This document shows positions 1 through 64,000 of a stretch of DNA of 64,000 nt, in pieces (positions within the stretch are counted from its first letter, which is position 1; every line of letters starts with the position of its first letter). Source of the DNA: Planctomycetota bacterium (GTDB lineage Bacteria; Planctomycetota; PUPC01; DSUN01). The notes under the pieces were generated by a model, which worked only from the letters and a program-made list of their open reading frames with translations, made no database searches and had not been told where the DNA came from. The position numbers and the translations under genes are program-made. The stretch covers positions 2,560-66,559 of the forward strand of contig DAOOIT010000021.1 in NCBI GenBank assembly GCA_035384565.1, in the 5' to 3' direction.

Positions 1-1
1 G

Positions 2-3000
2 GTGCGCGAGGTCGCCGCACTCGCGGCCGCTCTGCCTCCGCAGTGGGGCGCGCCCCCCGTGAAGGCCACTGGTTCGGCGAGCATCGAGGTCTCGTGCTCT
101 CAGCGGAAGGGGCAGTTGACCCTGCGGGCCGGCCTGAAGACCGCCGGCCTCCGGCTCGCGGGCGAGGTGGGCGGGCGGCGTTTCTCAGCCGACGTGGGCC
201 TTTCGGCCAGAGCCACCGTGGCCGATGGGCGCGTGGAGGGGTTCTGGTGCCGAGTGGACAATGACGGCGTTTCTGTGGACGGCTTGCCCCTCATCGGCGG
301 CCTGCATCTGGTCGCCTCGTTGCAGGGCGGCGCGCTCACCGTGCCCAGCGCGTCGGTGAGAGGCCGCGGGTGGTCGCTCGAGCTGGACATGTGCGGCGCC
401 ACGGGGGTGCTGGAGGCCCTCGCGGGCAAGGCGACGCCGATCACCATCCATCTGCCCTGGTGGCGCGGTTCGATCGAGCCGCAGCAGCTCTGCACCGACG
501 CGGGCCCGTTGGCAAGCTGGCTTCGGGCCGTCCCGCCTCAGCCCGTGGATGTGATGGGGCAGAAGACCGTTGTCACCCTCGCGCCCGGCGCAAGGGAGGC
601 GGGGACCGCCTGGACCTGGCAGGTGCAGGCGCCCGACGTCGTCGTCTCGTGGGGTGACGCGGATCTCCAGTTTGCCCTTCCGCGGGCCACGCTCCAGGGC
701 GTGGCCGTGAAGCTCCGCTTGGCGGCGGAGGCGAGTGCCAAGGCCGTCCAGGCTCAGGTGCTGCCCGGCTCGCGGGTCTCGTGCGCCGCCGCCTCGGGTT
801 CGTTCGGCGGTCTTACGCTCGCCGTGCCAAGGGGCGAAGGGGCCGGCGTCGAGGTGTCGGTGGGCCAGCAGAAGGGCGAGCTGTGGGCCGCGCTCGGGGA
901 TGCGACGCCGGCGTGGGGCGTGCGCGTGCCCGAGCTGGCGGTGGCGGTCCTCGGTGCGCGTGCCGAGGGGCCGATGGGGCTGGTGGCGACGGGGATCGCC
1001 GCGAGCGGGCAGCTCGCGCTGGAGGCCGGCCCCGAGAGGGCCGCTGTCTCGCTCCGCCCTGGCTCGGGCCTCACGGTGAGCGCCGCCAGGCTGCCCGCGG
1101 CGGGGGCCGAGGCCACCGGGTTCGAACTGCACGTCGGCGAGCGGGAGGCTCAGGTCTCCGCTTCGCTGACGGATGCGGAACCGGCCTGGGACGCGCAGGC
1201 GCCCGACCTGCGGCTGGGCCTCGGGCGGGCGAAGGCGGAACTGCCCGGCGGCGTGGCCGCCGACGGCGTGGCGGTCTACGCTCAGCTTGGCGTGCGGGCC
1301 AACCCCCGCGAGGCGATCGTCGCGGTCGCCGGCGGTTCCGACCTCATCGTTGGCTCGCTGAAGCTCCCCTGGCTCGACATCCGCAAGGCCGCTGCGGGGC
1401 CGCTCGTGGGCATCGAGCTGGGCGCGAAGGGTCTGGAGGCCAAGATGCCCCTGCACGGCGAGAGGCCCGCCTGGTCGCTCGACGTGCCCGAGTTCGTCGT
1501 GAAGCAGGCCGAAGCTGACCTCGTGCTGCCGAACGGCGCGGGCAGGGTGGAGGGCTGCCGGGGGGAACTGAGACTGGGCGCAGTGGCGGGCCCGGCGCAG
1601 CTCAGGGTGGCGCTCCTGAGGGGCTGCTTCGTAGGCTTCCAGGCCGTGGAGGCGGCCGTGGGCGGCGACGTGCTGCGGGTGGGCCCGAATGGGCTTGAGC
1701 TGGCGCCCGGCAAGTCCTTCGGCACCCTCGACCTGGCCGGCGGGCAACCTGTGTCCGCGAGCGCCATCCTCGAGCTGCAATCGGGTCGGCCGCTGGCGGC
1801 CATGCTGGGACAGGAGGTAAGTGCAACTCTCGGGGCCGTGAGCGCGGATGCGTGCGCCGCCTGGTCGGCGGCCAAGGGCGGAGAGGTGCTCGGCAAGCTG
1901 TCGGCGACGGGGGTGGAGGCAGCCGTCGAGCGCAAGCTCGGGGACTCCGTGCTCAAGGCGCGGGTGCCGAGTGCGGAGGCCCGCGTGGACGCGCGGGCCG
2001 ATTTCTCCGCTGGCCGCGGCCACGAGAGGCCGCTCTCGCTTGGGTTCGCGTTCGCCACGAAGGCCGGCAGCGCCCCTGTGACGGTCAGCTTCTCGGGCGC
2101 CGACATCGTGGTGGGCAGAGGCAGAGTCACAGGCTCGGTGGGTCTGGGTGATCCGCGGCCCCCTGCGGTGGAGGTCATGGCTTTCCTCGACGGGGCTTCG
2201 GTCCGCCACAAGGCGTCGGGGCTGTCCATCGAGGGCCTTTCCGCGAGCATGCCGCTCTCGTGGGGCGGCGCCAGGCCCGCCCTGGGCAGCTTCTACGCGG
2301 GCGCCCTCGGGGCCGCCGGCGCGAGCGTGCGAGCCGTCAGCGGCACCGTGGGCCTGGCGGACATGCGGGCGGAATTCACGGCGGCGTGCGAGCCGCTGAA
2401 GGGGGCGAAGCTGAGCGTGGAGGGCTCGCTCGATGCCTCGCAGGGCGAGCCGCGCGGCACCGCCCGCCTGTCGTTGCCGCTGTTCAGGCTGGAGGACGAG
2501 CACGAGCTGGGCCGCCGCGTGCCGGCGCTCCATGGGCTGCTGGCGACCGGCACGTTCGGGGTCGAGGGCTTTGCTCGCCTCGCGGACGGTCAGGTGCGCC
2601 CCACCCTCACCCTCACCGTGCTGGACGGGGTCCTCAAGAGCAGGGAGTGGGACATGGAGGCGGAGGGCGTGTTCGCGACGGTGCGTCTCAGCAGCCTGGC
2701 GCCGCTGCTCACGCCGCGCAAGGAGCTTCAGATCGCGCTTGTCCAGCGGGCGAAGATGGGCGCGCTGGAGGTCGAGCACGGCACCGTGGCCTTCCGCCTC
2801 GAGCCGGCGGGGCCTGCCGGGGCGCCCAGCCACTTCGCCGCCGTCATCCAGCGGGCCGACTGGGGCTGGTGCGGCGGGCGGCTCTACGTGGAGGATTTCT
2901 CGTTCGACCCTCAGGCCGCGGAACACCGGTTCACGCTGCACGCGGCGGACCTCAAGCTCGAGGCGCTCACGGCCCTCATCCCCGACCGGCAGGTGACGGG

Positions 3001-3439
3001 CGTGGGCACCCTGAGCGGCATGCTGCCCGTGCGCATCGCGGGGTGGCCCAACATCCGCTTCGGCAGCGGCCATCTGCACTCGCTGCCCAACCAGCGCGGC
3101 TGGCTCCGCATCCAGGACCTCGGGCCGCTGGAGTCCACCATCGCCGCCGTGGCCGAGGCCAGCGTGCCGGACTTCTTGCCCGCGCACGTGCGCGCCGAGG
3201 GCCGCGAACAGCTTCGCGAGAGCATGCTCACGGCCCTGAGAGAATTTGAATACGATGAGCTGAAACTCGACTTCATAGATAGGGGGGAGGAGACGCTCGC
3301 TCGGCTCACCACGAGCGGGCGCGGGCGCCACCCCGACCGCTGGGGCCTCCGCTACCCCATCGGCGGCATCGAGTTGAACTTCATCGGCCTTGACAAGGAA
3401 CTGCTGAACCATATACTCAGGTTCAGACCCACCGACTGA
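2..3439 (+). CDS. ydbH: AsmA-family / YdbH-like large envelope protein, C-terminal 1145 aa (5' end outside window)
   Basis: Long Ala/Gly/Leu-rich repetitive beta-rich ORF ending ...LNHILRFRPTD. It is immediately followed by a ~59-aa lipoprotein and a DUF1318-like gene, the conserved ydbH-ynbE-ydbL arrangement. The ORF runs off the window start. Confidence 0.55.
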   Translation: MREVAALAAALPPQWGAPPVKATGSASIEVSCSQRKGQLTLRAGLKTAGLRLAGEVGGRRFSADVGLSARATVADGRVEGFWCRVDNDGVSVDGLPLIGGLHLVASLQGGALTVPSASVRGRGWSLELDMCGATGVLEALAGKATPITIHLPWWRGSIEPQQLCTDAGPLASWLRAVPPQPVDVMGQKTVVTLAPGAREAGTAWTWQVQAPDVVVSWGDADLQFALPRATLQGVAVKLRLAAEASAKAVQAQVLPGSRVSCAAASGSFGGLTLAVPRGEGAGVEVSVGQQKGELWAALGDATPAWGVRVPELAVAVLGARAEGPMGLVATGIAASGQLALEAGPERAAVSLRPGSGLTVSAARLPAAGAEATGFELHVGEREAQVSASLTDAEPAWDAQAPDLRLGLGRAKAELPGGVAADGVAVYAQLGVRANPREAIVAVAGGSDLIVGSLKLPWLDIRKAAAGPLVGIELGAKGLEAKMPLHGERPAWSLDVPEFVVKQAEADLVLPNGAGRVEGCRGELRLGAVAGPAQLRVALLRGCFVGFQAVEAAVGGDVLRVGPNGLELAPGKSFGTLDLAGGQPVSASAILELQSGRPLAAMLGQEVSATLGAVSADACAAWSAAKGGEVLGKLSATGVEAAVERKLGDSVLKARVPSAEARVDARADFSAGRGHERPLSLGFAFATKAGSAPVTVSFSGADIVVGRGRVTGSVGLGDPRPPAVEVMAFLDGASVRHKASGLSIEGLSASMPLSWGGARPALGSFYAGALGAAGASVRAVSGTVGLADMRAEFTAACEPLKGAKLSVEGSLDASQGEPRGTARLSLPLFRLEDEHELGRRVPALHGLLATGTFGVEGFARLADGQVRPTLTLTVLDGVLKSREWDMEAEGVFATVRLSSLAPLLTPRKELQIALVQRAKMGALEVEHGTVAFRLEPAGPAGAPSHFAAVIQRADWGWCGGRLYVEDFSFDPQAAEHRFTLHAADLKLEALTALIPDRQVTGVGTLSGMLPVRIAGWPNIRFGSGHLHSLPNQRGWLRIQDLGPLESTIAAVAEASVPDFLPAHVRAEGREQLRESMLTALREFEYDELKLDFIDRGEETLARLTTSGRGRHPDRWGLRYPIGGIELNFIGLDKELLNHILRFRPTD

Positions 3440-3475
3440 ACAGGCCCGCTTCCCGGGCAGGAAGGAGACCCCGCC

Positions 3476-3655
3476 ATGATTCGCTGGCTCTTCGCCGGAC
3501 TGGTGGCCGCGGCCCTGCTCGCGCCCGCCTGCACGCGCCACACGGTGAAGCTCGACCCCATCGAGATCAAGCCCATCCACATCACGATGGACATCAACAT
3601 CAAGGTCCAGAAACAGATCGAGAACGACTTCTCCTTCATGAACGAGGCGAAGTGA
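3476..3655 (+). CDS. ynbE: YnbE-family small lipoprotein (59 aa, not in the ORF track)
   Basis: ATG at 3476 preceded by GGAAGGAG. Peptide MIRWLFAGLVAAALLAPAC... has a lipobox-like Cys after the signal peptide. Size and position between the ydbH-like and ydbL-like genes match. Confidence 0.55.
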   Translation: MIRWLFAGLVAAALLAPACTRHTVKLDPIEIKPIHITMDINIKVQKQIENDFSFMNEAK

Positions 3656-3675
3656 CTCAGGCAGGAGGTTTCCGC

Positions 3676-4095
3676 ATGAAGACGCGACTGGGCATCCCCG
3701 GGCTGGCCGTGTTCGTGGCGGCGTGTGTGGCGTTTCCCGCGGCGGCGCTGGCCCGCAGCAAGGGCGAGGTGCTCGACAGCATCAAGGCCCGCTACCCCGC
3801 GCTGCTCAAGCTCCTGGCCGACAAGCGGGTCGGCGAGACCGCCCAGGGCCTCATCGAGGCCGTGAAGAGCGCCTCGCTCCAGGACAAGGTCGAGGCCAAG
3901 GGCCAGACGATCACCCTCGCGCAGTTCATCCAGGACGAGAACAACGACCGCACCGAGTACTTCGGCATCGCGGCCCGCGAGACCAAGACCACGCCCGAGA
4001 TCGTCGCTAGGAACTTCGGCCGCGTGCGCGAATCGAAGCTCAACAAGGGCGAGTTCTGGAAGGGCGACGACGGCAAGTGGGAGCAGAAGAAATAG
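3676..4095 (+). CDS. ydbL: YdbL-like periplasmic protein (DUF1318 family)
   Basis: ATG at 3676 with AGGAGG 9 nt upstream; signal peptide MKTRLGIPGLAVFVAACVAFPAAALA. Size (~140 aa) and operon position fit. Confidence 0.55.
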   Translation: MKTRLGIPGLAVFVAACVAFPAAALARSKGEVLDSIKARYPALLKLLADKRVGETAQGLIEAVKSASLQDKVEAKGQTITLAQFIQDENNDRTEYFGIAARETKTTPEIVARNFGRVRESKLNKGEFWKGDDGKWEQKK

Positions 4096-4174
4096 GGGTT
4101 CGGGGATTGGTGTTCGGTGTTGGGGTACGGAACAGGAGATGCCCTGCCGCCTGATCCTGGCTGCTGGTCTCCTC

Positions 4175-4202
4175 TCACGTATCCCGCATTACGCATCACG
4201 AA
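4175..4202. promoter_or_regulatory. Heptamer (TCACGYA)n array, 4 units, 10 nt upstream of the URO-D-family gene start
   Basis: tcacgta tcccgca ttacgca tcacgaa. Confidence 0.45.
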
Positions 4203-4211
4203 GGGCCCCAC

Positions 4212-5264
4212 GTGCTCTCCATCCCCCGCAGTCCCGCGCCTGACTTCGGCCGCTTCCTCAAGGTCGTCACCCGGAACGGCGAGCCGGACCGGGTGCCCTT
4301 CGTCGAGCTGGGCGTGGACGCCGAGGTGATGGCGGCCGTGCTGGGCGAGCCGGCCGCCCCGGCCGAGGCCCAGGTGCGCTTCTGGCACGCACTCGGCTAC
4401 GACTACGCGAGCCTCAAGGCCAACATCCCCTGGACCCGCCGCCGCGACACGGCGCCCGACACGGCCGATCTGCCCCACGCCCAGCGCGACTGGGTGAACG
4501 CGCACTCCGCCCTCATCGCGTCGCGGGCCGACTTCGAGCGCTTCCGCTGGCCCCGCCCGCACGAGGTGGACTACCGCGACATCGAGACCGCCATCCGCGT
4601 GGCGCCCGAGGGCCTGGGCATCGTGGGGCGCGTCTCGGGCGTGCTCGAGAACGCCATGTTCACCCTCGGCTTCGAGGGGCTGTCGTACCTGCTCGCCGAC
4701 GACCCCGCCCTGGTGCGCGACACGGCCGATGCCGTGGGCGCGCTCATCCTCAACGTCGTCGAAACCCTGGCCTCGATGGACGGCGTGGGGGCGATCTTCT
4801 TCGGCGAGGACATGGGCTTCAAGACCGCCAGCATGCTCTCGCCCGCGGCGATGCGCGAGTTCATCTTCCCCTGGCACCGCCGCATCGTGGCCGCCGCGCA
4901 CGCCCGCGGCAAGCCGATCCTGCTCCATTCGTGCGGCAACCTGCGGACGCTCATGGACGACATCCTGGCCACGGGCTGGGACGCCAAGCACTCGTTCGAG
5001 GATGTGATTCAGCCGATCACCAAGGCCAAGGCGCTCTACGGCCACCGCATCGCGGTGCTGGGCGGGATCGACATGGACCTGCTCAGCCGCGGCAGCGAGG
5101 CGGCCGTGCGGCGCCGGGTGCGCGAGGTGATTCGCGCGTGCGCCCCGGGCGGCGGCTTCGCCCTCGGCTCGGGCAACACCGTGGCCAACTACGTGCCCCT
5201 GGGCAACTACCTGGCCATGCTCGACGAGGGCTGGCGGCGGGGGCGGTACCCCATTGGGGCCTGA
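4212..5264 (+). CDS. Uroporphyrinogen-decarboxylase (URO-D) family protein, MtaA/CmuA-like rather than HemE
   Basis: 350-aa ORF with GTG start at 4212. URO-D-fold motifs are present (ILLHSCGN...LGGIDMDLL). The HemE N-terminal RQAGR motif is absent. Confidence 0.55.
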   Translation: MLSIPRSPAPDFGRFLKVVTRNGEPDRVPFVELGVDAEVMAAVLGEPAAPAEAQVRFWHALGYDYASLKANIPWTRRRDTAPDTADLPHAQRDWVNAHSALIASRADFERFRWPRPHEVDYRDIETAIRVAPEGLGIVGRVSGVLENAMFTLGFEGLSYLLADDPALVRDTADAVGALILNVVETLASMDGVGAIFFGEDMGFKTASMLSPAAMREFIFPWHRRIVAAAHARGKPILLHSCGNLRTLMDDILATGWDAKHSFEDVIQPITKAKALYGHRIAVLGGIDMDLLSRGSEAAVRRRVREVIRACAPGGGFALGSGNTVANYVPLGNYLAMLDEGWRRGRYPIGA

Positions 5265-5300
5265 GGCGGGCACACCCCCCCCCGCGGCGAGGCGGCGGGC

Positions 5301-5375
5301 GAATGGACACGATGGCCGGAATGGACGGGGAAAGGGGCCCTTCGACTAGCCGTCCATTCGGCCTATTGTGTCCAT
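5301..5375. terminator. Long imperfect hairpin between convergent genes (candidate bidirectional terminator)
   Basis: gaatggacacgatggccggaatggacgg (5301-5328) pairs with ccgtccattcggcctattgtgtccat (5350-5375); loop 5329-5349. Lies between the + gene end (5264) and the - gene end (5399). Confidence 0.4.
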
Positions 5376-5398
5376 CCTGTTCCTGTCCGGCCGCCTGA

Positions 5399-6283
5399 CT
5401 ATGCGCGTTTCCGGCAGCGATAGGTGAGGCATCCGGCCGCCAGTGCCAGGTCGCCGAGCGCGGCCGCGGCGCGCATCGCCGGGTCGCGGCGGAGGGGCGC
5501 GGCGGCGAGCTTGAGCGGCGCGAGGCACAGGCGCTTCAGGTGGGCGGGGGCGCCGCGGCGGCCCTCGTGCTTGAGGCGAAAGTGCGCCTCGCCCCTCCCC
5601 CGCTGCCAGCTCTGGCGCAGGAAGGACCCGAGCCCGTAGTCGCGCAGGTGAAGCACCGCCACCGGCACATAGAGCAGCCGCCCGCCGCGCTGGGTGAGGC
5701 GCCGCTTCAGGTCGGCGTCCTCGCCCCACACGAGGGGGGGAAAGCCCTCGTCGAAGCCGCCCACCTCGAGGAGCGCGGCGCGGCGGTACGACATGTTGTT
5801 CGTGCCGCCGGCCGGGCACTCGAAGCCGCCGAGCGCCTCCTCGTCGCCGGCGCCGTAGACGCAACGGGCCACGTGGGCCTCGAGCCGCGCGACGGCGCGG
5901 GCGCGCAACGCGTCGGGCGGCGCCACGAGCCGCCCGCCCACGCCCACGACCTCGGGGTGGCGGGCGTAGCCGTCGGCCAGGCGTTCCAGCCAGTCGGGGG
6001 GGACGAGGCAATCGTCGTCCGTGAAGGCCACCACCTCGCCCGTGGCCTGGGCGATGCCGCGGTTGCGGGCGGCGGCGACGCCGCGGTTGGGCTGGCGAAT
6101 GTAGCGCACGCCGCGCCGCTGCCCCAGCTCGGCGCCGAGGGTCTCGGTGCCGTCGGTCGAGCCGTCGTCCACGAGGATCAGCTCGAAGCGGTCGGGGGGC
6201 AGGGTCTGGGCGAGGGTGGCTTCGACGACCCGCTCGAGGAGCGCTGCGCGATTGTGGGTGGCGATGACGATGGAGAGCTTCAC
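5399..6283 (-). CDS. Family 2 glycosyltransferase
   Basis: GTG start at 6283. N-terminus KLSIVIATHNRAALLERVVEATLAQTLPPDRFELILVDDGSTDGTE shows the GT2 DXD region. Confidence 0.75.
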   Translation of the reverse strand: MKLSIVIATHNRAALLERVVEATLAQTLPPDRFELILVDDGSTDGTETLGAELGQRRGVRYIRQPNRGVAAARNRGIAQATGEVVAFTDDDCLVPPDWLERLADGYARHPEVVGVGGRLVAPPDALRARAVARLEAHVARCVYGAGDEEALGGFECPAGGTNNMSYRRAALLEVGGFDEGFPPLVWGEDADLKRRLTQRGGRLLYVPVAVLHLRDYGLGSFLRQSWQRGRGEAHFRLKHEGRRGAPAHLKRLCLAPLKLAAAPLRRDPAMRAAAALGDLALAAGCLTYRCRKRA

Positions 6284-6316
6284 GAGGCCGTCTCTCCCTC
6301 GCGGGCGCCGCGGCAG

Positions 6317-6817
6317 CTACTCCAGCAGCTCGCCGCGGATGGTGACGGCGGCGCGGACGATGGCCTGCTTGTCCTGGTCGTAGAGCAGGTAGACCTTGAG
6401 CCAGCGGGTCACGAGGTGCGAGTGGGTGGGCAGCGTGTCCACCGTGCCCTCGAGCACGAGCTGCCGCGCCTCGCGGTGGTATGCCGCGGGCGCGAAGACG
6501 ACCTTGTGGAGGGGAGGCACGTGCTTGTACTGCTCCATCGGCTTCTTCGCCCAGCGCGAGAGTTCGCGCGCACGGTCGGCGGTGAGGAGCGGGGCGATGC
6601 CGGGGCGTTTCGCCGCCCAGTCCGCGAGGGCCTTGGCCGTCTCCTCCGCGAATTCGCCGGGCTTGCACGGCGAGCCGCCGTCGAAGCCGGGGATCGGCTC
6701 CATCTCGGGCACCAGGGCCATGGGAATGGCCGGCGCGGGCGACGTGATGGCCTTGAGCCGCGCACAGCCGCCGACGACCAGCGCGGCCAGGGCGAACGCC
6801 AGGGGCAGTTGCTTCAC
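6317..6817 (-). CDS. Hypothetical lipoprotein
   Basis: GTG at 6817 with GAGGAGG upstream. Signal peptide plus lipobox VKQLPLAFALAALVVGGC. The upstream part of the long track ORF was rejected. Confidence 0.4.
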   Translation of the reverse strand: MKQLPLAFALAALVVGGCARLKAITSPAPAIPMALVPEMEPIPGFDGGSPCKPGEFAEETAKALADWAAKRPGIAPLLTADRARELSRWAKKPMEQYKHVPPLHKVVFAPAAYHREARQLVLEGTVDTLPTHSHLVTRWLKVYLLYDQDKQAIVRAAVTIRGELLE

Positions 6818-6831
6818 GACGGCTTGCCTCC

Positions 6832-7140
6832 TCACGGCACCAGCAGGAACCGCAGCGCCCAGAAGCACGCCAGGATCACGTTGAGCACCACGGCCATGCC
6901 GAACAGCCCCGGGCCGCCGCCTTTGGCCACCAGGCGCGCGAGGCCCGCCAGGCCCGCGAGGGCCGAGGCGCCCAGCGCCGCCACGCGGTAGCGCGCCAGC
7001 GGCATCTCCCACAGGGGCGGCGTGCCGTCCTCCGGCTCCTGCATCAGCACGTAGAGCGTGGCCGCGGCCGCGATGGCGAAGCACACCCACACGAAGCCTT
7101 CGGCCACGGGCAGCGCGCGGGACTCGTTCGTCTTGTTCAC
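6832..7140 (-). CDS. Small membrane protein (two TM segments)
   Basis: 102-aa ORF with GTG start at 7140, two hydrophobic helices; sits between the DegT-like gene and the lipoprotein on the same strand. Confidence 0.35.
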   Translation of the reverse strand: MNKTNESRALPVAEGFVWVCFAIAAAATLYVLMQEPEDGTPPLWEMPLARYRVAALGASALAGLAGLARLVAKGGGPGLFGMAVVLNVILACFWALRFLLVP

Positions 7141-7226
7141 CGAGGGGGCCCTTTCCGCCGCGGCTCGCGGCGCTCCCTATCATATCGGAACCCCGCCGGC
7201 TGTCAAACAGGCCAAGCCCTGGACGG

Positions 7227-7281
7227 CTGGATGAATGGATGGATGAGCGGCCGACTTGCCCCGACACCCATCCACCCATCC
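7227..7281. terminator. Imperfect hairpin just downstream of the DegT-like gene
   Basis: ctggatgaatggatggatg pairs with catccacccatccag. Possible intra-operon attenuator or terminator. Confidence 0.25.
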
Positions 7282-7283
7282 AG

Positions 7284-8489
7284 TCATCCCCGCTCTTGTG
7301 CGACTCTCTCCACCGCCTCGATCACGGCGGCCGCGATGTACTCGTTCAGGTCGTCGGTCATCCGGGGGTGCAGCGCGACGCAGAGGATGCGGCCGCCGAG
7401 CTCCTCGGCGCGCGGCAGCACCTGGCCCGCCGTCCGCTCGCGGATGAACGGGTGCGACAGGTAGGTGGGCGGGTTGGCCACCACGGCGCCGACGCCGTAG
7501 TCCTGCTCGAGCAGGGCCATCAGCCGGTCGCGCTTCGGCCCGGCCCACTCGCGCGGCACGAGGAGGGTGTAAAGGTAGAAGGTGTGCTCGCAGCCGGGCG
7601 GCTCGAGCGGCAGCGTGAGCTCGGGCACGCCGTCGAGCAGCCGCGAGCGCGCGAGGGCCAGTTCGCGGCGGCGGGCGATCATCGCGTCGAGGCGGCGAAG
7701 CTGCACGAGGCCCACGGCGGCCTGGGGCTTGGTGAGCTTGAAGCTCGAGCCCCAGCCTTCGCCGCCCCATTGGCGCAGCGCGCGCAGGCGGTCGGCCAGG
7801 GCCGCGTCGTCGGTGGTCACCATGCCGCCCTCGCCCAGGGTGGTCATGAGCTTCATCGTGTGGAAGCTGAAGACCGTGCACCAGCCCTTCTTGCCGATGC
7901 GGGTGCCCCGGTAGCCTCCGCCGCAGGCGCGCGCGGCGTCGCCGATCACCTTGGGCGGGCCGTGCTTGGGGTGCGGGTGGCGCTCGGCCACGGCCAGCAG
8001 CGCGTCCATGTCGGCCGACAGGCCGTTCATGTGCGTGGGCAGGATGGCGCGGGTGCGCGGGGTGATGCGCCGCTCGACGTCGGCCGGGTCGGCGCAGAGG
8101 GTGCGCTCGTCGGCGTCGCAGAACACCACGCGGCCGCCCTGGCCCAGGACGGCGAGGGCGGAGGCCCGGAAGTTCACGGCCGGCACGATCACCTCGTCGC
8201 CCGGCTCGAGGTCGAGGCATCGCACGGCCAGGTCGAGGCCCACGCTCGCCGTCGAGAGCGACACGGCGAACTGCGTCCCCACGTGGCGGGCGAACGCCTC
8301 CTCGAAGTCGGTGATCTCCTGGGTGATGAAGCCGAAGCCCACGTTGGGGTCCATCGAGTCGCGGATGGCCTTCACCGCGGCCTCGATCTCCTCCTCCGTG
8401 TACCAGCCTCCGAGCTGCGGCTCGCCCTTCCAGGCCACGGCCGGCTTGCCGCGGCTCAGGAGTTCCCGTCTGCGATCAGGTGTGATCAT
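7284..8489 (-). CDS. DegT/DnrJ/EryC1/StrS-family PLP-dependent aminotransferase (sugar aminotransferase)
   Basis: ATG at 8489 (MITPDRRR...) with GGAG upstream. The family fold is recognisable, including the VIVPAVNFRASALAV and SFHTMKLMTTLGEGG region. Confidence 0.75.
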   Translation of the reverse strand: MITPDRRRELLSRGKPAVAWKGEPQLGGWYTEEEIEAAVKAIRDSMDPNVGFGFITQEITDFEEAFARHVGTQFAVSLSTASVGLDLAVRCLDLEPGDEVIVPAVNFRASALAVLGQGGRVVFCDADERTLCADPADVERRITPRTRAILPTHMNGLSADMDALLAVAERHPHPKHGPPKVIGDAARACGGGYRGTRIGKKGWCTVFSFHTMKLMTTLGEGGMVTTDDAALADRLRALRQWGGEGWGSSFKLTKPQAAVGLVQLRRLDAMIARRRELALARSRLLDGVPELTLPLEPPGCEHTFYLYTLLVPREWAGPKRDRLMALLEQDYGVGAVVANPPTYLSHPFIRERTAGQVLPRAEELGGRILCVALHPRMTDDLNEYIAAAVIEAVERVAQERG

Positions 8490-8619
8490 CGCGGTGCTCC
8501 AGAGAGGTGTGTTGATGAGAATACGCGCGGAAAGGCCCGCATGCAACCGCCAGACCCCATTTGCGTTCGGCGCCCGCTCGGGCTATCATCGCAGCAACCC
8601 ATTCGCCAAGGAGGTCCCC

Positions 8620-9654
8620 ATGCGAAGAGTGGCAGCGATGGACGGGCGCGGCCAGTTCTCGGTCATCGAAGAGGCCATTCCCGACCCGAAGCCGGGGCAG
8701 GTGCTCATCGAGGTCGCCGCCTCGCTCGTCAGCCCGGGCACCGAGCTGGGCGGCGTGCCGGCCCGGCGGAAGAACCCCAGCGACTCCCCGCCGCGGCCCT
8801 TCGGCTACCAGAACGCGGGCGTGGTGATCCGGCTGGGCGAGGGGGTCACGCGGTTCCGCGTGGGCGACCGCGTGGCGACCATGGGCGGCGGCTACGCGCT
8901 GCACGCCAGCCACTCGGTGGCGCCGGTGAACCTCACGGTGCCCATCCCCGAGGGCGTGTCGTTCGAGGAGGCCGCCTTCTGCCACCTGGCCGCCACCGCG
9001 CTCCACTGCCTCCGCCGCGCCGAGCCGCAGTTCGGCGAGAACTTCGCCGTCAGCGGCCTCGGCCTCGTGGGCCTCCTGTGCGTGCAATTCGCGAAGCTCA
9101 GCGGCACACACGTGGCCGGCCTCGACCGCTTCCCCAAGCGGCTGGCCCTCGCGCGGGCGACGGGGGCCGACGCCGCCTTCAATGTGGCCGAGGCCGACCC
9201 CGTGCCGCGCGTGCGGGAGTTCTGCCGCGGCCACGGCCTCGACTGCGGGATCCTCGCCTTCGGCGGCGAGGCGACCGAGGCGGCGAGGCAGCTCTACGAG
9301 ATGATGCTGCCCGCGCCCGACGGCCATCGCTGGGGCCGCCTCGTCGCCGTGGGCGGCGCCCGCGTCACCCTCGGCCTCGCCGCCGACCTGGGGAACGTGG
9401 ACATCCGTTCCTCCGCCCGCCCCGGCCCCGGCTACCACGACGACGCCTGGGAACACGGCGCCGACTACCCGCCCGTCTTCGTGCCCTGGACCACCCAGCG
9501 GAACCTCGAGGAGAGCCTGCGCGCCATCGCCGAGGGCGCGCTGCGCGTCAAGCCGCTCATCACCGACGTCGTGCCCCTCGCCCAGGCCCCCGCCGCCTGC
9601 GAGAAGCTCGTCTCCTCGCCCGGCGAGGCCATCGGCGTCATCCTGAAGCCGTGA
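8620..9654 (+). CDS. Zinc-binding alcohol dehydrogenase / MDR-family oxidoreductase
   Basis: ATG at 8620 with AAGGAGG upstream. VSGLGLVGLL Rossmann motif and GroES-like N-domain (PGQVLIEVAASLVSPGTEL). Confidence 0.7.
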   Translation: MRRVAAMDGRGQFSVIEEAIPDPKPGQVLIEVAASLVSPGTELGGVPARRKNPSDSPPRPFGYQNAGVVIRLGEGVTRFRVGDRVATMGGGYALHASHSVAPVNLTVPIPEGVSFEEAAFCHLAATALHCLRRAEPQFGENFAVSGLGLVGLLCVQFAKLSGTHVAGLDRFPKRLALARATGADAAFNVAEADPVPRVREFCRGHGLDCGILAFGGEATEAARQLYEMMLPAPDGHRWGRLVAVGGARVTLGLAADLGNVDIRSSARPGPGYHDDAWEHGADYPPVFVPWTTQRNLEESLRAIAEGALRVKPLITDVVPLAQAPAACEKLVSSPGEAIGVILKP

Positions 9655-9677
9655 GGCGTGACGCGTGATGCGTGATA
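9649..9677. promoter_or_regulatory. Heptamer array (reverse orientation) spanning the adh stop and the nucleoside-hydrolase start
   Basis: ccgtgaggcgtgacgcgtgatgcgtgata is the reverse complement of tatcacgca tcacgcg tcacgcc tcacgg. Confidence 0.45.
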
Positions 9678-10672
9678 GGGCAAAGAGCTATCTGGCCGCT
9701 GCGCTCCTGGCGTGCTGCGCCGCCCTCCCCGCCCTCGCGGCCGAGCCCGTGAAGATCATCTTCGACACCGACATGGACAGCGATTGCGACGACGCGGCGG
9801 CGCTGGCCCTGCTCCACGCGCTCGCCGACAACGGCGAGGCCGAAATCCTCGCGACGATGTGCTCGGCCACCCACCCGTTCTCGGCCCCCTGCACCGACGC
9901 CATCAACACCTACTATGGCCGGCCCAACCTGCCCATCGGCGTGCCCAAGGGCCCCCCCGCGCACAAGCCCCAGTCGCGCTACGCCCAACGCATCGCCGAG
10001 GAGTTCCCCAACGACGTGCCCCGCGGCGACGCCACGCCCGATGCCACCCGGCTCTACCGCCAGCTCCTCGCCGCCCAGCCCGACCAGAGCGTGGTGATCG
10101 TGACCGTGGGCGACGTGACGAACCTGCGCCACCTCGTCGAATCGCCGCCCGACGCGTTCTCGCCCCTCCCCGGCCGCGACCTCGCCGCGCGCAAGGTGAA
10201 GCACTGGGTCTGCATGGGCAGCCGCTACCCGGCCGACCTCGACCCCGGGCGCTGGGGCAACTTCAAGCCGGACCCCGAATCCACCGTGCGCGCCATCGCC
10301 GCCTGGCCCACGCTCATCACGTTCACGGGCGGCGGCGAATTCGCCGACTCGCTGGCCACGGGCAAGCGCCTGGCCGAGCTGCCGAGGGACAACCCCGTGC
10401 GCCGCGTCTACGAGCTGTACTTCGGGGGCGAGGTGAAGAACCGCCACAGCGCCGACCCCATCGCGGTGCTCGTGGCCGTGCGCGGCACGGGCGCGCCGTG
10501 GAAGCTCGTGACCGAAGGCCACAATCACATCTTCCCCAACGGCACGCATGAGTGGCGCGAGGCCCCGAACAATCCCCTCCACCAGTACATCGCCGCCCTG
10601 GCCGAGGGCTTCGAGGCGCGCAAAGTGGCGGCTGAGATGGAGGCGCTGATGGTCAGGCCACGGCCCCGCTGA
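9665..10672 (+). CDS. Secreted nucleoside hydrolase-like protein (IU-NH family)
   Basis: Signal peptide followed by KIIFDTDMDSDCDDAAALALLHAL, a DXDXXXDD-type motif. The start overlaps a heptamer repeat array. Confidence 0.5.
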   Translation: MMRDRAKSYLAAALLACCAALPALAAEPVKIIFDTDMDSDCDDAAALALLHALADNGEAEILATMCSATHPFSAPCTDAINTYYGRPNLPIGVPKGPPAHKPQSRYAQRIAEEFPNDVPRGDATPDATRLYRQLLAAQPDQSVVIVTVGDVTNLRHLVESPPDAFSPLPGRDLAARKVKHWVCMGSRYPADLDPGRWGNFKPDPESTVRAIAAWPTLITFTGGGEFADSLATGKRLAELPRDNPVRRVYELYFGGEVKNRHSADPIAVLVAVRGTGAPWKLVTEGHNHIFPNGTHEWREAPNNPLHQYIAALAEGFEARKVAAEMEALMVRPRPR

Positions 10673-10699
10673 CACGCGGCGACCGCGCCGCGGCGGGCC

Positions 10700-11524
10700 T
10701 CAGTCCGCCTCCTCATGCGCCGCGTAGAAGGCAGGGTCCTCGGCCCGGATGCGCTCGACGTCGGCCGGGTCGAGGCCCTCGCGCCACTTGTAGTTCGCGC
10801 TCTTCAGGTCGCGCGGCACCGCCTGCTCGAAGGCGGGGGTCCACGTCAGGCCGCAGTGGCCGATGATCCGGCGCAGCGTGGCGACGGGCTCGGCGCAGAG
10901 CTGGCCGTAGCGGACCGAGAGGAAACGGCTGCCGAGGAGCGCCCCGTGGTGCTCGATGGCCTGGGTCGTCACGCGGTACTGGCGGCCGGCCACGAGGGGC
11001 CAGGGCACGTCGCCCATCTGCCGCCACCCGGGGATGTGCATCCCGTACCATTTGCGGCTGCGGTGCATGCGCTTGGAGCGGCGCACCAGGGTCGAGTTCA
11101 CCACGGCCCGCCAGTCGCGCAGGATGTGCACGAAGATCGCGTCGGGGAAGACGGCGTTGAGCCAGCCCATGCGGAGCGAGAAGCGCGGGTACTTGGCCAC
11201 GAAGCGCGGCACGCCGCGCAGCCGCAGCACGGTGGCCGTGAGCCGGCGGTGCCAGGCGATGGCCTCGGGGGTGGCGTGCTCGGGCCCCATGCAGTCGTCG
11301 TCGGTCGTCCAGAAGCGGTCCCACACCACCTGGGCCTCGCGCGGCTTGCGCGGCAGGCCCAGACGCGTCAGCGTCCACGCGATCCGCGGGCAGCGGGGCC
11401 AGCGGCAGTTCCCCAGGTCCAGATACCCCAGCTCCGGGTGGTTGCTCATGATTTCGTAGAGCAGCGTGGTGCCGCTGCGGTGGGGCGCTACGATGAAGAT
11501 CGGGCGGTCAACCTCGCAGGTCAC
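10700..11524 (-). CDS. Sulfotransferase family protein
   Basis: GTG at 11524 with GGAGG upstream. PAPS 5'-phosphosulfate loop IFIVAPHRSGTTLL near the N-terminus. Confidence 0.6.
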   Translation of the reverse strand: MTCEVDRPIFIVAPHRSGTTLLYEIMSNHPELGYLDLGNCRWPRCPRIAWTLTRLGLPRKPREAQVVWDRFWTTDDDCMGPEHATPEAIAWHRRLTATVLRLRGVPRFVAKYPRFSLRMGWLNAVFPDAIFVHILRDWRAVVNSTLVRRSKRMHRSRKWYGMHIPGWRQMGDVPWPLVAGRQYRVTTQAIEHHGALLGSRFLSVRYGQLCAEPVATLRRIIGHCGLTWTPAFEQAVPRDLKSANYKWREGLDPADVERIRAEDPAFYAAHEEAD

Positions 11525-11781
11525 AGGCTCAGCCTCCGATGGCTCGTGGGGCGGGCGGGGCGCTTCGCGGGCGGGTCTCGGGGCCTGCCGGCGTGGGGGG
11601 ATTGTACACGATAGGTTTCCCCCGTTTCAAGTCGCCGCGAGAGGCGGGGGGTGGACCGGAATTGTCGGCAGGGTTGTTCTCTGCGACGCCTGAAGGACTC
11701 GCCTGGGATGGCCCAGGGCAAAGCCTTGATCTCTGCCCACATCCTCGGTGCCAGTAGCCCGCGAACGCGGGCGACCGGGCC

Positions 11782-11960
11782 GTAGCCCAGGGCGACCGAA
11801 GGAAGCCCTGGGACCGGGCGTCCCCGCCCGTCCAAGCCCCCGAAGGGGGCGTTTCACGCCCCTTGAATCGCCCCCCTTCGGGGGCTCTACGCTGCGGGGC
11901 GTTTTCCCAGGGCTCCCTTCGGTCGCCCTGGGCTACGCCCAAACGCCCCCTTCGGGGGCT
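11782..11960. repeat. Nested inverted-repeat / multi-hairpin cluster
   Basis: Perfect 21-bp inverted repeat gtagcccagggcgaccgaagg (11782-11802) with ccttcggtcgccctgggctac (11916-11936). Inner 10-bp inverted repeat agccctggga/tcccagggct. Three GC mini-hairpins: gcccccgaagggggcg (11837), ccccccttcgggggct (11872), gcccccttcgggggct (11945). Confidence 0.6.
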
Positions 11961-12221
11961 GAAGCAGGCTATCGAGAACAGGTGGGCAAGGGTAAGGGCG
12001 TTGGCCTGGTTTTCCCATTTCGCTTCTTCGGAGCTCCCGCAGCCACCTGCAATTCCGGCCCGCACCCCGAGAGGCGCCCGTGCGCCGACCGCCGGGCCTT
12101 TACCGCGTGGGGCCGATCTGCTATTCTCTGGGGCCGCCGGCGGCGGTGGCCGGCGGCGGGGAGCGCCGGCGGAGGGCCGGAGGCCGGCCAGTCATGCACG
12201 GGGAGGGGGCGGGGGAAGCCC

Positions 12222-13757
12222 GTGCGGGACCGAGCCCTCACAGTGCGCTCGCTGAGCGTCGGGCTGGCTGCGGCCGTGGCGCTGGGCCTTGGCGCGCCGT
12301 ACGTCGAGCTGGCGCTCCGCGGCCAGGCCATGGCGGCCAACTACTACCCCGTGGGCCTGGGGATCGTGTTCCTCGCCGTGGTGCTGGGCGTCAACGTGGC
12401 GCTCAAGGCGCTGCGGCGCTCGTGGGCGCTGGGCGAGGGCGAGCTGGCCCTCGTGTTCGCGATGGCCGCCGTGGCGGCGACGCTGCCCACGCAGGGCACG
12501 GCGGGCTACCTGTTGAGCGCGATCAGCGGCCCCCACTACTTCGCCAGCCCCGAGAACCGCTGGGCCGACGTGTTGCTGCCGCACCTGCGGCGCTGGGCGG
12601 TGGTGGACGATGCGCCGGCGCTGCGCTGGTTCTACGAGGGGCTGCCGCGGGGCGAGAGCGTGCCGTGGGGCGCGTGGGCCGTGCCGCTGGCGTGGTGGGG
12701 GGCCTTCGTGGGCGCCGGGCTGTTCGCCTGTCTGTGCCTGGTTTCAATCTTCCGCCGCCAGTGGGTGGAGCACGAGCGTCTGGCCTACCCGCTCGCGGCG
12801 ATGACCCTCGAGCTCGTCCGCGGCGCCGGCGAGCGCCCGCTCGCGCCCCGCGTCGCGCGCTCGGGCCTCTTCTGGGCGGGCTTCGCGGTGCCGTTCGCGC
12901 TGCTGGGCTGGAACACGCTGGGCTACTTCGCGCCGGGCCTGCCGCCGATCCCCGGCGAGCTGCCGCCGCTGGCCCTGGCCCCCGGCTTTCCGCCGCTGCC
13001 CCTGGTCTTCTACTGGCCCATGCTGTGCGTTGCGTTCTTCCTGCGGCGCGAGGTGTCGCTGAGCCTCTGGGTGTTCGTGGTGCTGGGCGTGCTCGAGGAG
13101 GGGGCGTTCGCGCGTCTGGGCTACTCGGTGCGCAGCGCGGCGGGGGTGAAGTACCTCGACGCCGCCGAGCCGGCCCTGGCCTGGCAGAGCTACGGCGCGA
13201 TGGCGGCCCTGGTGGCCACGTGCGTGTGGGTGGGCCGCCGTCACCTGGCCGCCGTGTTGCGCCAGGCGCTCTGGCCTGGCCGCAGGCAGCAATCCGCTGC
13301 CCGGAATCCGCAAGCCGCAATGGACCCAGACGATCTCCTTTCCCCCCGCACGGCGGTGGTGGGCTTGGTGGCGGCCGTGGCGTTCATGGCCGCCTGGCTG
13401 GTGCGCCTGGGCCTGGGGCCGGGCACGGCGCTGTTGTTCCTGTTCGCGGCGTTCGTGGGGTTCGTGGGCATCTCGCGGCTCGTGGTGGAGGGCGGGCTGG
13501 TGTTCATCCGCCCAGCCCTCACACCGCAGTCGGCCACGGCCGCGCTGCTGGGCAACTCGGCCCTGGGCGCCACGCAACTGGCGGCGCTGGGCCTCTCGAT
13601 GGCCTGGGTGGCCGACCCGATCAACGCCTTCATGCCCGCCGCGGCCAACGCGGCGCGGGTGGGGCGCTGGGGCCGCGCGAGCGGCCGCCAGATCGCCGCC
13701 GCCATGGGCCTCGCGGCCGGCGTCGCCCTGCTGGCCACGGTGCCCTTCACGCTCTAG
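12222..13757 (+). CDS. Large polytopic membrane protein, N-terminal segment ending at an in-frame TAG
   Basis: At least 10 hydrophobic helices, GC3-rich codon usage. The start is uncertain: GTG at 12222, with an ATG at 12330 as alternative. The same frame continues as membrane-protein-like sequence after the TAG at 13755-13757. Confidence 0.45.
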   Translation: MRDRALTVRSLSVGLAAAVALGLGAPYVELALRGQAMAANYYPVGLGIVFLAVVLGVNVALKALRRSWALGEGELALVFAMAAVAATLPTQGTAGYLLSAISGPHYFASPENRWADVLLPHLRRWAVVDDAPALRWFYEGLPRGESVPWGAWAVPLAWWGAFVGAGLFACLCLVSIFRRQWVEHERLAYPLAAMTLELVRGAGERPLAPRVARSGLFWAGFAVPFALLGWNTLGYFAPGLPPIPGELPPLALAPGFPPLPLVFYWPMLCVAFFLRREVSLSLWVFVVLGVLEEGAFARLGYSVRSAAGVKYLDAAEPALAWQSYGAMAALVATCVWVGRRHLAAVLRQALWPGRRQQSAARNPQAAMDPDDLLSPRTAVVGLVAAVAFMAAWLVRLGLGPGTALLFLFAAFVGFVGISRLVVEGGLVFIRPALTPQSATAALLGNSALGATQLAALGLSMAWVADPINAFMPAAANAARVGRWGRASGRQIAAAMGLAAGVALLATVPFTL

Positions 13758-13835
13758 CTGTGCTACCAGCGCGGGGCCTACACGACGGGCACGTGGCTCT
13801 TCCGGGTCGCGCCGCGCCTGCCCTATGAGTTCGCG

Positions 13836-14192
13836 GTGGACGCGATTCGCTCGCGGCCGGGCCTCGAGTGGCCCAAGCTGGCCTGGGGCGCCGTGGGCGG
13901 GGCCGAGATGCTCGTGCTCACGGCGCTCTACCACCGCCTGAGCTGGTGGCCCCTGCACCCGCTGGGCCTCGTGGCGGGCGTGGTGTTCCAGGTGCGGTGG
14001 AGCTTTCTGCCGCTGTTCGCGGGCTGGCTGTGCAAGGAGGCGGTGCTGCGTCTCGGCGGCCTGGCCGCCTTCGACCGGGCCAAGCCGTTCTTCCTCGGGA
14101 CGATGGCCGGCTGGTTCGCGGGGGCCGGCCTGTCGGCGCTCGTGGATGCGATCTGGTTCTTCGGCCACGGGCATGCGATTTATGGGCATTGA
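13836..14192 (+). CDS. Membrane-protein C-terminal segment, same frame as the preceding ORF (or a separate 118-aa gene from GTG at 13836)
   Basis: TM-like sequence LVLTALYHRLSWWPLHPLGLVAGVVFQV... The 26 codons between the TAG and 13836 are GC3-rich and protein-like, so one interrupted gene is more likely than two. Confidence 0.35.
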   Translation: MDAIRSRPGLEWPKLAWGAVGGAEMLVLTALYHRLSWWPLHPLGLVAGVVFQVRWSFLPLFAGWLCKEAVLRLGGLAAFDRAKPFFLGTMAGWFAGAGLSALVDAIWFFGHGHAIYGH

Positions 14193-14197
14193 GCGGG

Positions 14198-14230
14198 AAA
14201 CTCCCGCGGGTTCGCAACCCGCGGGAGGCT
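14198..14230. repeat. REP-like GC hairpin, copy 1 (ctcccgcggg..cccgcgggag)
   Basis: Perfect stem flanking ttcgcaa loop, 6 nt after the stop at 14192. Member of a 7-copy family. Confidence 0.6.
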
Positions 14231-14529
14231 GCTGGGCGCCCGAGCGTGGTTCCGGCCACTGCAACCTGGTTCGCGGCCGGAGTAGTGAGCTGCAAAGTTA
14301 CATACGCCCCCGGGGCGCGCAGAAGTGGTAGAGTCTGGCGAGTCTGTGCGAGACTGAGCCGGACGGTCGAGAATCGGCGATTCTCGAGTCCGGAGGGCGG
14401 CGAGTGTGGGTTTCTCCGAGCCGGATGGCCGAGAATGGCCAAACGGGGAGCCGGGTGGAACCGAATCGAGAGCGCGGCGTCTAACATCCAGTGCAATTGT
14501 GGCCCTCTCACGCGGGAAGGAGTCCTCTG

Positions 14530-16626
14530 ATGAAGTGGCTTGCCTGGCTTCTGGCGTTCGCGGTGTGCGTGCCGACGCTCTTCGCCGCCGAGGCGACGGT
14601 GCCCGTGACCAAGGTGACCGCCTTCAGTTCGGGCGTGGCCTACTTCGAGCACAACGGCAAGGTGACAGGGAACGCCGACGTGTCGCTGAAGTTCAAGACC
14701 GACGGCATGAGCGACATGCTCAAGTCATTGGTAGTGCTCGACTTGGGCGACGGGACGGTGAGCAGCGTGAACTACGCCTCCAGCGAGCCGCTCACGCGCG
14801 CCCTGAAGAGCTTCGGCATAGACATTTCGGCCGCGCCCACCCTCGGCCAGCTCCTTCAGCAGGTGCGCGGGGCCGAAGTGGCCATCGCAGCCCCCGAGAA
14901 GATCTCGGGCAAGATCCTCGGCGTCGAGGTCAAGACCCGCCATATCCAACCCTCCAACACGATCATCCAGGAGGAACTTCTGAGCCTGCTGACCCCCGAA
15001 GGGATGAAGACCATTCCGCTCGAAAGCGTTCGCAGCATTGCACTTACGAACGAGAAGCTGAACTCCGAGCTGAACAAGGCCCTCGCCCTCCTCGTCGAGA
15101 GCCGCGACACCGAGAGCAAGAGTGTGCAGATCAACTTCGTCGGCCAGGGCGAGCGACCCGTCCGCATCGGTTACATCACCGAGGCCCCCGTGTGGAAGAC
15201 CAGCTATCGCCTGGTCTTGAGCGACGAGAAGAAGGAGGAAGCGACGCTCCAGGGCTGGGCCATCGTGGAGAACACCAGCGACTACGACTGGGAGAACGTG
15301 GACCTCACGCTCGTCTCGGGCCGCCCGATCTCTTTCGTTGAGGACCTCTACACTCCCCTCTACCTCGACCGCCCAGTCGTGCAGACCGAGCGCTACGCCA
15401 GCCTCCGCCCCCGCACGTATGAGGATGGTATCAAAGCAGACAGGAACATCCTGGCCCTCGAGGCCGACGCGGAGGGCGGCGGCCTTGGCGGGCCCATGGC
15501 CGATGCCAAGGGTGAGATGCGTAAGGCGGCCACCAGCAACAGGTTGCGGCAGAACCGCGCCCTGGCCGCCGCCCCCGGCGCGCCGCCCGCCGCCAAGGCG
15601 ATGGAGCAGCTCGAACGCGCCGCCGCCGAGGCCCTCGACCGCGGCGTCTCCGCCGTCGCCACTGCGCAGGCGGTAGGCGAGCTGTTCTCCTACCACATCA
15701 AGACCCCCGTCACGCTCCCCCGTCGCAAATCGGCCATGCTCCCCATCGTCAATCAGGCCGTAAAGGCCAGAAAAATCAGCATTTACAACCCTGGCTCCCT
15801 CCCAACCAACCCCCTCAACGGCGTGTGGCTCACCAATTCCACCCCCTCCAGCCTGCTGGCCGGCCCCGTAACCGTTTTCGAGGGAGGCACTTACGCCGGC
15901 GACGCCCAGATTGGCAACTTCCCCCCGGGTGACAAGCGCCTCCTCAGCTTCGCCGTAGATCTCAAGGTCACCGTGGACCCCTCGGGCAACACCACGCAGC
16001 ACCTCGCCGCCGCCAAGATCGTCCGCGGCGTGCTCACCATCAGCCACCGCACTGAGTTCGTGCAAGCGTATCTCGTGAAGAACAAGGCCGTTGCAGAGCG
16101 CGTCGTCCTCATCGAGCACCCCTTCCACGCCGACCGCAAGCTGGTCGAGCCCGCCGAACCGCTCGAGAAGACCCCCGCCTTCTATCGCTTCGAGGTCAAG
16201 GTGCCCGCCGAGAAGACCGGCAAGTTCGAGGTCAAGGAGGAACGCACCGACACGCAGGCCATCGGCATCATGCCGTGCGACATCGGCCAGCTTCAGGCCT
16301 ACGCCACCAACGGCCAGATCCCCGAGAAGGTCCGCACCGCCCTCGCCGAGGCTATCAAGCGCAAGAACGCCCTCGCCACCGCCGAACGCGAGTTGAACGA
16401 GCTCCAGCAGCGCATCGCAAACCTCCGCCGCGAGCAGAAGGACATTCGCGATAACATGGCCGCCCTCGACCGCAAGTCCCAGGGCTACGAGCGCTTCGAG
16501 AAGAAGCTGCTCGACTCCGAGACCCAGATCGAAGCCCTTCAGAAGCAGCTCGACGACAAGCGCGACGGCGTCACGAAGCTCCGCAAGGACCTCGAGGATT
16601 ACCTCGGCCAGCTCAACGTCGAGTGA
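14530..16626 (+). CDS. DUF4139/DUF4140-like secreted protein (mucoidy-inhibitor-A-like family) with C-terminal coiled coil
   Basis: ATG at 14530 with GGAAGGAG upstream; signal peptide. Family-like N-terminal region (VTKVTAFSSGVAYFEHNGKV, WENVDLTLVSGRPISF). The C-terminal ~120 aa are heptad-rich (ELNELQQRIANLRREQKDIRDNMAALDRK...). Confidence 0.5.
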   Translation: MKWLAWLLAFAVCVPTLFAAEATVPVTKVTAFSSGVAYFEHNGKVTGNADVSLKFKTDGMSDMLKSLVVLDLGDGTVSSVNYASSEPLTRALKSFGIDISAAPTLGQLLQQVRGAEVAIAAPEKISGKILGVEVKTRHIQPSNTIIQEELLSLLTPEGMKTIPLESVRSIALTNEKLNSELNKALALLVESRDTESKSVQINFVGQGERPVRIGYITEAPVWKTSYRLVLSDEKKEEATLQGWAIVENTSDYDWENVDLTLVSGRPISFVEDLYTPLYLDRPVVQTERYASLRPRTYEDGIKADRNILALEADAEGGGLGGPMADAKGEMRKAATSNRLRQNRALAAAPGAPPAAKAMEQLERAAAEALDRGVSAVATAQAVGELFSYHIKTPVTLPRRKSAMLPIVNQAVKARKISIYNPGSLPTNPLNGVWLTNSTPSSLLAGPVTVFEGGTYAGDAQIGNFPPGDKRLLSFAVDLKVTVDPSGNTTQHLAAAKIVRGVLTISHRTEFVQAYLVKNKAVAERVVLIEHPFHADRKLVEPAEPLEKTPAFYRFEVKVPAEKTGKFEVKEERTDTQAIGIMPCDIGQLQAYATNGQIPEKVRTALAEAIKRKNALATAERELNELQQRIANLRREQKDIRDNMAALDRKSQGYERFEKKLLDSETQIEALQKQLDDKRDGVTKLRKDLEDYLGQLNVE

Positions 16627-16832
16627 GCGGCCCCCGACCCACGCGGCCATCACCCCGAAGGGGCGGCGCCCCGCGTCGCCCCTTTGCCATGCCCCGTGTC
16701 ACCCATCTCACCCTCCGACTCGTCCCACGCGTCGGACCGGTTGGACGAGTGCGGCAGCCCATTTCCCCATTCGCCCTTGATCCCCTGCCCGTCGCCCGCT
16801 ACGATGGGTGCCGAACCAGGAGAGCCCACACC

Positions 16833-18746
16833 GTGCGCCCCCTCCGCCCCCTCGCCCTCCTTGCCGCCCTGGCCGCCGCCTCCGCGCAGGCCGAGGATGC
16901 CTCGCTCCTCCTCTGGAACGGCAACCCCGCGGGGCCGCACCTGGACATCATCAGGGATGAGCCAGCCCGCGAACTCAAGCCGATCCGCATCGTGGGCACG
17001 CGCAACGGCCGCTTCTCGGGCAAACTGGTCGTGTGCGCCAACGGGCCGCTCAAGAACGTCGCGGCGAAGATCACCGAACTCAAGTCCCCCGACGGCAAGT
17101 CCATCATCCCTGCCTCGTGCATCCAGGTGCGCCTGGCCACCGGCTGGATCAAGAGCGGCTGGAACGTGCAGCCCAAGGCCGGCAGCACGTTCGACGTACT
17201 CAATGAGGCGCCCTCCCTCGCCGAGGTCGCGCCCATCGTGGCCACCGACCGCTACCACTGGGAGAAGTACCACACCTGGGTGAAGACCGGCCGCAGCTAC
17301 GTGCCCGTGTGGGTCACTGTGGCCGTGCCGCCCGACGCCGTCCCAGGCGAGTACTCCGGCACGCTCGCCGTGCGGGCGGGCGAGGCGTCGCGCGACGTGC
17401 CCGTCTCGCTCGCCGTCCACGCCTGGGCGTTGCCCGACACGAAAGACTACCGCACGTGGATCGAGGCCATCCAGTCGCCCGACACTCTGGCCCTCGAATA
17501 CGGGGTGCCTCTCTGGTCCGAGAAGCACTGGCAGCTCATCGAGCAGTCGCTCCGCCTCGCCGCCCAACTCGGCAACAGGAGCGTCTACTTCCCGCTCCTG
17601 TGCGAATCGAACCTCGGCAACGCCGAATCCGCGGTCCGCTGGATCAAGCGCCCCGACGGCGGCTACACGCACGATTTCAGCATCGTCGAGCGCTATCTCG
17701 ACCTCCAGACCCGCCTCCAGGGCAAGCCCCGCGTCGTGTGCTTCGTGGTGTGGGACACCTTTCTCGAGGGCGGCCAGTTCGACGGCGACATCAAGTTCGA
17801 ATCAAAGGAATCGCGCGAGGAGCGTCTCGCCTATCGCGGCAAGGGGCCGGAGGTCACGCTCCTCGACCCCGCATCGGGCAAGACCGAGAAGCACCTGCTG
17901 CCCCCGCACAGCGACCCCGCGGGCGCGGCCCTGTGGGCGCCGTTGCTCAAGAGCCTGCCCGAACTCCTCGCGAAACGCGGCCTCGCGGACGCCCTCTTTT
18001 TCGGCATCGCCAACGACAGCGTGCCGCACGCGGCCACGCTCGACCTCGTGAACCGCAACGTGCCCGACGCGAAGTGGGTCATCCACGCCCACAGCTTCTA
18101 CGGCGGCAAGGACAAGAAGGCGAACTTCCAATACGCGGCCTTCGTGTGGGGCGTGCGCGGCTTCTGCTCGGGCGAGAAGGGCTGGGAGAACCCCTTCCTG
18201 CTCGCCCAGTTCCTCCGCAACATGCGCGACCACTATCCCCTCACCACCTATCGCCTGGCCCCCGAGGTCAACATCACCGGCGGCCAGCGCGGCGTGGGGC
18301 GCATCGGCCTCGACAGTTGGCCCGTCCTCAAGAACGTCCGCGGCGTGCGGGCCACGCGCGTCACCGAGCGTTACCCCAAGGCATCGTGGCGCAACCTCAA
18401 CATCACCGACGCCCTCCTCGCCCCCGGCCCCGACGGCCCGCTCGGCACCGCGCGCTTCGAGATGCTCCGCGAGGGCGTCCAGGAGTGCGAGGCCCGCATC
18501 TTCATTCAGACGGCCCTCGACCGCGGCAAGCTCCCCGCCGCCCTGGCCGACGAATGCCGCGCCGTGCTGGCCGACCGCGACGCCTTCCTCAAGAAGGCGG
18601 CCATTGTCCAGGGCACCGGCCGTCCCTGGTTCGCCGACGCGACGCCCACCGAAGAAGCCTATCTCGGCTATGTCGAGGGGTGGCAAGAGCATTCGGCGCG
18701 CCTCTACCGCACAGCCGAGGAGGTGGCGGGGCCGTACGTTAGGTGA
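16833..18746 (+). CDS. Secreted hypothetical protein (~637 aa), possible glycoside-hydrolase-like fold
   Basis: GTG at 16833 with AGGAGA upstream; signal peptide VRPLRPLALLAALAAASAQA. No confident family assignment from sequence alone. Confidence 0.4.
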   Translation: MRPLRPLALLAALAAASAQAEDASLLLWNGNPAGPHLDIIRDEPARELKPIRIVGTRNGRFSGKLVVCANGPLKNVAAKITELKSPDGKSIIPASCIQVRLATGWIKSGWNVQPKAGSTFDVLNEAPSLAEVAPIVATDRYHWEKYHTWVKTGRSYVPVWVTVAVPPDAVPGEYSGTLAVRAGEASRDVPVSLAVHAWALPDTKDYRTWIEAIQSPDTLALEYGVPLWSEKHWQLIEQSLRLAAQLGNRSVYFPLLCESNLGNAESAVRWIKRPDGGYTHDFSIVERYLDLQTRLQGKPRVVCFVVWDTFLEGGQFDGDIKFESKESREERLAYRGKGPEVTLLDPASGKTEKHLLPPHSDPAGAALWAPLLKSLPELLAKRGLADALFFGIANDSVPHAATLDLVNRNVPDAKWVIHAHSFYGGKDKKANFQYAAFVWGVRGFCSGEKGWENPFLLAQFLRNMRDHYPLTTYRLAPEVNITGGQRGVGRIGLDSWPVLKNVRGVRATRVTERYPKASWRNLNITDALLAPGPDGPLGTARFEMLREGVQECEARIFIQTALDRGKLPAALADECRAVLADRDAFLKKAAIVQGTGRPWFADATPTEEAYLGYVEGWQEHSARLYRTAEEVAGPYVR

Positions 18747-18810
18747 GGCCTGGAGCGAATGGCAAGTGGGGCCCGGGAGCTAGACTGCTTCCCGACGCCG
18801 GGGGAACCCG

Positions 18811-18942
18811 AGTTTAGTTCCGGGGCCACCTTTAGTTTAGTTCCGGAGTTCCGGGTGCGGGAGTTCCGGGGCCACCTTACTCAATTCTTGTCGAAGTTCT
18901 GGTTTCGAAGTTCTGGAGTTCTGGGGCCACCTTACTCAATTC
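18811..18942. repeat. Degenerate tandem repeats (two ~55-bp units plus a partial unit) built from octamer AGTTCYGG and GGCCACCTT(ACTCAATTC)
   Basis: Units 18834-18887 and 18888-18942 both end in ggggccaccttactcaattc. AGTTCCGG/AGTTCTGG occurs 8 times. Confidence 0.55.
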
Positions 18943-18948
18943 GCGCTC

Positions 18949-19006
18949 GTAGTGCGGGCTTCAGCCCGTGTCTGGACCACAGGGTACGGCCTGAAGGCCG
19001 CACTAC
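18949..19006. repeat. Palindromic element, family 3 (GTAGTGCGGGCTTCAGCCCGT ... GGCCTGAAGGCCGCACTAC), intergenic copy
   Basis: Terminal inverted repeats match at 17/19 positions. A second copy lies inside the E2 coding sequence at 24873-24916. Confidence 0.55.
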
Positions 19007-19060
19007 AAGCCGGGTGCCTCCGCTCGCGCGTTGCGGCAGCGAAACTGGGAGCGCTGTCAC

Positions 19061-19264
19061 TCAGCCTTTGCCGAACAGCGTGACCAGCGGCCGCACCGAG
19101 GCCACGACGGCGATGGCCGCATACCAGTACCAGTCGAGACCCAACAGGCCAGGCCAGAGCTTGGCGACCATGAGGGCGAAGGCCATCGCGGCAATCTTCG
19201 TGCACGCAATGTCGGGCCAGGTCATCTTCTTGATCTTCGCGTTGGCCCATGTGAAGTAACCCAT
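19061..19264 (-). CDS. Small membrane protein (67 aa), DUF378-like
   Basis: ATG at 19264 with GGAAGGGAGAAG upstream. MGYFTWANAKIKKMTWPDIACTKIAAMAFALMVAKLWPGLLGLDWYWYAAIAVVASV... Confidence 0.4.
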   Translation of the reverse strand: MGYFTWANAKIKKMTWPDIACTKIAAMAFALMVAKLWPGLLGLDWYWYAAIAVVASVRPLVTLFGKG

Positions 19265-19344
19265 GCTCTTCTCCCTTCCGTGCCCGAAGGAGAGGGTCTG
19301 CTTCCACCATACCCCATCTCGGCACACGGCGCAACGATCCGCAC

Positions 19345-19374
19345 TTGACGAACGCGGGCGAATCGGGGATAAAT
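19345..19374 (+). promoter_or_regulatory. Sigma70-like promoter: TTGACG, 17-nt spacer, GATAAAT
   Basis: An AT-rich -10 element stands out in ~70% GC DNA. It sits ~160 nt upstream of the GH38 start, and two heptamer arrays lie between the promoter and the start codon. Confidence 0.45.
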
Positions 19375-19380
19375 TGCTGA

Positions 19381-19408
19381 CCGTGATGCGTGATACGTGA
19401 TGCGTGAG
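19381..19408. promoter_or_regulatory. Heptamer (TCACGYA)n array, reverse orientation, 4 units
   Basis: ccgtgatgcgtgatacgtgatgcgtgag. Forms an inverted pair with the array at 19444-19494. Confidence 0.5.
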
Positions 19409-19443
19409 AAGAGAGAAGCCGACCGGCAGCTTTCCGGGGGTTC

Positions 19444-19494
19444 TCACGTATCACGTATCACGTATCACGCATTACGCATCACGCGCCTGAGCGA
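19444..19494. promoter_or_regulatory. Heptamer (TCACGYA)n array, 6-7 units
   Basis: tcacgta tcacgta tcacgta tcacgca ttacgca tcacgcg, ending 37 nt upstream of the GH38 ATG. Confidence 0.5.
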
Positions 19495-19530
19495 AGGCAC
19501 GGTCCCCAACCGAGAAGGAGCTTGCAGAAC

Positions 19531-22661
<3,131 letters not shown>

Positions 22662-22665
<4 letters not shown>

Positions 22666-22690
22666 AGGCCGAGAACGCCTGTGGTATAAG
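22662..22690 (+). promoter_or_regulatory. Near-consensus sigma70 promoter for vapBC: TTGAAG, 17-nt spacer, TGgTATAAG
   Basis: The -35 overlaps the GH38 stop codon. The extended -10 (TGnTATAAG) is at 22682-22690, ~45 nt upstream of the vapB ATG. Confidence 0.45.
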
Positions 22691-22733
22691 GAGATTGCGG
22701 GGGCAAACGCCCCAGGTCGCCAAGGAGCGAGCC

Positions 22734-22949
22734 ATGACCTATAGGGGACACGTCGAGAACGGGGTCGTGGTGCTCGATGAGCCGGCGCCGCTTGCGGAGG
22801 GGACCAGGGTGCGCGTGGAGCCGGACGAGTCGGGACGCGAACTCACCCTTGCTGAACGCTTGAAGGATGTGATCGGCATCGTGAAGGGGCTGCCGCCTGA
22901 CTTCGCGGCTCAGCACGACCACTACATCCACGGGACACCCAAGCGATGA
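22734..22949 (+). CDS. vapB: VapB-like antitoxin (71 aa)
   Basis: ATG with AAGGAG upstream. Its stop overlaps the vapC start in ATGA (22946-22949). Confidence 0.55.
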   Translation: MTYRGHVENGVVVLDEPAPLAEGTRVRVEPDESGRELTLAERLKDVIGIVKGLPPDFAAQHDHYIHGTPKR

Positions 22950-23347
22950 GGGAGACGTTCGCCGACACGTTCTACTACCTGGCCATGCTGCACGCGGACG
23001 ACGCGGCGCACGAGCGAGCCGTCAAGTTCTCGAGCCAACTGACCGGGCCTACGGTGACGACGGCGTGGGTGCTCACCGAGCTTGCGGACGGCTTGGCGGC
23101 GCCTGCCACACGCGGGAGCTTTGTGCGGCTCCTCGCCTCGCTCCGCGCGGACCACAAATGCATCATCATTCCTGCGTCGCAGGAGCTTTTCGAGTTGGGC
23201 ATGGGACTGTATCAGGAGCGCCCCGACAAAGGGTGGACGCTGACGGACTGCGTCTCCTTTGTCGTCATGAAGGATCGTGGGATCCGCGACGCCCTGACTG
23301 CTGACCACCACTTCGAGCAGGCCGGGTTCACGGCTCTCCTGGGATAG
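22946..23347 (+). CDS. vapC: PIN-domain toxin VapC
   Basis: 133 aa. Acidic PIN residues in the expected spacing (FADTFYY..., LTDCVSFVVM, DHHFEQAGF). A 4-nt start/stop overlap with the antitoxin is typical of type II TA pairs. Confidence 0.7.
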   Translation: MRETFADTFYYLAMLHADDAAHERAVKFSSQLTGPTVTTAWVLTELADGLAAPATRGSFVRLLASLRADHKCIIIPASQELFELGMGLYQERPDKGWTLTDCVSFVVMKDRGIRDALTADHHFEQAGFTALLG

Positions 23348-23414
23348 CCGCCCTCGACCTGCGCCCATTTCGAGATCAAGACCCTCCGCCTCAAGCTCTC
23401 CTGAGCCACTCGCG

Positions 23415-23449
23415 CCCCTCCCGCGGGCCAACGCGGCCCGCGGGAGGCC
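23415..23449. repeat. REP-like GC hairpin, copy 2
   Basis: cccctcccgcgggcc aacg cggcccgcgggaggcc. Confidence 0.5.
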
Positions 23450-23697
23450 GGCGAGCCCTCCTTCCGGCACGCAAGTTGCACTTCCCTCTTCCGGCATTCG
23501 GGGCCGCACCGGAATCCGGAGATGACGCAAGATGCACGGGATTCAGCACTTGCGCAGAACCCACGAGGAGAAGGAGGCGAGGATGAAGCAACTCAGCGTG
23601 AGGGGTTTTGCTCACGTTGTGTCGGGCTTCGCGACACTTGCACAAGCCCAGAGAACCTGAGGCGGGTGGGAGACGCAGCGTCGAAAGGAGGCACAAG

Positions 23698-24075
23698 ATG
23701 AAGAAACTCGCACTGATCGCGGCATTGGTCTGCTTGAGCTTGCCGGCTCTGGCGGGCGACGACGCCAACCCGCCGCCGGCCCCGGGCAAGGGCCTTCGCG
23801 GCGCCGTCCGCGAGAAGGTTCGTGAAAAGGCCCGCGAGAGGGTCCTCGGGAAGTTCGACCAGGACGGCGACGGCAAACTGGAGCCCGAAGAGCGCGCCGC
23901 GGCCCGCGAGGCGCTCGTGAACCGCCTCATGCAGCGCTTCGACAAGGATGGCGATGGCAAGCTCTCGCGCGAGGAGCTCTCCGAGGCCCTCGTCGCCCTC
24001 CGCGGCCGCCTCGAGCAGGCGCGCCAGCACCGCGCCGGCAAGGGCGCCAATGCTCACGCCGGGCCGAAACTGTAG
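23698..24075 (+). CDS. Secreted EF-hand calcium-binding protein (two DxDGDGK loops)
   Basis: ATG with GAAAGGAGG upstream; signal peptide. Two EF-hand loops, DQDGDGKLEPEE and DKDGDGKLSREE. Confidence 0.6.
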   Translation: MKKLALIAALVCLSLPALAGDDANPPPAPGKGLRGAVREKVREKARERVLGKFDQDGDGKLEPEERAAAREALVNRLMQRFDKDGDGKLSREELSEALVALRGRLEQARQHRAGKGANAHAGPKL

Positions 24076-24085
24076 GCCGCCCCTC

Positions 24086-24118
24086 AACCTCCCGCGGGGT
24101 GGCAACCCGCGGGAGGTT
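24086..24118. repeat. REP-like GC hairpin, copy 3, between convergent gene ends
   Basis: aacctcccgcgggg tggc aacccgcgggaggtt followed by tctc. Lies between the EF-hand stop (24075) and the E2 stop (24121). Confidence 0.6.
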
Positions 24119-24120
24119 TC

Positions 24121-25473
24121 TCAGGCCTGGCCCTCGAGCAGCGCGTCGGGGGCCTCGAGCAGGTCCTTGAGGCTCTTGAGGAATCGGGCGGCCATGGCGC
24201 CCTCGATGATGCGGTGGTCGCACGAGAGTGTGAGCCGCATCACGCGGGCGATGCAGATGGCGTCGCCGCGCACTACTGTCGCCGGCAACGCCGATGCCAC
24301 GCCCAGCGTGATGGCCGACGGCGGGTTGATGATCGGCTCGAAGTGCTCGACGTCGAACATCCCCAGGTTGGTGATCGTGAGGGTGGGGTGTCTGCGCTCG
24401 TCGGCCGAGAGTTTGCCTCCGCGCGCCTTCTCGACCAGCGGCTTCGTGCGCTCGACGATCTCCTTGAGTGAGAAAGCCTGCGCGCCGCGCAGCACGGCCA
24501 CGGTGAGGCCCTGATCGGTGTCCACCGCGATGCCCAGGTTGATGTTCTTCCACCGGATGATCTTGCCGCGGTCGTAGCTGCGGTTCACGAGGGGGTTGGC
24601 CTGGACGGCCTTCACGACGGCGAGCATGAGCAGGTGGGTCACGGTGGCCCCGCCGAACTTCTCTTTCAACTCGTCTTTCATCGCTAGCAGCTTCGTCACG
24701 TCGGCCCCGCGGGTCATGTAGAAGTGCGGGATGACGTGCTTGGAGGCCGTGACCGTGCGGGCCTGGGTCTTGAGGCGATAGGGCGCGTCCTCGACATCGG
24801 CCTCCTCGGGCGCCACGACGATGGGGGGCAGTTCCTCGTCGGGCGAGGGGGGGATGACTGGGGTTGGTGGGGCGGCCTTCAGGCCGGAGGGAGACGGGCT
24901 GAAGCCCGCACTACGAACGGCAGCCTCGACGTCGGCCGCCACGATCCGCCCGCCCGGGCCGCTGCCCTTGAGCGTCGCAATGTCCACGCCCTTCTGCTGG
25001 GCGAGCAGGCGGGCGTAGGGAGAGATGGCGATACGGCCGGGCGTGATGCGCGAAGCGCGATGCGTGAGAGGAGGGGAAGCCATTGCGGGGGCCTGCGGCG
25101 CTTCGCGGAGATGGGTTGGGGTTGGTTGCGCGACGCGCGACGCGGGACGCGGGACAGGAGGCGGCGCCTCGGGTTCGGGCGCTTCGGCCGCGGTGGCTTG
25201 TGCCGCTCGCGGCTCGTGGCTCGCGGCGGGGGCCTCGGCCTCGGTGGCGATCAGGGCGATGGCCTCGCCCACGGCCGCCTCCTCGCCCGCCGGCCGCAGA
25301 ATCCTCGACACCGTGCCGCTCGTGAAGCACTCCAGCTCCAGCGTGGCCTTGTCGGATTCCACCTCGGCGAGCACGTCGCCCTCGCTCACGGTGTCGCCTT
25401 CCTTGACCTTCCAGGCGACGACCTGGCCCGAAGTCATGCTGTCAGATAACTTGGGCATGGTGACTTGGTACAT
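24121..25473 (-). CDS. Dihydrolipoamide acyltransferase E2 component of a pyruvate/2-oxoacid dehydrogenase complex
   Basis: ATG at 25473 with GGAGGA upstream. Lipoyl domain (ESDKATLELE), an Ala/Pro-rich linker, a peripheral-subunit-binding domain (ISPYARLLAQQKGVDIATLKGSGPGGRI) and a catalytic domain ending with the DHR motif (LSCDHRIIEGAMAARF). Confidence 0.85.
   Translation of the reverse strand: MYQVTMPKLSDSMTSGQVVAWKVKEGDTVSEGDVLAEVESDKATLELECFTSGTVSRILRPAGEEAAVGEAIALIATEAEAPAASHEPRAAQATAAEAPEPEAPPPVPRPASRVAQPTPTHLREAPQAPAMASPPLTHRASRITPGRIAISPYARLLAQQKGVDIATLKGSGPGGRIVAADVEAAVRSAGFSPSPSGLKAAPPTPVIPPSPDEELPPIVVAPEEADVEDAPYRLKTQARTVTASKHVIPHFYMTRGADVTKLLAMKDELKEKFGGATVTHLLMLAVVKAVQANPLVNRSYDRGKIIRWKNINLGIAVDTDQGLTVAVLRGAQAFSLKEIVERTKPLVEKARGGKLSADERRHPTLTITNLGMFDVEHFEPIINPPSAITLGVASALPATVVRGDAICIARVMRLTLSCDHRIIEGAMAARFLKSLKDLLEAPDALLEGQA
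24873..24916. repeat. Family-3 palindromic element copy embedded in-frame in the E2 interdomain linker
   Basis: ggccttcaggccggagggagacgggctgaagcccgcactac (reverse complement of the 18949-19006 element, inner spacer shortened). Encodes AVRSAGFSPSPSGLKAA in the linker. Confidence 0.5.
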
Positions 25474-25584
25474 GGATGTCCTCCGGGTTGAGAGAGCTTC
25501 GAGCCGCGAGCCACGAGCAGCGAGTTTGGAACGAGGAAGCCCTGAATCCTGGCTCTGAAGCTCGTGGCTCGCCGCTCGCAGCAT

Positions 25585-26562
25585 TCAGCGCCCCAGTGCT
25601 CGGCGCGCCGCCTTCACCACATCCGCCGCGTGCGGAATACAGGCCTGCTCCAGGTTCTTCGCGTAGGGCAACGGCACGTCGGCGCCCGAGACGCGCTCGA
25701 CGGGGGCGTCGAGAGCGTCGAAGGCCAGCTCGTAGATATTCGTCGCCACCTCGGCTGCGATGCCGCAGGCGGGCGGGCACTCCTCGATGACCACGGCGCG
25801 GTGAGTCTTCGAGACGGAGGCGACCACCGCCCCCTTGTCCCACGGCCTCAGGGTGCGGAGGTCAAGCACCTCGGCCTTCAGGCCGTCCTTCGCGAGCGCC
25901 TCGGCGGCCTCGAGGGCCACGTGGGTCATGGCCCCGTAGCCCACCAGCGTGACGTCGCTCCCCTCTCGGAGCACCTTGGCCTCTCCGATGGCGGCCGGCT
26001 CCAGGCCATCGGGCACTTCGCCCTCGAGGTTGTACAGGCCCTCGTGTTCGAGGAAGATCACGGGATTGTCGTCGCGGATGGCCGCTTTGAGCAGGGCCTT
26101 CGCATCGGCCGGCGTAGCGGGGTAGACGACGAGGAGGCCGGGGGTGTGGACGAAGAAGGGCTCCAGGCTGTGGGAATGCTGGCTGCCGAGCTGATGCCCT
26201 CCCCCGCCCGGCATGCGGAGGGTGACGGGCAGAGTCACTTGCCCGCCGAACATGTAGCGCATCAGGGCCAGGTGGTTGAGGATCTGGTCCATGGCGACGA
26301 ATGCGAAGTTGACGGTCATCAGTTCGGGCACGGGTCGGAGCTGGCCCATCGCGGCGCCGATGGCCATGCCCACGATGCCCGCCTCAGAGATGGGCGTGTC
26401 GAAGACCCGCTTGGGGCCGAACTCCTTCAGCAGCCCGCGCGTGACCTTGAACGAGCCTTCGTATTCGGCCACGTCCTCGCCGAAGAGCACCACAGTCTCA
26501 TCGCGCTGCATCTCCTCGCGGAGGGCCTGGTTCAGGGCATCTCGGTAGCTGAGCTTGGGCAT
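25585..26562 (-). CDS. pdhB: Pyruvate dehydrogenase E1 component beta subunit
   Basis: ATG at 26562 with GAGGAG upstream. Transketolase-like pyrimidine-binding domain; high similarity to E1beta throughout (VFDTPISEAGIVGMAIGAAMGQLRPV). Confidence 0.9.
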   Translation of the reverse strand: MPKLSYRDALNQALREEMQRDETVVLFGEDVAEYEGSFKVTRGLLKEFGPKRVFDTPISEAGIVGMAIGAAMGQLRPVPELMTVNFAFVAMDQILNHLALMRYMFGGQVTLPVTLRMPGGGGHQLGSQHSHSLEPFFVHTPGLLVVYPATPADAKALLKAAIRDDNPVIFLEHEGLYNLEGEVPDGLEPAAIGEAKVLREGSDVTLVGYGAMTHVALEAAEALAKDGLKAEVLDLRTLRPWDKGAVVASVSKTHRAVVIEECPPACGIAAEVATNIYELAFDALDAPVERVSGADVPLPYAKNLEQACIPHAADVVKAARRALGR

Positions 26563-26583
26563 ACAGGGCACTCCTCGTCAGAC

Positions 26584-26628
26584 CTGTCGGACACGTCGGA
26601 CGGGTCGGATCGCTCGGACGGGTCAGTC
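26584..26628. repeat. Five tandem 9-bp repeats (NNGTCGGAC) in the pdhA-pdhB spacer
   Basis: ctgtcggac acgtcggac gggtcggat cgctcggac gggtcagtc. Overlaps the last codons and stop of E1alpha. Confidence 0.5.
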
Positions 26629-27564
26629 CACATAGAGGTCCTCGTAGAGCCGCTCGGGCGGCAGCTCCTGCCCCGCCTCGGCGAACTTCACGGCCTCGTC
26701 TAGCACCTGGCGGACCTTGGCATCCAGGGCCTTGAACTCCTCGTCGGGCACGTCGAAGTCGTGCTGGATGACGGCCTTGATGCGGGGAATGGGGTCGCGC
26801 TGCTTCCAGAACTCGACCTCCTTCTTGTCGCGGTAGGTGGCGGGGTCGCTCATCGAGTGGCCGCGGTAGCGGTAGCACTTGGCCTCGATAAACGACGGCC
26901 CCTTGCCCGTCCGTGCCCGTTTGATCGCCCGCTCCATCACGCTCTGCATCTTGAAGAAGTCCATGCCGTCCACCACGCTCGTCGGCAGATCGTAGGCGTA
27001 TCTCGCCTTGCGGGCCATGGATTCCTGGGCGCTGGAGCGCTGGACGGAGGTGCCGATGGCATAGCGGTTGTTCTCGCAGACCCAGATGACGGGGAGCTGG
27101 TAGAGGGAGGCCATGTTGAGGGCCTCGTGATAGGCGCCCTGGTTGGTCGCGCCGTCGCCGAAGAAGCACAGCACCACGCGGTCCTCGCCGCGGTACTGGA
27201 TGGCGAGGCCCAGGCCCACGGCGATGGGGCACATGCCGCCCACGATGGCGTAGCCGCCGAGGAAACTGATGTCGGGGTCGTACAGGTGCATCGAGCCGCC
27301 CTTGCCCTTGCAGCAGCCGTTGGCGTGGCCGAAGAGCTCGGCCATGGCCTTGCCCGGGTCGCCGCCGCGCAGGATGTAGTAGCCGTGGTCGCGGTACGAG
27401 CCGACCACGTAGTCGTCGGGACGCAGCGACCACAGGGCCCCGAGGGCCACGGCCTCCTCGCCGCTGTAGAGGTGGCAGAAGCCGCCGATGCGGCCCTTCA
27501 TGTACTGTTCGGCCACGCGCGTCTCGAACAGGCGCGCGAGCTGCATGCGGTAGTAGACCTGCAT
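26623..27564 (-). CDS. pdhA: Pyruvate dehydrogenase E1 component alpha subunit (TPP-binding)
   Basis: TPP motif GDGATNQGAYHEALNMASLYQLPVIWVCENN. The start is either ATG at 27564 (overlapping the rubredoxin TGA as TGATG) or ATG at 27582. Confidence 0.85.
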   Translation of the reverse strand: MQVYYRMQLARLFETRVAEQYMKGRIGGFCHLYSGEEAVALGALWSLRPDDYVVGSYRDHGYYILRGGDPGKAMAELFGHANGCCKGKGGSMHLYDPDISFLGGYAIVGGMCPIAVGLGLAIQYRGEDRVVLCFFGDGATNQGAYHEALNMASLYQLPVIWVCENNRYAIGTSVQRSSAQESMARKARYAYDLPTSVVDGMDFFKMQSVMERAIKRARTGKGPSFIEAKCYRYRGHSMSDPATYRDKKEVEFWKQRDPIPRIKAVIQHDFDVPDEEFKALDAKVRQVLDEAVKFAEAGQELPPERLYEDLYVD

Positions 27565-27749
27565 CAAGTCGTCTTTGCGCATTCGTCGGGCTCCATCGGA
27601 GAGAAGTACCGCTTCCCTGCCCCGCAGGTGGGGCAGGTCCAATCCTCGGGCAGCTCCTCGAACGGCGTACGCGGCGGCACGCCGTTTCCGGGGTCGCCCT
27701 CGTCGGGATCGTACACGTAGCCGCAGATGCGGCACCAGTGCTTTCTCAT
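27564..27749 (-). CDS. rub: Rubredoxin
   Basis: [16 protein letters not shown]...[13 protein letters not shown]: two CxxCG knuckles, 61 aa. Its stop overlaps the pdhA start. Confidence 0.8.
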
Positions 27750-27786
27750 CACGTCCTCGCGCCGGCCTCCCATTCGCCTCCCGCTC

Positions 27787-27818
27787 AACCTCCCGCAGGT
27801 TTGGAACCCGCGGGAGGT
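27787..27818. repeat. REP-like GC hairpin, copy 4
   Basis: aacctcccgcagg tttgg aacccgcgggaggt, 5 nt downstream of the DsbD stop. Confidence 0.6.
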
Positions 27819-27822
27819 CGGG

Positions 27823-29559
27823 TCAGTTCACCCGCCTGAGAACCTCGGCGAACTTCTCCGGGTCCTTGGCCTCATCGTAGCCCAGCTTCTTCACCAGCCT
27901 GCCGCCGGAGTCGAGCACCACCACGAGGGGCGGCCCGGGCACGTCGAAGCGCTTCACCAGCTCTGCATTGCGGCTGGTCTCCACGTCAATCTTCAGCGCG
28001 CGGAAGCGCTGGAGCTCGGCTCGCACCACGGGGTCGGCAAACGTCGTGCGATCGAGCACCTTGCAGTAGCCGCACCATTCGGCCGTGAAGTCGAGCACGA
28101 TGGGCTTGCCCGCGGCCAGCGCCTCTTTGAACAAGCCTGGGTCGCCGTGCACGAACGCATCGGGCTGCGTCGCGCCGGGGACGGTGCCCCCGCTGGGCCG
28201 CGGCTCCACGTCGAGCCCGACGAGCACACACCAGCCGGCCGTCGCCAGCGCGGCGATGCCCAGCAGCCGCTTCACCCGAGCGCCCGCGCCGCTCTCGGGC
28301 GTCAGGGAGTCCAGCCCGCCCAGGAATACCGTGCCCGCGACGAGCGCGGCCGCGCTGCCGAGCCAGAAGGCCGTCTCGCCCACCACGGGCCGCAGGAAGT
28401 ACACGGCCGCCCACAGCAGCACGAAGCCGATCAGGTGCTTCACCCACTCCGTCCACGCGCCGGCCTTCGGCAGAAGGCCCGAGGACACTCCCGCCACGAT
28501 GAGCAGCACGCCCATGCCCCAGGCGAGCGCGAACATCATGGCCGCCCCGAGCAGGCGATGGCCCGTCGTGGCGATCTCGGTGAGCACGGCCAGCAGCGGC
28601 CCCGCCACGCACGGCCCCGCGGCCACGCCGGTCACCAGCCCGAGCAGCAGCACGCCGAGGAGCCCCTTCTTGCGCCCCGCCACCTTGTCGCCCAGGCCGC
28701 CCAGGAACGCCGGGGCCTGGATGGTCACCACGTCGAACATCCCGAGGGCGAACAGCACGAACACCGCGGCAATGCCGACCAGCACGTAGGGCGACTGAAG
28801 CGCCAGCCGCACCGAAGCGCCCAGCGCCGCCACCAGCGCGCCCAGCACGGCGTACGTGAGTGCGATGCCCAGCACGTAGACCGAGGAGAGCAGGACGGCT
28901 TTGAGGCGCGACGCCTGCTTCTGCGCGCCAATCACCGCCACGGTGATCGGGATCATCGGGTAGACGCACGGCGTGAGGCCCAGGGCCAGGCCATAGACGA
29001 ACGCCTTGGCGATCTGCCGGAGGACGAACAGCCAGCCTGCCTCCGGCACGTCCTCGACCATCGGGGCGGCCGCCGCGGCACCCGTCGCCGCGCTCGCCCC
29101 GATGGCAACCTCGTGCACCAGCGGATGCTTCGCCGGGCGGAAGCACACCGTATCGGTGCAGCCCTGGTAGCTCACGGTGCCCCTGAGGAGCGCGGTTTCC
29201 CCTGCGGCGCCCGTCACCTGGAACTTCACCACAATGGCCACCGTGCCCTCGTAGGCCTCCAGCGTGGCGCCGGGCTCGCCCGAGATCAGGTCGGGAATGA
29301 GCTTGCCCTTCGGCCTCATGACCTCTCTTTCGGCGGCCCCCTTCAGCTCGTCCCACTGGAACTTGATGGAGTCCCTGTAGAGATGCACGTCGCCGCGGAG
29401 CTTGAACGTTACCGTCAGGGCCAACTCGCCGCCGGCAGACGCCTCGGCGGGCGCGAGGGCGCTGCTCACCTGGAACGGCTGTTCCTCGAAGTCCTCGGCA
29501 CCCAGGGCGACCAGGGCCAGCGCAAGCATCCAGGCGCCGGACGTCAATCTAGCGGTCAT
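27823..29559 (-). CDS. dsbD: Thiol:disulfide interchange protein DsbD (secreted N-terminal domain, CcdA-like membrane core, C-terminal thioredoxin)
   Basis: ATG at 29559 with GGAGG upstream. N-terminal secreted domain after the signal peptide, membrane core with the CVYPMIP and GPCVAGP motifs, and a C-terminal WCGYC thioredoxin domain. Confidence 0.8.
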
Positions 29560-29642
29560 CGGTGGCCTCCAGATGGGACGGATAGGACAGATGGGATCCG
29601 TTCCCTGGACACGTTCTATGGGTCCTCCCGGTCCTATCCGTC

Positions 29643-31208
29643 CTATCCCTCTCTTGCTCTCCTTGCTGCGGGGCGCCGGAGGACGGTCCACCGCCGCCCA
29701 TCGGCCGCGATCATGGCATCGGCCTCTCTCGGGCCCCAGGTGCCTGCGGGGTACCGGGGCAGCGCGGTGAGCGGGTCCTCCGCACAGGTGTAGAGAATGG
29801 GCGTGAGGAAGGCCCACGCCGCCTCGACCTCGTCGCTGCGCGTGAAGAGCGTGGAGTCGCCCAGGGCCGCATCGAGCAGCAGCCGCTCATAGGCGTCGGG
29901 CGGCTCGCCGCCGAAGGCCGCGGCGTAGCCGAAATCCATCCGGAACGGCTCGATGCGCACGCCGGCCCCCGGGCGCTTGACCTGGAACTGAAGCGAGATG
30001 CCCTCGTTGGGCTGGATGCGCAGCGCGAGCACGTTCGGAGCCATCGGGCCGAACGGCGGGGCATTGAAGAGCACCTGCGGCACGGGCTTGAAGTGGACGC
30101 CGATCTCGGTGACCCGCTCCGCCAGCCGCTTGCCGGTCCGCAGGTAGAACGGCACGCCGGCCCAACGCCAGCTTTCGATGAAGGTCTTGAACGCCACATA
30201 CGTTTCGGTGATCGAGTCGGGCGCCACGCCCGGCTCCTCGTGGTAGCCGGGCACGGGCCGGCCGGCCACTTCGCCCGCCTCGTACTGCGCGCGCACGAGT
30301 TCGCTCGTCACGCAGGCCCGCGGCATGGGGCGCAGGCACTTGAGCACCTTGACCTTCTCGTCGCGCACCGTGTCGGGGTCGAGCGAGTTGGGCGCCTCCA
30401 TGCCCACGAACGCGAGGAGGTGCATCAGGTGGTTCTGGACCATGTCGCGCAGCGCACCCGCCTGGTCGTAGTACGGCCCCCGCTGCTCCACGCCCACGGT
30501 CTCGGCGACGGTGATCTGCACGTGGTCCACGTACTTGTGGTTCCACAGCGGCTCGAAGAGGGCGTTGGCGAAACGCAGCACGAGGATGTTCTGGACCGTT
30601 TCCTTGCCGAGGTAGTGGTCAATGCGGAAGATGCGGTCCTCGGCGAAGGCGCTGCGGATGTGTGCGTTGAGGGCGCGGGCGCTGGCCAGGTCGCGGCCGA
30701 AGGGCTTCTCGATGACCAGGCGCGCCCAGCCACGGCACGGCTCGCCCGGCACGCTGAGGCCCGCGGCGCGGATCTGCTCGGCGATGGGCGCGAACATCGC
30801 CGGCGGCGTCGCGAGGTAGAACAGCGTGTTGCAGGGAGCGTTCCGCGATGCGGCCAGGGCCTCGAGCCGCGCCCGCAGCGCGGCGAAGCTCGCGGCATCC
30901 GAGTAGTCGCCGCGGTGATAAAAGAGCCTGGACGCGAACTGCGGCCAATCAGCCGTGGCTGGCTTGTCGGGGGCGAACTGGTCGAGGGCCTGTCGGACCT
31001 CCTCGCGGAACGTCTCGTCGGCCATCGGGGTGCGGGCGAAGCCCACCACGGCGAACTGCTCGGGCAGAAGCCGCTGCTGGAAGAGGCGGTAGACCGCGGG
31101 CAGGAGCTTCCGGGCCGCCAGATCGCCCGAGGCGCCGAAGATCACCAGCGTGAACGGCTCAGGCGAGTCCCGGCGGCGGCTGGGGCCCTGTGCGTTCCCT
31201 GGGGCCAT
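29643..31208 (-). CDS. zwf: Glucose-6-phosphate 1-dehydrogenase
   Basis: ATG at 31208 with GGAGG upstream. NADP-binding [13 protein letters not shown] and the active-site motif RIDHYLGKE. Confidence 0.9.
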
Positions 31209-31300
31209 CCTTCGCACCTCCTGGCGGGCGGTCGCGGCCTTTGCCCCGCCCGCCATGTTACGCGGGATGCGGTCCGGGGTCAAGGGCAGGCGGCCACGGC

Positions 31301-31963
31301 TCAGGCCGTGAGGACGGCGGCCTTGAGGGCATCGAGCCCCAGGCGGTCGAGCACGCGCCCGAGTCGCTCGTGGGGCTTGGCGTGGTCGCGGTAGAAGGCC
31401 ACCACGCGGTCCACGAGGGCCAGGGCCTCTGCGGTGCCGAGGTTCTCGGCCAGGGTGTCGGCCAGGCGCGGCCGCGCGCCGCCGCTGCCGCCGACCAGCA
31501 CCATCCAGCCCTTGGACTTGCCGACGAGGGCGACGTCCTTGATGCACGTCTCGGCGCACTGGTTCATGCAGCCGGCCACGCCGATCTTGAGCTTGCCGGG
31601 CAGGTTCATGCCGTGGTACTGGGCGTCGAGCTGCATGCCCACGGCCAGGCTGTCCTGGGTGCCGCGCTTGCAGAAGGTGGTGCCCGGGCAGACCTTCACG
31701 CTGCGCACGCACAGGCCCACGGCCGCGCCCGGCGACATGCCGAGGTCCTGCCACACGGCGTCCACGTCGCTCTCCTTCAGCCCCACGATGGCGATGCGCG
31801 CGGCGCTGGTGACCTTGAGGGCCGCGGCGCCGTACTTCTCGGCCACGTCGGCCAGCTTGCGCAACTGCCCGGGCGTCACCACGCCGCAGGGCAGATGGGG
31901 GGCCACGGCATAGGTCTGCTTGTCGCGCTGGAGGATCGCTCCCTTGTCACCGTCCTGGATCAT
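31301..31963 (-). CDS. Small nitrite/sulfite-reductase-like haemoprotein (siroheme-[4Fe-4S] Cys motif), about 220 aa
   Basis: ATG at 31963 with GAAGGAG upstream. C-x5-C (VCPGTTFC) and C-x3-C (GCMNQC) spacing typical of the NIR/SIR cluster-binding region. Resembles low-molecular-weight assimilatory-type sulfite reductases. Confidence 0.5.
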
Positions 31964-32169
31964 TCCCGGCTCCTTCTCGGCCCACGCTGAGCGTTCCACA
32001 TGGGCGCACGGTCCATTGGTTGCCGACACAAACACGGCGTCGAGTCTGGGATTGGGCGCTGCCCGACGGCTCGTCGGGCGGCGCCCAGAGAAGTCCCCTC
32101 AACCTGTTCCTCGCGGGACGGCGGGGTCCCGCGCCCGATGCCCCGGAGACCCCGGGGCGCTCACGGGCA

Positions 32170-32481
32170 TCAGCCGCCTTTGCGGGGCGTTTTGTCGAGC
32201 ACCACGCCGGCGTCTTCGAGCTTCTTGATGTAGGCGGCCGGGTCCTTCTTGAACGTCTCGGGGCAATCATCGCAGCAGAAGTAGACTCGCTTGCCCTCGT
32301 AGTCCGCGAAGAACCTCTTGTCAATCTTGCCGCCCATGACCGGGCACGTCGTCTGGGCGTTGGCCGGCGGCGCGGCGGCATCGCCTTTCTTCTCTTCCCA
32401 ACAGCCCATGAGGGCGAGGCCGGCGGCCGCCGCGAATGCGGCGGCACACAGCACGTGGAGTGTGTTCTTCATGGTCTTCAA
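32170..32481 (-). CDS. YHS-domain (TRASH-like) metal-binding lipoprotein
   Basis: Signal peptide with lipobox LALMGC. YHS-type motif CPVMGGKIDKRFFADYEGKRVYFCCDDC. Confidence 0.55.
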   Translation of the reverse strand: MKTMKNTLHVLCAAAFAAAAGLALMGCWEEKKGDAAAPPANAQTTCPVMGGKIDKRFFADYEGKRVYFCCDDCPETFKKDPAAYIKKLEDAGVVLDKTPRKGG

Positions 32482-32508
32482 TCTCCTGCCGGTCGCTGGG
32501 CGCGCGGT

Positions 32509-32998
32509 TCACCCACGTTGCGCCAGCGCGCGGTCGAGCATGATCAGGCCGTGGGGCGACTCGCCGATCATCTTGAGCTGCGCCACGATGGCGTCGGCGT
32601 TCTTCTCCTCCTCGACCTGCTCGGTGACGAACCACTGGAGGAGGATGCCCGTGGCGTTATCCTTCTCGGCCGCGGCCAGCTCGACAAGTTTGTTGATGAG
32701 GCCGGTCACCTTCTGCTCGTGCGCCAGCACGGCCTCGAAGGCGGCCAGGGGGGTGGCCCACTCGGCCGGCGGCGCGGCGATGGCGGCGAGCGTCACGCGG
32801 CTGCGACGATCGTTGATGTACTCGTAGAGCTTCAGGGCGTGGCCGTTCTCCTCCTTGGCCTGAAGCTTGAGCCAGTGGGCGAAGCCGGGGAGATTCTTGG
32901 CCTCGAAGTCGGCGGCCATGGCCAGGTACAGGTACGAGGAGAAGAGCTCCGCGTTCACCTGCTTGTTCAGCGCCTCTTCCATCTTCTTGCTCAGCATC
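32509..32998 (-). CDS. ftn: Ferritin-like protein (non-haem ferritin)
   Basis: ATG at 32998 with GGAAGGAGG upstream. Ferroxidase-centre ligands in a four-helix pattern (ELFSSYLYLAMA...EENGHALKLYEY...). Confidence 0.75.
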
Positions 32999-33047
32999 CC
33001 GATGCCTCCTTCCCAGGGGTCTGTGATGTCGCCCCGCGCCGTGACTC

Positions 33048-33566
33048 TCACGGTGCGAGTTGCTCCACAGCGGCCAGCACGGCCTCGTAGTCGGGCTCGT
33101 GCGTCATCTCCTTCACGAGTTGCACGTAGCGGATCACGCCCTCGCGGTCCACCACGAACACGGCCCTGGCGAGCAGCCGCAGCTCCTTGATCAGCACGCC
33201 GTAGGCCGTGCCGAACGAGGCGTCGCGGTGGTCCGACAGGGTCTTCACGTTCCGGATGCCCGCCGCGCCGCACCAGCGCGCCTGGGCGAAGGGCAGGTCC
33301 ATGCTGATCGTCAGCACGGCCACGCCGCTGCCCAGGCTGGCCGCCTCCTTGTTGAAACGGCGAGTCTCGAGGTCGCACACGGGCGTGTCGAGCGAGGGCA
33401 CGGAGACCAGGATGGCCACCTTGCCCTTCGCCGCGGCGAGGGTCACTGGCGCGAGGGCGTTGTCCAGCGCCGTGAAATCCGGCGCCTTGTCGCCCGGCTT
33501 GAGCTCCGGGCCGATCAGGGTGAGCGGGTTGCCTTTGAACGTGGTTGCGCCGGCTCGCTCGTTCAT
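33048..33566 (-). CDS. tpx: Thiol peroxidase Tpx (atypical 2-Cys peroxiredoxin)
   Basis: SVPSLDTPVCDLETRRF peroxidatic-Cys motif; 172 aa. Confidence 0.85.
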   Translation of the reverse strand: MNERAGATTFKGNPLTLIGPELKPGDKAPDFTALDNALAPVTLAAAKGKVAILVSVPSLDTPVCDLETRRFNKEAASLGSGVAVLTISMDLPFAQARWCGAAGIRNVKTLSDHRDASFGTAYGVLIKELRLLARAVFVVDREGVIRYVQLVKEMTHEPDYEAVLAAVEQLAP

Positions 33567-33722
33567 CGGGGCCTCCTCTCGTGGGTTCTGAGGTCTGGCT
33601 CGATCTTAGCACGGCTCATGATCGCAAGCAAGAGGCAAGTTGGCTTGGCGACTTGACAAGACGCCCCCCGCGCGGTAGCCTTCTCCTACCCCGTGCAAGC
33701 TTCGCCCCAGCCAGGAAACTCC

Positions 33723-35132
33723 ATGAGCAGCGTGCTGAACGCCGTTGACGCGGTCTTCCAGACCTATGACATTCGGGGGAAGTACCCCGAGCCTCTGTCG
33801 CCTTCCATCGCCTACCGGGCCGGCCGGGCCATCGCCGCCTATCTGCGCGAGGCGATGCGGGTGGACACCGGCCACGTGGCGCTCGGGCGCGACATCCGCC
33901 ACGGCGCGCTCGAGCTGGCCGCCGCCGTCGCCCACGGGCTCCAGGACGGCGACATCACGCCGGTGGACCTCGGCCTGATCTCGTCCGATATGGTCTACTT
34001 CGCCACGGGCGAGTTCCGCGGCGAGTTCGACGGCGGCATCATGATCACCGCCTCGCACAACCCGCCCGAGTACAACGGCCTGAAGTTCGTCCTCTCCGGC
34101 GCCCGCTCGGTGGATGAGGACACCGGGCTGAAGATCATCCACGACATCATGGTGGCCCGCCTGGCCGACGACCCGCCCGCGGCACTTGCCCCGCTCCAGG
34201 CCGTGCGGCGCGACGTGGCGGAGGCCTATGTGACCAAGCTCTTCGCCATCGCCCCCGGGCCCTACCGGAAGCTCAAGGTGGCGGTGGACGCGGGCAACGG
34301 CATGGCGGCCAGCATCTTTCCGCTCGTGGCGCGCCGCCTGCCCTGCGAGGTCATCCCCCTCCACGGCGAGCTCGACCCCGACTTTCCCGCCCGCGGCCCC
34401 GACCCCACCGAGAAGGGCGCCCTGACGGCCCTCCAGGCCGCCGTGCGCGAGCACGGCGCCGATCTCGGCCTGGCCTTCGACGGCGACGCCGACCGCGCGG
34501 TGATCGTGGACGAGACGGGCGCCGTGGTAGGCGGCTCGGTGCTCACCGCGCTCTTCGCCCGCGAGTTCCTGGCCCGCTGCCCCTACCAGCCCGTGCTCTT
34601 CGACCTCACGTGCAGCCTGGCCGTGCGCGAGGCCGTGGCCGAGGCCGGCGGCACGCCCATCGCCGCGCCTGTGGGCCACTCGCGCATCAAGGAGCGCCTG
34701 CACAAGTGCAAGGGCCTCTTCGGCGGCGAGGAATCGGGCCACTACTACTTCCGCGACTTCTACTGCTGCGACAGCGCCATGCTCGCCGCGCTCGTGGCCT
34801 TTCAACTCCTCAGCAGCACGGGGCAGCGCCTGTCCGACCTCGCGCGCCCCCTCGCCACCCGCTATCACCGCACGGGCGTGAAGCTGCACTTCGCGAGCCG
34901 CGAGGACGCCCTCGCCCACATCCCGCGGCTCGACGTGCCCTTCCCCGACGCCTCGGCCTGCGACGTCACCCGCCTGCCCACGGCGGACGTGCGGAAGGAC
35001 TACGACGATTGGTGGTTCTGCGTGCGTCCCTCGGGCACCGAGCGCGAGGTGTTGCGCATCACCGTCGAGGCGCGCGACCCGGCCACCGCCGAGCGGCGGC
35101 TGGCCGAGCTCAAGGCCGTGCTGACTGCGTAA
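33723..35132 (+). CDS. Phosphomannomutase / phosphoglucomutase
   Basis: Active-site Ser loop TASHNPPEYNG, metal-binding DGDADR and the sugar-binding GEESGH motif. Confidence 0.85.
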   Translation: MSSVLNAVDAVFQTYDIRGKYPEPLSPSIAYRAGRAIAAYLREAMRVDTGHVALGRDIRHGALELAAAVAHGLQDGDITPVDLGLISSDMVYFATGEFRGEFDGGIMITASHNPPEYNGLKFVLSGARSVDEDTGLKIIHDIMVARLADDPPAALAPLQAVRRDVAEAYVTKLFAIAPGPYRKLKVAVDAGNGMAASIFPLVARRLPCEVIPLHGELDPDFPARGPDPTEKGALTALQAAVREHGADLGLAFDGDADRAVIVDETGAVVGGSVLTALFAREFLARCPYQPVLFDLTCSLAVREAVAEAGGTPIAAPVGHSRIKERLHKCKGLFGGEESGHYYFRDFYCCDSAMLAALVAFQLLSSTGQRLSDLARPLATRYHRTGVKLHFASREDALAHIPRLDVPFPDASACDVTRLPTADVRKDYDDWWFCVRPSGTEREVLRITVEARDPATAERRLAELKAVLTA

Positions 35133-35150
35133 CAGGGAACGAGCGGCCAC

Positions 35151-35927
35151 CTACGGGCCCGCGGGGCGGGTGTCCGTGAACCGCGCGGGCATGACGCCGT
35201 GGTGCCCGCAGTACTCGAGCACCTTGTGCGACGTGAGCATCTGCGTGTCGCCCTCGCGCTCGCGGGCCACCTGACCCGGGGCGAGGCCCTCGTGCCCCAG
35301 GCGCCGCATCTCCTCGGTGTCGTGGCCGGGGTGTGCCACGATCAGGTAGGTGCCAGGCCCGGCCGCCTCGAGCCGCGCGATCAAGTCGTCGGCCCGATCC
35401 TCGTACCTCCAGGGCGACCGGGGCAGAGGCTCGTAGCCGCGCCCCCCGTGCCGCAGGCCCTCGCGCGCCATCAGCGCGTCCAGCCGCTCGCGCACGCCCG
35501 GCAGCCAACTGAAGCCCATGTGCTCGTCGAGGTACGCGATCTTCAGGCCGGCGGAGCGGGCGCGCGCGAGCTGGGCCTCGATCTCGGCCAGCACCTCGTC
35601 GGCATTGCCGCCCCGCTCGTGCGTGATGTTGGGCGTGCGGTGGAAATGGCCGTTCGCGTCCACCAGCGTCGGCACCCGCTCGGGCGGGAGGACGGGGCCC
35701 CACTTCACCGCGTCCCACTCGGCGTTGATTGTGGCGTGGAGGCCCACGCACACGTCCTTGCGGCCGGCGAGCATGGCCGCGGCCTCATCGGCGAACGGGC
35801 AGCAGGCCATCACGCCCACGTTGAGCGCCAGCCCCGCCTCCACGCACTCCATGATCGCCTGGTTGGCCGTGTGGCACGAGCCCGCGTCGTCGGCGCGGGC
35901 GAGGAGACGGATTCGAGGATTCTGCAT
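35151..35927 (-). CDS. YdjC/ChbG-family carbohydrate deacetylase
   Basis: ATG at 35927 with GGAAGGAGG upstream; overlaps the upstream stop as TGATG. N-terminal LLARADDAGSCHTANQAIMEC matches YdjC-like. Confidence 0.6.
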   Translation of the reverse strand: MQNPRIRLLARADDAGSCHTANQAIMECVEAGLALNVGVMACCPFADEAAAMLAGRKDVCVGLHATINAEWDAVKWGPVLPPERVPTLVDANGHFHRTPNITHERGGNADEVLAEIEAQLARARSAGLKIAYLDEHMGFSWLPGVRERLDALMAREGLRHGGRGYEPLPRSPWRYEDRADDLIARLEAAGPGTYLIVAHPGHDTEEMRRLGHEGLAPGQVAREREGDTQMLTSHKVLEYCGHHGVMPARFTDTRPAGP

Positions 35928-38662
35928 CAGTGGCCTCCTTCCCCAAGCGTGACCCTCACGCCGTCGGGGCAGTCGTACTCGACGTGGACCTTGCGCCCCT
36001 CGCGCCGCCACTCGATGCGGAGGGGGCCTCTTGGATGCGGATAGGCGCCACGCGCCCACTCGAGCGTGCCTGGCTGCGGGAGGATGCGGACGACGTCGGG
36101 GTTGCCGGGCTCGGGGAACTGGACGCCGAGGACGGCCGAGGAGAGATACCAGGTCGCCGCGCTCGACCAGGCGTGGCAAAGGCTATCGGTCTGCGGCCAG
36201 TGCTCCCAGCAGGTCCACGCGCCCCGGTCGAGGAGCCAGCCCCAGGAGCGGCGGATGAAGTCCTCGGCCTCCGTGGCGCAGCCGTGGCGGTAGAGGGCGC
36301 CGAGGCCGTAGAAGGCGAAGTAGGAGCCGATGGTGGCGACCGTCTCGCCGTTCGGGCCGCTGGGGGTGAGGTTGCGCTTCAGGGCGCGGACGAGCCAGTC
36401 GAGCGCCGGCTGCACCTGGCCGCCCTCGGCGATGTCGTAGAGGAGCGCCAGGGCGTTGGCGGTGACCGACGGCGGAGCGTCGGGCACGGCAGCCGGCAAG
36501 TGCTCGACGAATGCCTGGTGCCTCTCGCTCCAGAAGCTGGCGCGGATGGCGGCGGCCAGGCGGTCGGCCCGCTCGCGCCAGCGCGTGGCGAGGGCCGCCT
36601 CGCCGACGAGGTCGAGCACGTGGGCGCCGTCGGCGAAGGCGCGCTGGATGAAGCAGTTGAGGCCGCACGTCACGCGGCTGCCCTTGGCCTGGGGGCCATC
36701 CACGTAGGGGTGGAGCGAGGAGCCGTCGCACAGTTCCGTGTCCTCGGCCTGGAGGGCGTCAAGGCCCGCAAGCAGGCGTTTGAGGCCGGGCAGCATCTCG
36801 CGGAGGAACGCGGCGTCGCCCGTGCGTGCCCAGTAGTGCCAGAGGCACTGGACGAGGATGGCCGAGTAGTCGGGGTGGCGGCCCGGCGGTAACCCGTGCG
36901 GGCAGGGGCGGATGAGGCCGTTCTCGCCCTGCGACTGGAAGAAGAGGCCGATGCAGCGGCGGAAGAGCGCCGTGTCGCCGAACGCCGCGAGGTTCGAGTA
37001 GAACTCGGCGAAGAAGTCGCCCGTGTAGAGGCCGCGCTCGCGCCAGGGGCAGTCGAGATAGGCGTCCTCCATGCAGGCCCGTAGGGTCGGCGGCCCGAGC
37101 GCCCAGATGCGGTTGAGCAGGGGGTCCGAGCACTCGAACGAGCCAATCGGCTCCACGGGGTAGGCTGCCCGCGTGAGCGACACGCTGTGAAGCTCGAAGG
37201 CCGACAGATCGCCCTTCACGAGCACTTCGAGGTAGCGGCAGCCGCGGGGGTGGAAGGTCTGCCACGTCTGCCGCCCGTCGCGGGCGACATAGCGCTCCAT
37301 CATGTCCACGAAGTAGCGCCAATGCACTGCGGCGGTGCCGTCGGGGTTGAGGCGTTCGGTGTAGGCCACATCCACCACGGTGCCCGCCTTGGCCGTGAAC
37401 TCGAGCACCGGCCGCCCGAGCACCTCGCCGCCGAAGTCGAAGAGCAACGCCAACGCTGCGCCTTTCGGAGGCGCCGCGGGCAGTCTCGTTTGCCCGTGCG
37501 CTTCCAGACGCTCGAAGGTTCTCCACGCGCGTTCGCGGCACGGCGTATCGGCCTTCCTCTCGCGCGGCCAGGGCTTCCACGGCCTCAGGGCCTGGGGCAG
37601 GTCGTCGGGCGACGCGAGCGGCCAGGCCACGCGGTCGGCCTCGGCGGCGAGGGCATCCTCCCACAGCCCGCCCACGAGGAACGTGTTCGGGGAGCCAATC
37701 TGCCTCTCGGCGCTCAGCTCCAGACCCGCCTCGCGCGGCAGGGCGAGATAGAAGTCCCACCAGTCGTGTTTCACGGTTTCGACCATGAGGAACGTGTTCC
37801 AGCCCGCGCGGAGGCGGAGCGGGAAGTCGCGGCGGAGATGCTCGTCGCGGCGGGAGGCCGGCAGGACTTGCTCGCCGTTGACCCAGTACTTGCCCCACCA
37901 GGCGCCGAACGTCGTCTCCTGGTCGCGCGGCGAGTGGAGGAACGCCATCACGGCCACGCGGGCGTCGGTGTGCAGGCCCTTGCCGCCCGTCGCCACCACC
38001 ATGAGCGAATAGACGTCCTCGCTCGGGAACTCGCGCGCGGCCCAGGCGCCGAGGCAGCGAACGGGAGGTTGCCTGCTCTCGTCGAGCAGGGGAATCGAGC
38101 GGGGCCGCAACTGCCCCCAGTGCTCGGGATGCGCGTGGAGAACCGCACGTGGCCAGCCGCGGTCGTCGAAGTCGGGCCGCTCCCAGCCAAGCGGCATCTT
38201 GCGCGCGTCGAGATGCTCGGCGGGGTTGAGGGCGAACGACATGTAGTGCGTGTCGGGCCTGTGGCCGGGCGACTCCATCGCCCGCCACGACTCGTCGGTC
38301 GCAATGGCGATGGCATCGCCCGCTTCGTCGCGGGCCTCGCCCCAGGCGATGAGACCGCCGAAGCTCGGCTCCGAGTGGAACGTCACCCCGCCCGTGCTGT
38401 TGACGACGAGGGCGATGGCGTTCCGCCCCTGTCGCAGCGCGGGCGCGAGGTCAACGGTGTCGTACTCGGGCTTGGAGGGGAAGAACCGCGCCGGCCCGTG
38501 GCCGAGCACCTGGCCGTTCACGATGAGGCGATAGCGCGTGTCGGCGAACACGTTCAGGCTGCCGCCGGCCGGCTTCGCCGCCAGCTCGAATGTCGTGCGA
38601 AACAGCCCCCAGCGGTTCCGCCCCCTGCCCTCGGCGTCGAACCAGATGAACCTGGCGTCCAA
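35927..38662 (-). CDS. Glycoside hydrolase family 78 alpha-L-rhamnosidase
   Basis: TTG start at 38662 with AAGGAGG 5 nt upstream (the RBS contains the upstream TAA). GH78 N-terminal signature ARFIWFD...RYRLIVNGQVLGHGP and the six-hairpin catalytic region ACMEDAYLDCPWRERGLYTGD. Confidence 0.75.
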   Translation of the reverse strand: MDARFIWFDAEGRGRNRWGLFRTTFELAAKPAGGSLNVFADTRYRLIVNGQVLGHGPARFFPSKPEYDTVDLAPALRQGRNAIALVVNSTGGVTFHSEPSFGGLIAWGEARDEAGDAIAIATDESWRAMESPGHRPDTHYMSFALNPAEHLDARKMPLGWERPDFDDRGWPRAVLHAHPEHWGQLRPRSIPLLDESRQPPVRCLGAWAAREFPSEDVYSLMVVATGGKGLHTDARVAVMAFLHSPRDQETTFGAWWGKYWVNGEQVLPASRRDEHLRRDFPLRLRAGWNTFLMVETVKHDWWDFYLALPREAGLELSAERQIGSPNTFLVGGLWEDALAAEADRVAWPLASPDDLPQALRPWKPWPRERKADTPCRERAWRTFERLEAHGQTRLPAAPPKGAALALLFDFGGEVLGRPVLEFTAKAGTVVDVAYTERLNPDGTAAVHWRYFVDMMERYVARDGRQTWQTFHPRGCRYLEVLVKGDLSAFELHSVSLTRAAYPVEPIGSFECSDPLLNRIWALGPPTLRACMEDAYLDCPWRERGLYTGDFFAEFYSNLAAFGDTALFRRCIGLFFQSQGENGLIRPCPHGLPPGRHPDYSAILVQCLWHYWARTGDAAFLREMLPGLKRLLAGLDALQAEDTELCDGSSLHPYVDGPQAKGSRVTCGLNCFIQRAFADGAHVLDLVGEAALATRWRERADRLAAAIRASFWSERHQAFVEHLPAAVPDAPPSVTANALALLYDIAEGGQVQPALDWLVRALKRNLTPSGPNGETVATIGSYFAFYGLGALYRHGCATEAEDFIRRSWGWLLDRGAWTCWEHWPQTDSLCHAWSSAATWYLSSAVLGVQFPEPGNPDVVRILPQPGTLEWARGAYPHPRGPLRIEWRREGRKVHVEYDCPDGVRVTLGEGGH

Positions 38663-38672
38663 CGGTGCCTCC

Positions 38673-41600
38673 TTACTTCCCAAACGCGAACGGGCACGAG
38701 CGGGTGGGGTCGGAGAACATGAGGCTCGCGGGCCAGTTCACCTTGTAGTCCTGCTCGTTGCCCCAGGCGTTGATGCACGAGAGGGAAACGCCGACGCGGA
38801 CGACCTCGCCCGGGGCGCCCGTGGTCGGAAGGATGTCCTTGCCGCCGCGCCCGGCGATGCCGCCGACGAGCTTCACCTCGGCGAAGGGGATGCGGGCCAT
38901 GACGGCATAGCCGGGCCGGCCCCTGAACGAGGCGCCCGTGACGGCCCCCAAGTGCCGCCCGAGGGGATGGCTCGACAGGTCGTCGAGCTTCGCCGCCCAG
39001 ATGCAGTCGCGCGGCAGGGCGTAGTTGGCCGCCCACTCCTTGCCCTCGCGGTTGTGGTGGCGGTGCTTGAAGAGCGCGGGAGAGCCGTCGCTTGTCATCC
39101 CCAAAGTAAACTGCTCTTCTTCCAGCCACAGTTCCACGCAGTCGAACTGCCACATGGCGTTGCCCTTCGGGTCATCGAAATGCATGGTGTCGTCGGCGAC
39201 GAGGAACATGGCATAGAGGCTGGCCCCGTCGTGGGCGATTGCGCCGATGGCTGTGCCTGCGCGAAAGGTCTGCCAGAGGTCGTCTGGCACGGACCTACGG
39301 AACCCAGGTGTAGGAAGCATAACGATTTGCGGCATGACGCCCGCGTTCTCCCAGGGAGCCCAGTCGCCGCTGGCTTTCAGCTCAGGCACCCTTGGGATGG
39401 TGAGGAGGCGCTCGACGGGCTTGCCTTGTGTTCGGTCAGGCAAGGGCGGCGGACCGGCTTGGGTGGCAGGATTGTTCCACGTGAAACGTATAACGCTACG
39501 CTCGATTGTGTCGGCACCCTCGACGCGCAGCCGGGCGAAACGCCCGATTGCGTCGTCTTCCACATAGGCCCCAGGCTTGCCGTCGGGGCGCAGGTAGGCG
39601 TGGACGCCGTAGCGGAGGTCCACGAAGCCGATGCTGTAGTTGCACGGCCAGCTCCAGTTGCCCGTGGCGAGGCGCAGGCCGTCGGCGTTGAAGAGGTCCA
39701 CCTGTCCGCCGAAGCTCTTGGCGGCCATGATCCAGGCGTTCTTCCCGTCGTTGACGGCGCTGACCGACATGTAGTTGCCGCCCGAGCTGAGGGCGAACCA
39801 GAGGGGCGTGCCGTCGGGCGTGGAGCGGCCCACGCCCGTGCCGTCCGCGCCCCACCCGGGCACCATCTTGTTGTAGAGGTCGGTCACGGCCAGGTAGTAG
39901 ATGTCGCCCGTCGTGCGGTCGGCGGTGATGGCGGCATTGCACTTCATCTTGCGGGGCGAGGGGTCCTCCTTGGGGCCGAGGGTGACGGGGTGGTCGAAGT
40001 CGAAGGTCGGGTTGCCCTGGCCATCGAGGCCCTGGAAGGGGATGCGCTTGAACTCGAGGCTGTAGTGCCCGCCGGCAATGATGTCGCCGCCCTTGGTGAA
40101 GGCGATGGTGGTGTAGGCCCAGCCGCCGAGGGCCTTGTGGCGGTTGTCGTAGTCGAGGGCGGTGCGGGGCTTCAGCGGGTCGCTCACGTCAAGGAGCAAC
40201 AGGTCGCCCTTGCCGTGGCGGCTGAAGTAGAAGATGAACGGCCTGCCGCCGAGGACGACCGCCCCGTGGGGCGAGCCGGGCGAGAGGCTCACCGGTTTCT
40301 TCTCACCGGGCACCTCCACGCTGCCGCGGGGGCTCTCGACCAGCCACTCCCAGGCCCCTGTCTTCGGGTCAACGCGGAAGATGCCCGGCCAGCAGTAGAC
40401 GTATTCGGGCTGGGTCGGGTGGACGACCGCGGTGTCCATGAAGTTGCTCAGGGCCTCAAAGGCCACGGCGCCGCTCTCGGGCCACAGGCAGCGGAGGCGT
40501 GCGTGCTCGCACAGCAGCAACCGCCCGTCGGGCGTGATGGCCGCGTCGCGCGGGTCGCTGAAGAGGTCGGACGCGACGGGTGTCCACTCCCCCTTCGGCC
40601 GCTCGCGGCCCAGGGTGCGGATGATCTTGCCGCTCGCGGCGTCGAGCCAGGCGACCTTGGCCGCCTTGCGGTCAATGACGGCGAGCCGCCCCGCGCCGGC
40701 GGCGAGATACTGCGGTGTCTCGAGGCCCGTCGCGTAACGCTGGCCAACCGAGCCATCGGGTCTGAGCGAGACAACCTCCTTTGTGGGCGGGACGTCCCCG
40801 TCCCGCGAATCGCGGCGTGTGGACACGCCGCCCACAGGGCCTGCCAAGGCCCACAGGGCGCCCTTCTCATCCGCCGCCACGTCGCCGGCGCCGGGCAGGG
40901 GCCAATCGCGCTTCTTCTGGCCGGAAGCGAGATCAATAGAGCGAATGAGACTGAGGTCGGGGATGCCCACGAAGGCGGTCTGGCCGATGACGGCCACGCC
41001 CGCGACGCCGCCCGGCGCCTTCTCGCCTGGGGCGAAGACGGGATAGCTGTCGGCCCCGTTGGCCATCTTCGCCCGCTCGCAGGAGGGCGTGAGGCGGATC
41101 AGCTTCGTCCCCTCGCCCTTGCCCACCGCGCCGATGAAGCCTTCCACAGGAGTTGTGGGCGGGATGTCCTCCTCCCGCGTCTTTGTGGGCGGGACGTCCC
41201 CGTCCCGCGTATCGCGGCGTGGAGACACGCCGCCCACAATGCCCGACACGCCGCCCACGAGGGCGAGCCCCCCGGTGAAGTCTTTCTCGGCGAAGTTGGT
41301 GGCCTGGATCGGTTGGCCGGACGATGCGTAGCGTCGGAGCGGGTAGCCCGCCTCGTCATAGATAGTGGTGATGACGAAGCCGCCATCGGGCAGCGCCACC
41401 ACGCGGTCGGCATTGTCGCAGTGGTAGGCCCCCATCGCCGCCCCGTTGTCGCCCATTGCCCCGTCGTCCACGATCCGCACGTCGTGGCTCACGCTCCGCA
41501 CCTCGTACTCGCCCGCGGGCGCCGGCTGCCCGAGGTCATCCAGTCCATCCCAGTAGAGATCGGCCACGCGAGGGGCGTCCGCAAGCAGTGTCCGCACGAG

Positions 41601-42698
41601 GGTGCCATCGGTGCGGTAGACTCCGGCGCTCTGGCGGACCTGCGCCGGCCCTCTGGCCTTCAGCGTGGCAATCTTGCGCCAGCCTGCCGCGGGTCGGGGG
41701 TCGGGATAGTCGTAGGCCCCAACGCACACGGCCTTGCCGCGGACTCGGAGAGGCCTGCCGTCGCGGTCCTGCGTCGGCTCGGGATCGATCTTGGCGCCCA
41801 CGGCCATGCCCGGGAGCCCTCCACCCCAAGCGGCTGCGGGGTCAATGCGCAGGTCGCCCCCGTCGGGGTCAACGAAGCTGGGGGGCACGTGCGCGCTCTG
41901 GCGGTCTTGGCCCGAAGCGGCGTCCCACTCATAGGGGTTGGCGATGGCCGGCACAGCGCCCCAGGGGCCGGTTGTGCCGGTGAGAACGTTGTGGCGGCTG
42001 GTCCAGGCGGCGGCGGAGACTTCGTCCGCAATCAGGTTCGAGTTGTTGGCCGCAAGGATCGAGTTGGTGATAGAGCCCCATCCGCACGCGAGCAGGAGCG
42101 CCCCGGCCGTGGACGAGCCGGTGATCGTGGCGTGTGTCACCCGCGTCGCCCGCGTGCCCTTGACGAATAACCCGATGCCGCAGCGGCGGAAGACGCAGGC
42201 GTCCACGCTCAGGTCTTCCGTGCTTTCCGTCGCCAGGCCGCGCGAGAGGCCGTCGAAGGTGCATCGCTCGACAGTGATTCCGAGACACCTCTCTGCCTTG
42301 ACCCCCTGCCCGGCCCCGCGGAACGTGAGGCCCGAGGCGACAAAGCAATGCAACCGATAGAGGTGGAGCGCCGGCTCCATCGGGTTGGCCGGCTCGAGGA
42401 CGACGGGGCCGGGCTTCTCGCCCGTGAGCTTGCCGCTCTCGTCGCCGGTGATCGCCATCGTCGAGCCGTCGGCGGCGAAGCGCTCGGCGAGGAGCGCGGC
42501 GCAGCGGTAGGTCCCCGGCCCAATCACGATGGAATCGCCGTGGTTCACCGCCTGCACGGCGCGCAGCACCGTGGCGAAGGCGGTCTTCGGCGTCTTGCCG
42601 TCGGCCTGATCGTTGCCGCTCTGGCGGACGAACCAGGTTTGGGCGAAGGCCGAAGAGGCGGCGAAGAACACGACAATGCATTGCAGGGCGGTTCGCAT
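38673..42698 (-). CDS. Giant secreted protein P1 (1341 aa): parallel beta-helix N-domain, beta-propeller-like core, CBM9/DOMON-like C-terminal module
   Basis: Signal peptide MRTALQCIVVFFAASSAFA. Pectin-lyase-fold repeats in residues ~90-230. The C-terminal module is related to the C-termini of P2-P4. Contains three copies of the 55-bp palindromic element. Confidence 0.6.
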   Translation of the reverse strand: MRTALQCIVVFFAASSAFAQTWFVRQSGNDQADGKTPKTAFATVLRAVQAVNHGDSIVIGPGTYRCAALLAERFAADGSTMAITGDESGKLTGEKPGPVVLEPANPMEPALHLYRLHCFVASGLTFRGAGQGVKAERCLGITVERCTFDGLSRGLATESTEDLSVDACVFRRCGIGLFVKGTRATRVTHATITGSSTAGALLLACGWGSITNSILAANNSNLIADEVSAAAWTSRHNVLTGTTGPWGAVPAIANPYEWDAASGQDRQSAHVPPSFVDPDGGDLRIDPAAAWGGGLPGMAVGAKIDPEPTQDRDGRPLRVRGKAVCVGAYDYPDPRPAAGWRKIATLKARGPAQVRQSAGVYRTDGTLVRTLLADAPRVADLYWDGLDDLGQPAPAGEYEVRSVSHDVRIVDDGAMGDNGAAMGAYHCDNADRVVALPDGGFVITTIYDEAGYPLRRYASSGQPIQATNFAEKDFTGGLALVGGVSGIVGGVSPRRDTRDGDVPPTKTREEDIPPTTPVEGFIGAVGKGEGTKLIRLTPSCERAKMANGADSYPVFAPGEKAPGGVAGVAVIGQTAFVGIPDLSLIRSIDLASGQKKRDWPLPGAGDVAADEKGALWALAGPVGGVSTRRDSRDGDVPPTKEVVSLRPDGSVGQRYATGLETPQYLAAGAGRLAVIDRKAAKVAWLDAASGKIIRTLGRERPKGEWTPVASDLFSDPRDAAITPDGRLLLCEHARLRCLWPESGAVAFEALSNFMDTAVVHPTQPEYVYCWPGIFRVDPKTGAWEWLVESPRGSVEVPGEKKPVSLSPGSPHGAVVLGGRPFIFYFSRHGKGDLLLLDVSDPLKPRTALDYDNRHKALGGWAYTTIAFTKGGDIIAGGHYSLEFKRIPFQGLDGQGNPTFDFDHPVTLGPKEDPSPRKMKCNAAITADRTTGDIYYLAVTDLYNKMVPGWGADGTGVGRSTPDGTPLWFALSSGGNYMSVSAVNDGKNAWIMAAKSFGGQVDLFNADGLRLATGNWSWPCNYSIGFVDLRYGVHAYLRPDGKPGAYVEDDAIGRFARLRVEGADTIERSVIRFTWNNPATQAGPPPLPDRTQGKPVERLLTIPRVPELKASGDWAPWENAGVMPQIVMLPTPGFRRSVPDDLWQTFRAGTAIGAIAHDGASLYAMFLVADDTMHFDDPKGNAMWQFDCVELWLEEEQFTLGMTSDGSPALFKHRHHNREGKEWAANYALPRDCIWAAKLDDLSSHPLGRHLGAVTGASFRGRPGYAVMARIPFAEVKLVGGIAGRGGKDILPTTGAPGEVVRVGVSLSCINAWGNEQDYKVNWPASLMFSDPTRSCPFAFGK
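40782..40836. repeat. 55-bp palindromic element (family 2), full copy, in-frame in P1
   Basis: tgtgggcgggacgtccccgtcccgcgaatcgcggcgtgtggacacgccgcccaca. Terminal inverted repeats tgtgggcgg/ccgcccaca. Encodes VGGVSTRRDSRDGDVPPTK. Confidence 0.65.
41155..41262. repeat. Cluster of one full and two partial family-2 elements, in-frame in P1
   Basis: Full copy at 41185-41239 (…cgcgtatcgcggcgtggagacacgccgcccaca) flanked by partial copies. Encodes GGVSGIVGGVSPRRDTRDGDVPPTKTREEDIPPT. Confidence 0.6.
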
Positions 42699-42726
42699 GT
42701 GGGCGCTCCCTGAAGAAGGGACGAAT

Positions 42727-42759
42727 AACCTCCCGCAGGTTCCAAACCTGCGGGAGGTT
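42727..42759. repeat. REP-like GC hairpin, copy 5, between the P2 stop and the P1 start
   Basis: aacctcccgcaggtt ccaa aacctgcgggaggtt is perfectly symmetric. Confidence 0.6.
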
Positions 42760-42764
42760 GGGGC

Positions 42765-45700
42765 CTACGGCTTGAAGATCAGTTCGCCCCAGTTGCGGGG
42801 CTCGAGCTTGAGTTCGAAGACCTCGTCGTTGACGATGCCGGTGGCCTGGTTGCTCCAGTGGGTGCGCAGCACGGTGTCTTTGCCCGCCGGGTCGCCGTGG
42901 GTGACGCCGAAGTCGCCGCGAAGGACCAACCCATCCCTTGGCTTGATGCCCAGTGCGGCCAGGGGAATGGCGGCCTGGACGGTGTAGCCCTTCCTGTCGC
43001 CGTGGGGCTTGACGGTGATCTTGGCATCGCCGATGACCGTGACGCTCTCGACCGTGTAGCCGTCGCGGACGACGCCGGAGTAGAACTTCTTGGGGGCCTT
43101 GTCGGCGGACTTCGGGCGGAAGAGGACGGCGGTGGGCGTGCCCTTGAAGGGGCCGATGGAGAGGCGCAGATCGCCGAGGACGGCTTCGGTCCGCTTCGGG
43201 TCGGCGGCGGGGTCGGTGCCGAGCTGGAAGTCCACGGTGTCGCCGCCGCAATAGAGGAACTCGGGGGCCTCGGCGCCGTTGACCCAGGGGGTGGCGTCCT
43301 TGACGTCCCAGGCGAGATAGAGGTTCGCGTCGTCCCACGCCGCGGCGGTGCGGACGGCGGCGTCATCCTGCTTCTTGTAGGCGGCGACCTCGGCGCCCTG
43401 GGTGTCCTTGTTGAAGTCGCCGGTGAAGGTGGGGGTAAGTTTCTTGATGGTGAGTCGTCGGGTGCCGACGGCCTCCTGGAGGTATTTCTCGCGGAGGGTG
43501 CGTGCTTGAGCGACTTCGGCGTCGGTGATGGTGAGGCGGCGGGGGTCTTTGCGGCCGAGGAGGCCGGGCAGGCCGCCGCGGCGGCCGGGCTCGAGGCGCT
43601 TCACGGTGTCGAGGCCGACGACGCGGATGTTCCAGAAGCCGGTCTTGCCGGCCTGAAGGTAGAGCTGGCCGTCGGGCGTGGCGGCGATGGAGCCGCCGAA
43701 GTCCTCGCCGCCCATGCCGGGCGGCACGTTGTCGAGGATGGCGCCGGGCTTGGCCTCGTCGGGGAAACGCATCTTCATCGGGTCGCCCTGGAAGAGGCGG
43801 GTGAGGTAGAAGCCCTCGCCGGTGAGGATGTGCCATTCGCCGCAGTTGGTGGGGATGACCCAGAGGTTGCCGATGGGCTCGGGGAGCCTGGCGGCGCCGC
43901 AGGGGCCGTAGGAGCCGCGAATCATGCCGACCTCGGGCGGCACGGCACGGTGGGAGCCGTGGACGCCGTTGAAGTTGTCGGGATAGCGCCAGATTTCCTG
44001 GCCCGTGGCGATATGGCCGCACTGGAACCAGGTCATGTCCACCCCATACTCGCCGCCCTTGAGCACGAGCGTGCCGTCGGCGGAGCCGAGGCCGGCGAGG
44101 GGCATCTTCGTGGGCTTGGCGAGGTCGTACTTCGGGGCGCCGCAGGGGGTGAAGCCGGCGACCTTGAACTGCTTGTCGCCGGAGTAGAGCGTGAGGTCGG
44201 GGGTCATGTTCATATACCAGCCGCTGAAGCGCAGTTCGCCGTCCACGCCCGTGATTTCGCCGGGCTGGCGCGCGCCGTCGCCGTTCTCGTCGGCCCAGAG
44301 CATCGTCCTGGCTGGCTTGACGTTCTGGCCGTGGCCGGTGGTGGGAATCTCCTTGCCGTCCTTGTCGGCGTAGAAGACGACGGTGCGGAGCCTCCAGTCG
44401 GTGTCGCCAAGGCGTTCGTAGACTTGGAGCGGGCCGAGGTTGTAGCTCCAGTTGGGTGCCGTGGCGAGGTAGAGACGCCCGTTGGCGCCGAGGGCGAAGC
44501 GCGCGTTGCTCATGCCCTCGCGGGTGATGGTGGCCAGGCACTTGTCGCGGCCGGTCTTGGGGTCGAGGCGCCACTCGCACGAGTGGCCGACCATGACGAG
44601 GGGGTCGAGGGGGTTGATGGCGCCGCCGAGGGCGCCGTAGGCGGTGGGGCCGAAGAACTCGCGGACGAGGGCGCCCGTCTCGGTGTTCCACACACTCACG
44701 CGCTTGGGCTTGTCGTCGGCCTCCATCGCCCAGAGCTGGCCTTTGGCATCCACGGTGAGCGCCTTGACGAACCGCATCCCGTCGGGCTGCCAGGGGCCCA
44801 AGAGCGCCCGCCCGCCTTTGCGGCCGATGGCCTTCAGCAGTTTGCCCTCGGAATTGTAGACGAGCACCTGGTTGTCGGGGTCGCCGACGGCGACGTAGGC
44901 ATTCCCCTTGGCGTCGAGGGCGATGGCGTTTGCACCCTGGAGGTTCTCGATGAAGGGCTTGGCCTCGCCGGTCTCGGGGTTGGTGGCGAGCACGGACTTC
45001 CAGCCCGAAACAACGAAGAGGACGCGGGATCTGTCGGACTTGTCCGACCCGTCCGACTTGTCGGGCCCCGCCGCCTCGATGTCCACGGGCGCGGGCACGG
45101 CGAGCTTCTTGAGGAGGGCGCCGCTCTTGCCGTCGAGGACGAGCACGGTGTCGCGCTTGGTGAAGCCGACGTAGACCCTGCCGCCGCGGGCGTGGAGGCA
45201 ACTCGCGCGCTCGCCCTTGTCGAGCGCAATGCCCGCGAGCTTGGCGGCATCGAGGTCGGTGGAGCCGCTGCCGGCCCAGTCGGTGAAGCCGCCGGTCTGG
45301 GCGTCGGCGCGGAAGAGCAAGCCGTCCCAGTTCATCGCGTAGACCGTCCCGCCGTCCACCGTGACGAGTTCGGCGCCGCTCATTCCGCCGCGGCTGAGGC
45401 GCCATTGGACGTTGCCGCCGAGGTCGCAGGCGACGAGGGCCTTGCCGGCCTCGGCGCCGGACCAGCCGAGATAGACCTTGTCTTTGTCGGCGTCGCAGGC
45501 GAAGGGCACGCCGTGGTCGCCGCCCCAGTTGGTCTTGCCGCTCGGGCCGTCCCAGGGCGCCGAGCCGCCGTTGCAGGCCCAGCCGACCAGGCGCAGGCCG
45601 ATGCCCTTGTGCCACAGGGCATCCCACGTGTAGGTGCCGGCGGGCACGGGCTGGCCCGGCTGCCGCCAGTTGGGGGTGGTCAAGCCGTCCCACTTGACGG

Positions 45701-46676
45701 TGTGCGTGCCCCTGGTGCGGAACTCGCAGTTGAGGAGCTGGCGGACGGCTCTCCCCTCGGCGTCGCGGATGTTGAGCGAAATGTAGCCGTCTTCGGGCAT
45801 GGTGAATGTGATCTCCTCGAAGCCGAGGAGTTCCTTGACCTTGATCAGCCCCGTCCAGTCAATGACCGGCACGCCCTGCTGCATCGTGGTGGGGAACTCG
45901 CGGGCGTCGGCGAGGCGGAGCTTGCGGGGCGTCACGTTGCCCCTGGCCTCCAGCGTGCCCGTGCCCCAGCACTGGCTGCTCATGAAGGTGAACACGCGGT
46001 CGGGCACGACGCCTGCCTTGAAGATGTCCTTGATCGTGATGCGGAACCGGGCCTCGGTGCAGAAATTGGGCTCGAGGGTGACGCCGATCTCATCGCCCGC
46101 CTTGGGCGCGCCGACCCCCTCCTTGCACAGGAGCCTCCAGGGGAGGGCGATCTCCTGGACGTAGCCCTTGCCGTCAGCGTTCTTGCGGAACTCCTGGGCG
46201 GCGCCGGCCGTCTGGGCGTCCTTCATCCCGCCCTGATCGAACTTCTTGCCGTAGGCGAGGTCAATCACGTCAATCCCGTCGCGGTCGATCCAGGCGGTGA
46301 CGTGGGTGGTGCGTTCCTTGTCGGGCTGGGTGGGCGCGGTGACGAGGCGCACCTGGAGGCAGTCGCCCGCGAAGCCATAGTCGCCCTTCGAGCTGCCGGG
46401 ATTGTTCATCGGCGTCTCGTCGAGCCAGCGGGCGAGGAGGTAGAGGTTTTCGGCGTCGTACATCAGGTGGAACCAGCAGGCGAGCTTGTCGCGCAGGTTC
46501 TCCACGTCGCCGCAGGCGAACACGCCGCCCGAGAGGTCCCAGTCGTCGGCCTTGCCGTCCACGACGACTTTGCCCGGTGCGGGCAGCACCTGGATGCCGA
46601 GGTTCTCGGTTTCAGTGGCCTCCGCCGCGAGCGCGAACAGAACGATGCCGAGGATGGCCGTGCACGGTCGTTGCAT
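42765..46676 (-). CDS. Giant secreted protein P2 (1303 aa): CBM9/DOMON-like modules at both ends, beta-propeller-like core
   Basis: ATG at 46676 with AGGAG upstream; signal peptide. N-terminal module (DGKADDWD...NLYLLARW) and C-terminal module (AAAWDDANLYLAWDV...) resemble each other. Paralogous to P3. Confidence 0.6.
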   Translation of the reverse strand: MQRPCTAILGIVLFALAAEATETENLGIQVLPAPGKVVVDGKADDWDLSGGVFACGDVENLRDKLACWFHLMYDAENLYLLARWLDETPMNNPGSSKGDYGFAGDCLQVRLVTAPTQPDKERTTHVTAWIDRDGIDVIDLAYGKKFDQGGMKDAQTAGAAQEFRKNADGKGYVQEIALPWRLLCKEGVGAPKAGDEIGVTLEPNFCTEARFRITIKDIFKAGVVPDRVFTFMSSQCWGTGTLEARGNVTPRKLRLADAREFPTTMQQGVPVIDWTGLIKVKELLGFEEITFTMPEDGYISLNIRDAEGRAVRQLLNCEFRTRGTHTVKWDGLTTPNWRQPGQPVPAGTYTWDALWHKGIGLRLVGWACNGGSAPWDGPSGKTNWGGDHGVPFACDADKDKVYLGWSGAEAGKALVACDLGGNVQWRLSRGGMSGAELVTVDGGTVYAMNWDGLLFRADAQTGGFTDWAGSGSTDLDAAKLAGIALDKGERASCLHARGGRVYVGFTKRDTVLVLDGKSGALLKKLAVPAPVDIEAAGPDKSDGSDKSDRSRVLFVVSGWKSVLATNPETGEAKPFIENLQGANAIALDAKGNAYVAVGDPDNQVLVYNSEGKLLKAIGRKGGRALLGPWQPDGMRFVKALTVDAKGQLWAMEADDKPKRVSVWNTETGALVREFFGPTAYGALGGAINPLDPLVMVGHSCEWRLDPKTGRDKCLATITREGMSNARFALGANGRLYLATAPNWSYNLGPLQVYERLGDTDWRLRTVVFYADKDGKEIPTTGHGQNVKPARTMLWADENGDGARQPGEITGVDGELRFSGWYMNMTPDLTLYSGDKQFKVAGFTPCGAPKYDLAKPTKMPLAGLGSADGTLVLKGGEYGVDMTWFQCGHIATGQEIWRYPDNFNGVHGSHRAVPPEVGMIRGSYGPCGAARLPEPIGNLWVIPTNCGEWHILTGEGFYLTRLFQGDPMKMRFPDEAKPGAILDNVPPGMGGEDFGGSIAATPDGQLYLQAGKTGFWNIRVVGLDTVKRLEPGRRGGLPGLLGRKDPRRLTITDAEVAQARTLREKYLQEAVGTRRLTIKKLTPTFTGDFNKDTQGAEVAAYKKQDDAAVRTAAAWDDANLYLAWDVKDATPWVNGAEAPEFLYCGGDTVDFQLGTDPAADPKRTEAVLGDLRLSIGPFKGTPTAVLFRPKSADKAPKKFYSGVVRDGYTVESVTVIGDAKITVKPHGDRKGYTVQAAIPLAALGIKPRDGLVLRGDFGVTHGDPAGKDTVLRTHWSNQATGIVNDEVFELKLEPRNWGELIFKP
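45031..45066. repeat. Four tandem 9-bp GTCGGAC-type repeats in-frame in P2, encoding DKSDGSDKSDRS
   Basis: ctgtcggac ttgtccgac ccgtccgac ttgtcgggc. Same 9-bp unit as the pdhA-pdhB spacer repeat at 26584-26628. Confidence 0.5.
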
Positions 46677-46688
46677 GATTCCGGGCTC

Positions 46689-47708
46689 CTATTGGGTCAG
46701 GCGGGTCTTCAGGGCCTCGAGCAGTCCATCGGGCGGCTCGCAGGGCAGCTCGATGGGCCTGTTCCGCAGCGCGCTGGTGTAGAGGCCGAGGATGGCGTTG
46801 AACTGCTCGAGCGAGCGCTCGAGGCAACACGGGTGCGGTTTCGCGGGGTCCTCCAGCCAGTCGAAGCAGGCCCCGGTGAGGCGGGCCTGGGCCAGGTCGT
46901 CCTCGACCCCATAGTGGTGCTCGCCGCGCTCGTAGCCCGCGTCGTGGGTCTGACGCTCCCACGACCACATCGTCCACTGCACGAAGCCGCGGGTGCCATA
47001 GACCGAGATGCGCTTGTGGTGGTAGCGGCTCTCCTGGGCGGTGGCCAGCGGGGCGCACAGGCCGCACACCATCATCGCGCTCACGGCGTTGGCGAAGCGG
47101 AAGCTGGCAGCGGCCATCGAGGGGGCCGGCTGACGCGACGCCAGGTCCTCGGCGCCGCCCACCTGGCCGAACACGCTGGCGAACGGGGCGAAGCCGTTGT
47201 AGCTGTGGGCCAGCTCCAGCACGTGCACGCCCTGGTCGAGCGGCGTCGAGCGGGCGGAGACGTCTATGAACCGCACCTCGCCGATGCGGCCTTCGGCCAC
47301 GTCGCGCTTGAGCTCGAGGTTGCGCGCGTGGAAGTGGAGTTGGGTGTTGACGGCGAACCTCGTGGGGCCGCGCTCGCCGAGGGCCCGGAGAGCCCGCCAG
47401 TCCTCGCCCTGGAGGGCGATGGGCTTCTCCACGATGGCCACGGGCACCCGGTGCTCGACGGCGATCGTCATCGTGGGCACGCGCAGGCCGGGCAGCGTGA
47501 CGATGTGCAAGAGGTCCGGCTTCTCGCGGTCGAGCATCTCGTGGGCGTCGCGGTAACGGGTGGCGACGCCGAACTCGTCGCCGAAGTCGTTGAGCCGCTT
47601 CTCACCGAGGTCGCAGATGGCCGCGATCTTGCCCCGCTGCACGGCCTTATAGGCTCGCGCGTGGCCTCGCGCCCGCGGCCCGCAGCCGAGGAATGCGCAC
47701 TTGAACAT
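46689..47708 (-). CDS. Gfo/Idh/MocA-family NAD(P)-dependent oxidoreductase
   Basis: ATG at 47708 with AGGAG upstream. N-terminal Rossmann fold AFLGCGPRARGHARAY and the family-typical HVLELAHSYNG helix. Confidence 0.8.
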   Translation of the reverse strand: MFKCAFLGCGPRARGHARAYKAVQRGKIAAICDLGEKRLNDFGDEFGVATRYRDAHEMLDREKPDLLHIVTLPGLRVPTMTIAVEHRVPVAIVEKPIALQGEDWRALRALGERGPTRFAVNTQLHFHARNLELKRDVAEGRIGEVRFIDVSARSTPLDQGVHVLELAHSYNGFAPFASVFGQVGGAEDLASRQPAPSMAAASFRFANAVSAMMVCGLCAPLATAQESRYHHKRISVYGTRGFVQWTMWSWERQTHDAGYERGEHHYGVEDDLAQARLTGACFDWLEDPAKPHPCCLERSLEQFNAILGLYTSALRNRPIELPCEPPDGLLEALKTRLTQ

Positions 47709-48423
47709 AACGTGCTCCTGAGAGAAAGTGTCGCGCTCCTGGAACAGGCACTCTAATCGAAGCCGCCGCGGGATGCAAGCGGGCGTGGGCCGCGGAGGCT
47801 TTGAAACCGCTGCTCCGGCCGCGAATCACTCTGCATTCCTCCGGGCAGCGACAGGCGTCTCGCTTGTCGAAAACGACCGCAAGCGGGACGCTTGCGGCTG
47901 CGTTGGAGACCCTGGCCGACGCCGCGTGGTTCCGGCCACGGCAAACTGATTCGCGGCCGGGGCAGTATCTCGGAACCCCCACGGCCTGCGACGCCGGCGG
48001 GGGCCACCCCAGAACCCCATGTGCCGCAATGCCTTACGCTCTCCGGCCATTCCCGCTCCATACTTGCTCATCCCGCAGATGAGCGAGTATGGCCGGAGCC
48101 GCGAGAATCGCCTATTCTCGCCCATCTGCCCATGCTGTATCACTTTCCCCCTCACAGGGTTGATACAGCATGGGCGCGCTGCGCCCCCAGGCACTCGGCA
48201 CGGCCCTCCCCAGAAACCGCCAGGGCCGCCAGGAGCAGACCTCCCCACGCTCTGCGCAGGCCAGTCGAACCAAGATCGCCAAACCCTGAAGAGCCGGTCT
48301 TGAGATTGCCTCTTTGCCCCTTGCTTCTGCATGCTCCGATCCGTATAATCGCGTAAGCGTCGTCGTGACGCCGGGTTGCAGCGGTGGTTCCCGCCTGTCA
48401 CGCGCATCGAGGAGGGTGAGCTC

Positions 48424-49464
48424 ATGCCAGAGCGGATGTCGAGGCTGCTGGCTCTCTGCGTTGACATTGACCGCACAGCCATCCAGACCTACAAGCGATT
48501 GGCCTCCGAGGAGCCGGACGAGCGCCTGCGCTCCTGCTGGGAACGCCTGGCGGGCGAGGAAGAACCGCATGCCCGGTACTGGTCGCGTCTGGCCCGCACG
48601 GCCGACGAGGGCCTCGCGCCGGTGCTCTTCGACGACCCGGACCAGGCGATCGCCGAACTCGAGGAGGTGGCGAGCGAAGTCAGCCGGGTTGCCGCCGGAG
48701 CGCGGGCGTCGGCAGATTCGCTCCAGCGCGCCCGTCTGAGCCTGCGCCTCGAGCTCCACCTGCTGCACCCGGCCTACGCCACGCTGCTGAATCTGCTCGA
48801 TGCGTTCGAGGAGGAGGCCCCCAAGGAGCGCCGCGCCGACCATCTCGACCGCTTTCTGATCGCGCTGCGGGATTACACCAGGAACGATCCCGATCTGGAG
48901 CTGGTGGCCAAGGCGGCGCGCCAGCTCTGGCTGCGCAACCGCGAACTCCTTCACGCGGCGCAGACCGATACCCTGATGGGGCTGTACAACTACCGCGGCT
49001 TCTGGACGGCGGCGCTGCCTCTCGCGAGCCTGGCGCAGCGGCAGAGGGAGCGGGTGGCCGTGCTGATGCTGGACGTGGACGGTTTGAGGGCGATCAACGA
49101 CACGCTGGGCCATGCGGCCGGCGACGACGTGCTCCGGGACGTCGCGGACGCCCTGCGCGACACCCTGCGCGACGCCGACGTGGCCTGCCGCATCGGCGGC
49201 GATGAGTTCGTCGCGCTCCTCGTGGGGGTGGACGACGCAGGGCTGCAAGCCGTCGTGAAGCGCCTCCAGGATGCAACGGCGGCCCTCTCGGTCTCCGGGC
49301 GTCAGGTCACGGTCAGCATCGGCGTGGCGGGGGGGCTGCTGGAGGGCGATGTCACCCAGGGCATCGAGTACTTCATGCGGGAGAGCGAGAGAAACATGCA
49401 CGCCGCGAAACGCGAGCGGATGGCCGAGGGGCCCGCGTGCGTAAGCGCGCTCGGGGTGTGCTGA
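48424..49464 (+). CDS. GGDEF-domain diguanylate cyclase with an N-terminal helical domain of unknown function
   Basis: ATG with GAGGAGGG upstream. RIGGDEFVAL active site, with the inhibitory-site-like RxxD context. Preceded by a ~700-bp structured intergenic region. Confidence 0.8.
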   Translation: MPERMSRLLALCVDIDRTAIQTYKRLASEEPDERLRSCWERLAGEEEPHARYWSRLARTADEGLAPVLFDDPDQAIAELEEVASEVSRVAAGARASADSLQRARLSLRLELHLLHPAYATLLNLLDAFEEEAPKERRADHLDRFLIALRDYTRNDPDLELVAKAARQLWLRNRELLHAAQTDTLMGLYNYRGFWTAALPLASLAQRQRERVAVLMLDVDGLRAINDTLGHAAGDDVLRDVADALRDTLRDADVACRIGGDEFVALLVGVDDAGLQAVVKRLQDATAALSVSGRQVTVSIGVAGGLLEGDVTQGIEYFMRESERNMHAAKRERMAEGPACVSALGVC

Positions 49465-49519
49465 CCGCCAGCGGTCGGTCCCCGGCCGGCGCCCGGAGAG
49501 ACGCGCCTCCCCACGCGAG

Positions 49520-52500
49520 CTACGGCGCGAAACGGCAGGCGCCCCAGAGGGCCGGCTGGAGCCGCGCTTCGGTGGGGATGTCGCTCGTGATGTTCGTGTC
49601 GCGGTTGTGCCAGCAGGCGCGCAGAGCCGTGGCCGTGCCCTTCGGGTCGCTGAAGAGCACGCCGAAGTCAATCCGCCCCTCGCCGCGGGGCACGGACGCC
49701 CCGCCCGCAACGCCAAGGAGCGCCCAGGGGATGGCGGCCTCGACCGTGTAGCCCGCGTTCCCCTTCGCCACCGCAACCTTCACTTCGTCGGCCAGCCGCA
49801 CTTCGTCCATCGTCACGGCATTGGGGCGGCCGGCGCCCTCGAAGGCGTCGAAGGTGAACGGGCGCTTCGCGGCCGACACGGGGCGGTAGAGCACGGCCCG
49901 CGGCCTGCCCTCGAGCTCGGTGAGGAGGAGGCGCAGGTCGCCTGCGCGGGGATTGGGGTCGCCGAGCTTCTCGCCGGGCGGCCGCCAGAAGAGGTCCACC
50001 GCGTCGCCCCCCTTGAAGGCGAGTTCCCAGCGGGGGGCCTTGTTGAGGAGCGGGCTGGGGTCGCGGACCTCCCAGGCGACGTACAGGTTGGCCTCGTCGC
50101 AGGCGGCCAGCACGCGGGCGCCGCGTTCAGCGTCCACCTTGATCTCCACAGCTCCCTCGCGGGGCCAGTCGTCGAGCTTGCCGTCGAGCGCGATGGGCTT
50201 GGCTGCCCGCGGGACCGTCACGGCGGCAGCGCTCTTCCCGCCGGTGAGGCGGAGCTGGCGGATCTCGGCCATTCGGGGCAGGTGCTGCGGGCGAATCTCG
50301 GTCTCGCCCGCGATCCGGCGCACCGAGTCGAGGCCCGTCACCTCGAACACGCGGCAGTCGGTGAAGCCGCTGGTGAGCAGGTAGCGCCCGTCGGCCAGGC
50401 GACTGAAAGTGCCGTGGAACGACTCCTGGCCGGGGGCCATCTGGTTGGCGAGGAAGCCGCGCTCGGGCCGGTCGGGCCAGCTCTCGAAGCTGGCGCGCGC
50501 GTCGGCGAAGAGCTGGGCGACGTAGAGCATGTCGTCGGTGAAGAGATAGCGCTGGCCGAAGTCGGAGACCCAGCAGACCACCTCGCCGCCGGCGGAGAGG
50601 TCGGCCACGCCGTGGGCCTGGAAGGGGTAGAGCACGACGCCCGGCTCGGGCAGGCGATAGGTCCAGCGGCCCGTGTGCTCGCCGCGGAACCAGAAGGTGC
50701 GGCGGGGCGGCGCATCGGCGGGCCAGATGCGGCGCATCTCGTCGAAGTAGTCGCCGCGCTCGCCGGCGCAGCCGCTGTTGTAGCTGCCGTCGCGCAGGCC
50801 GATCCCGTTCTGGCATTCGCCGGCCATCGGCTCGAAGCGGGTGAGGTCGTAGAGCGGCGTGCCGCCGGGCGTGACGGCCACGCAGCGCAGGCGCAGGCCG
50901 GGCCGTGCGACGCCGCGGCTGAAGAACAGGTCGAGGTTCTGCGAGGGGCGCAGGCCCCAGTAGTCGGTGCCGCCCCAGTCGGCGCTGCCGCCGCGCACCA
51001 CCTCGTCGTCGTCCACCCGGCCGTCGTCGTCGCGGTCGAGCCAGGCGAGGCGCTTCTCGGGGTCGAGGTGGACGCAGAGGGCCCAGCGGCGGTCGGGCCG
51101 CTCGCGGAAGATCTGGCGCGCGCCGCGGCACTTGTGGATGTAGGCCCGGCCCTGGAAGGCCATCATGTACTCGGCCTCCACGTTGCCGCCCGTGGCATGG
51201 TCGCCTTCGCCCACGGCGATGCCGAGCTTCGCGGCCCCCTCGGGCAGCACGAGGCCGACCTGGCGGAGCTGCCAGTCGCCCGTCTCGAGGTTGACCCGGA
51301 ACTGCATGTCGCGGTAGAAGGCCATCGTGGGGTCGAGGGGGTTGATGACGCCGCCGCCGCCGTAGCCGGTGTCGCCGAGGAAGTCGCGCTGCCAGCGGCG
51401 CCCCTTCCACACGCTCACGCGCTTGGGCCGCTGGGAGTTCTCGACCACCCAGAGCCGCCCGGCGGAGTCGAGGGCCAGGCCGCTGGGATTGAGGAAGCCT
51501 TCGGCCGGCTCGTACCAGCCGTTCTGCGTGCGGCCGCCCCTCTGGCCGATCTCGGTTGTGCGGCGTCGGCCCAGGAGGTCGCGCCAGTAGCACCGCACCT
51601 GATGCAGCGGCGCGCCGAAGGCCGCGTAGGCCGTGCCATCGGGGTGATAGGCCACGGCCTGCGCGGTGCTGAAGTCGCCCTGGACGATGGTGTGGATGTC
51701 GCCGGTCGTGGCGTTGAGCTCGACGAGGCCGGTGTTCGTTGCAACCAGCAATCGGCCGGGCCCGGCGGCGCCCAGCTCGCCCGCGCCGTCCAGGCGCAGG
51801 TCGCGCACGGGCTGAAGCGTGTGACGGTCGAACATGCGGATGAGCGACTTGCCCTGGACGGAGAGGAAGACCCCGCTCGGCAGCACGGCGAAGCCGGCGG
51901 CCGTCTCCTTGTCGCCCAGGAGCGCCAGGCGCTTCGTGGGCTTGCCGTCGGGGCCCTTGAGGTCGAGCCACTGGCCGGTCTCGGCGTCGAACTTCATGAG
52001 GCCGCGGGGCGTGATGCCCAGCCAGTTGCTGTCGCCGCGGCTCGTGTAGGCGTAGAGGATGCCCTCGCAGAACGCCAGGCGGTCGGGCTCGCCGCTCTTG
52101 GCGGTCCAGACCTTGCGCCCCTGCTCGTCCACGGCGAAGAGGGGGAAGCCGGCCTCGGCCCCGAGGCCGCCCAGGAAGACGCGCCCTTCGCCCGTGGCCA
52201 CGCATTGGAGGTTCCCGTGGTCCGGCCCCCAGGCGCCGGTGCCGTCGCTATTGGCCCAGGGACAGACGCGGTTCGGCTGGTAGAAGCTCATCCGCCAGCG
52301 GACGTCAATGGGGCCGCGCGTGAGGCCCACCCAGCGGTACTGGCCGAGGGGCAGCGGCTCGTTGCGGTCGCTGAGGCCCGACCAGAAGACCGTGTGGTGG
52401 CCCTGGGCGAACGGCACGCCGCCGAGCAGGCTGCACACGCGGTTGCCCGCTGCGTCCTCGATGGCGATGGAGGCAAAGCCGTCGTGGGGCATCTCGAAGG

Positions 52501-53329
52501 TGACGGGCACGAGGCCGGGCGGCTCAGCCTTGCGGGCGGCCATCCAGGGCGGGGGCGGGAGCGAGAGGTTGCCTTTCTCTTCGAGAATCAGCCGGCCCCA
52601 GGCCTTCGTGTTCGTCCAGAAGAAGTCGGTCTGCGTCTCGCCGTCGGCCAGGTTGTCGGTCACGCGGCTGCGGGGCCAGGTCTGGGCGTCGGCGTCGCCC
52701 CAGAACATCTCGAGGCCGAGGCGCAGGTCGGCTGTGCGGGCGGGCGCCTTGCCGTCGCTGGTGATGACCTTCCACGGGAGCTTGATCTCCTGCGTGTAGC
52801 CCCTGCCGTCGGGCGCGAGGCGGAATGCCTGCTGGGCCCCGAGCTGCTCGGGGTAGACGGGGCGGTCCACCTTCGCCGCCTCCGCCTTGCCGCCCACCGG
52901 GCCGTAGTGGACCGTCATCGCCGGCTTGCGGCCGGGCGCGTAGTACCAGGCATCAATGTGGCTGATGAAGCCGGCCATGTTGCAACGGAGTTGCACGGCA
53001 TCGGACCGCCAGCCGTTGCCGACCATCGTGGCGGGGTCGATCTTGTTCACCATCGGCGTGGTGTCGCGAAACACGAAGGCCAGGTAGAGCGCCTCGGCGT
53101 CCCACATGGCGGCCACGCGCACGCTCTCGGTGTCGAGGAGGTGCTCGACGTCCTTGCAGCACACGATGGCCCCCGACGTGTCCCATTCCCCCAGGTCACC
53201 GTCAATCGCCACCTTCGCGGGCGCCGGCACCGCGTGCAGCCCGTGATTCAGCGTCCGCTCGGCGAGGGCGGGACAGCTCAGGGCGAGAACGCACGAGGCG
53301 AGGCAGAGAGCCAGGCTGGCTGAGCGCAC
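49520..53329 (-). CDS. Giant secreted protein P3 (~1269 aa), paralogue of P2
   Basis: GTG at 53329 with GAAGGAGAAG upstream (inside the last codons of P4). Signal peptide, then N-module DGDLGEWD...EALYLAFVFRD and a C-terminal CBM9/DOMON-like module. Confidence 0.55.
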   Translation of the reverse strand: MRSASLALCLASCVLALSCPALAERTLNHGLHAVPAPAKVAIDGDLGEWDTSGAIVCCKDVEHLLDTESVRVAAMWDAEALYLAFVFRDTTPMVNKIDPATMVGNGWRSDAVQLRCNMAGFISHIDAWYYAPGRKPAMTVHYGPVGGKAEAAKVDRPVYPEQLGAQQAFRLAPDGRGYTQEIKLPWKVITSDGKAPARTADLRLGLEMFWGDADAQTWPRSRVTDNLADGETQTDFFWTNTKAWGRLILEEKGNLSLPPPPWMAARKAEPPGLVPVTFEMPHDGFASIAIEDAAGNRVCSLLGGVPFAQGHHTVFWSGLSDRNEPLPLGQYRWVGLTRGPIDVRWRMSFYQPNRVCPWANSDGTGAWGPDHGNLQCVATGEGRVFLGGLGAEAGFPLFAVDEQGRKVWTAKSGEPDRLAFCEGILYAYTSRGDSNWLGITPRGLMKFDAETGQWLDLKGPDGKPTKRLALLGDKETAAGFAVLPSGVFLSVQGKSLIRMFDRHTLQPVRDLRLDGAGELGAAGPGRLLVATNTGLVELNATTGDIHTIVQGDFSTAQAVAYHPDGTAYAAFGAPLHQVRCYWRDLLGRRRTTEIGQRGGRTQNGWYEPAEGFLNPSGLALDSAGRLWVVENSQRPKRVSVWKGRRWQRDFLGDTGYGGGGVINPLDPTMAFYRDMQFRVNLETGDWQLRQVGLVLPEGAAKLGIAVGEGDHATGGNVEAEYMMAFQGRAYIHKCRGARQIFRERPDRRWALCVHLDPEKRLAWLDRDDDGRVDDDEVVRGGSADWGGTDYWGLRPSQNLDLFFSRGVARPGLRLRCVAVTPGGTPLYDLTRFEPMAGECQNGIGLRDGSYNSGCAGERGDYFDEMRRIWPADAPPRRTFWFRGEHTGRWTYRLPEPGVVLYPFQAHGVADLSAGGEVVCWVSDFGQRYLFTDDMLYVAQLFADARASFESWPDRPERGFLANQMAPGQESFHGTFSRLADGRYLLTSGFTDCRVFEVTGLDSVRRIAGETEIRPQHLPRMAEIRQLRLTGGKSAAAVTVPRAAKPIALDGKLDDWPREGAVEIKVDAERGARVLAACDEANLYVAWEVRDPSPLLNKAPRWELAFKGGDAVDLFWRPPGEKLGDPNPRAGDLRLLLTELEGRPRAVLYRPVSAAKRPFTFDAFEGAGRPNAVTMDEVRLADEVKVAVAKGNAGYTVEAAIPWALLGVAGGASVPRGEGRIDFGVLFSDPKGTATALRACWHNRDTNITSDIPTEARLQPALWGACRFAP

Positions 53330-53333
53330 GATG

Positions 53334-56300
53334 TCACTTCTCCTTCTCGAATTCGAGCGTCCCCCACAAGTTCGGCTGGAGGCGGGCCTCGGAGGGGACG
53401 TCGGACATGATCTTGGTGTTCTGGTTGGCCCAGTAGACGCGGTCCACGGCGCGGGTGCCGGTCTGGTCGGAGAGGACTCTGCCCACATCACCACGGATGA
53501 TCGGGGTCTTCGCGGGGTCGAGGTGGAGGGCGGCGAGCGGCACGGCGGCCTCGAGGACGAAGCGGTCGCCCTTCCGCTCGACGGCGACCTTCGCCTCCGC
53601 GAGGATGGCGACGCGGTCCATGTAGAGGGTGCGCCAGGGCGAGGAAAAGGGGAGCCGGGCCTCCTTCGGTGTGCCAGGGACGACGTAGTCGTAGAGGATG
53701 GCGGCGGGCCTGCCGCCGACCATCGTGAAGCTCAGGCGGATATCGCCCTCGGCCGCGTCGGAGCGCTTCGGGTCGAGGCCGGCCCGCGTCTCCAGCATCA
53801 CGTCCACCACATCGCCGGTCTTGAAGGCCTCGAGGAAGTCGTCGGCCTTCGCGGCGTTCTGGAAGACCGCGCGGTCGTCCTTGCCCTCGAAGAGGACGTA
53901 GAGGTGGGCGTCGTCGTAGCCGAGGGCGAAGCCGTCGCCAAAGCGCTCCTTCGGCCAATCGTCGGGCTTTCCATCCACCGCGACGCCCTGGAGGCGGCGA
54001 ACGGTCTGGCGTCTGGGCTGGGCAACGGCGAGGGCGCGTTGCTGGCGCAGGCGCTCGGCCGCGAGGAAATGCTCCTTCGTGACCGTGAACTCGCCGCCCG
54101 CGATGCGGCGGATCCCGTCGAGGCCGCGAAGCTCGACGACCGAGCAATGGGGCTGGCCGACGACGTAGAGGAACTTGTGGGCCTCGCGGCGCGGGGAGAA
54201 GAGACCGCCTGAAGGCGGGACCACGAGCGAGCGAACCTTCTGGAAGGTGCCGCCGAAGTGCTCGTCGCCGAGCGAAACCTGGTTCATCAGGGCATCGGAG
54301 GGCGGCGTGTCCATCCGCCACGAGAGGCCCCGCCGCACGTCGCGGAACACGCGGTCAATGTAGAGGCCGTCGGCGGTGAAGAGGTAGGTCGCGCCGAGGT
54401 TGCTGTTGAGGCAGATGACCTCGCCGACCTCCTGGTTGACCCAGGCGGAGCCGAAGAAGCGGGTGGGCGCGATGAGTACGCCCGGCTCGCTGCCGAGGGC
54501 GCCCGTGTCGTGTCCCGCGTGGAGGCCGGGCCAGAGGTTCTTGTAGCGCCAGCGGATCCGGCCGTCGGGGGCCATGCTGGTGACGTAGTGGTCGAGGCTG
54601 ATGGCGTTGCCCTCGCGGTCGGTGAAGACGGCGTCGGCGGCGTGCCGGCCCTCGAAGGTGTGGAAGGCCGTGGGCAGGCGCCAGACGGGATAGCCCTCTC
54701 TCGTGAGCCGCTCGACGCGGAAGAAGGCGATGCCCGCGACGCCGTAGTGGCCGTCGCTGAGGGCGACCTCGAAGTCCTCGTTCATGCGGAACTGCCACGT
54801 GGCGCCTGCGCGGTCGGCGACCTTCTCGCCGAGCATGAGCTTGCCGAATTGCACCTCGTCGCGCTGCACCTTGCCGTCGGCGTTGGCATCGGTCCAGGCG
54901 AAGATCGCGTGGTCGGCAGGCACGTCGAAGCGCTTGCGCAGCCACTCGGGCACGGTGCCGAGGGCGGCGACGGGGCGGACGAAGCCCCCTTGGGCCTCGC
55001 GGGGCAGGGACGCCCCGCCCACCGGGTCAACGTAGACCCAGAGCGTGGTGTTGCTGCCGTTGGCCCAGCCCTGCCAGCTTGTGAGGAAGAGCGTGCTCGT
55101 GCGGCGGAAGAGCGACCGCTGCTCGCGGCGAAAGGGATAGGAGGGGTAGCTGCCGAAGCGGTCGTAGCGGTCGTCGTCGCTCCGCCAGAAGAGATGCGTG
55201 AGGCGAATGGCGCCCGTCCGGGGGTCGCGGCGGAACTCTTTGCCGTGGTAGAAGAAGTGGTTCTCGTCGGCGGGGTCCATCTCGCCGCCGCCGCCGTACA
55301 TCGGCGGGCCGAGCACCTGGTTGATGCAGCGGCCGGCCAGGTCCCACACGCTCGTGCGCTTGAGGTCCTCACTGAATTCACAAACCCAGACGTTGCCCTT
55401 GACGTCCACCTCGACGCCCGAGGGGCTTTCCAGGTTGTCGGGGTCGAAGGCGCCCACACGGTGCTTGCCCGGCTTGCCGATGGCGCGGAGCGGCTTGCCG
55501 TCGCGGGAGAAGACCTTCACCTGGTGCACGGGGTCCATCTCGCCCACGTAGAAGCAGCCTGCCTCGTCCACGGCCAGCCCGAGCGGATTCGTGAGGCCGG
55601 TCACGACGGGCCTCACGTCGCCCGTCTGGCGATGGATGAGGACCACACGCGAGCCGCTCACGGCAGCCAGATGGTCGGCGTCGTAGGGGCGGATGCGGCC
55701 GGGCTTCTCGAGGGCGATCTCCTTCACGACCGTCATCTGCTCGTGGTCGAGGAGCTTCCAAGCGATGTTCCAGGCGAAGCCGGCGGGCCGGGCGGCGAGG
55801 TTCTTCGAGAGGTCCAGCACGAGGACGACGTTCTTCGCGCGGTCGGCGAGCCAGGCGCGGTCGCCGGCGACGGCGAGGCCCTGGATATCGGCCTTCTCGT
55901 CCTTCGCCAGGTCGCGGCCGAGCAGGCGGCGGCTGGCCTTGGTCGTGCGGTGGACCTGGATCATCACGATCTTGTCCTTCACCCAGCCGCCCTGCTCGAC
56001 GTAGTAGATGAAGTCGCCGTCGGCGGCCAGCACACGCGGGCAGGCCAGCCAGATGCGGCCCGAGCCCCAGAGTTTCTTCATGTCCAGGTCGGCCTCGAGC
56101 AGCGCGTGGCCCGCTTCGCAGAAGGTGCCGGCCCACATGGTGGGCGGCGTGTCCCCACGCCGCGTGTCGCGGGACGGGGATGTCCCGCCCACAACGGTGC
56201 CCACCACATCCTGCGGCGGCACGTGGTCGGCCAGCCAGCCGCCGGTCGTGTCGGCCGTGATCCAGGCCAGCCCGTGCTTCTTGAGCGGGTAGTAGGAGAA

Positions 56301-57677
56301 CAGGTAGTGGAGCGACAGCGGCGGGTGCCACAGCCCCCGCCAGCGGTAGCGGCCGGGCGGGGCGACTTTCGCCGCGTCGGGCGACGGCTCGTGGAAGAAG
56401 TGGTTCGGCCGCTCGTACGGCGGCCAGTAGTCCTCCAGCGTCCGCAGGTCCCACCAGGCCGTGTGCCGTCCCTTCGGGAAGCTTTCGCCGGACACGAGGT
56501 TCTCGATGACGCGGCCCTTGTCATCGAGTATCTGGATGGTGGCCAAGCCGCCCTGCGGCAGGTCGAACGTGATGGGCACGATGCCCTCGGGCGCCGCGCT
56601 GGGCTTCGCGAGGCGTGTGGGGGCGGGGCGGTCGGCGAGGTCCTCGAACACGACGAGTTCGCCGATGGAGACCACGGTGGGGTCGGCCCCTTCGCCGCCG
56701 GCGGCGAGCTCCTTCGTGGTGCCTGCGATGGCCAGGAAGCGCAGGGCGCGCGTTTCGACCGTCTGGCCGAAGTCGCAATAGGCCTCCCAGAAGAGCGGCG
56801 GGCGCCAGGGCTTACGGGTCGTCAGCTTGCCGATGGTCTCCCACCCCTCGTGGTAACCTCCCGCAGGTTTGGAGTCTGCGGGAGGCTGGACCCAGCGCTG
56901 GACGAGGATTTCGGCGAAGCCGGGCTGGTGGGCGCCGATGAAGGCCGCGCAGCCGCGCATCGGGCGCGGCGCGCCCCAGTCGAGCACGATCCACTCGGGC
57001 CTCTCGGGCGAAAGCGGCTCCAGGCGCTCCCCGCTCGACCAGTTGCTGTGGCCCACCGCGCCGTTGAGGAGCACGGCGGGGTCATTGAGCTGCGCGTCGG
57101 GCGCGAAGCCGCGCGAGCGCGGCCCGCTCGAACTCACAAAGAGGTCGGCCAGCGGCGCCACGTTCACGTATCGCCCCGCCAGCATCGTGGCGAAGGCCAG
57201 CTCGGCGCGGAACTTGCCGCTGCTGTCGGGCGACATCGGGCCGCTGAGCCGCACCGCCTTCGTCACCACGCCCGGCGGCAGGGGCACGACGCGCAACTCG
57301 TGCGACTCGGAGCCAGGATACGGCGCCTCGGCCCAGTTCCCGTCCTTCAGCGGCTCTGCCGCTGCGTCGGGCTTCAGGTAGCTCACGCGCCACTTGCCAT
57401 AGGCCAGCACGGTGCCGACCGGCACCGGCTGCTTGAGCGCAATGACGAAGTGCGCGTCGCCTCCCTCGGCCGTCGCCTCCGTGCGCCAGACGTCGTGGCC
57501 GATGGCCTCGGCCCGCAGAACGCCCTTGTGCGCCGCCACGCGGCCGGGCAAGGCATAGCTCCCCTCGGCGTCCGGCACCAGAACCTCCCGCAGGCTCCGA
57601 ACCTGCGGGAGGTCCGGCCCGCTCCACGCGAAGTGCATCGCCACACAGGCCATCAGAGAGACAAGGCGTCTGGGCAT
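53334..57677 (-). CDS. Giant secreted protein P4 (1447 aa) sharing the C-terminal CBM9/DOMON-like module with P1-P3
   Basis: ATG at 57677 with GAGGAAGAG upstream. C-terminus DGKPDDWPK...DDAHLYVLFEG...ARLQPNLWGTLEF. Carries one family-2 element and two REP-like hairpins in-frame. Confidence 0.55.
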   Translation of the reverse strand: MPRRLVSLMACVAMHFAWSGPDLPQVRSLREVLVPDAEGSYALPGRVAAHKGVLRAEAIGHDVWRTEATAEGGDAHFVIALKQPVPVGTVLAYGKWRVSYLKPDAAAEPLKDGNWAEAPYPGSESHELRVVPLPPGVVTKAVRLSGPMSPDSSGKFRAELAFATMLAGRYVNVAPLADLFVSSSGPRSRGFAPDAQLNDPAVLLNGAVGHSNWSSGERLEPLSPERPEWIVLDWGAPRPMRGCAAFIGAHQPGFAEILVQRWVQPPADSKPAGGYHEGWETIGKLTTRKPWRPPLFWEAYCDFGQTVETRALRFLAIAGTTKELAAGGEGADPTVVSIGELVVFEDLADRPAPTRLAKPSAAPEGIVPITFDLPQGGLATIQILDDKGRVIENLVSGESFPKGRHTAWWDLRTLEDYWPPYERPNHFFHEPSPDAAKVAPPGRYRWRGLWHPPLSLHYLFSYYPLKKHGLAWITADTTGGWLADHVPPQDVVGTVVGGTSPSRDTRRGDTPPTMWAGTFCEAGHALLEADLDMKKLWGSGRIWLACPRVLAADGDFIYYVEQGGWVKDKIVMIQVHRTTKASRRLLGRDLAKDEKADIQGLAVAGDRAWLADRAKNVVLVLDLSKNLAARPAGFAWNIAWKLLDHEQMTVVKEIALEKPGRIRPYDADHLAAVSGSRVVLIHRQTGDVRPVVTGLTNPLGLAVDEAGCFYVGEMDPVHQVKVFSRDGKPLRAIGKPGKHRVGAFDPDNLESPSGVEVDVKGNVWVCEFSEDLKRTSVWDLAGRCINQVLGPPMYGGGGEMDPADENHFFYHGKEFRRDPRTGAIRLTHLFWRSDDDRYDRFGSYPSYPFRREQRSLFRRTSTLFLTSWQGWANGSNTTLWVYVDPVGGASLPREAQGGFVRPVAALGTVPEWLRKRFDVPADHAIFAWTDANADGKVQRDEVQFGKLMLGEKVADRAGATWQFRMNEDFEVALSDGHYGVAGIAFFRVERLTREGYPVWRLPTAFHTFEGRHAADAVFTDREGNAISLDHYVTSMAPDGRIRWRYKNLWPGLHAGHDTGALGSEPGVLIAPTRFFGSAWVNQEVGEVICLNSNLGATYLFTADGLYIDRVFRDVRRGLSWRMDTPPSDALMNQVSLGDEHFGGTFQKVRSLVVPPSGGLFSPRREAHKFLYVVGQPHCSVVELRGLDGIRRIAGGEFTVTKEHFLAAERLRQQRALAVAQPRRQTVRRLQGVAVDGKPDDWPKERFGDGFALGYDDAHLYVLFEGKDDRAVFQNAAKADDFLEAFKTGDVVDVMLETRAGLDPKRSDAAEGDIRLSFTMVGGRPAAILYDYVVPGTPKEARLPFSSPWRTLYMDRVAILAEAKVAVERKGDRFVLEAAVPLAALHLDPAKTPIIRGDVGRVLSDQTGTRAVDRVYWANQNTKIMSDVPSEARLQPNLWGTLEFEKEK
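56138..56193. repeat. Family-2 55-bp palindromic element, opposite orientation, in-frame in P4
   Basis: tggtgggcggcgtgtccccacgccgcgtgtcgcgggacggggatgtcccgcccaca. Encodes VVGGTSPSRDTRRGDTPPTM. Confidence 0.6.
56855..56885. repeat. REP-like GC hairpin, copy 6, inside the P4 CDS
   Basis: aacctcccgcaggtt tggagt ctgcgggagg. Encodes ...QPPADSKPAGGY... Confidence 0.55.
57582..57613. repeat. REP-like GC hairpin, copy 7, inside the P4 CDS N-terminus
   Basis: aacctcccgcagg ctccg aacctgcgggaggt. Encodes DLPQVRSLREV, a different frame from copy 6. Confidence 0.55.
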
Positions 57678-57772
57678 CTCTTCCTCGACAAGCGTGGTTG
57701 CGGCAAGACCCTCCCTGCGTGTAGATTATAGGTTCGACGCCGCACATGCAACTCGCACAGGAGGATCGCAGG

Positions 57773-59230
57773 ATGACCGCTGCCGAGTTCACCCTCATGG
57801 CCTGTTCGATTCTTGCCCCGATCACCGCGCTCGCCGAGGGGCCGCCCGAGGCGAAGTGGGACATCGCGTCCCTCGCCCGCATCGTGCAGCCGATGAAGCA
57901 CGACATGAAGGGCCGCCTGCCGCTCATCCTGTGGAACTTCCCCCTGCCCCGCAACGACCAGGCCGCGAAGATGCGCGAGGACGGCTCGCTCCGCAAGGCG
58001 ATTGACGTGTTGGCCGAGCGCGGCATCGTGCCCACCGTGGAACTGGGCTGGGAGTGGACCCCCGCCGGGGCAATGGCGATGGCCAGGACCCTCGACGAGG
58101 CCGGCTGCCCCGTCTTCATCCTCCAGCCCGACTGCGAGCTGCTGGAGAAGGGCGCCTGGGCCCACTGCACGGTGTGGGGCGAAGGCCCCGACGCCACGCG
58201 GAAGAACGAGACCCGCAAGTGGCCGTGCCTGCCGCTGGCCGACCCGCGCGACGGAGCCGAGCGGGTGCGCAAGATGCTCCAGCCCTTCAAGGAGGCCGGC
58301 ATCCGCGTGGCCGGCGTGTGGTTCGACGACGAGGCCCTGCCCCACCCCTGGAACGGCTGTTTCGAAGCGCAACGCAAGTCCGAAGAATGCCGCAAGCACT
58401 ACCCGCCCGGCGTGCTGGACGATTTCAAGCGGTTCAATGAATGGACGTATGCGCTGCGCTCGCGCCTCATCGTCGAGATCATGGCCAGGCCCGTGCGCGA
58501 GCTGTTCCCCAACGCCATCGTCGGCAACTACGGCGAGTTCGCCTCCAGCGCCGAGATGCCGTTCGAGGGCCTGCGCCCGCCGCGCAAGCTCGACCCCAGC
58601 GTGCCCCTTATGCCCTCCGCTTACGCGAACACCAACCTGCTCCCTCGCCACTTCAAGCCTGATGAGCCCGTGACGCAGGAGAAGGCCGACGCCATCTACT
58701 TCTTCGACCTGATGCGCACCGTGAGCACCTGCAACGCCAACCGCCAGCCCGGCCAGCTCAGCATCCCGTTCCTCAGCCGCTACACGCCTGACAACCCCGA
58801 CCCGCGCTTCCTGGTGCCGATGAGCCAGCGGGCCTTCCGCGAGGTGGTTTGGCACACCTTCCTGCGCGGCGCCGCCACCATCTACGTGTTCAACCTGGGC
58901 TATCCCACGCGGCCCCAGACCGTCACGCCCGCCCTCTCGTTCGAGTCGGTCGAGGACGTGCGGAGCGTCTACGACGCTCTCCTCGCCCACCGCGAGTTCC
59001 TCGACAAGGGCGAGCCGGTGAACTTCAGGTTCCCGCCGCTCTTCAGCGCGGAGCCGGTGTGGTCGGGGTTGCGGCTGGGCGACCGATGCCTGGTGCGCAC
59101 CTTCACCCTCGGTGCCGTGGCCGCCAAGGTCGAGGTCACCCCTTTCCCCGGCGTCACCCTCACCCTCGACGCCCCGCCCGAGGGCGCGCTGCTTGTCGTC
59201 CACAACGATGGCCGAGTCCGGAGACTCTGA
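57773..59230 (+). CDS. Secreted hypothetical protein (485 aa)
   Basis: ATG with AGGAGG 8 nt upstream; signal peptide MTAAEFTLMACSILAPITALA. No family recognised. A possible promoter TTGCGG...TAGATTAT lies at 57708-57745. Confidence 0.45.
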   Translation: MTAAEFTLMACSILAPITALAEGPPEAKWDIASLARIVQPMKHDMKGRLPLILWNFPLPRNDQAAKMREDGSLRKAIDVLAERGIVPTVELGWEWTPAGAMAMARTLDEAGCPVFILQPDCELLEKGAWAHCTVWGEGPDATRKNETRKWPCLPLADPRDGAERVRKMLQPFKEAGIRVAGVWFDDEALPHPWNGCFEAQRKSEECRKHYPPGVLDDFKRFNEWTYALRSRLIVEIMARPVRELFPNAIVGNYGEFASSAEMPFEGLRPPRKLDPSVPLMPSAYANTNLLPRHFKPDEPVTQEKADAIYFFDLMRTVSTCNANRQPGQLSIPFLSRYTPDNPDPRFLVPMSQRAFREVVWHTFLRGAATIYVFNLGYPTRPQTVTPALSFESVEDVRSVYDALLAHREFLDKGEPVNFRFPPLFSAEPVWSGLRLGDRCLVRTFTLGAVAAKVEVTPFPGVTLTLDAPPEGALLVVHNDGRVRRL

Positions 59231-59278
59231 CGGGCCGCGCTAAGTCAGCCGGCCGACACGCAGCCCTGACCCCCGCCC

Positions 59279-61012
59279 TCAACTGGCCGGGTTCCCGCCT
59301 ACCGTAGCAATCGGGGCAGCGGCCAGCCTGCGGATGACTTGCCACATGGCATCGGCATCCTTCGCCGCGAGGAGGGCTTCGCGGTTCGCCGCCACGCCCA
59401 TGGCCGCAGCCAGGGTGCGCAGGACTCGGAGCTGCTGGACCGGCTCGCTGGTCGGCGTGACGACGAGGAACAGGATGCGCACGGGCAGGCCGTCGGGGGC
59501 GTTCCACTCGAGGCCGGCCGGCGCCAGGCCAACGGCCACCACAGGCTGCGGGGCAGTGGCGAGGCGCGCGTGGGGCACGGCGATGCCGTTGCCGAGCGCG
59601 GTGCCCATGGTGTTCTCGCGCGCCAGCGCGGCGGCGGCGATGGCCTCGGCGTCGCCCTCGGGCAGATGGCGCGCCGCCACGGCGCACAGCTCGCGGATCG
59701 CCTCGTCGCGCGAAGCCGCCCGGAGCGCCGGCACCAGGGCGCTGCGGGCGAAGAAGGACGCCACCCCCTCGGCGCGCAGGCCGCGCAGCGCCCACTTCAT
59801 CCAGGGGCCGAGGGCCAGGGTGGACGCCAGGGCGCCGAACACGATGGCCACGAAGACCGCCTCGGAGATCACGTGGAACTCAAGAGCCAGGATGCCGACG
59901 ACGATCTGCATCTCGCCGCCCGGCGTATGGGCCACGGCGATCACGTGGCGCTCGCCGGCCGGCCGGCCCGACAGCCGCGCCCCCACCCACGCCCCCAGGA
60001 AGCGGCCCGCCACCCCGATGGCCAGGATGAACACCACCAGAAAGAGGTCAAACTGGGCCAGAAAGTCCACCTTCAGCCCGATCGAGGCGAAGAACAGGGG
60101 GACCAGGATGGCGCGCACCATCTGCGCGATGACGTGGCGGGTCTTCTCCGACAGGGCCTTGGCCTCGCCGGCCATGATGCCGGCGATGAAGAAGCCGAAG
60201 AGTGCGTGGATGCCGATCTGGAGGGTGATGGCGCCGCCCAGCATGCCGAGCAGGCAGATGAAGGTGAGCGACGTGCCCGGCTCGGGCAGGCCCCAGCGAT
60301 GGAAGGCGGCGAGCGCGCGGTCCGTGGCCAGCCGCCCCAGCGTCAGGCACGCCACGGCGAAGGCCACCGTGGCGGCCAGAATGAACGGCACGGTCGCGAG
60401 GTTCATCCCGCCCTCGGTCGCGTAGCCCAGGATCACGGCGAACACGATCCAGCCCACCACGTCGTTGATCGTGAGCGCGCACAGGATCAGCAGCCCGGTG
60501 TCGCTGCGGTACAGGTTCAGGTCCTGCATCACCCGCGCCGTCACCGGCAGCGCGCTGATGGTCATGATCGTGGCCACGAAGAGCGCGAAGAGAAGGCGAT
60601 CGCCGCCATCGCCGACATAGGCCGCCGGCAGCAGCAGGCAGGGCACGAAGGCCACCAGCATGGGCAGCACGAGGTCCGACAGCGAGATGAGGGCCCCCTC
60701 GCGCCGCTGCCGCCAGGCCGCCGTGAAATCGGTTTCCAGCCCCATCTGGAGCAGGAAGAACAGGATGCCCATCCAGGCGAGCGTCTCAAGCATGCCCGAC
60801 TGGGCGGGGTTATCGGGGAAGATGGCCTGGCGGAGCGCCGGGGCGACCCGCCCGAGGATCGTGGGGCCGAGGGCCACCCCCACCAGCACCTCGCCCGTGA
60901 TCGCCGGCTGCCCCACACGCGACAAGAGGATCCCCGCCGCCCGCGACAGGCCCAGCAGAAGGATCACCTGCACGAGGAACAGGAAGAGATTGGTTTCGTC
61001 GAGATAATGCAC
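59279..61012 (-). CDS. CPA2-family cation:proton antiporter fused to a C-terminal PTS EIIA(Ntr/Fru)-type regulatory domain
   Basis: GTG at 61012. About 12 TM helices with a Na+/H+ exchanger-like core. The C-terminal ~150 aa carry the PTS_EIIA_2 His motif LGNGIAVPHARL. Confidence 0.7.
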   Translation of the reverse strand: MHYLDETNLFLFLVQVILLLGLSRAAGILLSRVGQPAITGEVLVGVALGPTILGRVAPALRQAIFPDNPAQSGMLETLAWMGILFFLLQMGLETDFTAAWRQRREGALISLSDLVLPMLVAFVPCLLLPAAYVGDGGDRLLFALFVATIMTISALPVTARVMQDLNLYRSDTGLLILCALTINDVVGWIVFAVILGYATEGGMNLATVPFILAATVAFAVACLTLGRLATDRALAAFHRWGLPEPGTSLTFICLLGMLGGAITLQIGIHALFGFFIAGIMAGEAKALSEKTRHVIAQMVRAILVPLFFASIGLKVDFLAQFDLFLVVFILAIGVAGRFLGAWVGARLSGRPAGERHVIAVAHTPGGEMQIVVGILALEFHVISEAVFVAIVFGALASTLALGPWMKWALRGLRAEGVASFFARSALVPALRAASRDEAIRELCAVAARHLPEGDAEAIAAAALARENTMGTALGNGIAVPHARLATAPQPVVAVGLAPAGLEWNAPDGLPVRILFLVVTPTSEPVQQLRVLRTLAAAMGVAANREALLAAKDADAMWQVIRRLAAAPIATVGGNPAS

Positions 61013-61170
61013 CCCGGCTCATCCCTCTGCGGCGGCAGGCTCCTCCGTCGTCACGCTCACAACTCCCGCTTCGCCAGCATAGCGCCTGGTTCGACCCCTG
61101 GCAAGCCCATCGCGAGGGCCGAGCGTGCCCGCGGAGCCTGTCCCGCGCCGCGTGGAACGGATGGGCCGAG

Positions 61171-61401
61171 TCAATCGAGCCCGAGTTCCTGCACCAGCTC
61201 GCTCACCTCTCCCTCGTCGGGGAAGCGGCCGGTCTTGTGCTTTGAGTACACGAGCTTGCCATCCACCGTCACGTCGAAGATGCCGCCGCTGCTTTCGATG
61301 AGCTTCACCTGGGCGTCGAACGCTTGCTTCAGCTCGACTGCCACACGGGCAGCCGTCGGGCGATAGTTTCAGGCCGTGCAGTACTTGATCTCCACGTTCA
61401 C
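61171..61401 (-). CDS. selW: SelW/Rdx-family selenoprotein (76 aa) with in-frame TGA selenocysteine codon
   Basis: GTG at 61401 with GGAAAGGAG 7 nt upstream. N-terminus VNVEIKYCTA-U-NY, where U is the TGA at 61369-61371, giving the CxxU redox motif. Reading through yields a typical SelW-like tail (...KLVYSKHKTGRFPDEGEVSELVQEL). A GC hairpin lies 13 nt downstream of the TGA. Confidence 0.6.
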
Positions 61402-61404
61402 AGG

Positions 61405-62349
61405 TCATCTCCTTTCCACGAGGGCGGAGCGGACGAAGGCCGGGGCGAGGGGCGTGAGGCCGAGAGGGGTCTGCTTGATCTGGTTGGCCTTGCCCTCGAC
61501 GGCCGTGGCGGCGAGGAACCCCGCGCAGCATCGCGGGCAGTGCTGGGCCGAGAGGGCGATGCGGCGGGCGAGCTTGGCATATTCCTTCTGCCGCGGCCTG
61601 GGCGCGTGCTCGGCGAGCAGGGCGCGGAAGCCCTCGGCGTCGCCCGCGGCTGCCTTCTCGGCGAGCGCGCCGAGCAACGCGGCGCCTGCACTCCAGGCCT
61701 CCTCCTGCTCCTTCGCGTAGGCCGCCTGGCCCTCGGCGTCGTTCTTCCTCACCCTGCGCGGCGCCACGCCCGCGGGGATGAGGCCGAGCGACTTCGTGCG
61801 GAAGTAGACCTGGCAGGTGTTGCAGTAGGCCTTCTTCCACAGGATGATCGGCACGACGAGGCTGCCGAGCACGAAGCCGGCGACCTCCAGCGCCCGCAGG
61901 CCATAGCCCCAGGCGCCCAGCGGCTGACCGGGCATCCCGCCCGCGCCCTTCCACGCGAAGGCGCGCGTCGCGGCGTCGAAGTACTCCCAGAAGCCCAGCG
62001 GTGTGCCGTCCCGGTAAACGGGCTTGAGCACCGTGTACTCGATATACTGCGCGGCGAAGTAGGCGGCGATCTGCACGAGCACGATCGTCCACAGCAGCAT
62101 CTTGGTGATCTTCACGCCGGCGAACCACGAGGCCAGGCCGTAACCGCTGGCGGCCGCCAGGCCCACGAGAATGGCCCCCACGGGGATCACGTAATTGGCG
62201 TACCAGCCCATCACGTTCGCGTCGGCATGGCGGTTGAGCAGGTAAACGCCGAGGAGGGCCAGCGTGGTGGTGATCAGCCCCGCGCCCAGGACGAGGCGAA
62301 CCTGCCCGCCCGTGGCGACGGGGGCGGGGGTGGGTTCGCTGCTGCTCAT
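61405..62349 (-). CDS. Membrane protein (~5 TM) with Cys-rich cytoplasmic C-terminal domain
   Basis: ATG at 62349 with AGGAGA upstream. Contains CNTCQ...CPRCC. Its last codons contain the RBS of the selW-like gene, 4 nt upstream of it. Confidence 0.45.
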   Translation of the reverse strand: MSSSEPTPAPVATGGQVRLVLGAGLITTTLALLGVYLLNRHADANVMGWYANYVIPVGAILVGLAAASGYGLASWFAGVKITKMLLWTIVLVQIAAYFAAQYIEYTVLKPVYRDGTPLGFWEYFDAATRAFAWKGAGGMPGQPLGAWGYGLRALEVAGFVLGSLVVPIILWKKAYCNTCQVYFRTKSLGLIPAGVAPRRVRKNDAEGQAAYAKEQEEAWSAGAALLGALAEKAAAGDAEGFRALLAEHAPRPRQKEYAKLARRIALSAQHCPRCCAGFLAATAVEGKANQIKQTPLGLTPLAPAFVRSALVERR

Positions 62350-62658
62350 GGCTTCTCTCCTGAGTGTCACGTCTCGTGTTCGGCGCGTTCCAAGATAGCG
62401 TGTGGGACGTTTCTCGGCAAGCTCACAAGGTGCGCCGCTGGCCGTCAACGCGGGCGATGGGGTCGGCGTGCTGCTCAGGGGCTGGGCGCCAGGGCGTCGC
62501 CACGTATCGCCTCGATCCCCCCGGGCCCCCGGCCTCGTGGGCGCGGTCGGCGGCCATTTCGTTATGCACCTGGCGCGGAGCTTTCCCTTCCGCGGGCCAG
62601 TATTCGCGCCCTGCCCCGGTCGGTTCCATTCGCGCAGATTCGCGCGATTCGCGGTCCA

Positions 62659-63957
62659 TCACTCTCTCCTCGTGATCCCCTTGCCGCACAGGGGCACGAT
62701 GTCGCGGGCCTCGGGGGCGCGGTACTCGAAGATGGTGAAGCCCCTCGTGCCCAGCTTCCGCGTGACGCCGATGAAGTCGATCAGCTTCACGATGTTGTCG
62801 CCCGGGGGCCAGACGCCCAGGCCGATGCCGGGATAGCAGGGCACCTTGCCCGCCCACTCGGTCTGCTGCTTCACGAGGTTCTCGAACGACGCGATGTGCG
62901 GCGTGTAGTCCATCGGGCACACGAAGTCGAGCCAGCCCTGCTCGCACCAGAGCTTCCAGTCCTGGCCCACGTTGTCGCGGTCCACGGCCCAGTTGGGGAA
63001 GACGGCGGCGGAGATCTTCACCTTGGGCTTGGCCTTGCGGACCTGTTCGGCGGTGGCGGAGACGACTTTGGTGATCTGCTCGCGGCGGAAGTCGAGCCAT
63101 TTCTGGCGAATCGCATCATCCTTTCGCGTGTCGGCGGGCCAGTTGGCGACCTTCGCCCCGATGGCCTTCTCAAAGCGATCGCGGCAGCCGGGGCAGAAGC
63201 AGCCCTCGGGGCCGGGGTAGCGGATGTAGTCGAAGTGAACGCCGTCCACGTCGTACTTGGTGGCGACCTCCACCATCGCATCAATCTCGAGCCTCTGGTT
63301 GTCGGGGTGGGAGGGGCAGAGCCAGGTCGGCTCGGGCTTGCCGCCGAACATCACCTGGGTGCGCCCCTCGGCCTTCATTCGCGCGAGGAAGTCCTTCGGG
63401 GCGTTCCAGCCCATGTTGTAGTTGACCTTCCAGACGTGGCACTCGACGTGGTGTTTGCGGCAGGCGGCGACGCAGCGGGCGATCTGGTCGCCCTTCTCCT
63501 TCACCTCGGGCGCGACGGGCAGCACGGAGCTTTCGTAGTAGGCCAGGCCGCCCCAGAGCATGTTGGGCAGGATGGCGGTGAAGCCGTTCTCGGCCAGGAC
63601 CTTGATGGATTCGTCCCACTCCATCCCCGCCGGCCCGAAGGCGCTGTGGCACCAGAAGGCCCGGTGCTCGCCCCTGAGGGGCTTCTGCGCGGCGCAGTAG
63701 GCGGCGATGGCGGCCTGATGGGCTTCGGCGGCGGTGGCGATGGCCCCCGGGAACTCTCTCTCCGCGACCAGCCGAACCGCCTTGTCCCTGAGCGCCCTCG
63801 CCGCACCATCGAGGTACTCGAATCGCCCGAACTGGCCGATTCGCTGGATGGCCGCGTTCGCCACCTGCTCCCAGAGCTTCGGCTCGAAGTGGCCGAGCAT
63901 GGCGAGAACGAGGCGGTCCTTGTTCGCCAGGTCGTCGGAGAGAAGGACGTGGGTCAT
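62659..63957 (-). CDS. Glycoside hydrolase-like family 10 (GHL10 / YngK-like) protein
   Basis: ATG at 63957. TIM-barrel-like glycosidase features (HVWKVNYNMGW, DGVHFDYIRYPG). Family assignment is tentative. Confidence 0.5.
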   Translation of the reverse strand: MTHVLLSDDLANKDRLVLAMLGHFEPKLWEQVANAAIQRIGQFGRFEYLDGAARALRDKAVRLVAEREFPGAIATAAEAHQAAIAAYCAAQKPLRGEHRAFWCHSAFGPAGMEWDESIKVLAENGFTAILPNMLWGGLAYYESSVLPVAPEVKEKGDQIARCVAACRKHHVECHVWKVNYNMGWNAPKDFLARMKAEGRTQVMFGGKPEPTWLCPSHPDNQRLEIDAMVEVATKYDVDGVHFDYIRYPGPEGCFCPGCRDRFEKAIGAKVANWPADTRKDDAIRQKWLDFRREQITKVVSATAEQVRKAKPKVKISAAVFPNWAVDRDNVGQDWKLWCEQGWLDFVCPMDYTPHIASFENLVKQQTEWAGKVPCYPGIGLGVWPPGDNIVKLIDFIGVTRKLGTRGFTIFEYRAPEARDIVPLCGKGITRRE

Positions 63958-64000
63958 GTGGATCGCGTGTTCGGAGACGATAATGGCCGGCTCCCCGGTC

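What the first reader, a model, noticed from the sequence alone, without database searches (positions are those of the whole stretch)
35151..57677. Locus of four giant paralogous secreted proteins with GH78 rhamnosidase, YdjC-like deacetylase, Gfo/Idh/MocA oxidoreductase and an embedded GGDEF cyclase
Four minus-strand genes of ~1270-1447 aa (P1 38673-42698, P2 42765-46676, P3 49520-53329, P4 53334-57677) share a C-terminal ~200-aa module ending W.N(Q)......D.P.EARL.P.LWG..F, which looks CBM9/DOMON-like. P2 and P3 also carry it at the N-terminus. All have central beta-propeller-like regions, and P1 adds a pectin-lyase-type beta-helix. They are tightly packed with a GH78 alpha-L-rhamnosidase (TTG start coupled through an RBS that contains the upstream stop), a ChbG/YdjC deacetylase (TGATG overlap) and a Gfo/Idh/MocA dehydrogenase. 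A diguanylate cyclase gene on the opposite strand, with a ~700-bp structured leader, separates the two P-gene pairs. The ensemble looks like an uncharacterised extracellular machinery for a complex rhamnose-containing glycan (possibly sulfated or acetylated), potentially under c-di-GMP control. None of the four giant proteins matches a named enzyme family from sequence alone.
Basis: partly seen in the sequence, partly recalled or inferred. Interest (0 to 1): 0.75.

Follow-up and report, generated by a model that had tools for sequence, protein, structure and literature searches.

The report
Paralogous secreted CBM9 propeller proteins
An uncultured planctomycete carries four large secreted paralogues of a widespread but uncharacterised protein superfamily (sugar-binding CBM9 module plus double beta-propeller) next to a rhamnosidase and a sugar deacetylase; this is most likely a glycan-harvesting locus and a good candidate for a new carbohydrate-active protein family, but no activity is shown.

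Summary

P1-P4 are Sec-type secreted members of one superfamily. P2, P3 and P4 are 27-33% identical. P1 joins them by profile comparison (E 1e-22).

**N-terminal module differs between the four:**
- P2 and P3: CBM9.
- P1: a right-handed beta-helix, nearest GH141, PL31, PL9 and GH120.
- P4: unknown (orthologues carry PA14 or discoidin instead).

**Distribution:** about 830-1,700 clusters at 50% identity, in Planctomycetota, Verrucomicrobiota, Lentisphaerota, Kiritimatiellota and Armatimonadota. Every named member is "hypothetical" or generically labelled, and there is no close PDB analogue.

**Genomic context:**
- The exact gene block recurs only in close relatives.
- The GGDEF gene is missing in one of those relatives, so c-di-GMP control is not a conserved feature.
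- The only frequent partner elsewhere is an SGNH/GDSL esterase (about 20% of loci), followed by sugar-type regulators.
- GH78, PL11-like, GH62 and GH88 genes appear sporadically.

**Verdict:** a glycan-targeting role is well supported. Catalysis and rhamnose specificity are inferred. GH78, YdjC and Gfo lack signal peptides, so they are cytoplasmic.

**Side finding:** palindromic repeat elements are inserted in frame into P1, P4 and another gene.

The parts
53334..57677 (-). P4 (1447 aa, HPD15254.1). Signal peptide, about 330-aa N-terminal module of unknown family, Ig domain, tandem beta-propeller (NHL/SGL-like blades), C-terminal CBM9-like module.
   Evidence: ORF and public gene call. 27% identical to P2 over 1148 aa. 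Weak NHL/SGL Pfam hits. Orthologues carry PA14, discoidin or BNR modules at the N-terminus instead. Three in-frame inserts are absent from orthologues.
49520..53329 (-). P3 (1269 aa, GTG start 4 nt after the P4 stop). Signal peptide, N-terminal CBM9, Ig domain, tandem propeller, C-terminal CBM9.
   Evidence: Pfam CBM9_1 E 3e-12. C-terminal module alone scores 25 bits against a threshold of 23.4. 28% identical to P2 over the full length.
48424..49464 (+). Diguanylate cyclase (346 aa). Helical N-terminal domain plus GGDEF domain with an intact RIGGDEF motif and an RDAD I-site. Lineage-specific insertion between the two clusters.
   Evidence: Pfam GGDEF E 6e-31. Motifs read from the translation. 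Present in L090 but absent in L006.
47709..48423 (.). 715-bp divergent intergenic spacer packed with perfect hairpins (palindromic repeats). Contains a 55-nt repeat also found at 14232-14286.
   Evidence: Fold z-score -8.7 against shuffles. Repeat family D17. No Rfam family. No consensus promoter or terminator hit.
46689..47708 (-). Gfo/Idh/MocA NAD(P) oxidoreductase (339 aa, no signal peptide). First gene of the five-gene cluster; its stop lies 12 nt before the P2 start.
   Evidence: Pfam PF01408 and PF22725. Weak NCBIfam similarity to inositol and glycoside 3-dehydrogenases. Junction read.
42765..46676 (-). P2 (1303 aa, HPD15250.1). Signal peptide, N-terminal CBM9, FlgD-type Ig domain, tandem beta-propeller, long helix, C-terminal CBM9.
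42727..42760 (.). 29-nt perfect hairpin repeat (class A) in the 66-bp P2-P1 spacer. One of seven copies in the window. Possible intra-operon stem-loop.
   Evidence: predicted -24.9 kcal/mol.
38673..42698 (-). P1 (1341 aa, HPD15249.1). Signal peptide, right-handed beta-helix (about aa 21-340), Ig domain, tandem propeller, divergent CBM9-like C-terminal module.
35927..38662 (-). GH78-type alpha-L-rhamnosidase (911 aa, TTG start, no signal peptide). Its RBS AAGGAGG overlaps the P1 stop codon.
   Evidence: Four GH78 Pfam domains above threshold. Start codon from the public gene call and from the sequence.
35151..35927 (-). YdjC-family carbohydrate deacetylase (258 aa, no signal peptide). Its start overlaps the GH78 stop (TGATG).
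   Evidence: Pfam YdjC E 2e-42. NCBIfam hits are all well below their family cut-offs (HpnK, carbohydrate deacetylase, chitin disaccharide deacetylase). Junction read.

Best explanation
**What it is.** The region is a glycan-acquisition locus of an uncultured Planctomycetota bacterium. It is built around four paralogues of one large, uncharacterised superfamily of secreted proteins.

**Shown**
- There are two translationally coupled minus-strand clusters: P4>P3 and Gfo>P2>(hairpin)>P1>GH78>YdjC.
- Each P protein has a Sec-type signal peptide and a constant core. The core is a FlgD-type Ig domain, a tandem beta-propeller with NHL-like blades, a linker helix and a C-terminal CBM9-fold module.
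- The N-terminal module is exchangeable: CBM9 in P2 and P3, a GH141/PL9/GH120-like beta-helix in P1, and an unknown module in P4 that orthologues replace with PA14 or discoidin.

**Inferred mechanism**
1. In the periplasm or at the cell surface, the CBM9 and N-terminal modules hold a complex heteropolysaccharide.
2. The substrate is probably O-acetylated and rhamnose-bearing, for example rhamnogalacturonan-like plant or microbial glycan.
3. The chain is presented to a conserved polar site on the tandem propeller. That site includes a D-H motif, an E-A-G motif, K-R-x-S-V-W, E-x-F-x-G and a His. In P1 the chain is also presented to the beta-helix.
4. These sites bind and probably cleave the chain.
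5. The four paralogues cover different linkages or substructures.
6. Imported oligosaccharides are then finished in the cytoplasm. GH78 removes terminal alpha-L-rhamnose, YdjC removes acetyl groups, and the Gfo enzyme oxidises a sugar.

The GGDEF gene is a recent insertion and not part of the conserved system.
For: **Fold and modules**
- Module swapping uses only glycan-related modules: PA14, F5/8C and BNR in P4 orthologues, and a beta-helix in P1 whose nearest folds are GH141, PL31, PL9 RG lyase and GH120. There is also sequence-level similarity to the XylC and PL9 N-terminal caps.

**Conservation**
- Identity is 53-60% over 1300 aa across different classes and phyla.
- Polar residues are invariant in the propellers across P2 family members plus P3 and P4. 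Some are shared with the P1 family. This pattern fits a defined active or ligand site.

**Operon context in the window**
- GH78, YdjC and Gfo are translationally coupled to the P genes.
- The block is conserved in L090 and L006.

**Context in other lineages**
- An SGNH/GDSL esterase lies immediately upstream on the same strand, found in 17-19 of 82 loci.
- A GntR-HTH plus sugar-binding-domain regulator occurs in 11 loci.
- Gfo/Idh/MocA genes recur, and a sugar-type ABC ATPase occurs in 5 loci. The last assignment was made by eye from the cluster sequence.
- An independent GH78 lies beside a P4-like member in L069.
- In L091 a 73%-identical P2 orthologue overlaps a rhamnogalacturonase-type beta-helix gene. 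It sits next to CBM11-GDSL, GH62, Gfo and PL11-C/FG-GAP genes.
- L092 has a GH88 fragment.
- L041 and L046 have an enolase-superfamily dehydratase plus GDSL.
- A FecR anti-sigma factor carries the same CBM9-like module as its sensor.
Against: - No catalytic family is recognised by Pfam, NCBIfam, PDB sequence search or fold search for the propeller core. The best propeller matches are non-enzymatic NHL and WD40 proteins and an HTCS glycan sensor.
- Most family members are solitary genes with unrelated neighbours.
- The specific GH78/YdjC context is confined to one clade plus one independent case, so the rhamnose link is thin.
- In the alignment to GH120 XylC, the nucleophile position is a Leu in P1. 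Only one invariant Asp (D225) lies next to the acid/base position.
- The CBM9 two-tryptophan clamp is only partly matched, with Phe at the Trp71-equivalent position.
- No transporter is encoded in the cluster.
- Model coordinates could not be inspected, so I do not know whether the conserved residues form a pocket.
Confidence: 0.6

Rival explanations
1. P1-P4 are non-catalytic glycan-capture or sensor proteins, analogous to surface glycan-binding proteins or the tandem-propeller periplasmic domain of hybrid two-component sensors. They concentrate polysaccharide at the cell surface or in the periplasm. Cleavage is done by enzymes encoded elsewhere.
For: - The only recognisable modules are binding modules: CBM9, PA14 and discoidin.
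- The propeller core resembles NHL and WD40 interaction domains and the BT4663 heparin-sensing domain.
- The same CBM9-like module is used as a sensor domain on a FecR anti-sigma factor.
- No catalytic family matches the core.
Against: - Identity of 53-60% over 1300 aa across phyla, with invariant Asp, Glu, His and Arg motifs, is unusually high for glycan-binding proteins.
- P1 carries a beta-helix whose closest folds are all glycan-cleaving enzymes.
- Frequent coupling to an esterase suggests sequential enzymatic processing.
Confidence: 0.28
2. P1-P4 are cell-surface adhesins or matrix proteins whose production is tied to c-di-GMP signalling through the embedded GGDEF cyclase. They would bind the organism's own or a partner's exopolysaccharide during biofilm or aggregate formation.
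For: - An active-looking GGDEF gene (RIGGDEF motif, RxxD I-site) lies between the two clusters.
- The proteins are large, secreted and repeat-rich, with lectin-like modules.
- HD-domain response regulators occur within 10 kb in 6 loci.
Against: - The GGDEF gene is absent in the syntenic relative L006 and in all other loci examined.
- The HD-domain regulators lie 3-9 kb away and are not adjacent.
- No adhesin, S-layer or anchoring domain (PEP-CTERM, LPXTG, T9SS, cadherin) was found in P1-P4.
- The operon partners are catabolic enzymes.
Confidence: 0.07
3. The CBM9/DOMON-like modules bind haem or another redox cofactor, as in ethylbenzene dehydrogenase gamma or NxrC. P1-P4 would then be extracellular redox proteins working with the Gfo oxidoreductase.
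Against: - Gfo has no signal peptide, so it is not in the same compartment.
- No cytochrome or cofactor-maturation genes are present.
Confidence: 0.03

Closest known systems
CBM9 (family 9 carbohydrate-binding module, e.g. Thermotoga maritima Xyn10A CBM9-2, PDB 1i82)
   Different: - Here the module is attached to a tandem-propeller core of unknown function, not to a GH10 xylanase.
- It is duplicated at both ends in P2 and P3.
- The Trp71-equivalent position is Phe, and the second clamp Trp could not be aligned.
- The ligand is unknown.
Right-handed beta-helix glycan-cleaving enzymes: GH141 (BT_1002), PL9 (Pel9A, BT4170 RG lyase), PL31, GH120 (XylC)
   Different: - It belongs to none of these families by HMM.
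- The helix is short, about 220-300 aa.
- The XylC nucleophile position is not conserved.
- The domain is fused to the Ig-propeller-CBM9 core.
Tandem beta-propeller glycan proteins: GH74 xyloglucanases and the periplasmic sensor domains of Bacteroides hybrid two-component systems (BT4663)
   Same: Two consecutive propellers of about 650-700 aa followed by an Ig-like or accessory domain, in a glycan-related context. BT4663 is among the Foldseek hits.
   Different: - TM-scores are only 0.17-0.31.
- Pfam reported neither BNR (the Asp-box repeat typical of GH74) nor Reg_prop (the HTCS propeller repeat) for P1-P4.
- The blades are NHL-like.
Bacteroidota polysaccharide utilisation loci and planctomycetal CAZyme clusters for pectic glycans (GH78, CE12-type SGNH esterases, PL9/PL11)
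   Same: Secreted binding or degrading proteins are co-localised and co-oriented with a rhamnosidase, a deacetylase and an oxidoreductase. Relatives sit beside SGNH esterases, PL11-like, GH62 and GH88 genes and sugar-responsive regulators.
   Different: - There is no SusC/SusD pair, no transporter and no regulator in the cluster.
- The main proteins belong to no CAZy catalytic family.
- Context conservation outside the immediate clade is weak.

Membership tests
CBM9 | Beta-sandwich fold superimposable on TmCBM9-2 | tested here: met
CBM9 | Pfam CBM9_1 (PF06452) score above the gathering threshold | tested here: met
   - P2 27.8 bits and P3 47.1 bits against a threshold of 23.4.
- P3 C-terminal module alone 25.0 bits; P2 C-terminal module alone 19.4 bits (below threshold).
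- P4 and P1 C-terminal modules give no hit.

Met for P2 and P3; not met by sequence for P1 and P4.
CBM9 | Two-tryptophan clamp (Trp71/Trp175 of TmCBM9-2; recalled from the literature) binding the reducing-end sugar | tested here: inconclusive
   In the profile alignment to 1i82, a nearly invariant Phe sits at the Trp71-equivalent position and Gln at the Glu77-equivalent position. The region of the second Trp was not aligned. Binding itself cannot be tested here.
GH78 alpha-L-rhamnosidase (gene 35927-38662) | N-terminal, concanavalin-like, (alpha/alpha)6 catalytic and C-terminal domains of bacterial rhamnosidases | tested here: met
   PF08531, PF05592, PF17389 and PF17390 are all above threshold. 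Catalytic residues were not checked. No signal peptide (sequence).
YdjC/ChbG carbohydrate deacetylase | YdjC-like domain (PF04794) | tested here: met
   E 2e-42, 146 bits against a threshold of 29.7. All NCBIfam equivalog hits (HpnK, carbohydrate deacetylase, chitin disaccharide deacetylase) are far below their cut-offs, so no substrate can be assigned.
Diguanylate cyclase (GGDEF) | GGDEF domain with an intact GG(D/E)EF active-site motif | tested here: met
   PF00990 E 6e-31. RIGGDEF motif and an RDAD I-site read in the translation. Membership of the glycan system is not met: the gene is absent in syntenic L006.
GH141 / PL9 / GH120 beta-helix enzymes (P1 N-terminal domain) | Family-specific sequence signature and catalytic residues on the beta-helix | tested here: not met
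   - The fold is shared, but only generic Pfam Beta_helix passes threshold. NosD and DUF1565 are below threshold, and the NCBIfam PelN hit is negligible.
- The XylC nucleophile D382 aligns to Leu in P1. An invariant Asp225 lies next to the acid/base E405 position.
- GH141 catalytic residues could not be mapped.
Bacteroidota-type PUL | Adjacent SusC-like TonB-dependent transporter and SusD-like lipoprotein | tested here: not met
   None appears among the called genes with Pfam annotation within 10 kb on either side.
GH74 / sialidase-type catalytic propellers | BNR/Asp-box repeats and a closest structural match to these families | tested here: not met
Adhesin / S-layer families | Recognised adhesin, S-layer or cell-anchoring domains | tested here: not met
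   No such Pfam or NCBIfam hits for P1-P4.

The most novel reading that the evidence does not exclude
The constant core of this superfamily (Ig domain, NHL-type tandem beta-propeller, CBM9) is itself a new catalytic class of carbohydrate-active enzyme, a hydrolase or lyase largely restricted to PVC bacteria and Armatimonadota. It would act together with a dedicated SGNH esterase on O-acetylated, deoxy-sugar-rich heteropolysaccharides. The paralogue arrays found in about a third of loci would represent a set of linkage specificities. This would define a new CAZy family with hundreds to thousands of members in organisms whose glycan catabolism is poorly explained by known families.
Probability: 0.3. 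Interest if true: 0.75.

Novelty: new variant of a known kind. Interest (0 to 1): 0.55.

Why it matters
PVC bacteria are major degraders of recalcitrant polysaccharides in soils, sediments, lakes and digesters. Much of their secreted proteome has no assigned function.

This locus brings together four members of a very large, strongly conserved, unnamed superfamily. Every member carries a genuine CBM9 module and an exchangeable glycan-related N-terminal module. The locus also places them in an operon with a rhamnosidase and a deacetylase. That combination gives concrete, testable substrates (rhamnogalacturonan-like or acetylated rhamnose-containing glycans) and concrete constructs to express (the P1 beta-helix, the P2 core, the CBM9 modules).

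If the core is catalytic, it is a new CAZyme family. If it is not, it is a new class of glycan-capture protein for bacteria that lack SusC/D systems.

Tried and rejected
- **PDB sequence searches** with single P1 and P2 sequences found nothing useful.
- **NCBIfam** gave no family names for P1-P4.
- **Rfam** found no riboswitch or other RNA family anywhere in the window. The idea of a structured regulatory leader for the GGDEF gene is therefore unsupported; the structure is explained by palindromic repeats.
- **Consensus promoter and terminator scan** of the spacer found nothing.
- **BLAST-level search for the window's block** in 82 family loci. GH78, YdjC, P1, Gfo and GGDEF were found only in the close relatives L006 and L039. 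Conservation of the block beyond the clade is rejected.
- **Recurrence of the L091/L092 neighbours.** The PL11-like, GH62 and GH88 genes do not recur in other loci, so a general pectin-locus association is not established.
- **Foldseek against the PDB** for a whole-protein analogue gave only generic tandem propellers with TM at most 0.31.
- **The afdb50 fold library** was unavailable. Cultured-organism homologues and annotated AlphaFold relatives could not be listed.
- **Three literature searches** found no paper describing this family.
- **The P4 N-terminal module** has no Pfam match even at E 5. A discoidin-like fold is only my reading of the sequence.
- **A haem-binding DOMON reading** of the terminal modules was considered and rejected, because CBM9 is by far the better structural and sequence match.


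Full report
**1. What is in the sequence**

The window has about 70% G+C. It matches, at 100% protein identity, contigs of an uncultured Planctomycetota MAG. P1, P2 and P4 are deposited as HPD15249.1, HPD15250.1 and HPD15254.1, all named "hypothetical protein".

ORF listing and independent public gene calls give the same map on the minus strand:

| Gene | Coordinates | Length |
|---|---|---|
| YdjC | 35151-35927 | 258 aa |
| GH78 | 35927-38662 | 911 aa |
| P1 | 38673-42698 | 1341 aa |
| P2 | 42765-46676 | 1303 aa |
| Gfo/Idh/MocA | 46689-47708 | 339 aa |
| P3 | 49520-53329 | 1269 aa |
| P4 | 53334-57677 | 1447 aa |

A GGDEF gene lies on the plus strand at 48424-49464.

The flanking genes are on the opposite strand and bound the locus. 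They are a phosphoglucomutase at 33693-35132 and a 494-aa secreted protein of unknown function at 57746-59230.

- The P1 stop TAA lies inside AAGGAGG, followed by TTG at 38662.
- GH78 and YdjC overlap as TGATG.
- P4 TGA, 4 nt, then the GTG of P3.
- Gfo TAG, 12 nt, then the ATG of P2.

There are therefore two translationally coupled units: P4>P3 and Gfo>P2>P1>GH78>YdjC. The only gap in the second unit is a 66-bp P2-P1 spacer that holds a perfect 29-nt hairpin repeat.

**2. The four large proteins are one superfamily**

- P2, P3 and P4 are clear full-length paralogues (27-35% identity, E 1e-47 to 1e-112).
- P1 is almost invisible to BLAST. Alignment of a P1-family profile against a P2-family profile gives 99.5% probability and E 1e-22 over about 870 columns, from the Ig domain to the C-terminal module.
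- All four start with Sec-type signal peptides (read).

An AlphaFold model of P2 residues 250-1303 was built from 43 sequences (pLDDT 88.6, pTM 0.86). A model of P1 residues 21-1095 was built from 49 sequences (pLDDT 91.7, pTM 0.89). Together they give this architecture:

- **N-terminal modules of P2 and P3.**
  - Pfam CBM9_1 passes its threshold there.
  - A profile of these modules picks two CBM9 crystal structures as its top PDB hits.
  - The N- and C-terminal modules are homologous to each other (hhalign 95.6%).
- **Between the N-terminal module and the propellers.** There is a FlgD-type Ig domain.
- **N-terminal domain of P1.**
  - It is a right-handed beta-helix.
  - A P1-family profile matches the N-terminal caps of XylC and 5olq at the sequence level (E 3e-5 and 8e-4).
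- **N-terminal module of P4.** The first 330 or so residues match nothing. P4 orthologues carry PA14, F5/8-type-C or BNR modules in that position.

The constant core thus carries an exchangeable module, and every identifiable module is glycan-related.

**3. How big and how conserved is the family**

- **P2:** more than 800 hits in the word-indexed search. The top 120 are all at least 53% identical over the full length.
- **P1:** about 100 full-length homologues at 43-82% identity.
- **P4:** about 50 homologues.
- **Exhaustive phmmer search** with the P2 core against 1.84 billion cluster representatives: 831 clusters at E no higher than 1e-30 and 1,697 at E no higher than 1e-10. Lengths run from about 1,200 to 2,400 aa, which indicates further N-terminal variants.
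- **Taxonomy:** in one-genome-per-species contigs, the best 80 loci all come from MAGs. They belong to Planctomycetota, Verrucomicrobiota, Lentisphaerota, Kiritimatiellota and Armatimonadota, often with several copies per genome.
- **Paralogue arrays:** 28 of 77 loci hold two or three paralogues within 10 kb. Arrays like the one in the window are typical of the family.
- **Names:** source annotations are "hypothetical", "PQQ-binding-like beta-propeller repeat protein", "BamB" or "sugar-binding protein". NCBIfam has no model.
- **Invariant residues:** across 40 P2-family members plus P3 and P4, polar residues cluster in short motifs. These are NWGGDHG, AEAG, PKRVSVW, GVHGSH and GMGGEDFGG. The D-(H/N) and E-A-G positions and the Arg of KRxSVW are also shared with the P1 family. 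This is the pattern of a defined functional site. Without the coordinates I could not check whether it forms a pocket.

**4. Genomic context**

*Close relatives*
- The whole arrangement, including GGDEF, is found in a 91%-identical relative (L090).
- In an 83%-identical relative (L006) the order is P4-P3-Gfo-P2-P1-GH78-YdjC. P3 is followed directly by Gfo, so the GGDEF gene and the 715-bp spacer are missing.
- In L006, unrelated genes are inserted between Gfo and P2 and between P1 and GH78.
- The cyclase is therefore a lineage-specific insertion and not a conserved part of the system.

*More distant loci*
- Beyond this clade the block dissolves. Among 82 loci of the P2 family, the window's GH78, YdjC, P1 and GGDEF have no BLAST-level counterparts outside L006. 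Gfo has one further counterpart, in L039.
- P1 homologues elsewhere are solitary.
- De novo clustering of neighbours found these recurrent partners:
  - a roughly 440-aa SGNH/GDSL esterase in 17-19 loci, usually immediately upstream on the same strand;
  - a GntR-HTH/periplasmic-binding-fold regulator in 11 loci;
  - several Gfo/Idh/MocA genes;
  - a sugar-type ABC ATPase in 5 loci (assigned by eye from the cluster sequence);
  - a 600-790-aa protein with no Pfam match, translationally coupled downstream in 5-6 loci.
- Informative single cases:
  - A divergent GH78 lies next to a P4-like member in L069.
  - In L091 a 73%-identical P2 orthologue's start overlaps the end of a rhamnogalacturonase-type beta-helix gene. 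It is preceded by CBM11-GDSL, GH62, Gfo and an FG-GAP/PL11-C protein.
  - L092 has a GH88 fragment and an FG-GAP protein.
  - L041 and L046 have an enolase-superfamily dehydratase flanked by GDSL esterases.
  - L031 has a GH32.
- A FecR-type anti-sigma factor uses the same CBM9-like module as its sensor domain.

Wherever the context says anything, it points to carbohydrate catabolism, and repeatedly to esterified glycans. The link to rhamnose or pectin-like substrates rests on the window's clade plus two or three independent cases. The L091 and L092 neighbours do not recur elsewhere.

**5. Most likely mechanism**

*Shown*
- P1-P4 are secreted modular proteins with genuine CBM9 modules.
- They are operon-coupled to a GH78-type rhamnosidase, a YdjC-type deacetylase and a Gfo/Idh/MocA oxidoreductase.

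*Read from the sequence*
- GH78, YdjC and Gfo lack signal peptides, so they act in the cytoplasm.

*Inferred*
1. P1-P4 bind a complex, probably O-acetylated and rhamnose-containing polysaccharide in the periplasm or at the surface.
2. The tandem-propeller site, and in P1 the beta-helix, bind and probably cleave it. Different paralogues handle different substructures.
3. Imported fragments are trimmed in the cytoplasm by the rhamnosidase, the deacetylase and the oxidoreductase.

My estimates are about 0.6 that the proteins are glycan-targeting acquisition or degradation proteins, about 0.3-0.4 that the core itself is catalytic, and about 0.35 that rhamnose-containing glycans are the substrate.

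The main rival is a non-catalytic capture or sensor role. It is supported by the fact that the nearest propeller folds are interaction domains and an HTCS glycan sensor. An adhesin or c-di-GMP matrix role and a DOMON-haem redox role are unlikely, for the reasons given under the rival explanations.

**6. The spacer and the GGDEF gene**

- The GGDEF protein has RIGGDEF and an RDAD I-site, so it is probably an active, product-inhibited cyclase.
- The 715-bp spacer folds at -350 kcal/mol, with z -8.7 against shuffles. The structure consists of several perfect hairpins.
- The spacer shares a 55-nt repeat with 14232-14286.
- No Rfam family matches it.
- A TATAAT box lies about 75 nt before the start codon (read). 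That would give a short leader.
- I read the spacer as repeat-rich inserted DNA, not as a riboswitch-like leader.

**7. Side observation: in-frame palindromic insertions**

The window contains at least three families of GC-rich palindromic elements.

- **53-nt element.** This element (GTGGGCGG...CCGCCCAC, predicted -35 to -41 kcal/mol) occurs twice in P1, once in inverted orientation in P4, and once in the 1047-aa ORF at 19522-22665. In each case it is in frame and encodes GGVS(T/P)RRD(S/T)RDGDVPPT-like peptides.
- **Comparison with orthologues.**
  - The 19-residue P1 segment 621-639 is absent from all nine orthologues compared, including the 82%-identical one.
  - At the second P1 site (about aa 483-515), some relatives carry different element variants and others carry none.
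  - P4 has three such inserts that orthologues lack.
  - P2 has one short insert.
- **Structure.** In the P1 model these segments are the only regions with pLDDT below 50. That fits tolerated loop insertions.

The behaviour recalls Rickettsia palindromic elements (from my own knowledge of that literature). I did not check whether it has been described for Planctomycetota.

**8. Novelty and verdict**

The locus is a new variant of a known kind of system: a glycan-utilisation gene cluster. Its main components belong to an uncharacterised, very large, PVC-centred superfamily. Three full-text literature searches found no description of the family.

It is a solid candidate for enzyme or binding-protein discovery rather than a surprise in principle. 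I score interest at 0.55.

Noticed in passing
window 40783-40835, 41185-41237 (P1); 56140-56192 (P4, inverted); 21577-21629 (ORF 19522-22665); related half-elements at about 41153-41180, 49684-49734 (P3) and 54998-55048 (P4): A 53-nt GC-rich palindromic element (GTGGGCGG...CCGCCCAC) is inserted in frame in at least three different protein-coding genes. It encodes GGVSxRRDxRDGDVPPT-like peptides in either orientation. The inserts are absent from orthologues that are 79-88% identical. They coincide with the only low-confidence loops of the P1 AlphaFold model. The behaviour resembles Rickettsia palindromic elements.
   Followed up: partly
window 14200-14228, 23417-23447, 24088-24116, 27789-27817, 42729-42757, 56857-56885, 57584-57612: There are seven copies of a 29-31-nt perfect hairpin (CCTCCCGCrGG-loop-CCyGCGGGAGG, predicted -20 to -32 kcal/mol). 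One lies in the P2-P1 spacer, where it could be an intra-operon stem-loop or REP-like element. Two lie inside the coding region for the P4 N-terminus.
   Followed up: partly
window 47709-48423, and 14232-14286: The Gfo/GGDEF spacer is a cluster of perfect hairpins (fold z -8.7). It shares an 82%-identical 55-nt repeat with 14232-14286. The spacer and the GGDEF gene are both absent from the syntenic relative L006, which suggests a repeat-rich insertion.
   Followed up: partly
L049 13114-15366; also L029, L054, L084, L048, L051: A 600-790-aa protein with no Pfam match is translationally coupled (overlapping stop and start codons) directly downstream of P2-family genes in 5-6 unrelated loci. It is a second conserved partner of unknown function. 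It is not present in the window.
   Followed up: no
L084 1020-2801 (cluster of 4 loci): A FecR-type anti-sigma factor has a C-terminal domain homologous to the N-terminal CBM9-like module of P2 and P3 (about 24-25% identity to window 52562-53266 and 45891-46598). The same module therefore also serves as an ECF-sigma sensor domain.
   Followed up: no
window 57746-59230 (+): A 494-aa protein with a signal peptide is transcribed divergently from P4. It has no Pfam or NCBIfam match. Further upstream on the source contig lie a GHL10/DUF4015 glycosyl-hydrolase-like gene and a PEP-CTERM protein.
   Followed up: no
L006 8328-9209 and 18042-19289: In the 83%-identical relative, the cluster is interrupted by a 293-aa ORF between Gfo and P2 and by a 415-aa minus-strand secreted protein between P1 and GH78. 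By my reading of its sequence, the 293-aa ORF resembles a DUF1016/YhcG-type nuclease. The cluster is structurally plastic.
   Followed up: no
L002 / L086 (ENA assembly ERZ795051), equivalent to about window 49520-49802: One public assembly of the same organism calls P3 as two ORFs of 1175 and 93 aa instead of one of 1269 aa. The cause could be a frameshift, an assembly error or real variation near the C-terminal CBM9 module, close to one of the palindromic half-elements.
   Followed up: no

Follow-up and report, generated by a model that had tools for sequence, protein, structure and literature searches.

A 57-bp double-hairpin repeat carried in frame by unrelated genes of Planctomycetota: a sequence family of intragenic REP dimers

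Selfish palindromic DNA within genes is generally presented in teaching as a peculiarity of Rickettsia, and classical REPs are mostly extragenic. The Rickettsia palindromic elements RPE-1 to RPE-10 are AT-rich sequences of approximately 100–150 bp restricted to Rickettsia and relatives, with about half of the RPE-1 copies being genic (Ogata et al. 2000, 2002, via PMC10969869 and PMC3733652); two short ones, RPE-4 and RPE-6, are assigned to the CGTC-tagged rather than the GTAG-tagged superfamily (PMC3733652). A REP stem-loop is defined by a stem of 5–13 bp and a loop of 2–20 nt, and intragenic units are a listed feature of the superfamily (both Table 1, PMC3733652). GTAG REPs include a GTGG variant of the tag (also GYAG and GTRG) and form tail-to-tail dimers with units 1–2 bp apart (PMC3733652); the REPIN concept is that of Bertels and Rainey 2011, as cited in the same paper. 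In Opitutus terrae, a high-GC PVC bacterium, ∼70 REPs are intragenic; many are dimers of 15–24 codons, and GTGG-tagged units are among them (Di Nocera, De Gregorio and Rocco 2013, PMC3733652). Bacterial MITEs (ERIC, Nezha, QMITE, and others) have also been reviewed as a source of in-frame fusions (PMC10969869). Because intragenic REP dimers are already described for O. terrae and Rickettsia (PMC3733652), the 57-bp repeat reported here is a new sequence family of such dimers and not a new phenomenon; a preliminary description of this DNA, which was aware of no equivalent report for a high-GC genome, was mistaken on that point.

The whole stretch of Planctomycetota DNA analyzed (64 kb, hereafter the window) contains four full copies of the repeat and three partial ones, every one intragenic. 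The underlying 55-mer occurs exactly at 40782–40836 and with 3 mismatches at 41184–41238, where 0 were expected (100 shuffles), and further full copies were found at 56139–56193 and 21576–21630. The repeat as first noticed was therefore confirmed, with one exact 55-mer and copies matching it at 52/55, 50/55, and 46/55, whereas several of its positions had to be adjusted. The span 40782–40836 stood, 41185–41239 was off by one, and the reverse and divergent copies, both present, had been given as 56138–56193 and 21578–21630. Partial copies reported around 41155–41262 were located at 41154–41183 and 41239–41258, and a half copy at 54993–55023 had gone unlisted. All copies are inside long ORFs, with the peptides originally noted, and gene calls on public contigs agree. 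It also held true that no copy in the window is intergenic; the family has intergenic copies elsewhere. No other copies of the family were detected in the window; a classic GTAG REP pair and a further family of palindromes are also present there. An assembly artefact was ruled out because the insert-bearing gene was assembled independently in JGI and ENA metagenomes.

Three genes in the window act as hosts. The gene P1 (38673–42698, minus strand) encodes 1341 aa, with an N-terminal β-helix followed by a β-propeller-like region, and is called identically on 4 public contigs. P4 (53334–57677, minus strand) is an ORF of 1447 aa and a paralogue of P2 and P3, and the third host is a GH38 α-mannosidase (19522–22665, plus strand; public gene call of 1044 aa). 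At site 2 of P1, the 57-bp inserted unit (40782–40838, minus strand) comprises the 55-bp double hairpin (40782–40836) and 2 nt; it reads P-VGGVSTRRDSRDGDVPPT on the coding strand and folds at −23.2 kcal/mol versus −13.3 for shuffles. Site 1 of P1 is a nested cluster, the inner element of which is the full copy at 41184–41238 (minus strand, 52/55 identity), reading VGGVSPRRDTRDGDVPPT and folding at −24.2 kcal/mol (z −5.5). On one side, it is flanked by a complete single hairpin unit, an arm A variant (41154–41183, minus strand), that matches the left arm at 19/22 positions, aligns by nhmmer with model positions 1–27, and reads KTREEDIPPT; this probably represents the right-hand half of an earlier dimer. 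A unit recognized by its sequence (GTGGGCGGCGTGTC..., 41239–41258, minus strand), truncated and reading VGGVSG, lies on the opposite side and is probably the left remnant of that earlier dimer. The same architecture, VGGVSx followed by a full copy and xTRDxEVPPT, is shared by the public loci L007, L009, and L053. In P4, the full copy has the opposite DNA orientation (56139–56193, minus strand, 50/55 identity to the reverse complement), reads VGGTSPSRDTRRGDTPPT, and is also seen through the inverted-repeat pairs I1 and I2; its orthologue L019 carries a copy at the equivalent site, and the paralogues P1–P3 are gapped there. P4 also carries the single hairpin unit at 54993–55023 (minus strand, GTGGGCGGGGCGTCCCTGCCCCGC), which reads VGGASLPRE and shares its arm subtype with the left arm of the GH38 copy. 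The latter (21576–21630, plus strand), a divergent full copy with 46/55 identity, reads VGGASLPRVPRRGDTPPT, has a G-C in place of an A-T pair in its left hairpin, and folds at −22.7 kcal/mol.

Full copies consist of two GTGG-headed hairpins, each with an 8-bp stem and a 4-nt loop, placed tail to tail within a 5-bp closing stem; the repeat as a whole is 57 bp long and ∼80% G+C. Arm A can be written GTGG-GCGGGACG-TCCC-CGTCCCGC and arm B GTGG-GCGGCGTG-TSSA-CACGCCGC, with a 5-nt spacer between them. The closing stem arises from pairing of the GTGG heads and one base flanking each, such that the tags of a dimer pair with each other rather than staying unpaired. All full copies in the window adopt the fold ((((( hairpin ..... 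hairpin ))))) at −22 to −24 kcal/mol, compared with approximately −13 to −15 for shuffles (z −3.1 to −5.5). The internally palindromic core that had been proposed did not survive folding, which gave a pair of separate hairpins that a short stem closes; one long palindrome and a cloverleaf of three small palindromes were also rejected after folding. The perfect 9-bp terminal inverted repeats were borne out and extend to ∼11 bp in most copies (T at −2 in 77/106; A at +2 in 75/106). Heterodimers of A and B make up 106 of 108 copies. Among 92 distinct copies, 98.6% of the cells in the first hairpin and 90% of those in the second are paired, with changes on both sides at three pairs of hairpin 1 and two of hairpin 2. 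Pair 12–19, for instance, is CG in 61 copies, UA in 26, and GC in 1, and pair 11–20 is AU in 85 and GC in 6; double-change cells number 36, against 10 ± 2 in shuffles. The tetranucleotide preceding a hairpin unit is GTGG in 249 cases, GTAG in 22, and another in 6, and because all GTAG cases fall outside the GTGG-selected search pattern, the tag is GTRG. The repeat thereby shows several features of the REP superfamily: a G+C-rich stem-loop, the GTRG tag, and occurrence as inverted pairs and single units. An Rfam search returned no family match, only a chance miRNA match with E ∼1.

The extent of the inserting unit could be read from filled and empty orthologous sites. At P1 site 2, exactly 57 nt (40782–40838) are missing from L135 (GGC|AAA) and L136 (GGC|AGA), and comparison of the filled GGC-[57 nt]-AAG with the empty GGC|AAR reveals no target-site duplication; the insert is also missing from all 24 other aligned homologues. 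The inserting unit is 57 bp, or 19 codons, and enters without target-site duplication. In-frame insertion, as originally claimed, therefore stands, with a clean 19-codon gap where 18–19 codons had been anticipated, but a 55-bp unit does not, as 55 is not divisible by 3. The consensus of the flanks, R-T-T|...|A-A-Y, is inverted (TT...AA) and not direct; the mobile unit may be TT + 53 + AA entering after codon position 1, which this consensus fits, or 55 + 2. P1 site 1 is empty in three orthologues and elsewhere is singly occupied or holds another subfamily; the net change at this site is +19 codons, as it is between L029 and L037, and the orthologue tree is an unresolved star as regards single versus repeated gain. 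The GH38 insert is present in orthologues P0001–P0003 and absent from P0004–P0030, and inserts were never found in distant orthologues. The filled/empty difference in GH38 is +27 nt (9 residues), with other pairs differing by 48–69 nt or having diverged flanks; since this insert sits in a hypervariable linker with a net gain of 9 residues, the boundaries are set not there but by P1 site 2. The species represented by L136, which was fetched independently of the repeat, has its own insertions in a rhamnosidase gene and in a spacer, and by alignment the window is without the rhamnosidase insertion. Copies have thus been gained and lost between species that are ∼82–86% identical in protein, and occupied sites draw more insertions, producing nested clusters.

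Copies in public data were collected with an exact degenerate pattern, the metagenome listing comprising >117 stretches. There were 115 distinct copies among the public matches listed, and 34 isolated single units were also found; such counts favor well-preserved copies because the search pattern was exact. At least 8 pattern-exact copies occur in one MAG. A clearly coding location was assigned to 84 of the 115, the remainder being intergenic or ambiguous, and these 84 share a single one of the three frames, with an orientation relative to the gene of 46:38. Where codon periodicity is strong on both flanks, the single phase is used by 65 of 65 copies and no other phase by any; single units favor the dimer's phase by 17:2. 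This phase reads VGG[V/T]S..R..R.GD.PPT, which is rich in Gly, Pro, Ser, Thr, Arg, and Asp and nearly charge-neutral, with V2, G3, G4, S6, R9, R12, D15, P17, P18, and T19 invariant in 82 copies. The other two phases would read CGRDVPVPR..AAWGHAAH and LWAGRPRPA.RGVGTRRPQ, which contain Cys, Trp, and His and are strongly basic, and we infer that selection removes copies in these phases. With a length divisible by three and no stop codon in any frame, the element never truncates the gene it enters, and its near identity to its own reverse complement makes the peptides of both orientations similar. The genic fraction is at least 73%, and the family is not predominantly extragenic. A coding-to-intergenic ratio of ∼84:31 or higher exceeds that of random insertion with one-in-three frame survival, so that some target bias or faster intergenic decay would be needed. 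Some intergenic copies lie within other REP dimers, enclosed by two additional inverted pairs of tagged hairpins. No copy was found in the viral contigs searched. Searches with a peptide profile returned 2 hits in a set of 5.8 billion proteins and 6 hits in 1.84 billion representatives, which give no usable count or host range because a 20-residue motif cannot reach significance at those sizes.

The host proteins are mutually unrelated (GH38, sulfatases, a GT4 transferase, an M20 peptidase, and β-propellers) and include cytoplasmic enzymes as well as secreted ones. Because they belong to unrelated families, duplication of paralogues is excluded, and the repeat is not confined to one paralogous family. 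In the AlphaFold model of the GH38 enzyme, the insert (residues 683–700) is a coil with pLDDT <50 between two strands, and in that of a P1 fragment, the site 2 insert is a low-pLDDT coil at residues 295–308; both models are otherwise confident. As anticipated in the preliminary description, the inserts are thus modeled as disordered loops between β-strands.

The resemblance to GTAG REPs is extensive: a tetranucleotide head beside a G+C-rich stem-loop, inverted units a few bases apart, subfamilies told apart by compensated changes in the stem, copies clustered and nested with other REP families, and RAYT genes in the same genomes (here three in related contigs, with other repeats flanking them). 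Unlike the GTAG REPs described, the repeat has a fixed A+B heterodimeric form, exactly 57 bp long, in almost every copy and is mostly genic. As with the dimers of O. terrae, it lies inside many unrelated genes; the O. terrae peptides are constant, beginning with V-G/A and ending with P-Y/A. O. terrae GTAG-19, however, is read in several frames (GTGVPPV, HGRDARAT, and WHGRPAR), whereas the clearly coding copies here use a single frame without exception, and the supplement of PMC3733652 contains no GTGGGCGG or VGG..PPT entry. The family shares with RPEs a selfish palindromic nature, in-frame residence in unrelated genes, and a conserved peptide compatible with the host fold, and is set apart by the size and composition described for RPEs, being 57 bp long, G+C-rich, and from free-living Planctomycetota. 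The earlier comparison with Rickettsia, in which a short selfish palindrome enters coding sequence in both orientations and is tolerated as a loop, is supported as a statement about behavior, but by kinship the element is more precisely a REP dimer, or REPIN, of the GTAG-tagged superfamily than a relative of RPEs.

We therefore favor, with a probability of roughly 0.7, the reading that this is a mobile repeat of the REP type, non-autonomous and belonging to the REPINs of the GTAG-tagged superfamily. Copies in single-stranded form would fold into the double hairpin and be cut and pasted in trans by a RAYT (REP-associated tyrosine, HUH/Y1 transposase), and genic copies would survive only in one of three phases, as a disordered loop between secondary-structure elements. 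A search begun with an E. coli RayT query, with matches then confirmed using NCBIfam and Pfam, identified three RAYT genes in the 1.2 Mb fetched around copies (NF047646: 89.1, 85.9, and 78.7 bits; cutoff 80). These are flanked by a GTAGGGACG-type REP in L028, by their own inverted repeats in L124, and by CCCTCCCGAAGG hairpins in L120. No RAYT flanked by the 57-bp family was found in this 1.2 Mb, nor did a profile built from the three detect a further RAYT among all its ORFs; because the RAYTs found flank other repeat families, RAYT mobilization is put forward as no more than a probable route.

The perfect inverted ends, together with the dispersal of copies in both orientations and their being non-coding by themselves, would also suit a MITE, i.e. 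a deletion derivative of an insertion sequence with 9–11-bp inverted ends (TTGTGGGCGG), moved by the DDE transposase of that insertion sequence. Both are small, non-autonomous repeats with inverted ends, and MITEs are occasionally found inside ORFs. MITEs, however, derive from DDE insertion sequences and have target-site duplications, whereas the empty and filled sites here are clean and the flanks inverted; 57 bp is also below the 70–300 bp usual for bacterial MITEs (PMC3733652). Single hairpins with one "end" are common and dispersed, which a two-ended DDE substrate fails to explain, and no insertion sequence bounded by such ends was seen in the 1.2 Mb around copies, making this origin very improbable. 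Selection for the peptide itself as a functional motif, such as an RGD-like loop or a linker, arising by duplication or convergence and with the DNA likeness secondary, could account for the ten invariant residues, the constant frame, and the exposed loops. This explanation is close to refuted: the two peptides, VGGVSPRRDTRDGDVPPT and VGGTSPSRDTRRGDTPPT, are used about equally and come from opposite strands of a single DNA sequence, conservation at third-codon positions equals that elsewhere, and it is the base pairing that covaries. Moreover, non-coding copies exist nested in other hairpin repeats, hosts are cytoplasmic as well as secreted, and presence among close orthologues is patchy.

The upkeep of the hairpins raises a different alternative, in which the host keeps them for a function of its own, whatever first spread them. 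That function might act through RNA (stability of the mRNA, RNase processing, or pausing of ribosomes in very long secreted proteins) or through DNA (control of supercoiling, or loop diversification at recombination hot spots). Across 18 orthologous pairs, identity is 94% at the stem positions that the search pattern does not constrain, compared with 78% for loop and spacer and 74% for flanks; the GH38 copies of the window and L112 are identical at 55/55 positions with flanks at 82%, stem changes are compensatory, and few decayed copies were found by nhmmer. Against this, both members of each pair were chosen by the exact pattern, which favors preserved copies, and even between unrelated copies those stem positions agree at 90%. 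The data are explained equally well by concerted evolution or by insertion recurring at hot spots, and the subfamilies at P1 site 1 differ among orthologues. The random orientation of the coding copies argues against a strand-specific RNA role, and close orthologues do well without the insert. We consider a host function unlikely, though less so than a MITE origin, and return to the mobile REP-type repeat as the preferred reading.

Although intragenic REPs were extended to Opitutus and other bacteria in 2013, this is little known, and the present family provides a clear case from free-living, high-GC, uncultured Planctomycetota, marked by its mostly genic location, its strict single frame, and an exactly defined 57-bp unit. 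In practice, protein alignments become longer and more fragmented through such inserts, metagenomic protein clusters acquire spurious "conserved motifs," and repeat and domain finders can be misled. With filled and empty orthologous sites available within ∼15–20% protein divergence, the family is a good natural system in which to ask how frequently proteins tolerate a random 19-residue loop, at which places of the fold such loops settle, and whether REP hairpins are kept up after insertion. It is conceivable, if rather doubtful, that this is a REPIN lineage adapted to genic life, the length of 57 nt, the lack of stops, the codon-like composition, and the near self-complementarity having evolved to give a benign loop either way, and the inserted copies being more than junk, with stems under purifying selection or continually renewed at hot spots across species. 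If so, such a gene-adapted REPIN would keep supplying new and replacement loops to the large surface and glycan-degrading proteins of these Planctomycetota.

Both full copies of the palindromic 55-mer in P1, one of the giant paralogous proteins (38673–42698, minus strand), were recovered: an exact one at 40782–40836 (site 2) and one with three mismatches at 41184–41238 (site 1). A reverse-complement copy lies at 56139–56193 in P4 (53334–57677, minus strand), and a divergent copy at 21576–21630 in the GH38 α-mannosidase gene (19522–22665, plus strand). Partial copies comprise a complete single arm (41154–41183) and a truncated arm (41239–41258) in P1, and a half copy in P4 (54993–55023) that was missing from the preliminary description. 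A search of the window (G+C ~70%) returned no more family members. No occurrence of the 55-mer is expected in shuffled window sequence, confirming a real repeat, and translations agreed with the earlier statement that the copies sit inside long ORFs and encode the peptides described. Pfam confirmed the GH38 and the P1 β-helix. The window comes from a metagenomic contig; because this contig was assembled independently (JGI and ENA) with identical gene calls, assembly artefact was ruled out as the source of the inserts.

The element had been taken for one palindrome with a palindromic core; folding instead gave two separate hairpins, TGTGG (GCGGGACG TCCC CGTCCCGC) GAATC (GCGGCGTG TGGA CACGCCGC) CCACA, in each of which an 8-bp stem carries a 4-nt loop; a 5-bp stem (TGTGG/CCACA) closes the pair. 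The minimum free energy is −22 to −24 kcal/mol; dinucleotide-shuffled sequences give about −13 to −15. Because both halves read "GTGG + hairpin" from their outer ends inward, the element is an inverted tail-to-tail pair of tagged stem-loops, with an "A" arm (GAC/GAT...) and a "B" arm (CGT...) in 106 of 108 distinct copies in public data. Across 92 distinct sequences, stem pair 12–19 was C-G in 61, U-A in 26, and G-C in 1, and pair 11–20 was A-U in 85 and G-C in 6. Double-change cells numbered 36, against 10 ± 2 in column shuffles, a covariation that is partly subfamily structure, i.e. kinship among copies; no slid register of the stem alignment came near that of the true one. Despite this structure, the pattern shows that propagating variants retain stem pairing. 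Of the tetranucleotides preceding the hairpin unit, 249 were GTGG, 22 were GTAG, and 6 had another sequence; as the search pattern selected for GTGG and every GTAG case falls outside it, the tag is GTRG.

Insertion could be read directly at P1 site 2, where only the window's protein carries a copy among aligned P1 homologues. All 24 of 24 others, including those 78–82% identical, read ...LWAIAG/KEVVSL... and lack exactly 19 residues at the junction, the clean gap sought by aligning orthologues that lack the insert. At the DNA level, the empty site is GGC/AAA in the public contig locus L135 and GGC/AGA in L136, and the window's filled site is GGC-(57 nt)-AAG; relative to these two loci, neither flank of the window copy is duplicated. 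The inserted unit is 57 bp, without target duplication; the flank consensus, R-T-T/GTGG...CCAC/A-A-Y, is inverted rather than direct, which also argues against such duplication. P1 site 1 is empty in homologues P0123, P0126, and P0127. P0122 and P0129 have one dimer there, a net gain of 19 codons, P0124 and P0125 have one with a different arm subtype (VGGGSVPREGEQEKTRGTEAPPT), and the window has a dimer nested inside what is probably an older one. Because the P1 orthologue tree is a star, a single gain with losses and repeated gains are indistinguishable; the site turns over under either history. The GH38 copy, present in P0001–P0003 and missing from 79–88% identical orthologues and all more distant ones, sits in a hypervariable linker, where the net length difference is only 9 residues; remaining filled/empty pairs differ by 48–69 nt. 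L136, which was obtained via a protein and is thus unbiased as to the repeat, has its own monomer and dimer in a rhamnosidase gene (+26 residues versus the window by alignment) and its own intergenic GTAG-tagged copy. Since L136 has its own insertions and no further copy was detected in the window, the family has been active after divergence of these species. Copies nest at occupied sites and turn over between species.

For the wider distribution, full dimers were sought with an exact degenerate pattern. The scans gave 13 loci among 185,579 species-representative genomes (three Planctomycetota MAGs and one 2-kb contig binned as Vicinamibacterales) and more than 117 matching stretches in metagenome contigs; viral contigs had no pattern match, and Rfam held no family matching the element. 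Among the matches listed, 115 distinct copies remained after de-duplication, and 84 of these were clearly coding by an ORF-plus-GC3 criterion. The phase reading VGG...PPT was used in 84/84 and the other two phases in 0, with orientations relative to the gene of 46:38. An independent test, relying on the codon periodicity of the flanks alone, found 65 copies among the matches listed with both flanks strongly coding, 65/65 in the VGG...PPT phase and none in another. Isolated single units favored this phase 17 to 2. The other ~20–30 copies lay between genes or at gene ends, or their contigs had weak periodicity. None of the element's frames contains a stop codon. The surviving frame gives a charge-balanced Gly/Pro/Ser/Thr/Arg/Asp peptide; the alternatives encode CGRDVPVPR.AAWGHAAH and LWAGRPRPA.RGVGTRRPQ, and selection would plausibly remove copies in those frames because of their Cys, Trp, and His content and strongly basic character. 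The genic excess is greater than that from random insertion with one-in-three survival, and target bias or faster intergenic loss may contribute. On several 61–66% G+C contigs, the dimer is nested within two more pairs of tagged hairpins in inverted arrangement (GTGG-CACAGCCG-CCCT-CGGCTGTG and GTAA-CACTTCA...TGAAGTG), a layered REP cluster typical of the class.

In 18 orthologous pairs, identity was 74% in the flanks, 78% at loop and spacer positions, and 94% at stem positions left free by the pattern, versus 58% (loop and spacer) and 90% (stem) between unrelated copies. Because their loops and spacers are more alike than those of random pairs, orthologous copies share a history; their loops have diverged about as much as the flanks, with stems nearly unchanged. 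This constancy could reflect hairpin selection, gene conversion, or hot-spot re-insertion. Ascertainment may also account for it, since a pair was counted only if both copies fitted the pattern; nhmmer added just 13 near-full off-pattern copies.

The hosts include GH38, PD40 propellers, a GT4 glycosyltransferase, two sulfatases, an M20 peptidase, a cytochrome-c-peroxidase-like protein, and the P1–P4 giants. They are mutually unrelated, which excludes spread by paralogue duplication. In AlphaFold2 models, the GH38 insert (residues 683–700; model mean pLDDT 90.6) corresponds to a coil (684–701) between strands 677–683 and 702–705, with pLDDT < 50 at residues 689–698. In the P1 propeller region (model mean pLDDT 86.1), pLDDT falls below 50 in four stretches: 156–182, within the nested site (element residues 152–186); 295–308, within site 2 (residues 293–310); 1–3 at the N terminus; and 80–84. 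Both P1 insert sites are low-pLDDT coils between two strands, in line with the loop placement that modeling had been proposed to check. Where P2 of the window has a DKDK turn, its L136 orthologue (~7581–7608) has a single hairpin unit (VGGASLPR) instead; at this same β-hairpin turn the paralogue P4 has a full dimer, which suggests that equivalent positions in the structure are used repeatedly. The sulfatase ORF of locus L050, with an element copy at 2429–2481, also has another in-frame repeat, unrelated to the element: a 13-residue unit (PSPLPLGEGRVRV) present six times in tandem. A predicted 280-aa protein, P0226, matches the family's 20-residue motif seven times and probably results from calling an ORF through a dense array of the element. 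The four paralogues (1300–1450 residues; window 35927–57677) have CBM9, FlgD-Ig, and β-propeller-like regions, with an N-terminal β-helix in P1. Their cluster, which neighbors a GH78 rhamnosidase, a YdjC-family protein, and a GFO/IDH/MocA oxidoreductase and is syntenic in L136, is likely a polysaccharide-degradation locus.

Other repeats share this neighborhood. A second palindrome family, CCTCCCGCRGG-loop-CCYGCGGGAGG (stem ~13–15 bp), occurs in the window at 14198–14240, 23417–23447, 24086–24128, 27787–27829, 42727–42769, 56855–56897, and 57582–57624; it is mostly intergenic and terminator-like, with one copy between P1 and P2. The copy at 56855–56897 is in-frame in P4 (QPPADSKPAGG), with a different loop in the orthologue L019. 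Another copy falls within codons 1–32 of the P4 ORF, so the true start may be further downstream. Related hairpins (CCCTCCCGAAGGT...ACCTTCGGGAGGG) on both sides (6517–6702 and 7333–7515) of a REP-associated tyrosine transposase (RAYT) gene in locus L120 make it probable that this second family is a REP having a transposase of its own. Classic GTAG-tagged REPs (GTAGCCCAGGGCGACCGAAGGAAGCCCTGGG) form an inverted pair at 11778–11813 and 11905–11940 (94% complementary, 91 nt apart); the same unit is also found in locus L028 (~5990–6030). Tandem heptamers (CGTGATG/CGTGATA and complement) lie at 4168–4200, 9650–9681, 25042–25160, and 19382–19483, the last as an inverted pair directly upstream of the GH38 start. 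Within GH38, PHSALRTPHS and the corresponding variable block of its orthologues (SEIGNRKS, RFQIPDSKS) resemble in-frame sets of three heptamer repeats. Further short inserts occur in the close orthologues P0003/P0004 (alignment columns 229–236) and P0005/P0007 (columns 563–596). TTGKMPVPP resembles the Opitutus terrae GTAG-19 peptide GTGVPPV, and DKRPACR.DRKRDACGY occurs two or three times in succession; several repeat families thus seem to have decorated the GH38 proteins.

The element forms a double hairpin, occurs in both orientations and a single frame, and forms loops in its hosts. It would be mobilized in trans by a RAYT, given its GTAG REP/REPIN anatomy and the RAYT genes in related contigs. 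Three such genes, all on the minus strand, were confirmed with NCBIfam NF047646: L028 3723–4613 (89 bits), L124 529–1332 (86 bits), and L120 6721–7305 (79 bits); Pfam Y1_Tnp also supported two of the three. Each is flanked by a repeat family other than the element's, with a GTAGGGACG/GTGGGGACG-type REP on either side in L028 and, in L124, its own inverted repeats (ATGCGGTGCCAGGCACA) in the flanks and a duplicated 3′ segment. No further RAYTs were found in 1.2 Mb of related loci around copies.

Rickettsia palindromic elements are the classic case of in-frame insertion, and the analogy drawn with them holds for behavior; the nearest relatives are REPs and REPINs. Di Nocera et al. (2013) described two REP superfamilies, GTAG- and CGTC-tagged, with GTGG as the main tag variant of one O. 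terrae family, and tail-to-tail dimers spaced by 1–2 bp (PMC3733652). O. terrae has about 70 intragenic REPs, many of them dimers of 15–24 codons that encode constant peptides (e.g. VAGVADPGPGSASPA or VGPALAAGRE...PY) in helicases, UvrA, glycoside hydrolases, and others (PMC3733652), which contradicts the view that no equivalent was known for a high-GC genome. The planctomycete element differs in that it is a fixed 57-bp heterodimer, is mostly genic, and uses a single frame, whereas O. terrae GTAG-19 uses several. With these corrections, the original interpretation is supported. The planctomycete family is missing from the REP lists of PMC3733652, and the element is a not previously listed family of the already described REP/REPIN type.

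Follow-up and report, generated by a model that had tools for sequence, protein, structure and literature searches.

The window, by which we mean the whole 64-kb stretch of DNA analyzed here, contains a genuine but unexceptional gene of the SelW-like selenoproteins, a well-known bacterial family in which the in-frame UGA and the RNA hairpin 3' of it are kept in many phyla. We consider it highly probable that this locus encodes an Rdx/SelW-like selenoprotein whose in-frame UGA is read as selenocysteine (Sec) by way of a SECIS element, and that the gene, called selW below, closes a transcript of two genes. The product would be a small cytoplasmic redox protein of thioredoxin fold with the active site Cys-Thr-Ala-Sec. 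During translation, a hairpin would display a C-G-U-G-U loop 21 nt 3' of the UGA (a 13-nt spacer and 8 nt of stem), and the SECIS would bring SelB-GTP-Sec-tRNA(Sec) to the ribosome as it approaches, with the result that the UGA would be read as Sec and not as a stop. In its mature form, the 76-residue protein would alternate between selenol/thiol and selenenylsulfide forms.

The selW-like gene and its hairpin

Reading of the minus strand confirmed the coordinates, GTG start, ribosome-binding site, TGA, hairpin, and 314-aa ORF that had been given in a first-pass annotation of this DNA (Table 1). From the start codon, GTG 61401-61399, the frame reads VNVEIKYCTA-TGA(61371-61369)-NYRPTAARVAVELKQ...GLD, and the full read from GTG 61401 is VNVEIKYCTA-TGA-NYRPTAARVAVELKQAFDAQVKLIESSGGIFDVTVDGKLVYSKHKTGRFPDEGEVSELVQELGLD. 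A homologous GGAAAGGAAG was found ahead of selW in the related loci L001, L005, L089, and L091.

Table 1. Coordinates of the features of the selW locus, numbered from the first letter of the window
Feature	Position	Strand	Details
Candidate sigma-70-type promoter, TTGCCG-17 nt-TATCTT	62392..62420	minus	Putative; 8/12 matches, below scan threshold
314-aa membrane protein gene	61405..62349	minus	ATG 62349, stop TGA 61407-61405
selW Shine-Dalgarno AAGGAG	61409..61414	minus	7 nt 5' of GTG, within the last codons of the membrane protein gene
selW-like (Rdx family) selenoprotein gene	61171..61401	minus	76 codons including Sec, plus stop TGA 61173-61171
In-frame UGA, predicted Sec codon	61369..61371	minus	U of C-T-A-U; from frame reading and comparison
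Bacterial SECIS hairpin (predicted)	61335..61355	minus	5' arm 61355-61348, loop CGUGU 61347-61343, 3' arm 61342-61335

The first-pass annotation had called this a SelW/Rdx gene with the TGA at the U of the CxxU motif, and both the profile match and the sequence alignments with solved homologues agree. Scored with C in place of U, the 76-residue product matched the Pfam Rdx profile PF10262 at 80.9 bits (E 7.6e-23; cut-off 22.6 bits) in the Pfam scan, with the alignment covering positions 1-73 of the 74 in the profile and residues 2-71 of selW. Among solved structures, the product matched 2FA8 (Atu0228, E 3e-12), 3DEX (SAV_2001), and, more weakly, 2NPB (mouse SelW). An alignment with Cys homologues had been proposed as a check: the IKY-C-T-A-U of selW aligns with IRY-C-T-Q-C in 2FA8 and IEY-C-T-Q-C in 3DEX, which places the U of CxxU opposite the second Cys of CxxC in these two best, although distant, matches. 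The CxxU motif directly follows the first beta-strand at the N terminus, and homology to the solved Rdx structures suggests a thioredoxin-like beta-alpha-beta-beta-beta-alpha fold for the product.

Automated pipelines had been expected to miss the gene, and they do. The JGI call on the source contig (3300010347, Ga0116238_10000277) is a 57-aa ORF that begins after the TGA, at GTG 61344, inside the SECIS hairpin, and 18 of 18 database relatives are 45-61-aa fragments that start past the TGA. The practical value of the analysis is one of annotation: selW and all of the approximately 100 relatives encountered stand in public protein sets as 45-61-aa fragments without the active site. The biological addition is one further SelW-like selenoprotein, from a Planctomycetota-like genome.

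The hairpin, CGGCUGCC-CGUGU-GGCAGUCG, begins 13 nt after the UGA and consists of an 8-bp stem and a 5-nt loop, with a free energy of -12.4 kcal/mol when folded alone. Compared with shuffled sequences, this energy is unremarkable for sequence of 70% GC (z = -0.55), and folds of 56 nt and of 131 nt gave no significant difference from shuffles; folding energy was therefore dropped as evidence, and the significance of the hairpin was judged by comparison among loci. The published criteria for bacterial SECIS (bSECIS) elements (PMC13188914 Fig. 2) are an apical loop of 3-9 nt closed by an upper stem of 4-16 bp; a G in loop position 1 or 2, usually followed by G or U; a distance of 16-37 nt from the UGA to the loop; and a free energy of -7.5 kcal/mol or lower. 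The window hairpin passes all four, and 63 of the 66 orthologous hairpins lie within the energy limit.

An alignment of 66 distinct sequences, each running from 6 nt ahead of the TGA to 51 nt past it, required no gaps. The helix is formed by columns 24-30 with columns 36-42, with these 7 bp kept family-wide and pair 23/43 added in the clade of the window. Across the 66 sequences, 82% of cells in the helix were paired. Double changes occurred at six of the eight helix pairs (54 double-change cells compared with 17 expected), and pair 27-39 takes six types: CG, GU, UA, UG, AU, and GC. Covariation for the helix was 0.340 compared with 0.132 after shuffling, a value reached by none of 500 shuffles, although the hairpin lies inside a coding sequence, the sequences are related, and part of the conservation is protein driven. 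Controls in which the helix was slid by 1-3 columns gave covariation of 0.118 or less. RNAalifold recovered five of the eight pairs from the alignment with a weak energy, and the explicit pair count was used instead. The loop consensus is N-G-U-N-U, in which the G is invariant, both U's are present in at least 90% of sequences, and a U follows the G in 64 of 66. The codon that carries this G-U is NGU in the same number of sequences (AGU in 47, GGU in 10, and CGU in 7, encoding Ser, Gly, or Arg); NGU is kept whichever amino acid it encodes, which indicates constraint at the nucleotide level rather than the protein level. The alignment offers a clean comparative demonstration of the SelW-like SECIS. 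Judged against the published criteria and on its covariation, the hairpin proposed in the first-pass annotation qualifies as a bona fide bacterial SECIS, and SelB is predicted to bind it.

The upstream membrane protein gene

Only 3 nt separate the stop of the 314-aa membrane protein gene from the GTG of selW; this gap and the Shine-Dalgarno sequence inside the upstream gene make coupled translation of the two plausible. A promoter scan of the window did not report the candidate promoter listed in Table 1. Approximately 95 nt comprising the promoter and leader of the membrane protein gene could, however, be aligned at approximately 76% with the leader directly 5' of selW in L001. This locus carries the next-closest selW, and the conserved leader there runs straight into selW with no membrane protein gene. 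A leader common to the L001 selW and the membrane protein gene of the window shows that the membrane protein gene was gained or lost between leader and selW, and its conservation supports co-transcription in the window. The two genes are probably co-transcribed, as likely members of one operon, and the two-gene transcript would start from the conserved promoter and leader 5' of the membrane protein gene, with selW at its end. The two ORFs are in the same frame; a read-through fusion of the membrane protein and SelW was considered and rejected because in L089 and L091 the membrane protein gene ends in TAG, and because the codon between the two genes differs among loci (CCT, CGG, CAG, or TGG).

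The membrane protein has four predicted transmembrane helices and a cytoplasmic C-terminal alpha/beta domain, and its AlphaFold2 model (pLDDT 90.8) contains four long transmembrane helices. All 99 homologues are annotated as hypothetical, and a Pfam scan of the protein returned no domain. Comparison by Pfam, PDB sequence, and fold gave no match to DsbB, DsbD, VKOR, or another oxidoreductase. The CNTC...CPRCC tail noted in the first-pass annotation is present (CNTC at residues 176-179, CPRCC at 271-275). Of its five cysteines, C176, C179, C271, and C274 are invariant among 32 family sequences, but the second C of the "CC" is not. Both CxxC motifs sit at beta-hairpin turns in the AlphaFold2 model, a placement that would fit a metal site of the zinc-ribbon type better than a redox centre.

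It had been suggested that the SelW-like protein and the membrane protein are a redox pair anchored in the membrane. As a dedicated pair, the selenoprotein would reduce or oxidize the CxxC motifs or would be tethered to the membrane protein; in a wider version, a flavodoxin-like FMN reductase would supply the electrons. The tight gene layout and the four invariant cysteines are consistent with this suggestion, and the same arrangement recurs: the membrane protein gene and selW are adjacent in the window, L089 (86% identity to the window membrane protein), L091/L092 (75%), and L005/L095 (68%). The wider distribution argues against it. The membrane protein gene occurs without selW in L090 (80% identity), L087/L094 (70%), and all homologues at 61% identity or less, so that selW follows it in 4 distinct loci of approximately 90, all with at least 68% identity to the window protein. 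Conversely, the membrane protein gene is present at 2 of 80 selW loci and is missing from L001 despite the shared leader. The pairing is, among the loci compared, confined to one shallow Planctomycetota clade. Taken together with the lack of a match to any oxidoreductase family or fold and the zinc-ribbon-like placement of the CxxC motifs, this distribution leaves the redox pair unsupported, and we regard it as unlikely. What stands of the coupling to the membrane protein is a layout that fits an operon with possible translational coupling, but the pairing is found only in a few close relatives.

Neighbor clustering over 71 loci gave lineage-specific synteny only and no universal partner of selW. 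One recurring neighbor is a 152-aa flavodoxin-like/FMN_red protein, whose gene lies immediately 5' of the membrane protein gene in L005, L090, and L091; an FMN_red/flavodoxin-like homologue (34-36% identity) is encoded directly 5' of selW in six Pseudomonadales loci. These placements favor the wider version of the redox pair, but the 64-kb window has no flavodoxin-like gene. This neighbor is the only lead toward the function of SelW-like proteins. It is conceivable, but doubtful, that in the small Planctomycetota clade selW ends a cassette with a flavodoxin-like FMN reductase (in some relatives) and the four-helix Cys4 protein, and that the links among them are functional. If they were, the cassette would yield, for the first time in the twenty years that bacterial SelW-like proteins have been known, a physiological electron donor and client for them. 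The lineage-restricted grouping of a flavodoxin-like reductase with a Cys4 membrane protein and a SelW-like protein is the only forward-looking element of the analysis and could be used in the design of experiments. No description of an operon with an uncharacterized membrane protein was found in the published accounts of the SelW-like family that were consulted.

Conservation and probable decoding of the UGA

The orthologue scan, restricted to one genome per species, yielded 80 selW loci, of which 79 were complete. All 79 have TGA at the Sec position; neither a Cys codon (TGC or TGT) nor TAA or TAG occurs there. In every one of these loci the TGA follows a short peptide of the conserved form start-x-[IV]-x-[IV]-x-[YF]-C-x-x. 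The hosts belong to approximately ten bacterial lineages, including Planctomycetota, Acidobacteriota (Thermoanaerobaculia and Holophagales), many Pseudomonadales, other Gammaproteobacteria, Verrucomicrobiota, Gemmatimonadota, Chloroflexota, Nitrospirota, SAR324, and one Deinococcus MAG. The selW sequence of the window is present in identical form on six contigs, which argues against a sequencing error at the TGA. UGA is also the normal stop of 21 of the 31 genes in the window, including the membrane protein gene directly upstream of selW, which indicates a standard code with no global reassignment. Conservation of the TGA, the six contigs, and the standard code together exclude, for practical purposes, a pseudogene lesion or sequencing error.

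No selA, selB, selD, or tRNA-Sec gene was found within the 64-kb window: Pfam scans of its 31 ORFs gave no SelA, SelB, or SelD, and ARAGORN found no tRNA of any kind, tRNA-Sec included. In 88 related loci (L001-L088), ARAGORN detected ordinary tRNAs but no tRNA-Sec, and the fetched flanks of the relatives contained no Sec-machinery genes. A search of both strands of the window with 4227 Rfam models gave no hit at the gathering threshold of any model. A scan of the window for a second in-frame TGA with coding-like GC3 on both sides returned selW and trivial same-frame neighbors only. Complete Sec machinery has been documented in some Planctomycetes (PMC4807772), and by comparison with its relatives Sec decoding in this organism is very likely. 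The nearest genomes are Planctomycetota MAGs. The rest of the window also has the character of Planctomycetota DNA: it encodes numerous glycoside hydrolases, secreted proteins of very large size with CBM9, a DsbD, and a 2-oxoacid dehydrogenase E1/E2 operon.

Were the TGA instead a genuine stop, whether through a pseudogene lesion or through sequencing error, any real product would be the 57-aa ORF from GTG 61344. That ORF is what all automated calls report, and the window has yielded no Sec machinery. Against this, not only the TGA but also the ten-codon peptide upstream of it is conserved in all 79 complete loci, across phyla. A strong Shine-Dalgarno sequence precedes GTG 61401 and none precedes GTG 61344, and the match to the Pfam profile reaches back to position 1 only when the codons upstream of the TGA are included. 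The location of the 57-aa start within the SECIS hairpin and the identity of the sequence on six contigs point the same way. The comparative data thus effectively refute a genuine stop, which we consider very improbable. Decoding of the UGA as something other than Sec, through near-cognate Trp or Cys read-through or a lineage-specific reassignment, is scarcely credible: nothing specific favors it, UGA ends 21 of the 31 genes in the window, simple read-through gives no role to a conserved hairpin with a GU loop at SECIS distance, and the selenoprotein nature of the family is established (PMC1088965, PMC2398784, PMC13188914).

Comparison with known systems

Like DsbB, DsbD/CcdA, and VKOR, the 314-aa protein is a polytopic membrane protein with paired cysteines. 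Its Cys pairs, in contrast, are in a soluble C-terminal domain and not in or between transmembrane helices, it has no sequence or fold similarity to these proteins, and its pattern resembles a Cys4 zinc ribbon.

The selW hairpin agrees with the E. coli fdhF-type/bSECIS model (Zhang & Gladyshev 2005, summarized in PMC13188914) in being a stem-loop after the UGA with a small loop that has a G and then a U near its 5' side. Compared with the E. coli fdhF SECIS, the window element is a short perfect helix of 7-8 bp. The long lower stem and the bulged U described for the fdhF element appear to be absent here.

The Cys-containing Rdx proteins (2FA8, 3DEX, 2OKA, 2OBK, 2OJL, and 2P0G) and mouse SelW (2NPB) are homologous to the selW product over the whole domain (E 3e-12 to 4e-4), with CxxC or CxxU at the same position. 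The bacterial Cys-containing structures differ from it in having Cys for Sec, in being approximately 30 residues longer, and in their low identity.

Descriptions of bacterial SelW-like selenoproteins date from 2004-2005 (Kryukov & Gladyshev 2004; Zhang, Fomenko & Gladyshev 2005, PMC1088965). They are the most abundant selenoproteins in marine metagenomes according to the GOS analysis, which counted 427 Sec and 56 Cys forms (PMC2398784), and the scarcity or absence of Cys homologues is a noted feature of theirs (PMC1088965, PMC1794560, PMC2398784). The current catalogue entry is "SELENOW-like, PF10262, CxxU" (PMC13188914). The selW product shares with this family a single domain of approximately 75 residues with an N-terminal beta1-CxxU, a SECIS inside the ORF just past the UGA, routine mis-annotation as a truncated ORF, and a strong excess of Sec over Cys forms (79 to 0 among the closest loci here). 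Nothing essential differs, the copy described here lying on a Planctomycetota-like metagenome contig of approximately 70% GC. The functional idea attached to its neighbor does not hold up, whereas selW itself shows every testable defining feature of the SelW-like family and of the bSECIS model and is a newly recognized gene of a known family.

The membrane protein gene and its leader

The gene directly upstream of selW, the SelW-like selenoprotein gene, encodes a 314-aa membrane protein that belongs to an uncharacterized family of approximately 100 homologs from Planctomycetota and Acidobacteriota metagenomes. No Pfam domain was found in the protein, which consists of four transmembrane helices followed by a cytoplasmic domain with an invariant CxxC...CxxC motif. 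The AlphaFold2 model was confident (pLDDT 90.8), and no convincing counterpart was found for it in the PDB. A promoter-like sequence and leader of approximately 95 nt, with the common sequence TTGTGAGCTTGCC...TATCYT..., is shared at approximately 76% identity between the window and L001, a locus from another genome that carries selW without the membrane gene. Because the same leader precedes the membrane gene in the window and sits directly upstream of selW in L001, the alignment implies that the membrane gene would have been cleanly inserted or deleted between the two arrangements.

Features in the window and in related loci
Feature	Location	Coordinates	Strand	Remarks
Membrane protein gene	window	61405-62349	-	314 aa
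Promoter-like sequence and leader	window	62349-62440	-	
Promoter-like sequence and leader	L001	9850-9945		
Sigma-70-like site	window	61076-61104	-	TTGCCA-17-TATGCT; 9/12 matches
Na+/H+ exchanger-PTS EIIA fusion gene	window	59279-61012		downstream of selW
ORF	window	57746-59230	+	494 aa; no Pfam match
ORF	window	53334-57677	-	1447 aa; no Pfam match
Glucose-6-phosphate dehydrogenase ORF	window	29643-31754	-	
DsbD-like gene	window	27823-29817		
DUF6785 and DUF6784 genes, adjoining	window	11748-14192	+	669 aa (E 7e-103) and 118 aa
Flavodoxin-like/FMN_red gene	L005	2527-2982		152 aa
Flavodoxin-like/FMN_red gene	L090	2018-2473		152 aa
Flavodoxin-like/FMN_red gene	L091	1429-1884		152 aa
Mobile or toxin-antitoxin genes	L001	1391-9718		
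Mobile or toxin-antitoxin genes	L087	2425-2962		
Mobile or toxin-antitoxin genes	L089	1176-1790		
Mobile or toxin-antitoxin genes	L091	711-1248		

Other genes in the window

The sigma-70-like site lies between selW and the exchanger fusion gene, and this fusion gene is probably transcribed from a promoter of its own. Downstream of selW, the window showed no terminator-like site. Large uncharacterized proteins are typical of Planctomycetota, and the neighbors of the 1447-aa and 494-aa ORFs (38673-53494) are 1300-aa-class proteins with CBM9 or beta-helix matches only. The DUF6785 and DUF6784 genes are a conserved, functionally uncharacterized pair. The earliest in-frame start of the glucose-6-phosphate dehydrogenase ORF is approximately 200 codons upstream of its Pfam domains and overlaps the terminal part of the DsbD-like gene; the real start is probably further downstream.

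Neighborhoods in related loci

Genes flanking the selW/membrane gene neighborhood in relatives encode phage integrase, DUF3987, DUF932, PemK toxin, DUF433/PIN-like and Uma2 proteins. The presence of these mobile and toxin-antitoxin genes suggests that the neighborhood is a variable, recombination-prone region, consistent with its shuffled gene content. The flavodoxin-like/FMN_red gene is absent from the window; in Planctomycetota relatives, it repeatedly adjoins the upstream side of the membrane gene and selW cassette. In a Pseudomonadales lineage, a homolog (34-36% identity) is located directly upstream of selW (L009, L030, L037, L049, L056 and L058), and the flavodoxin-like/FMN_red protein could be an electron donor for SelW-like proteins.
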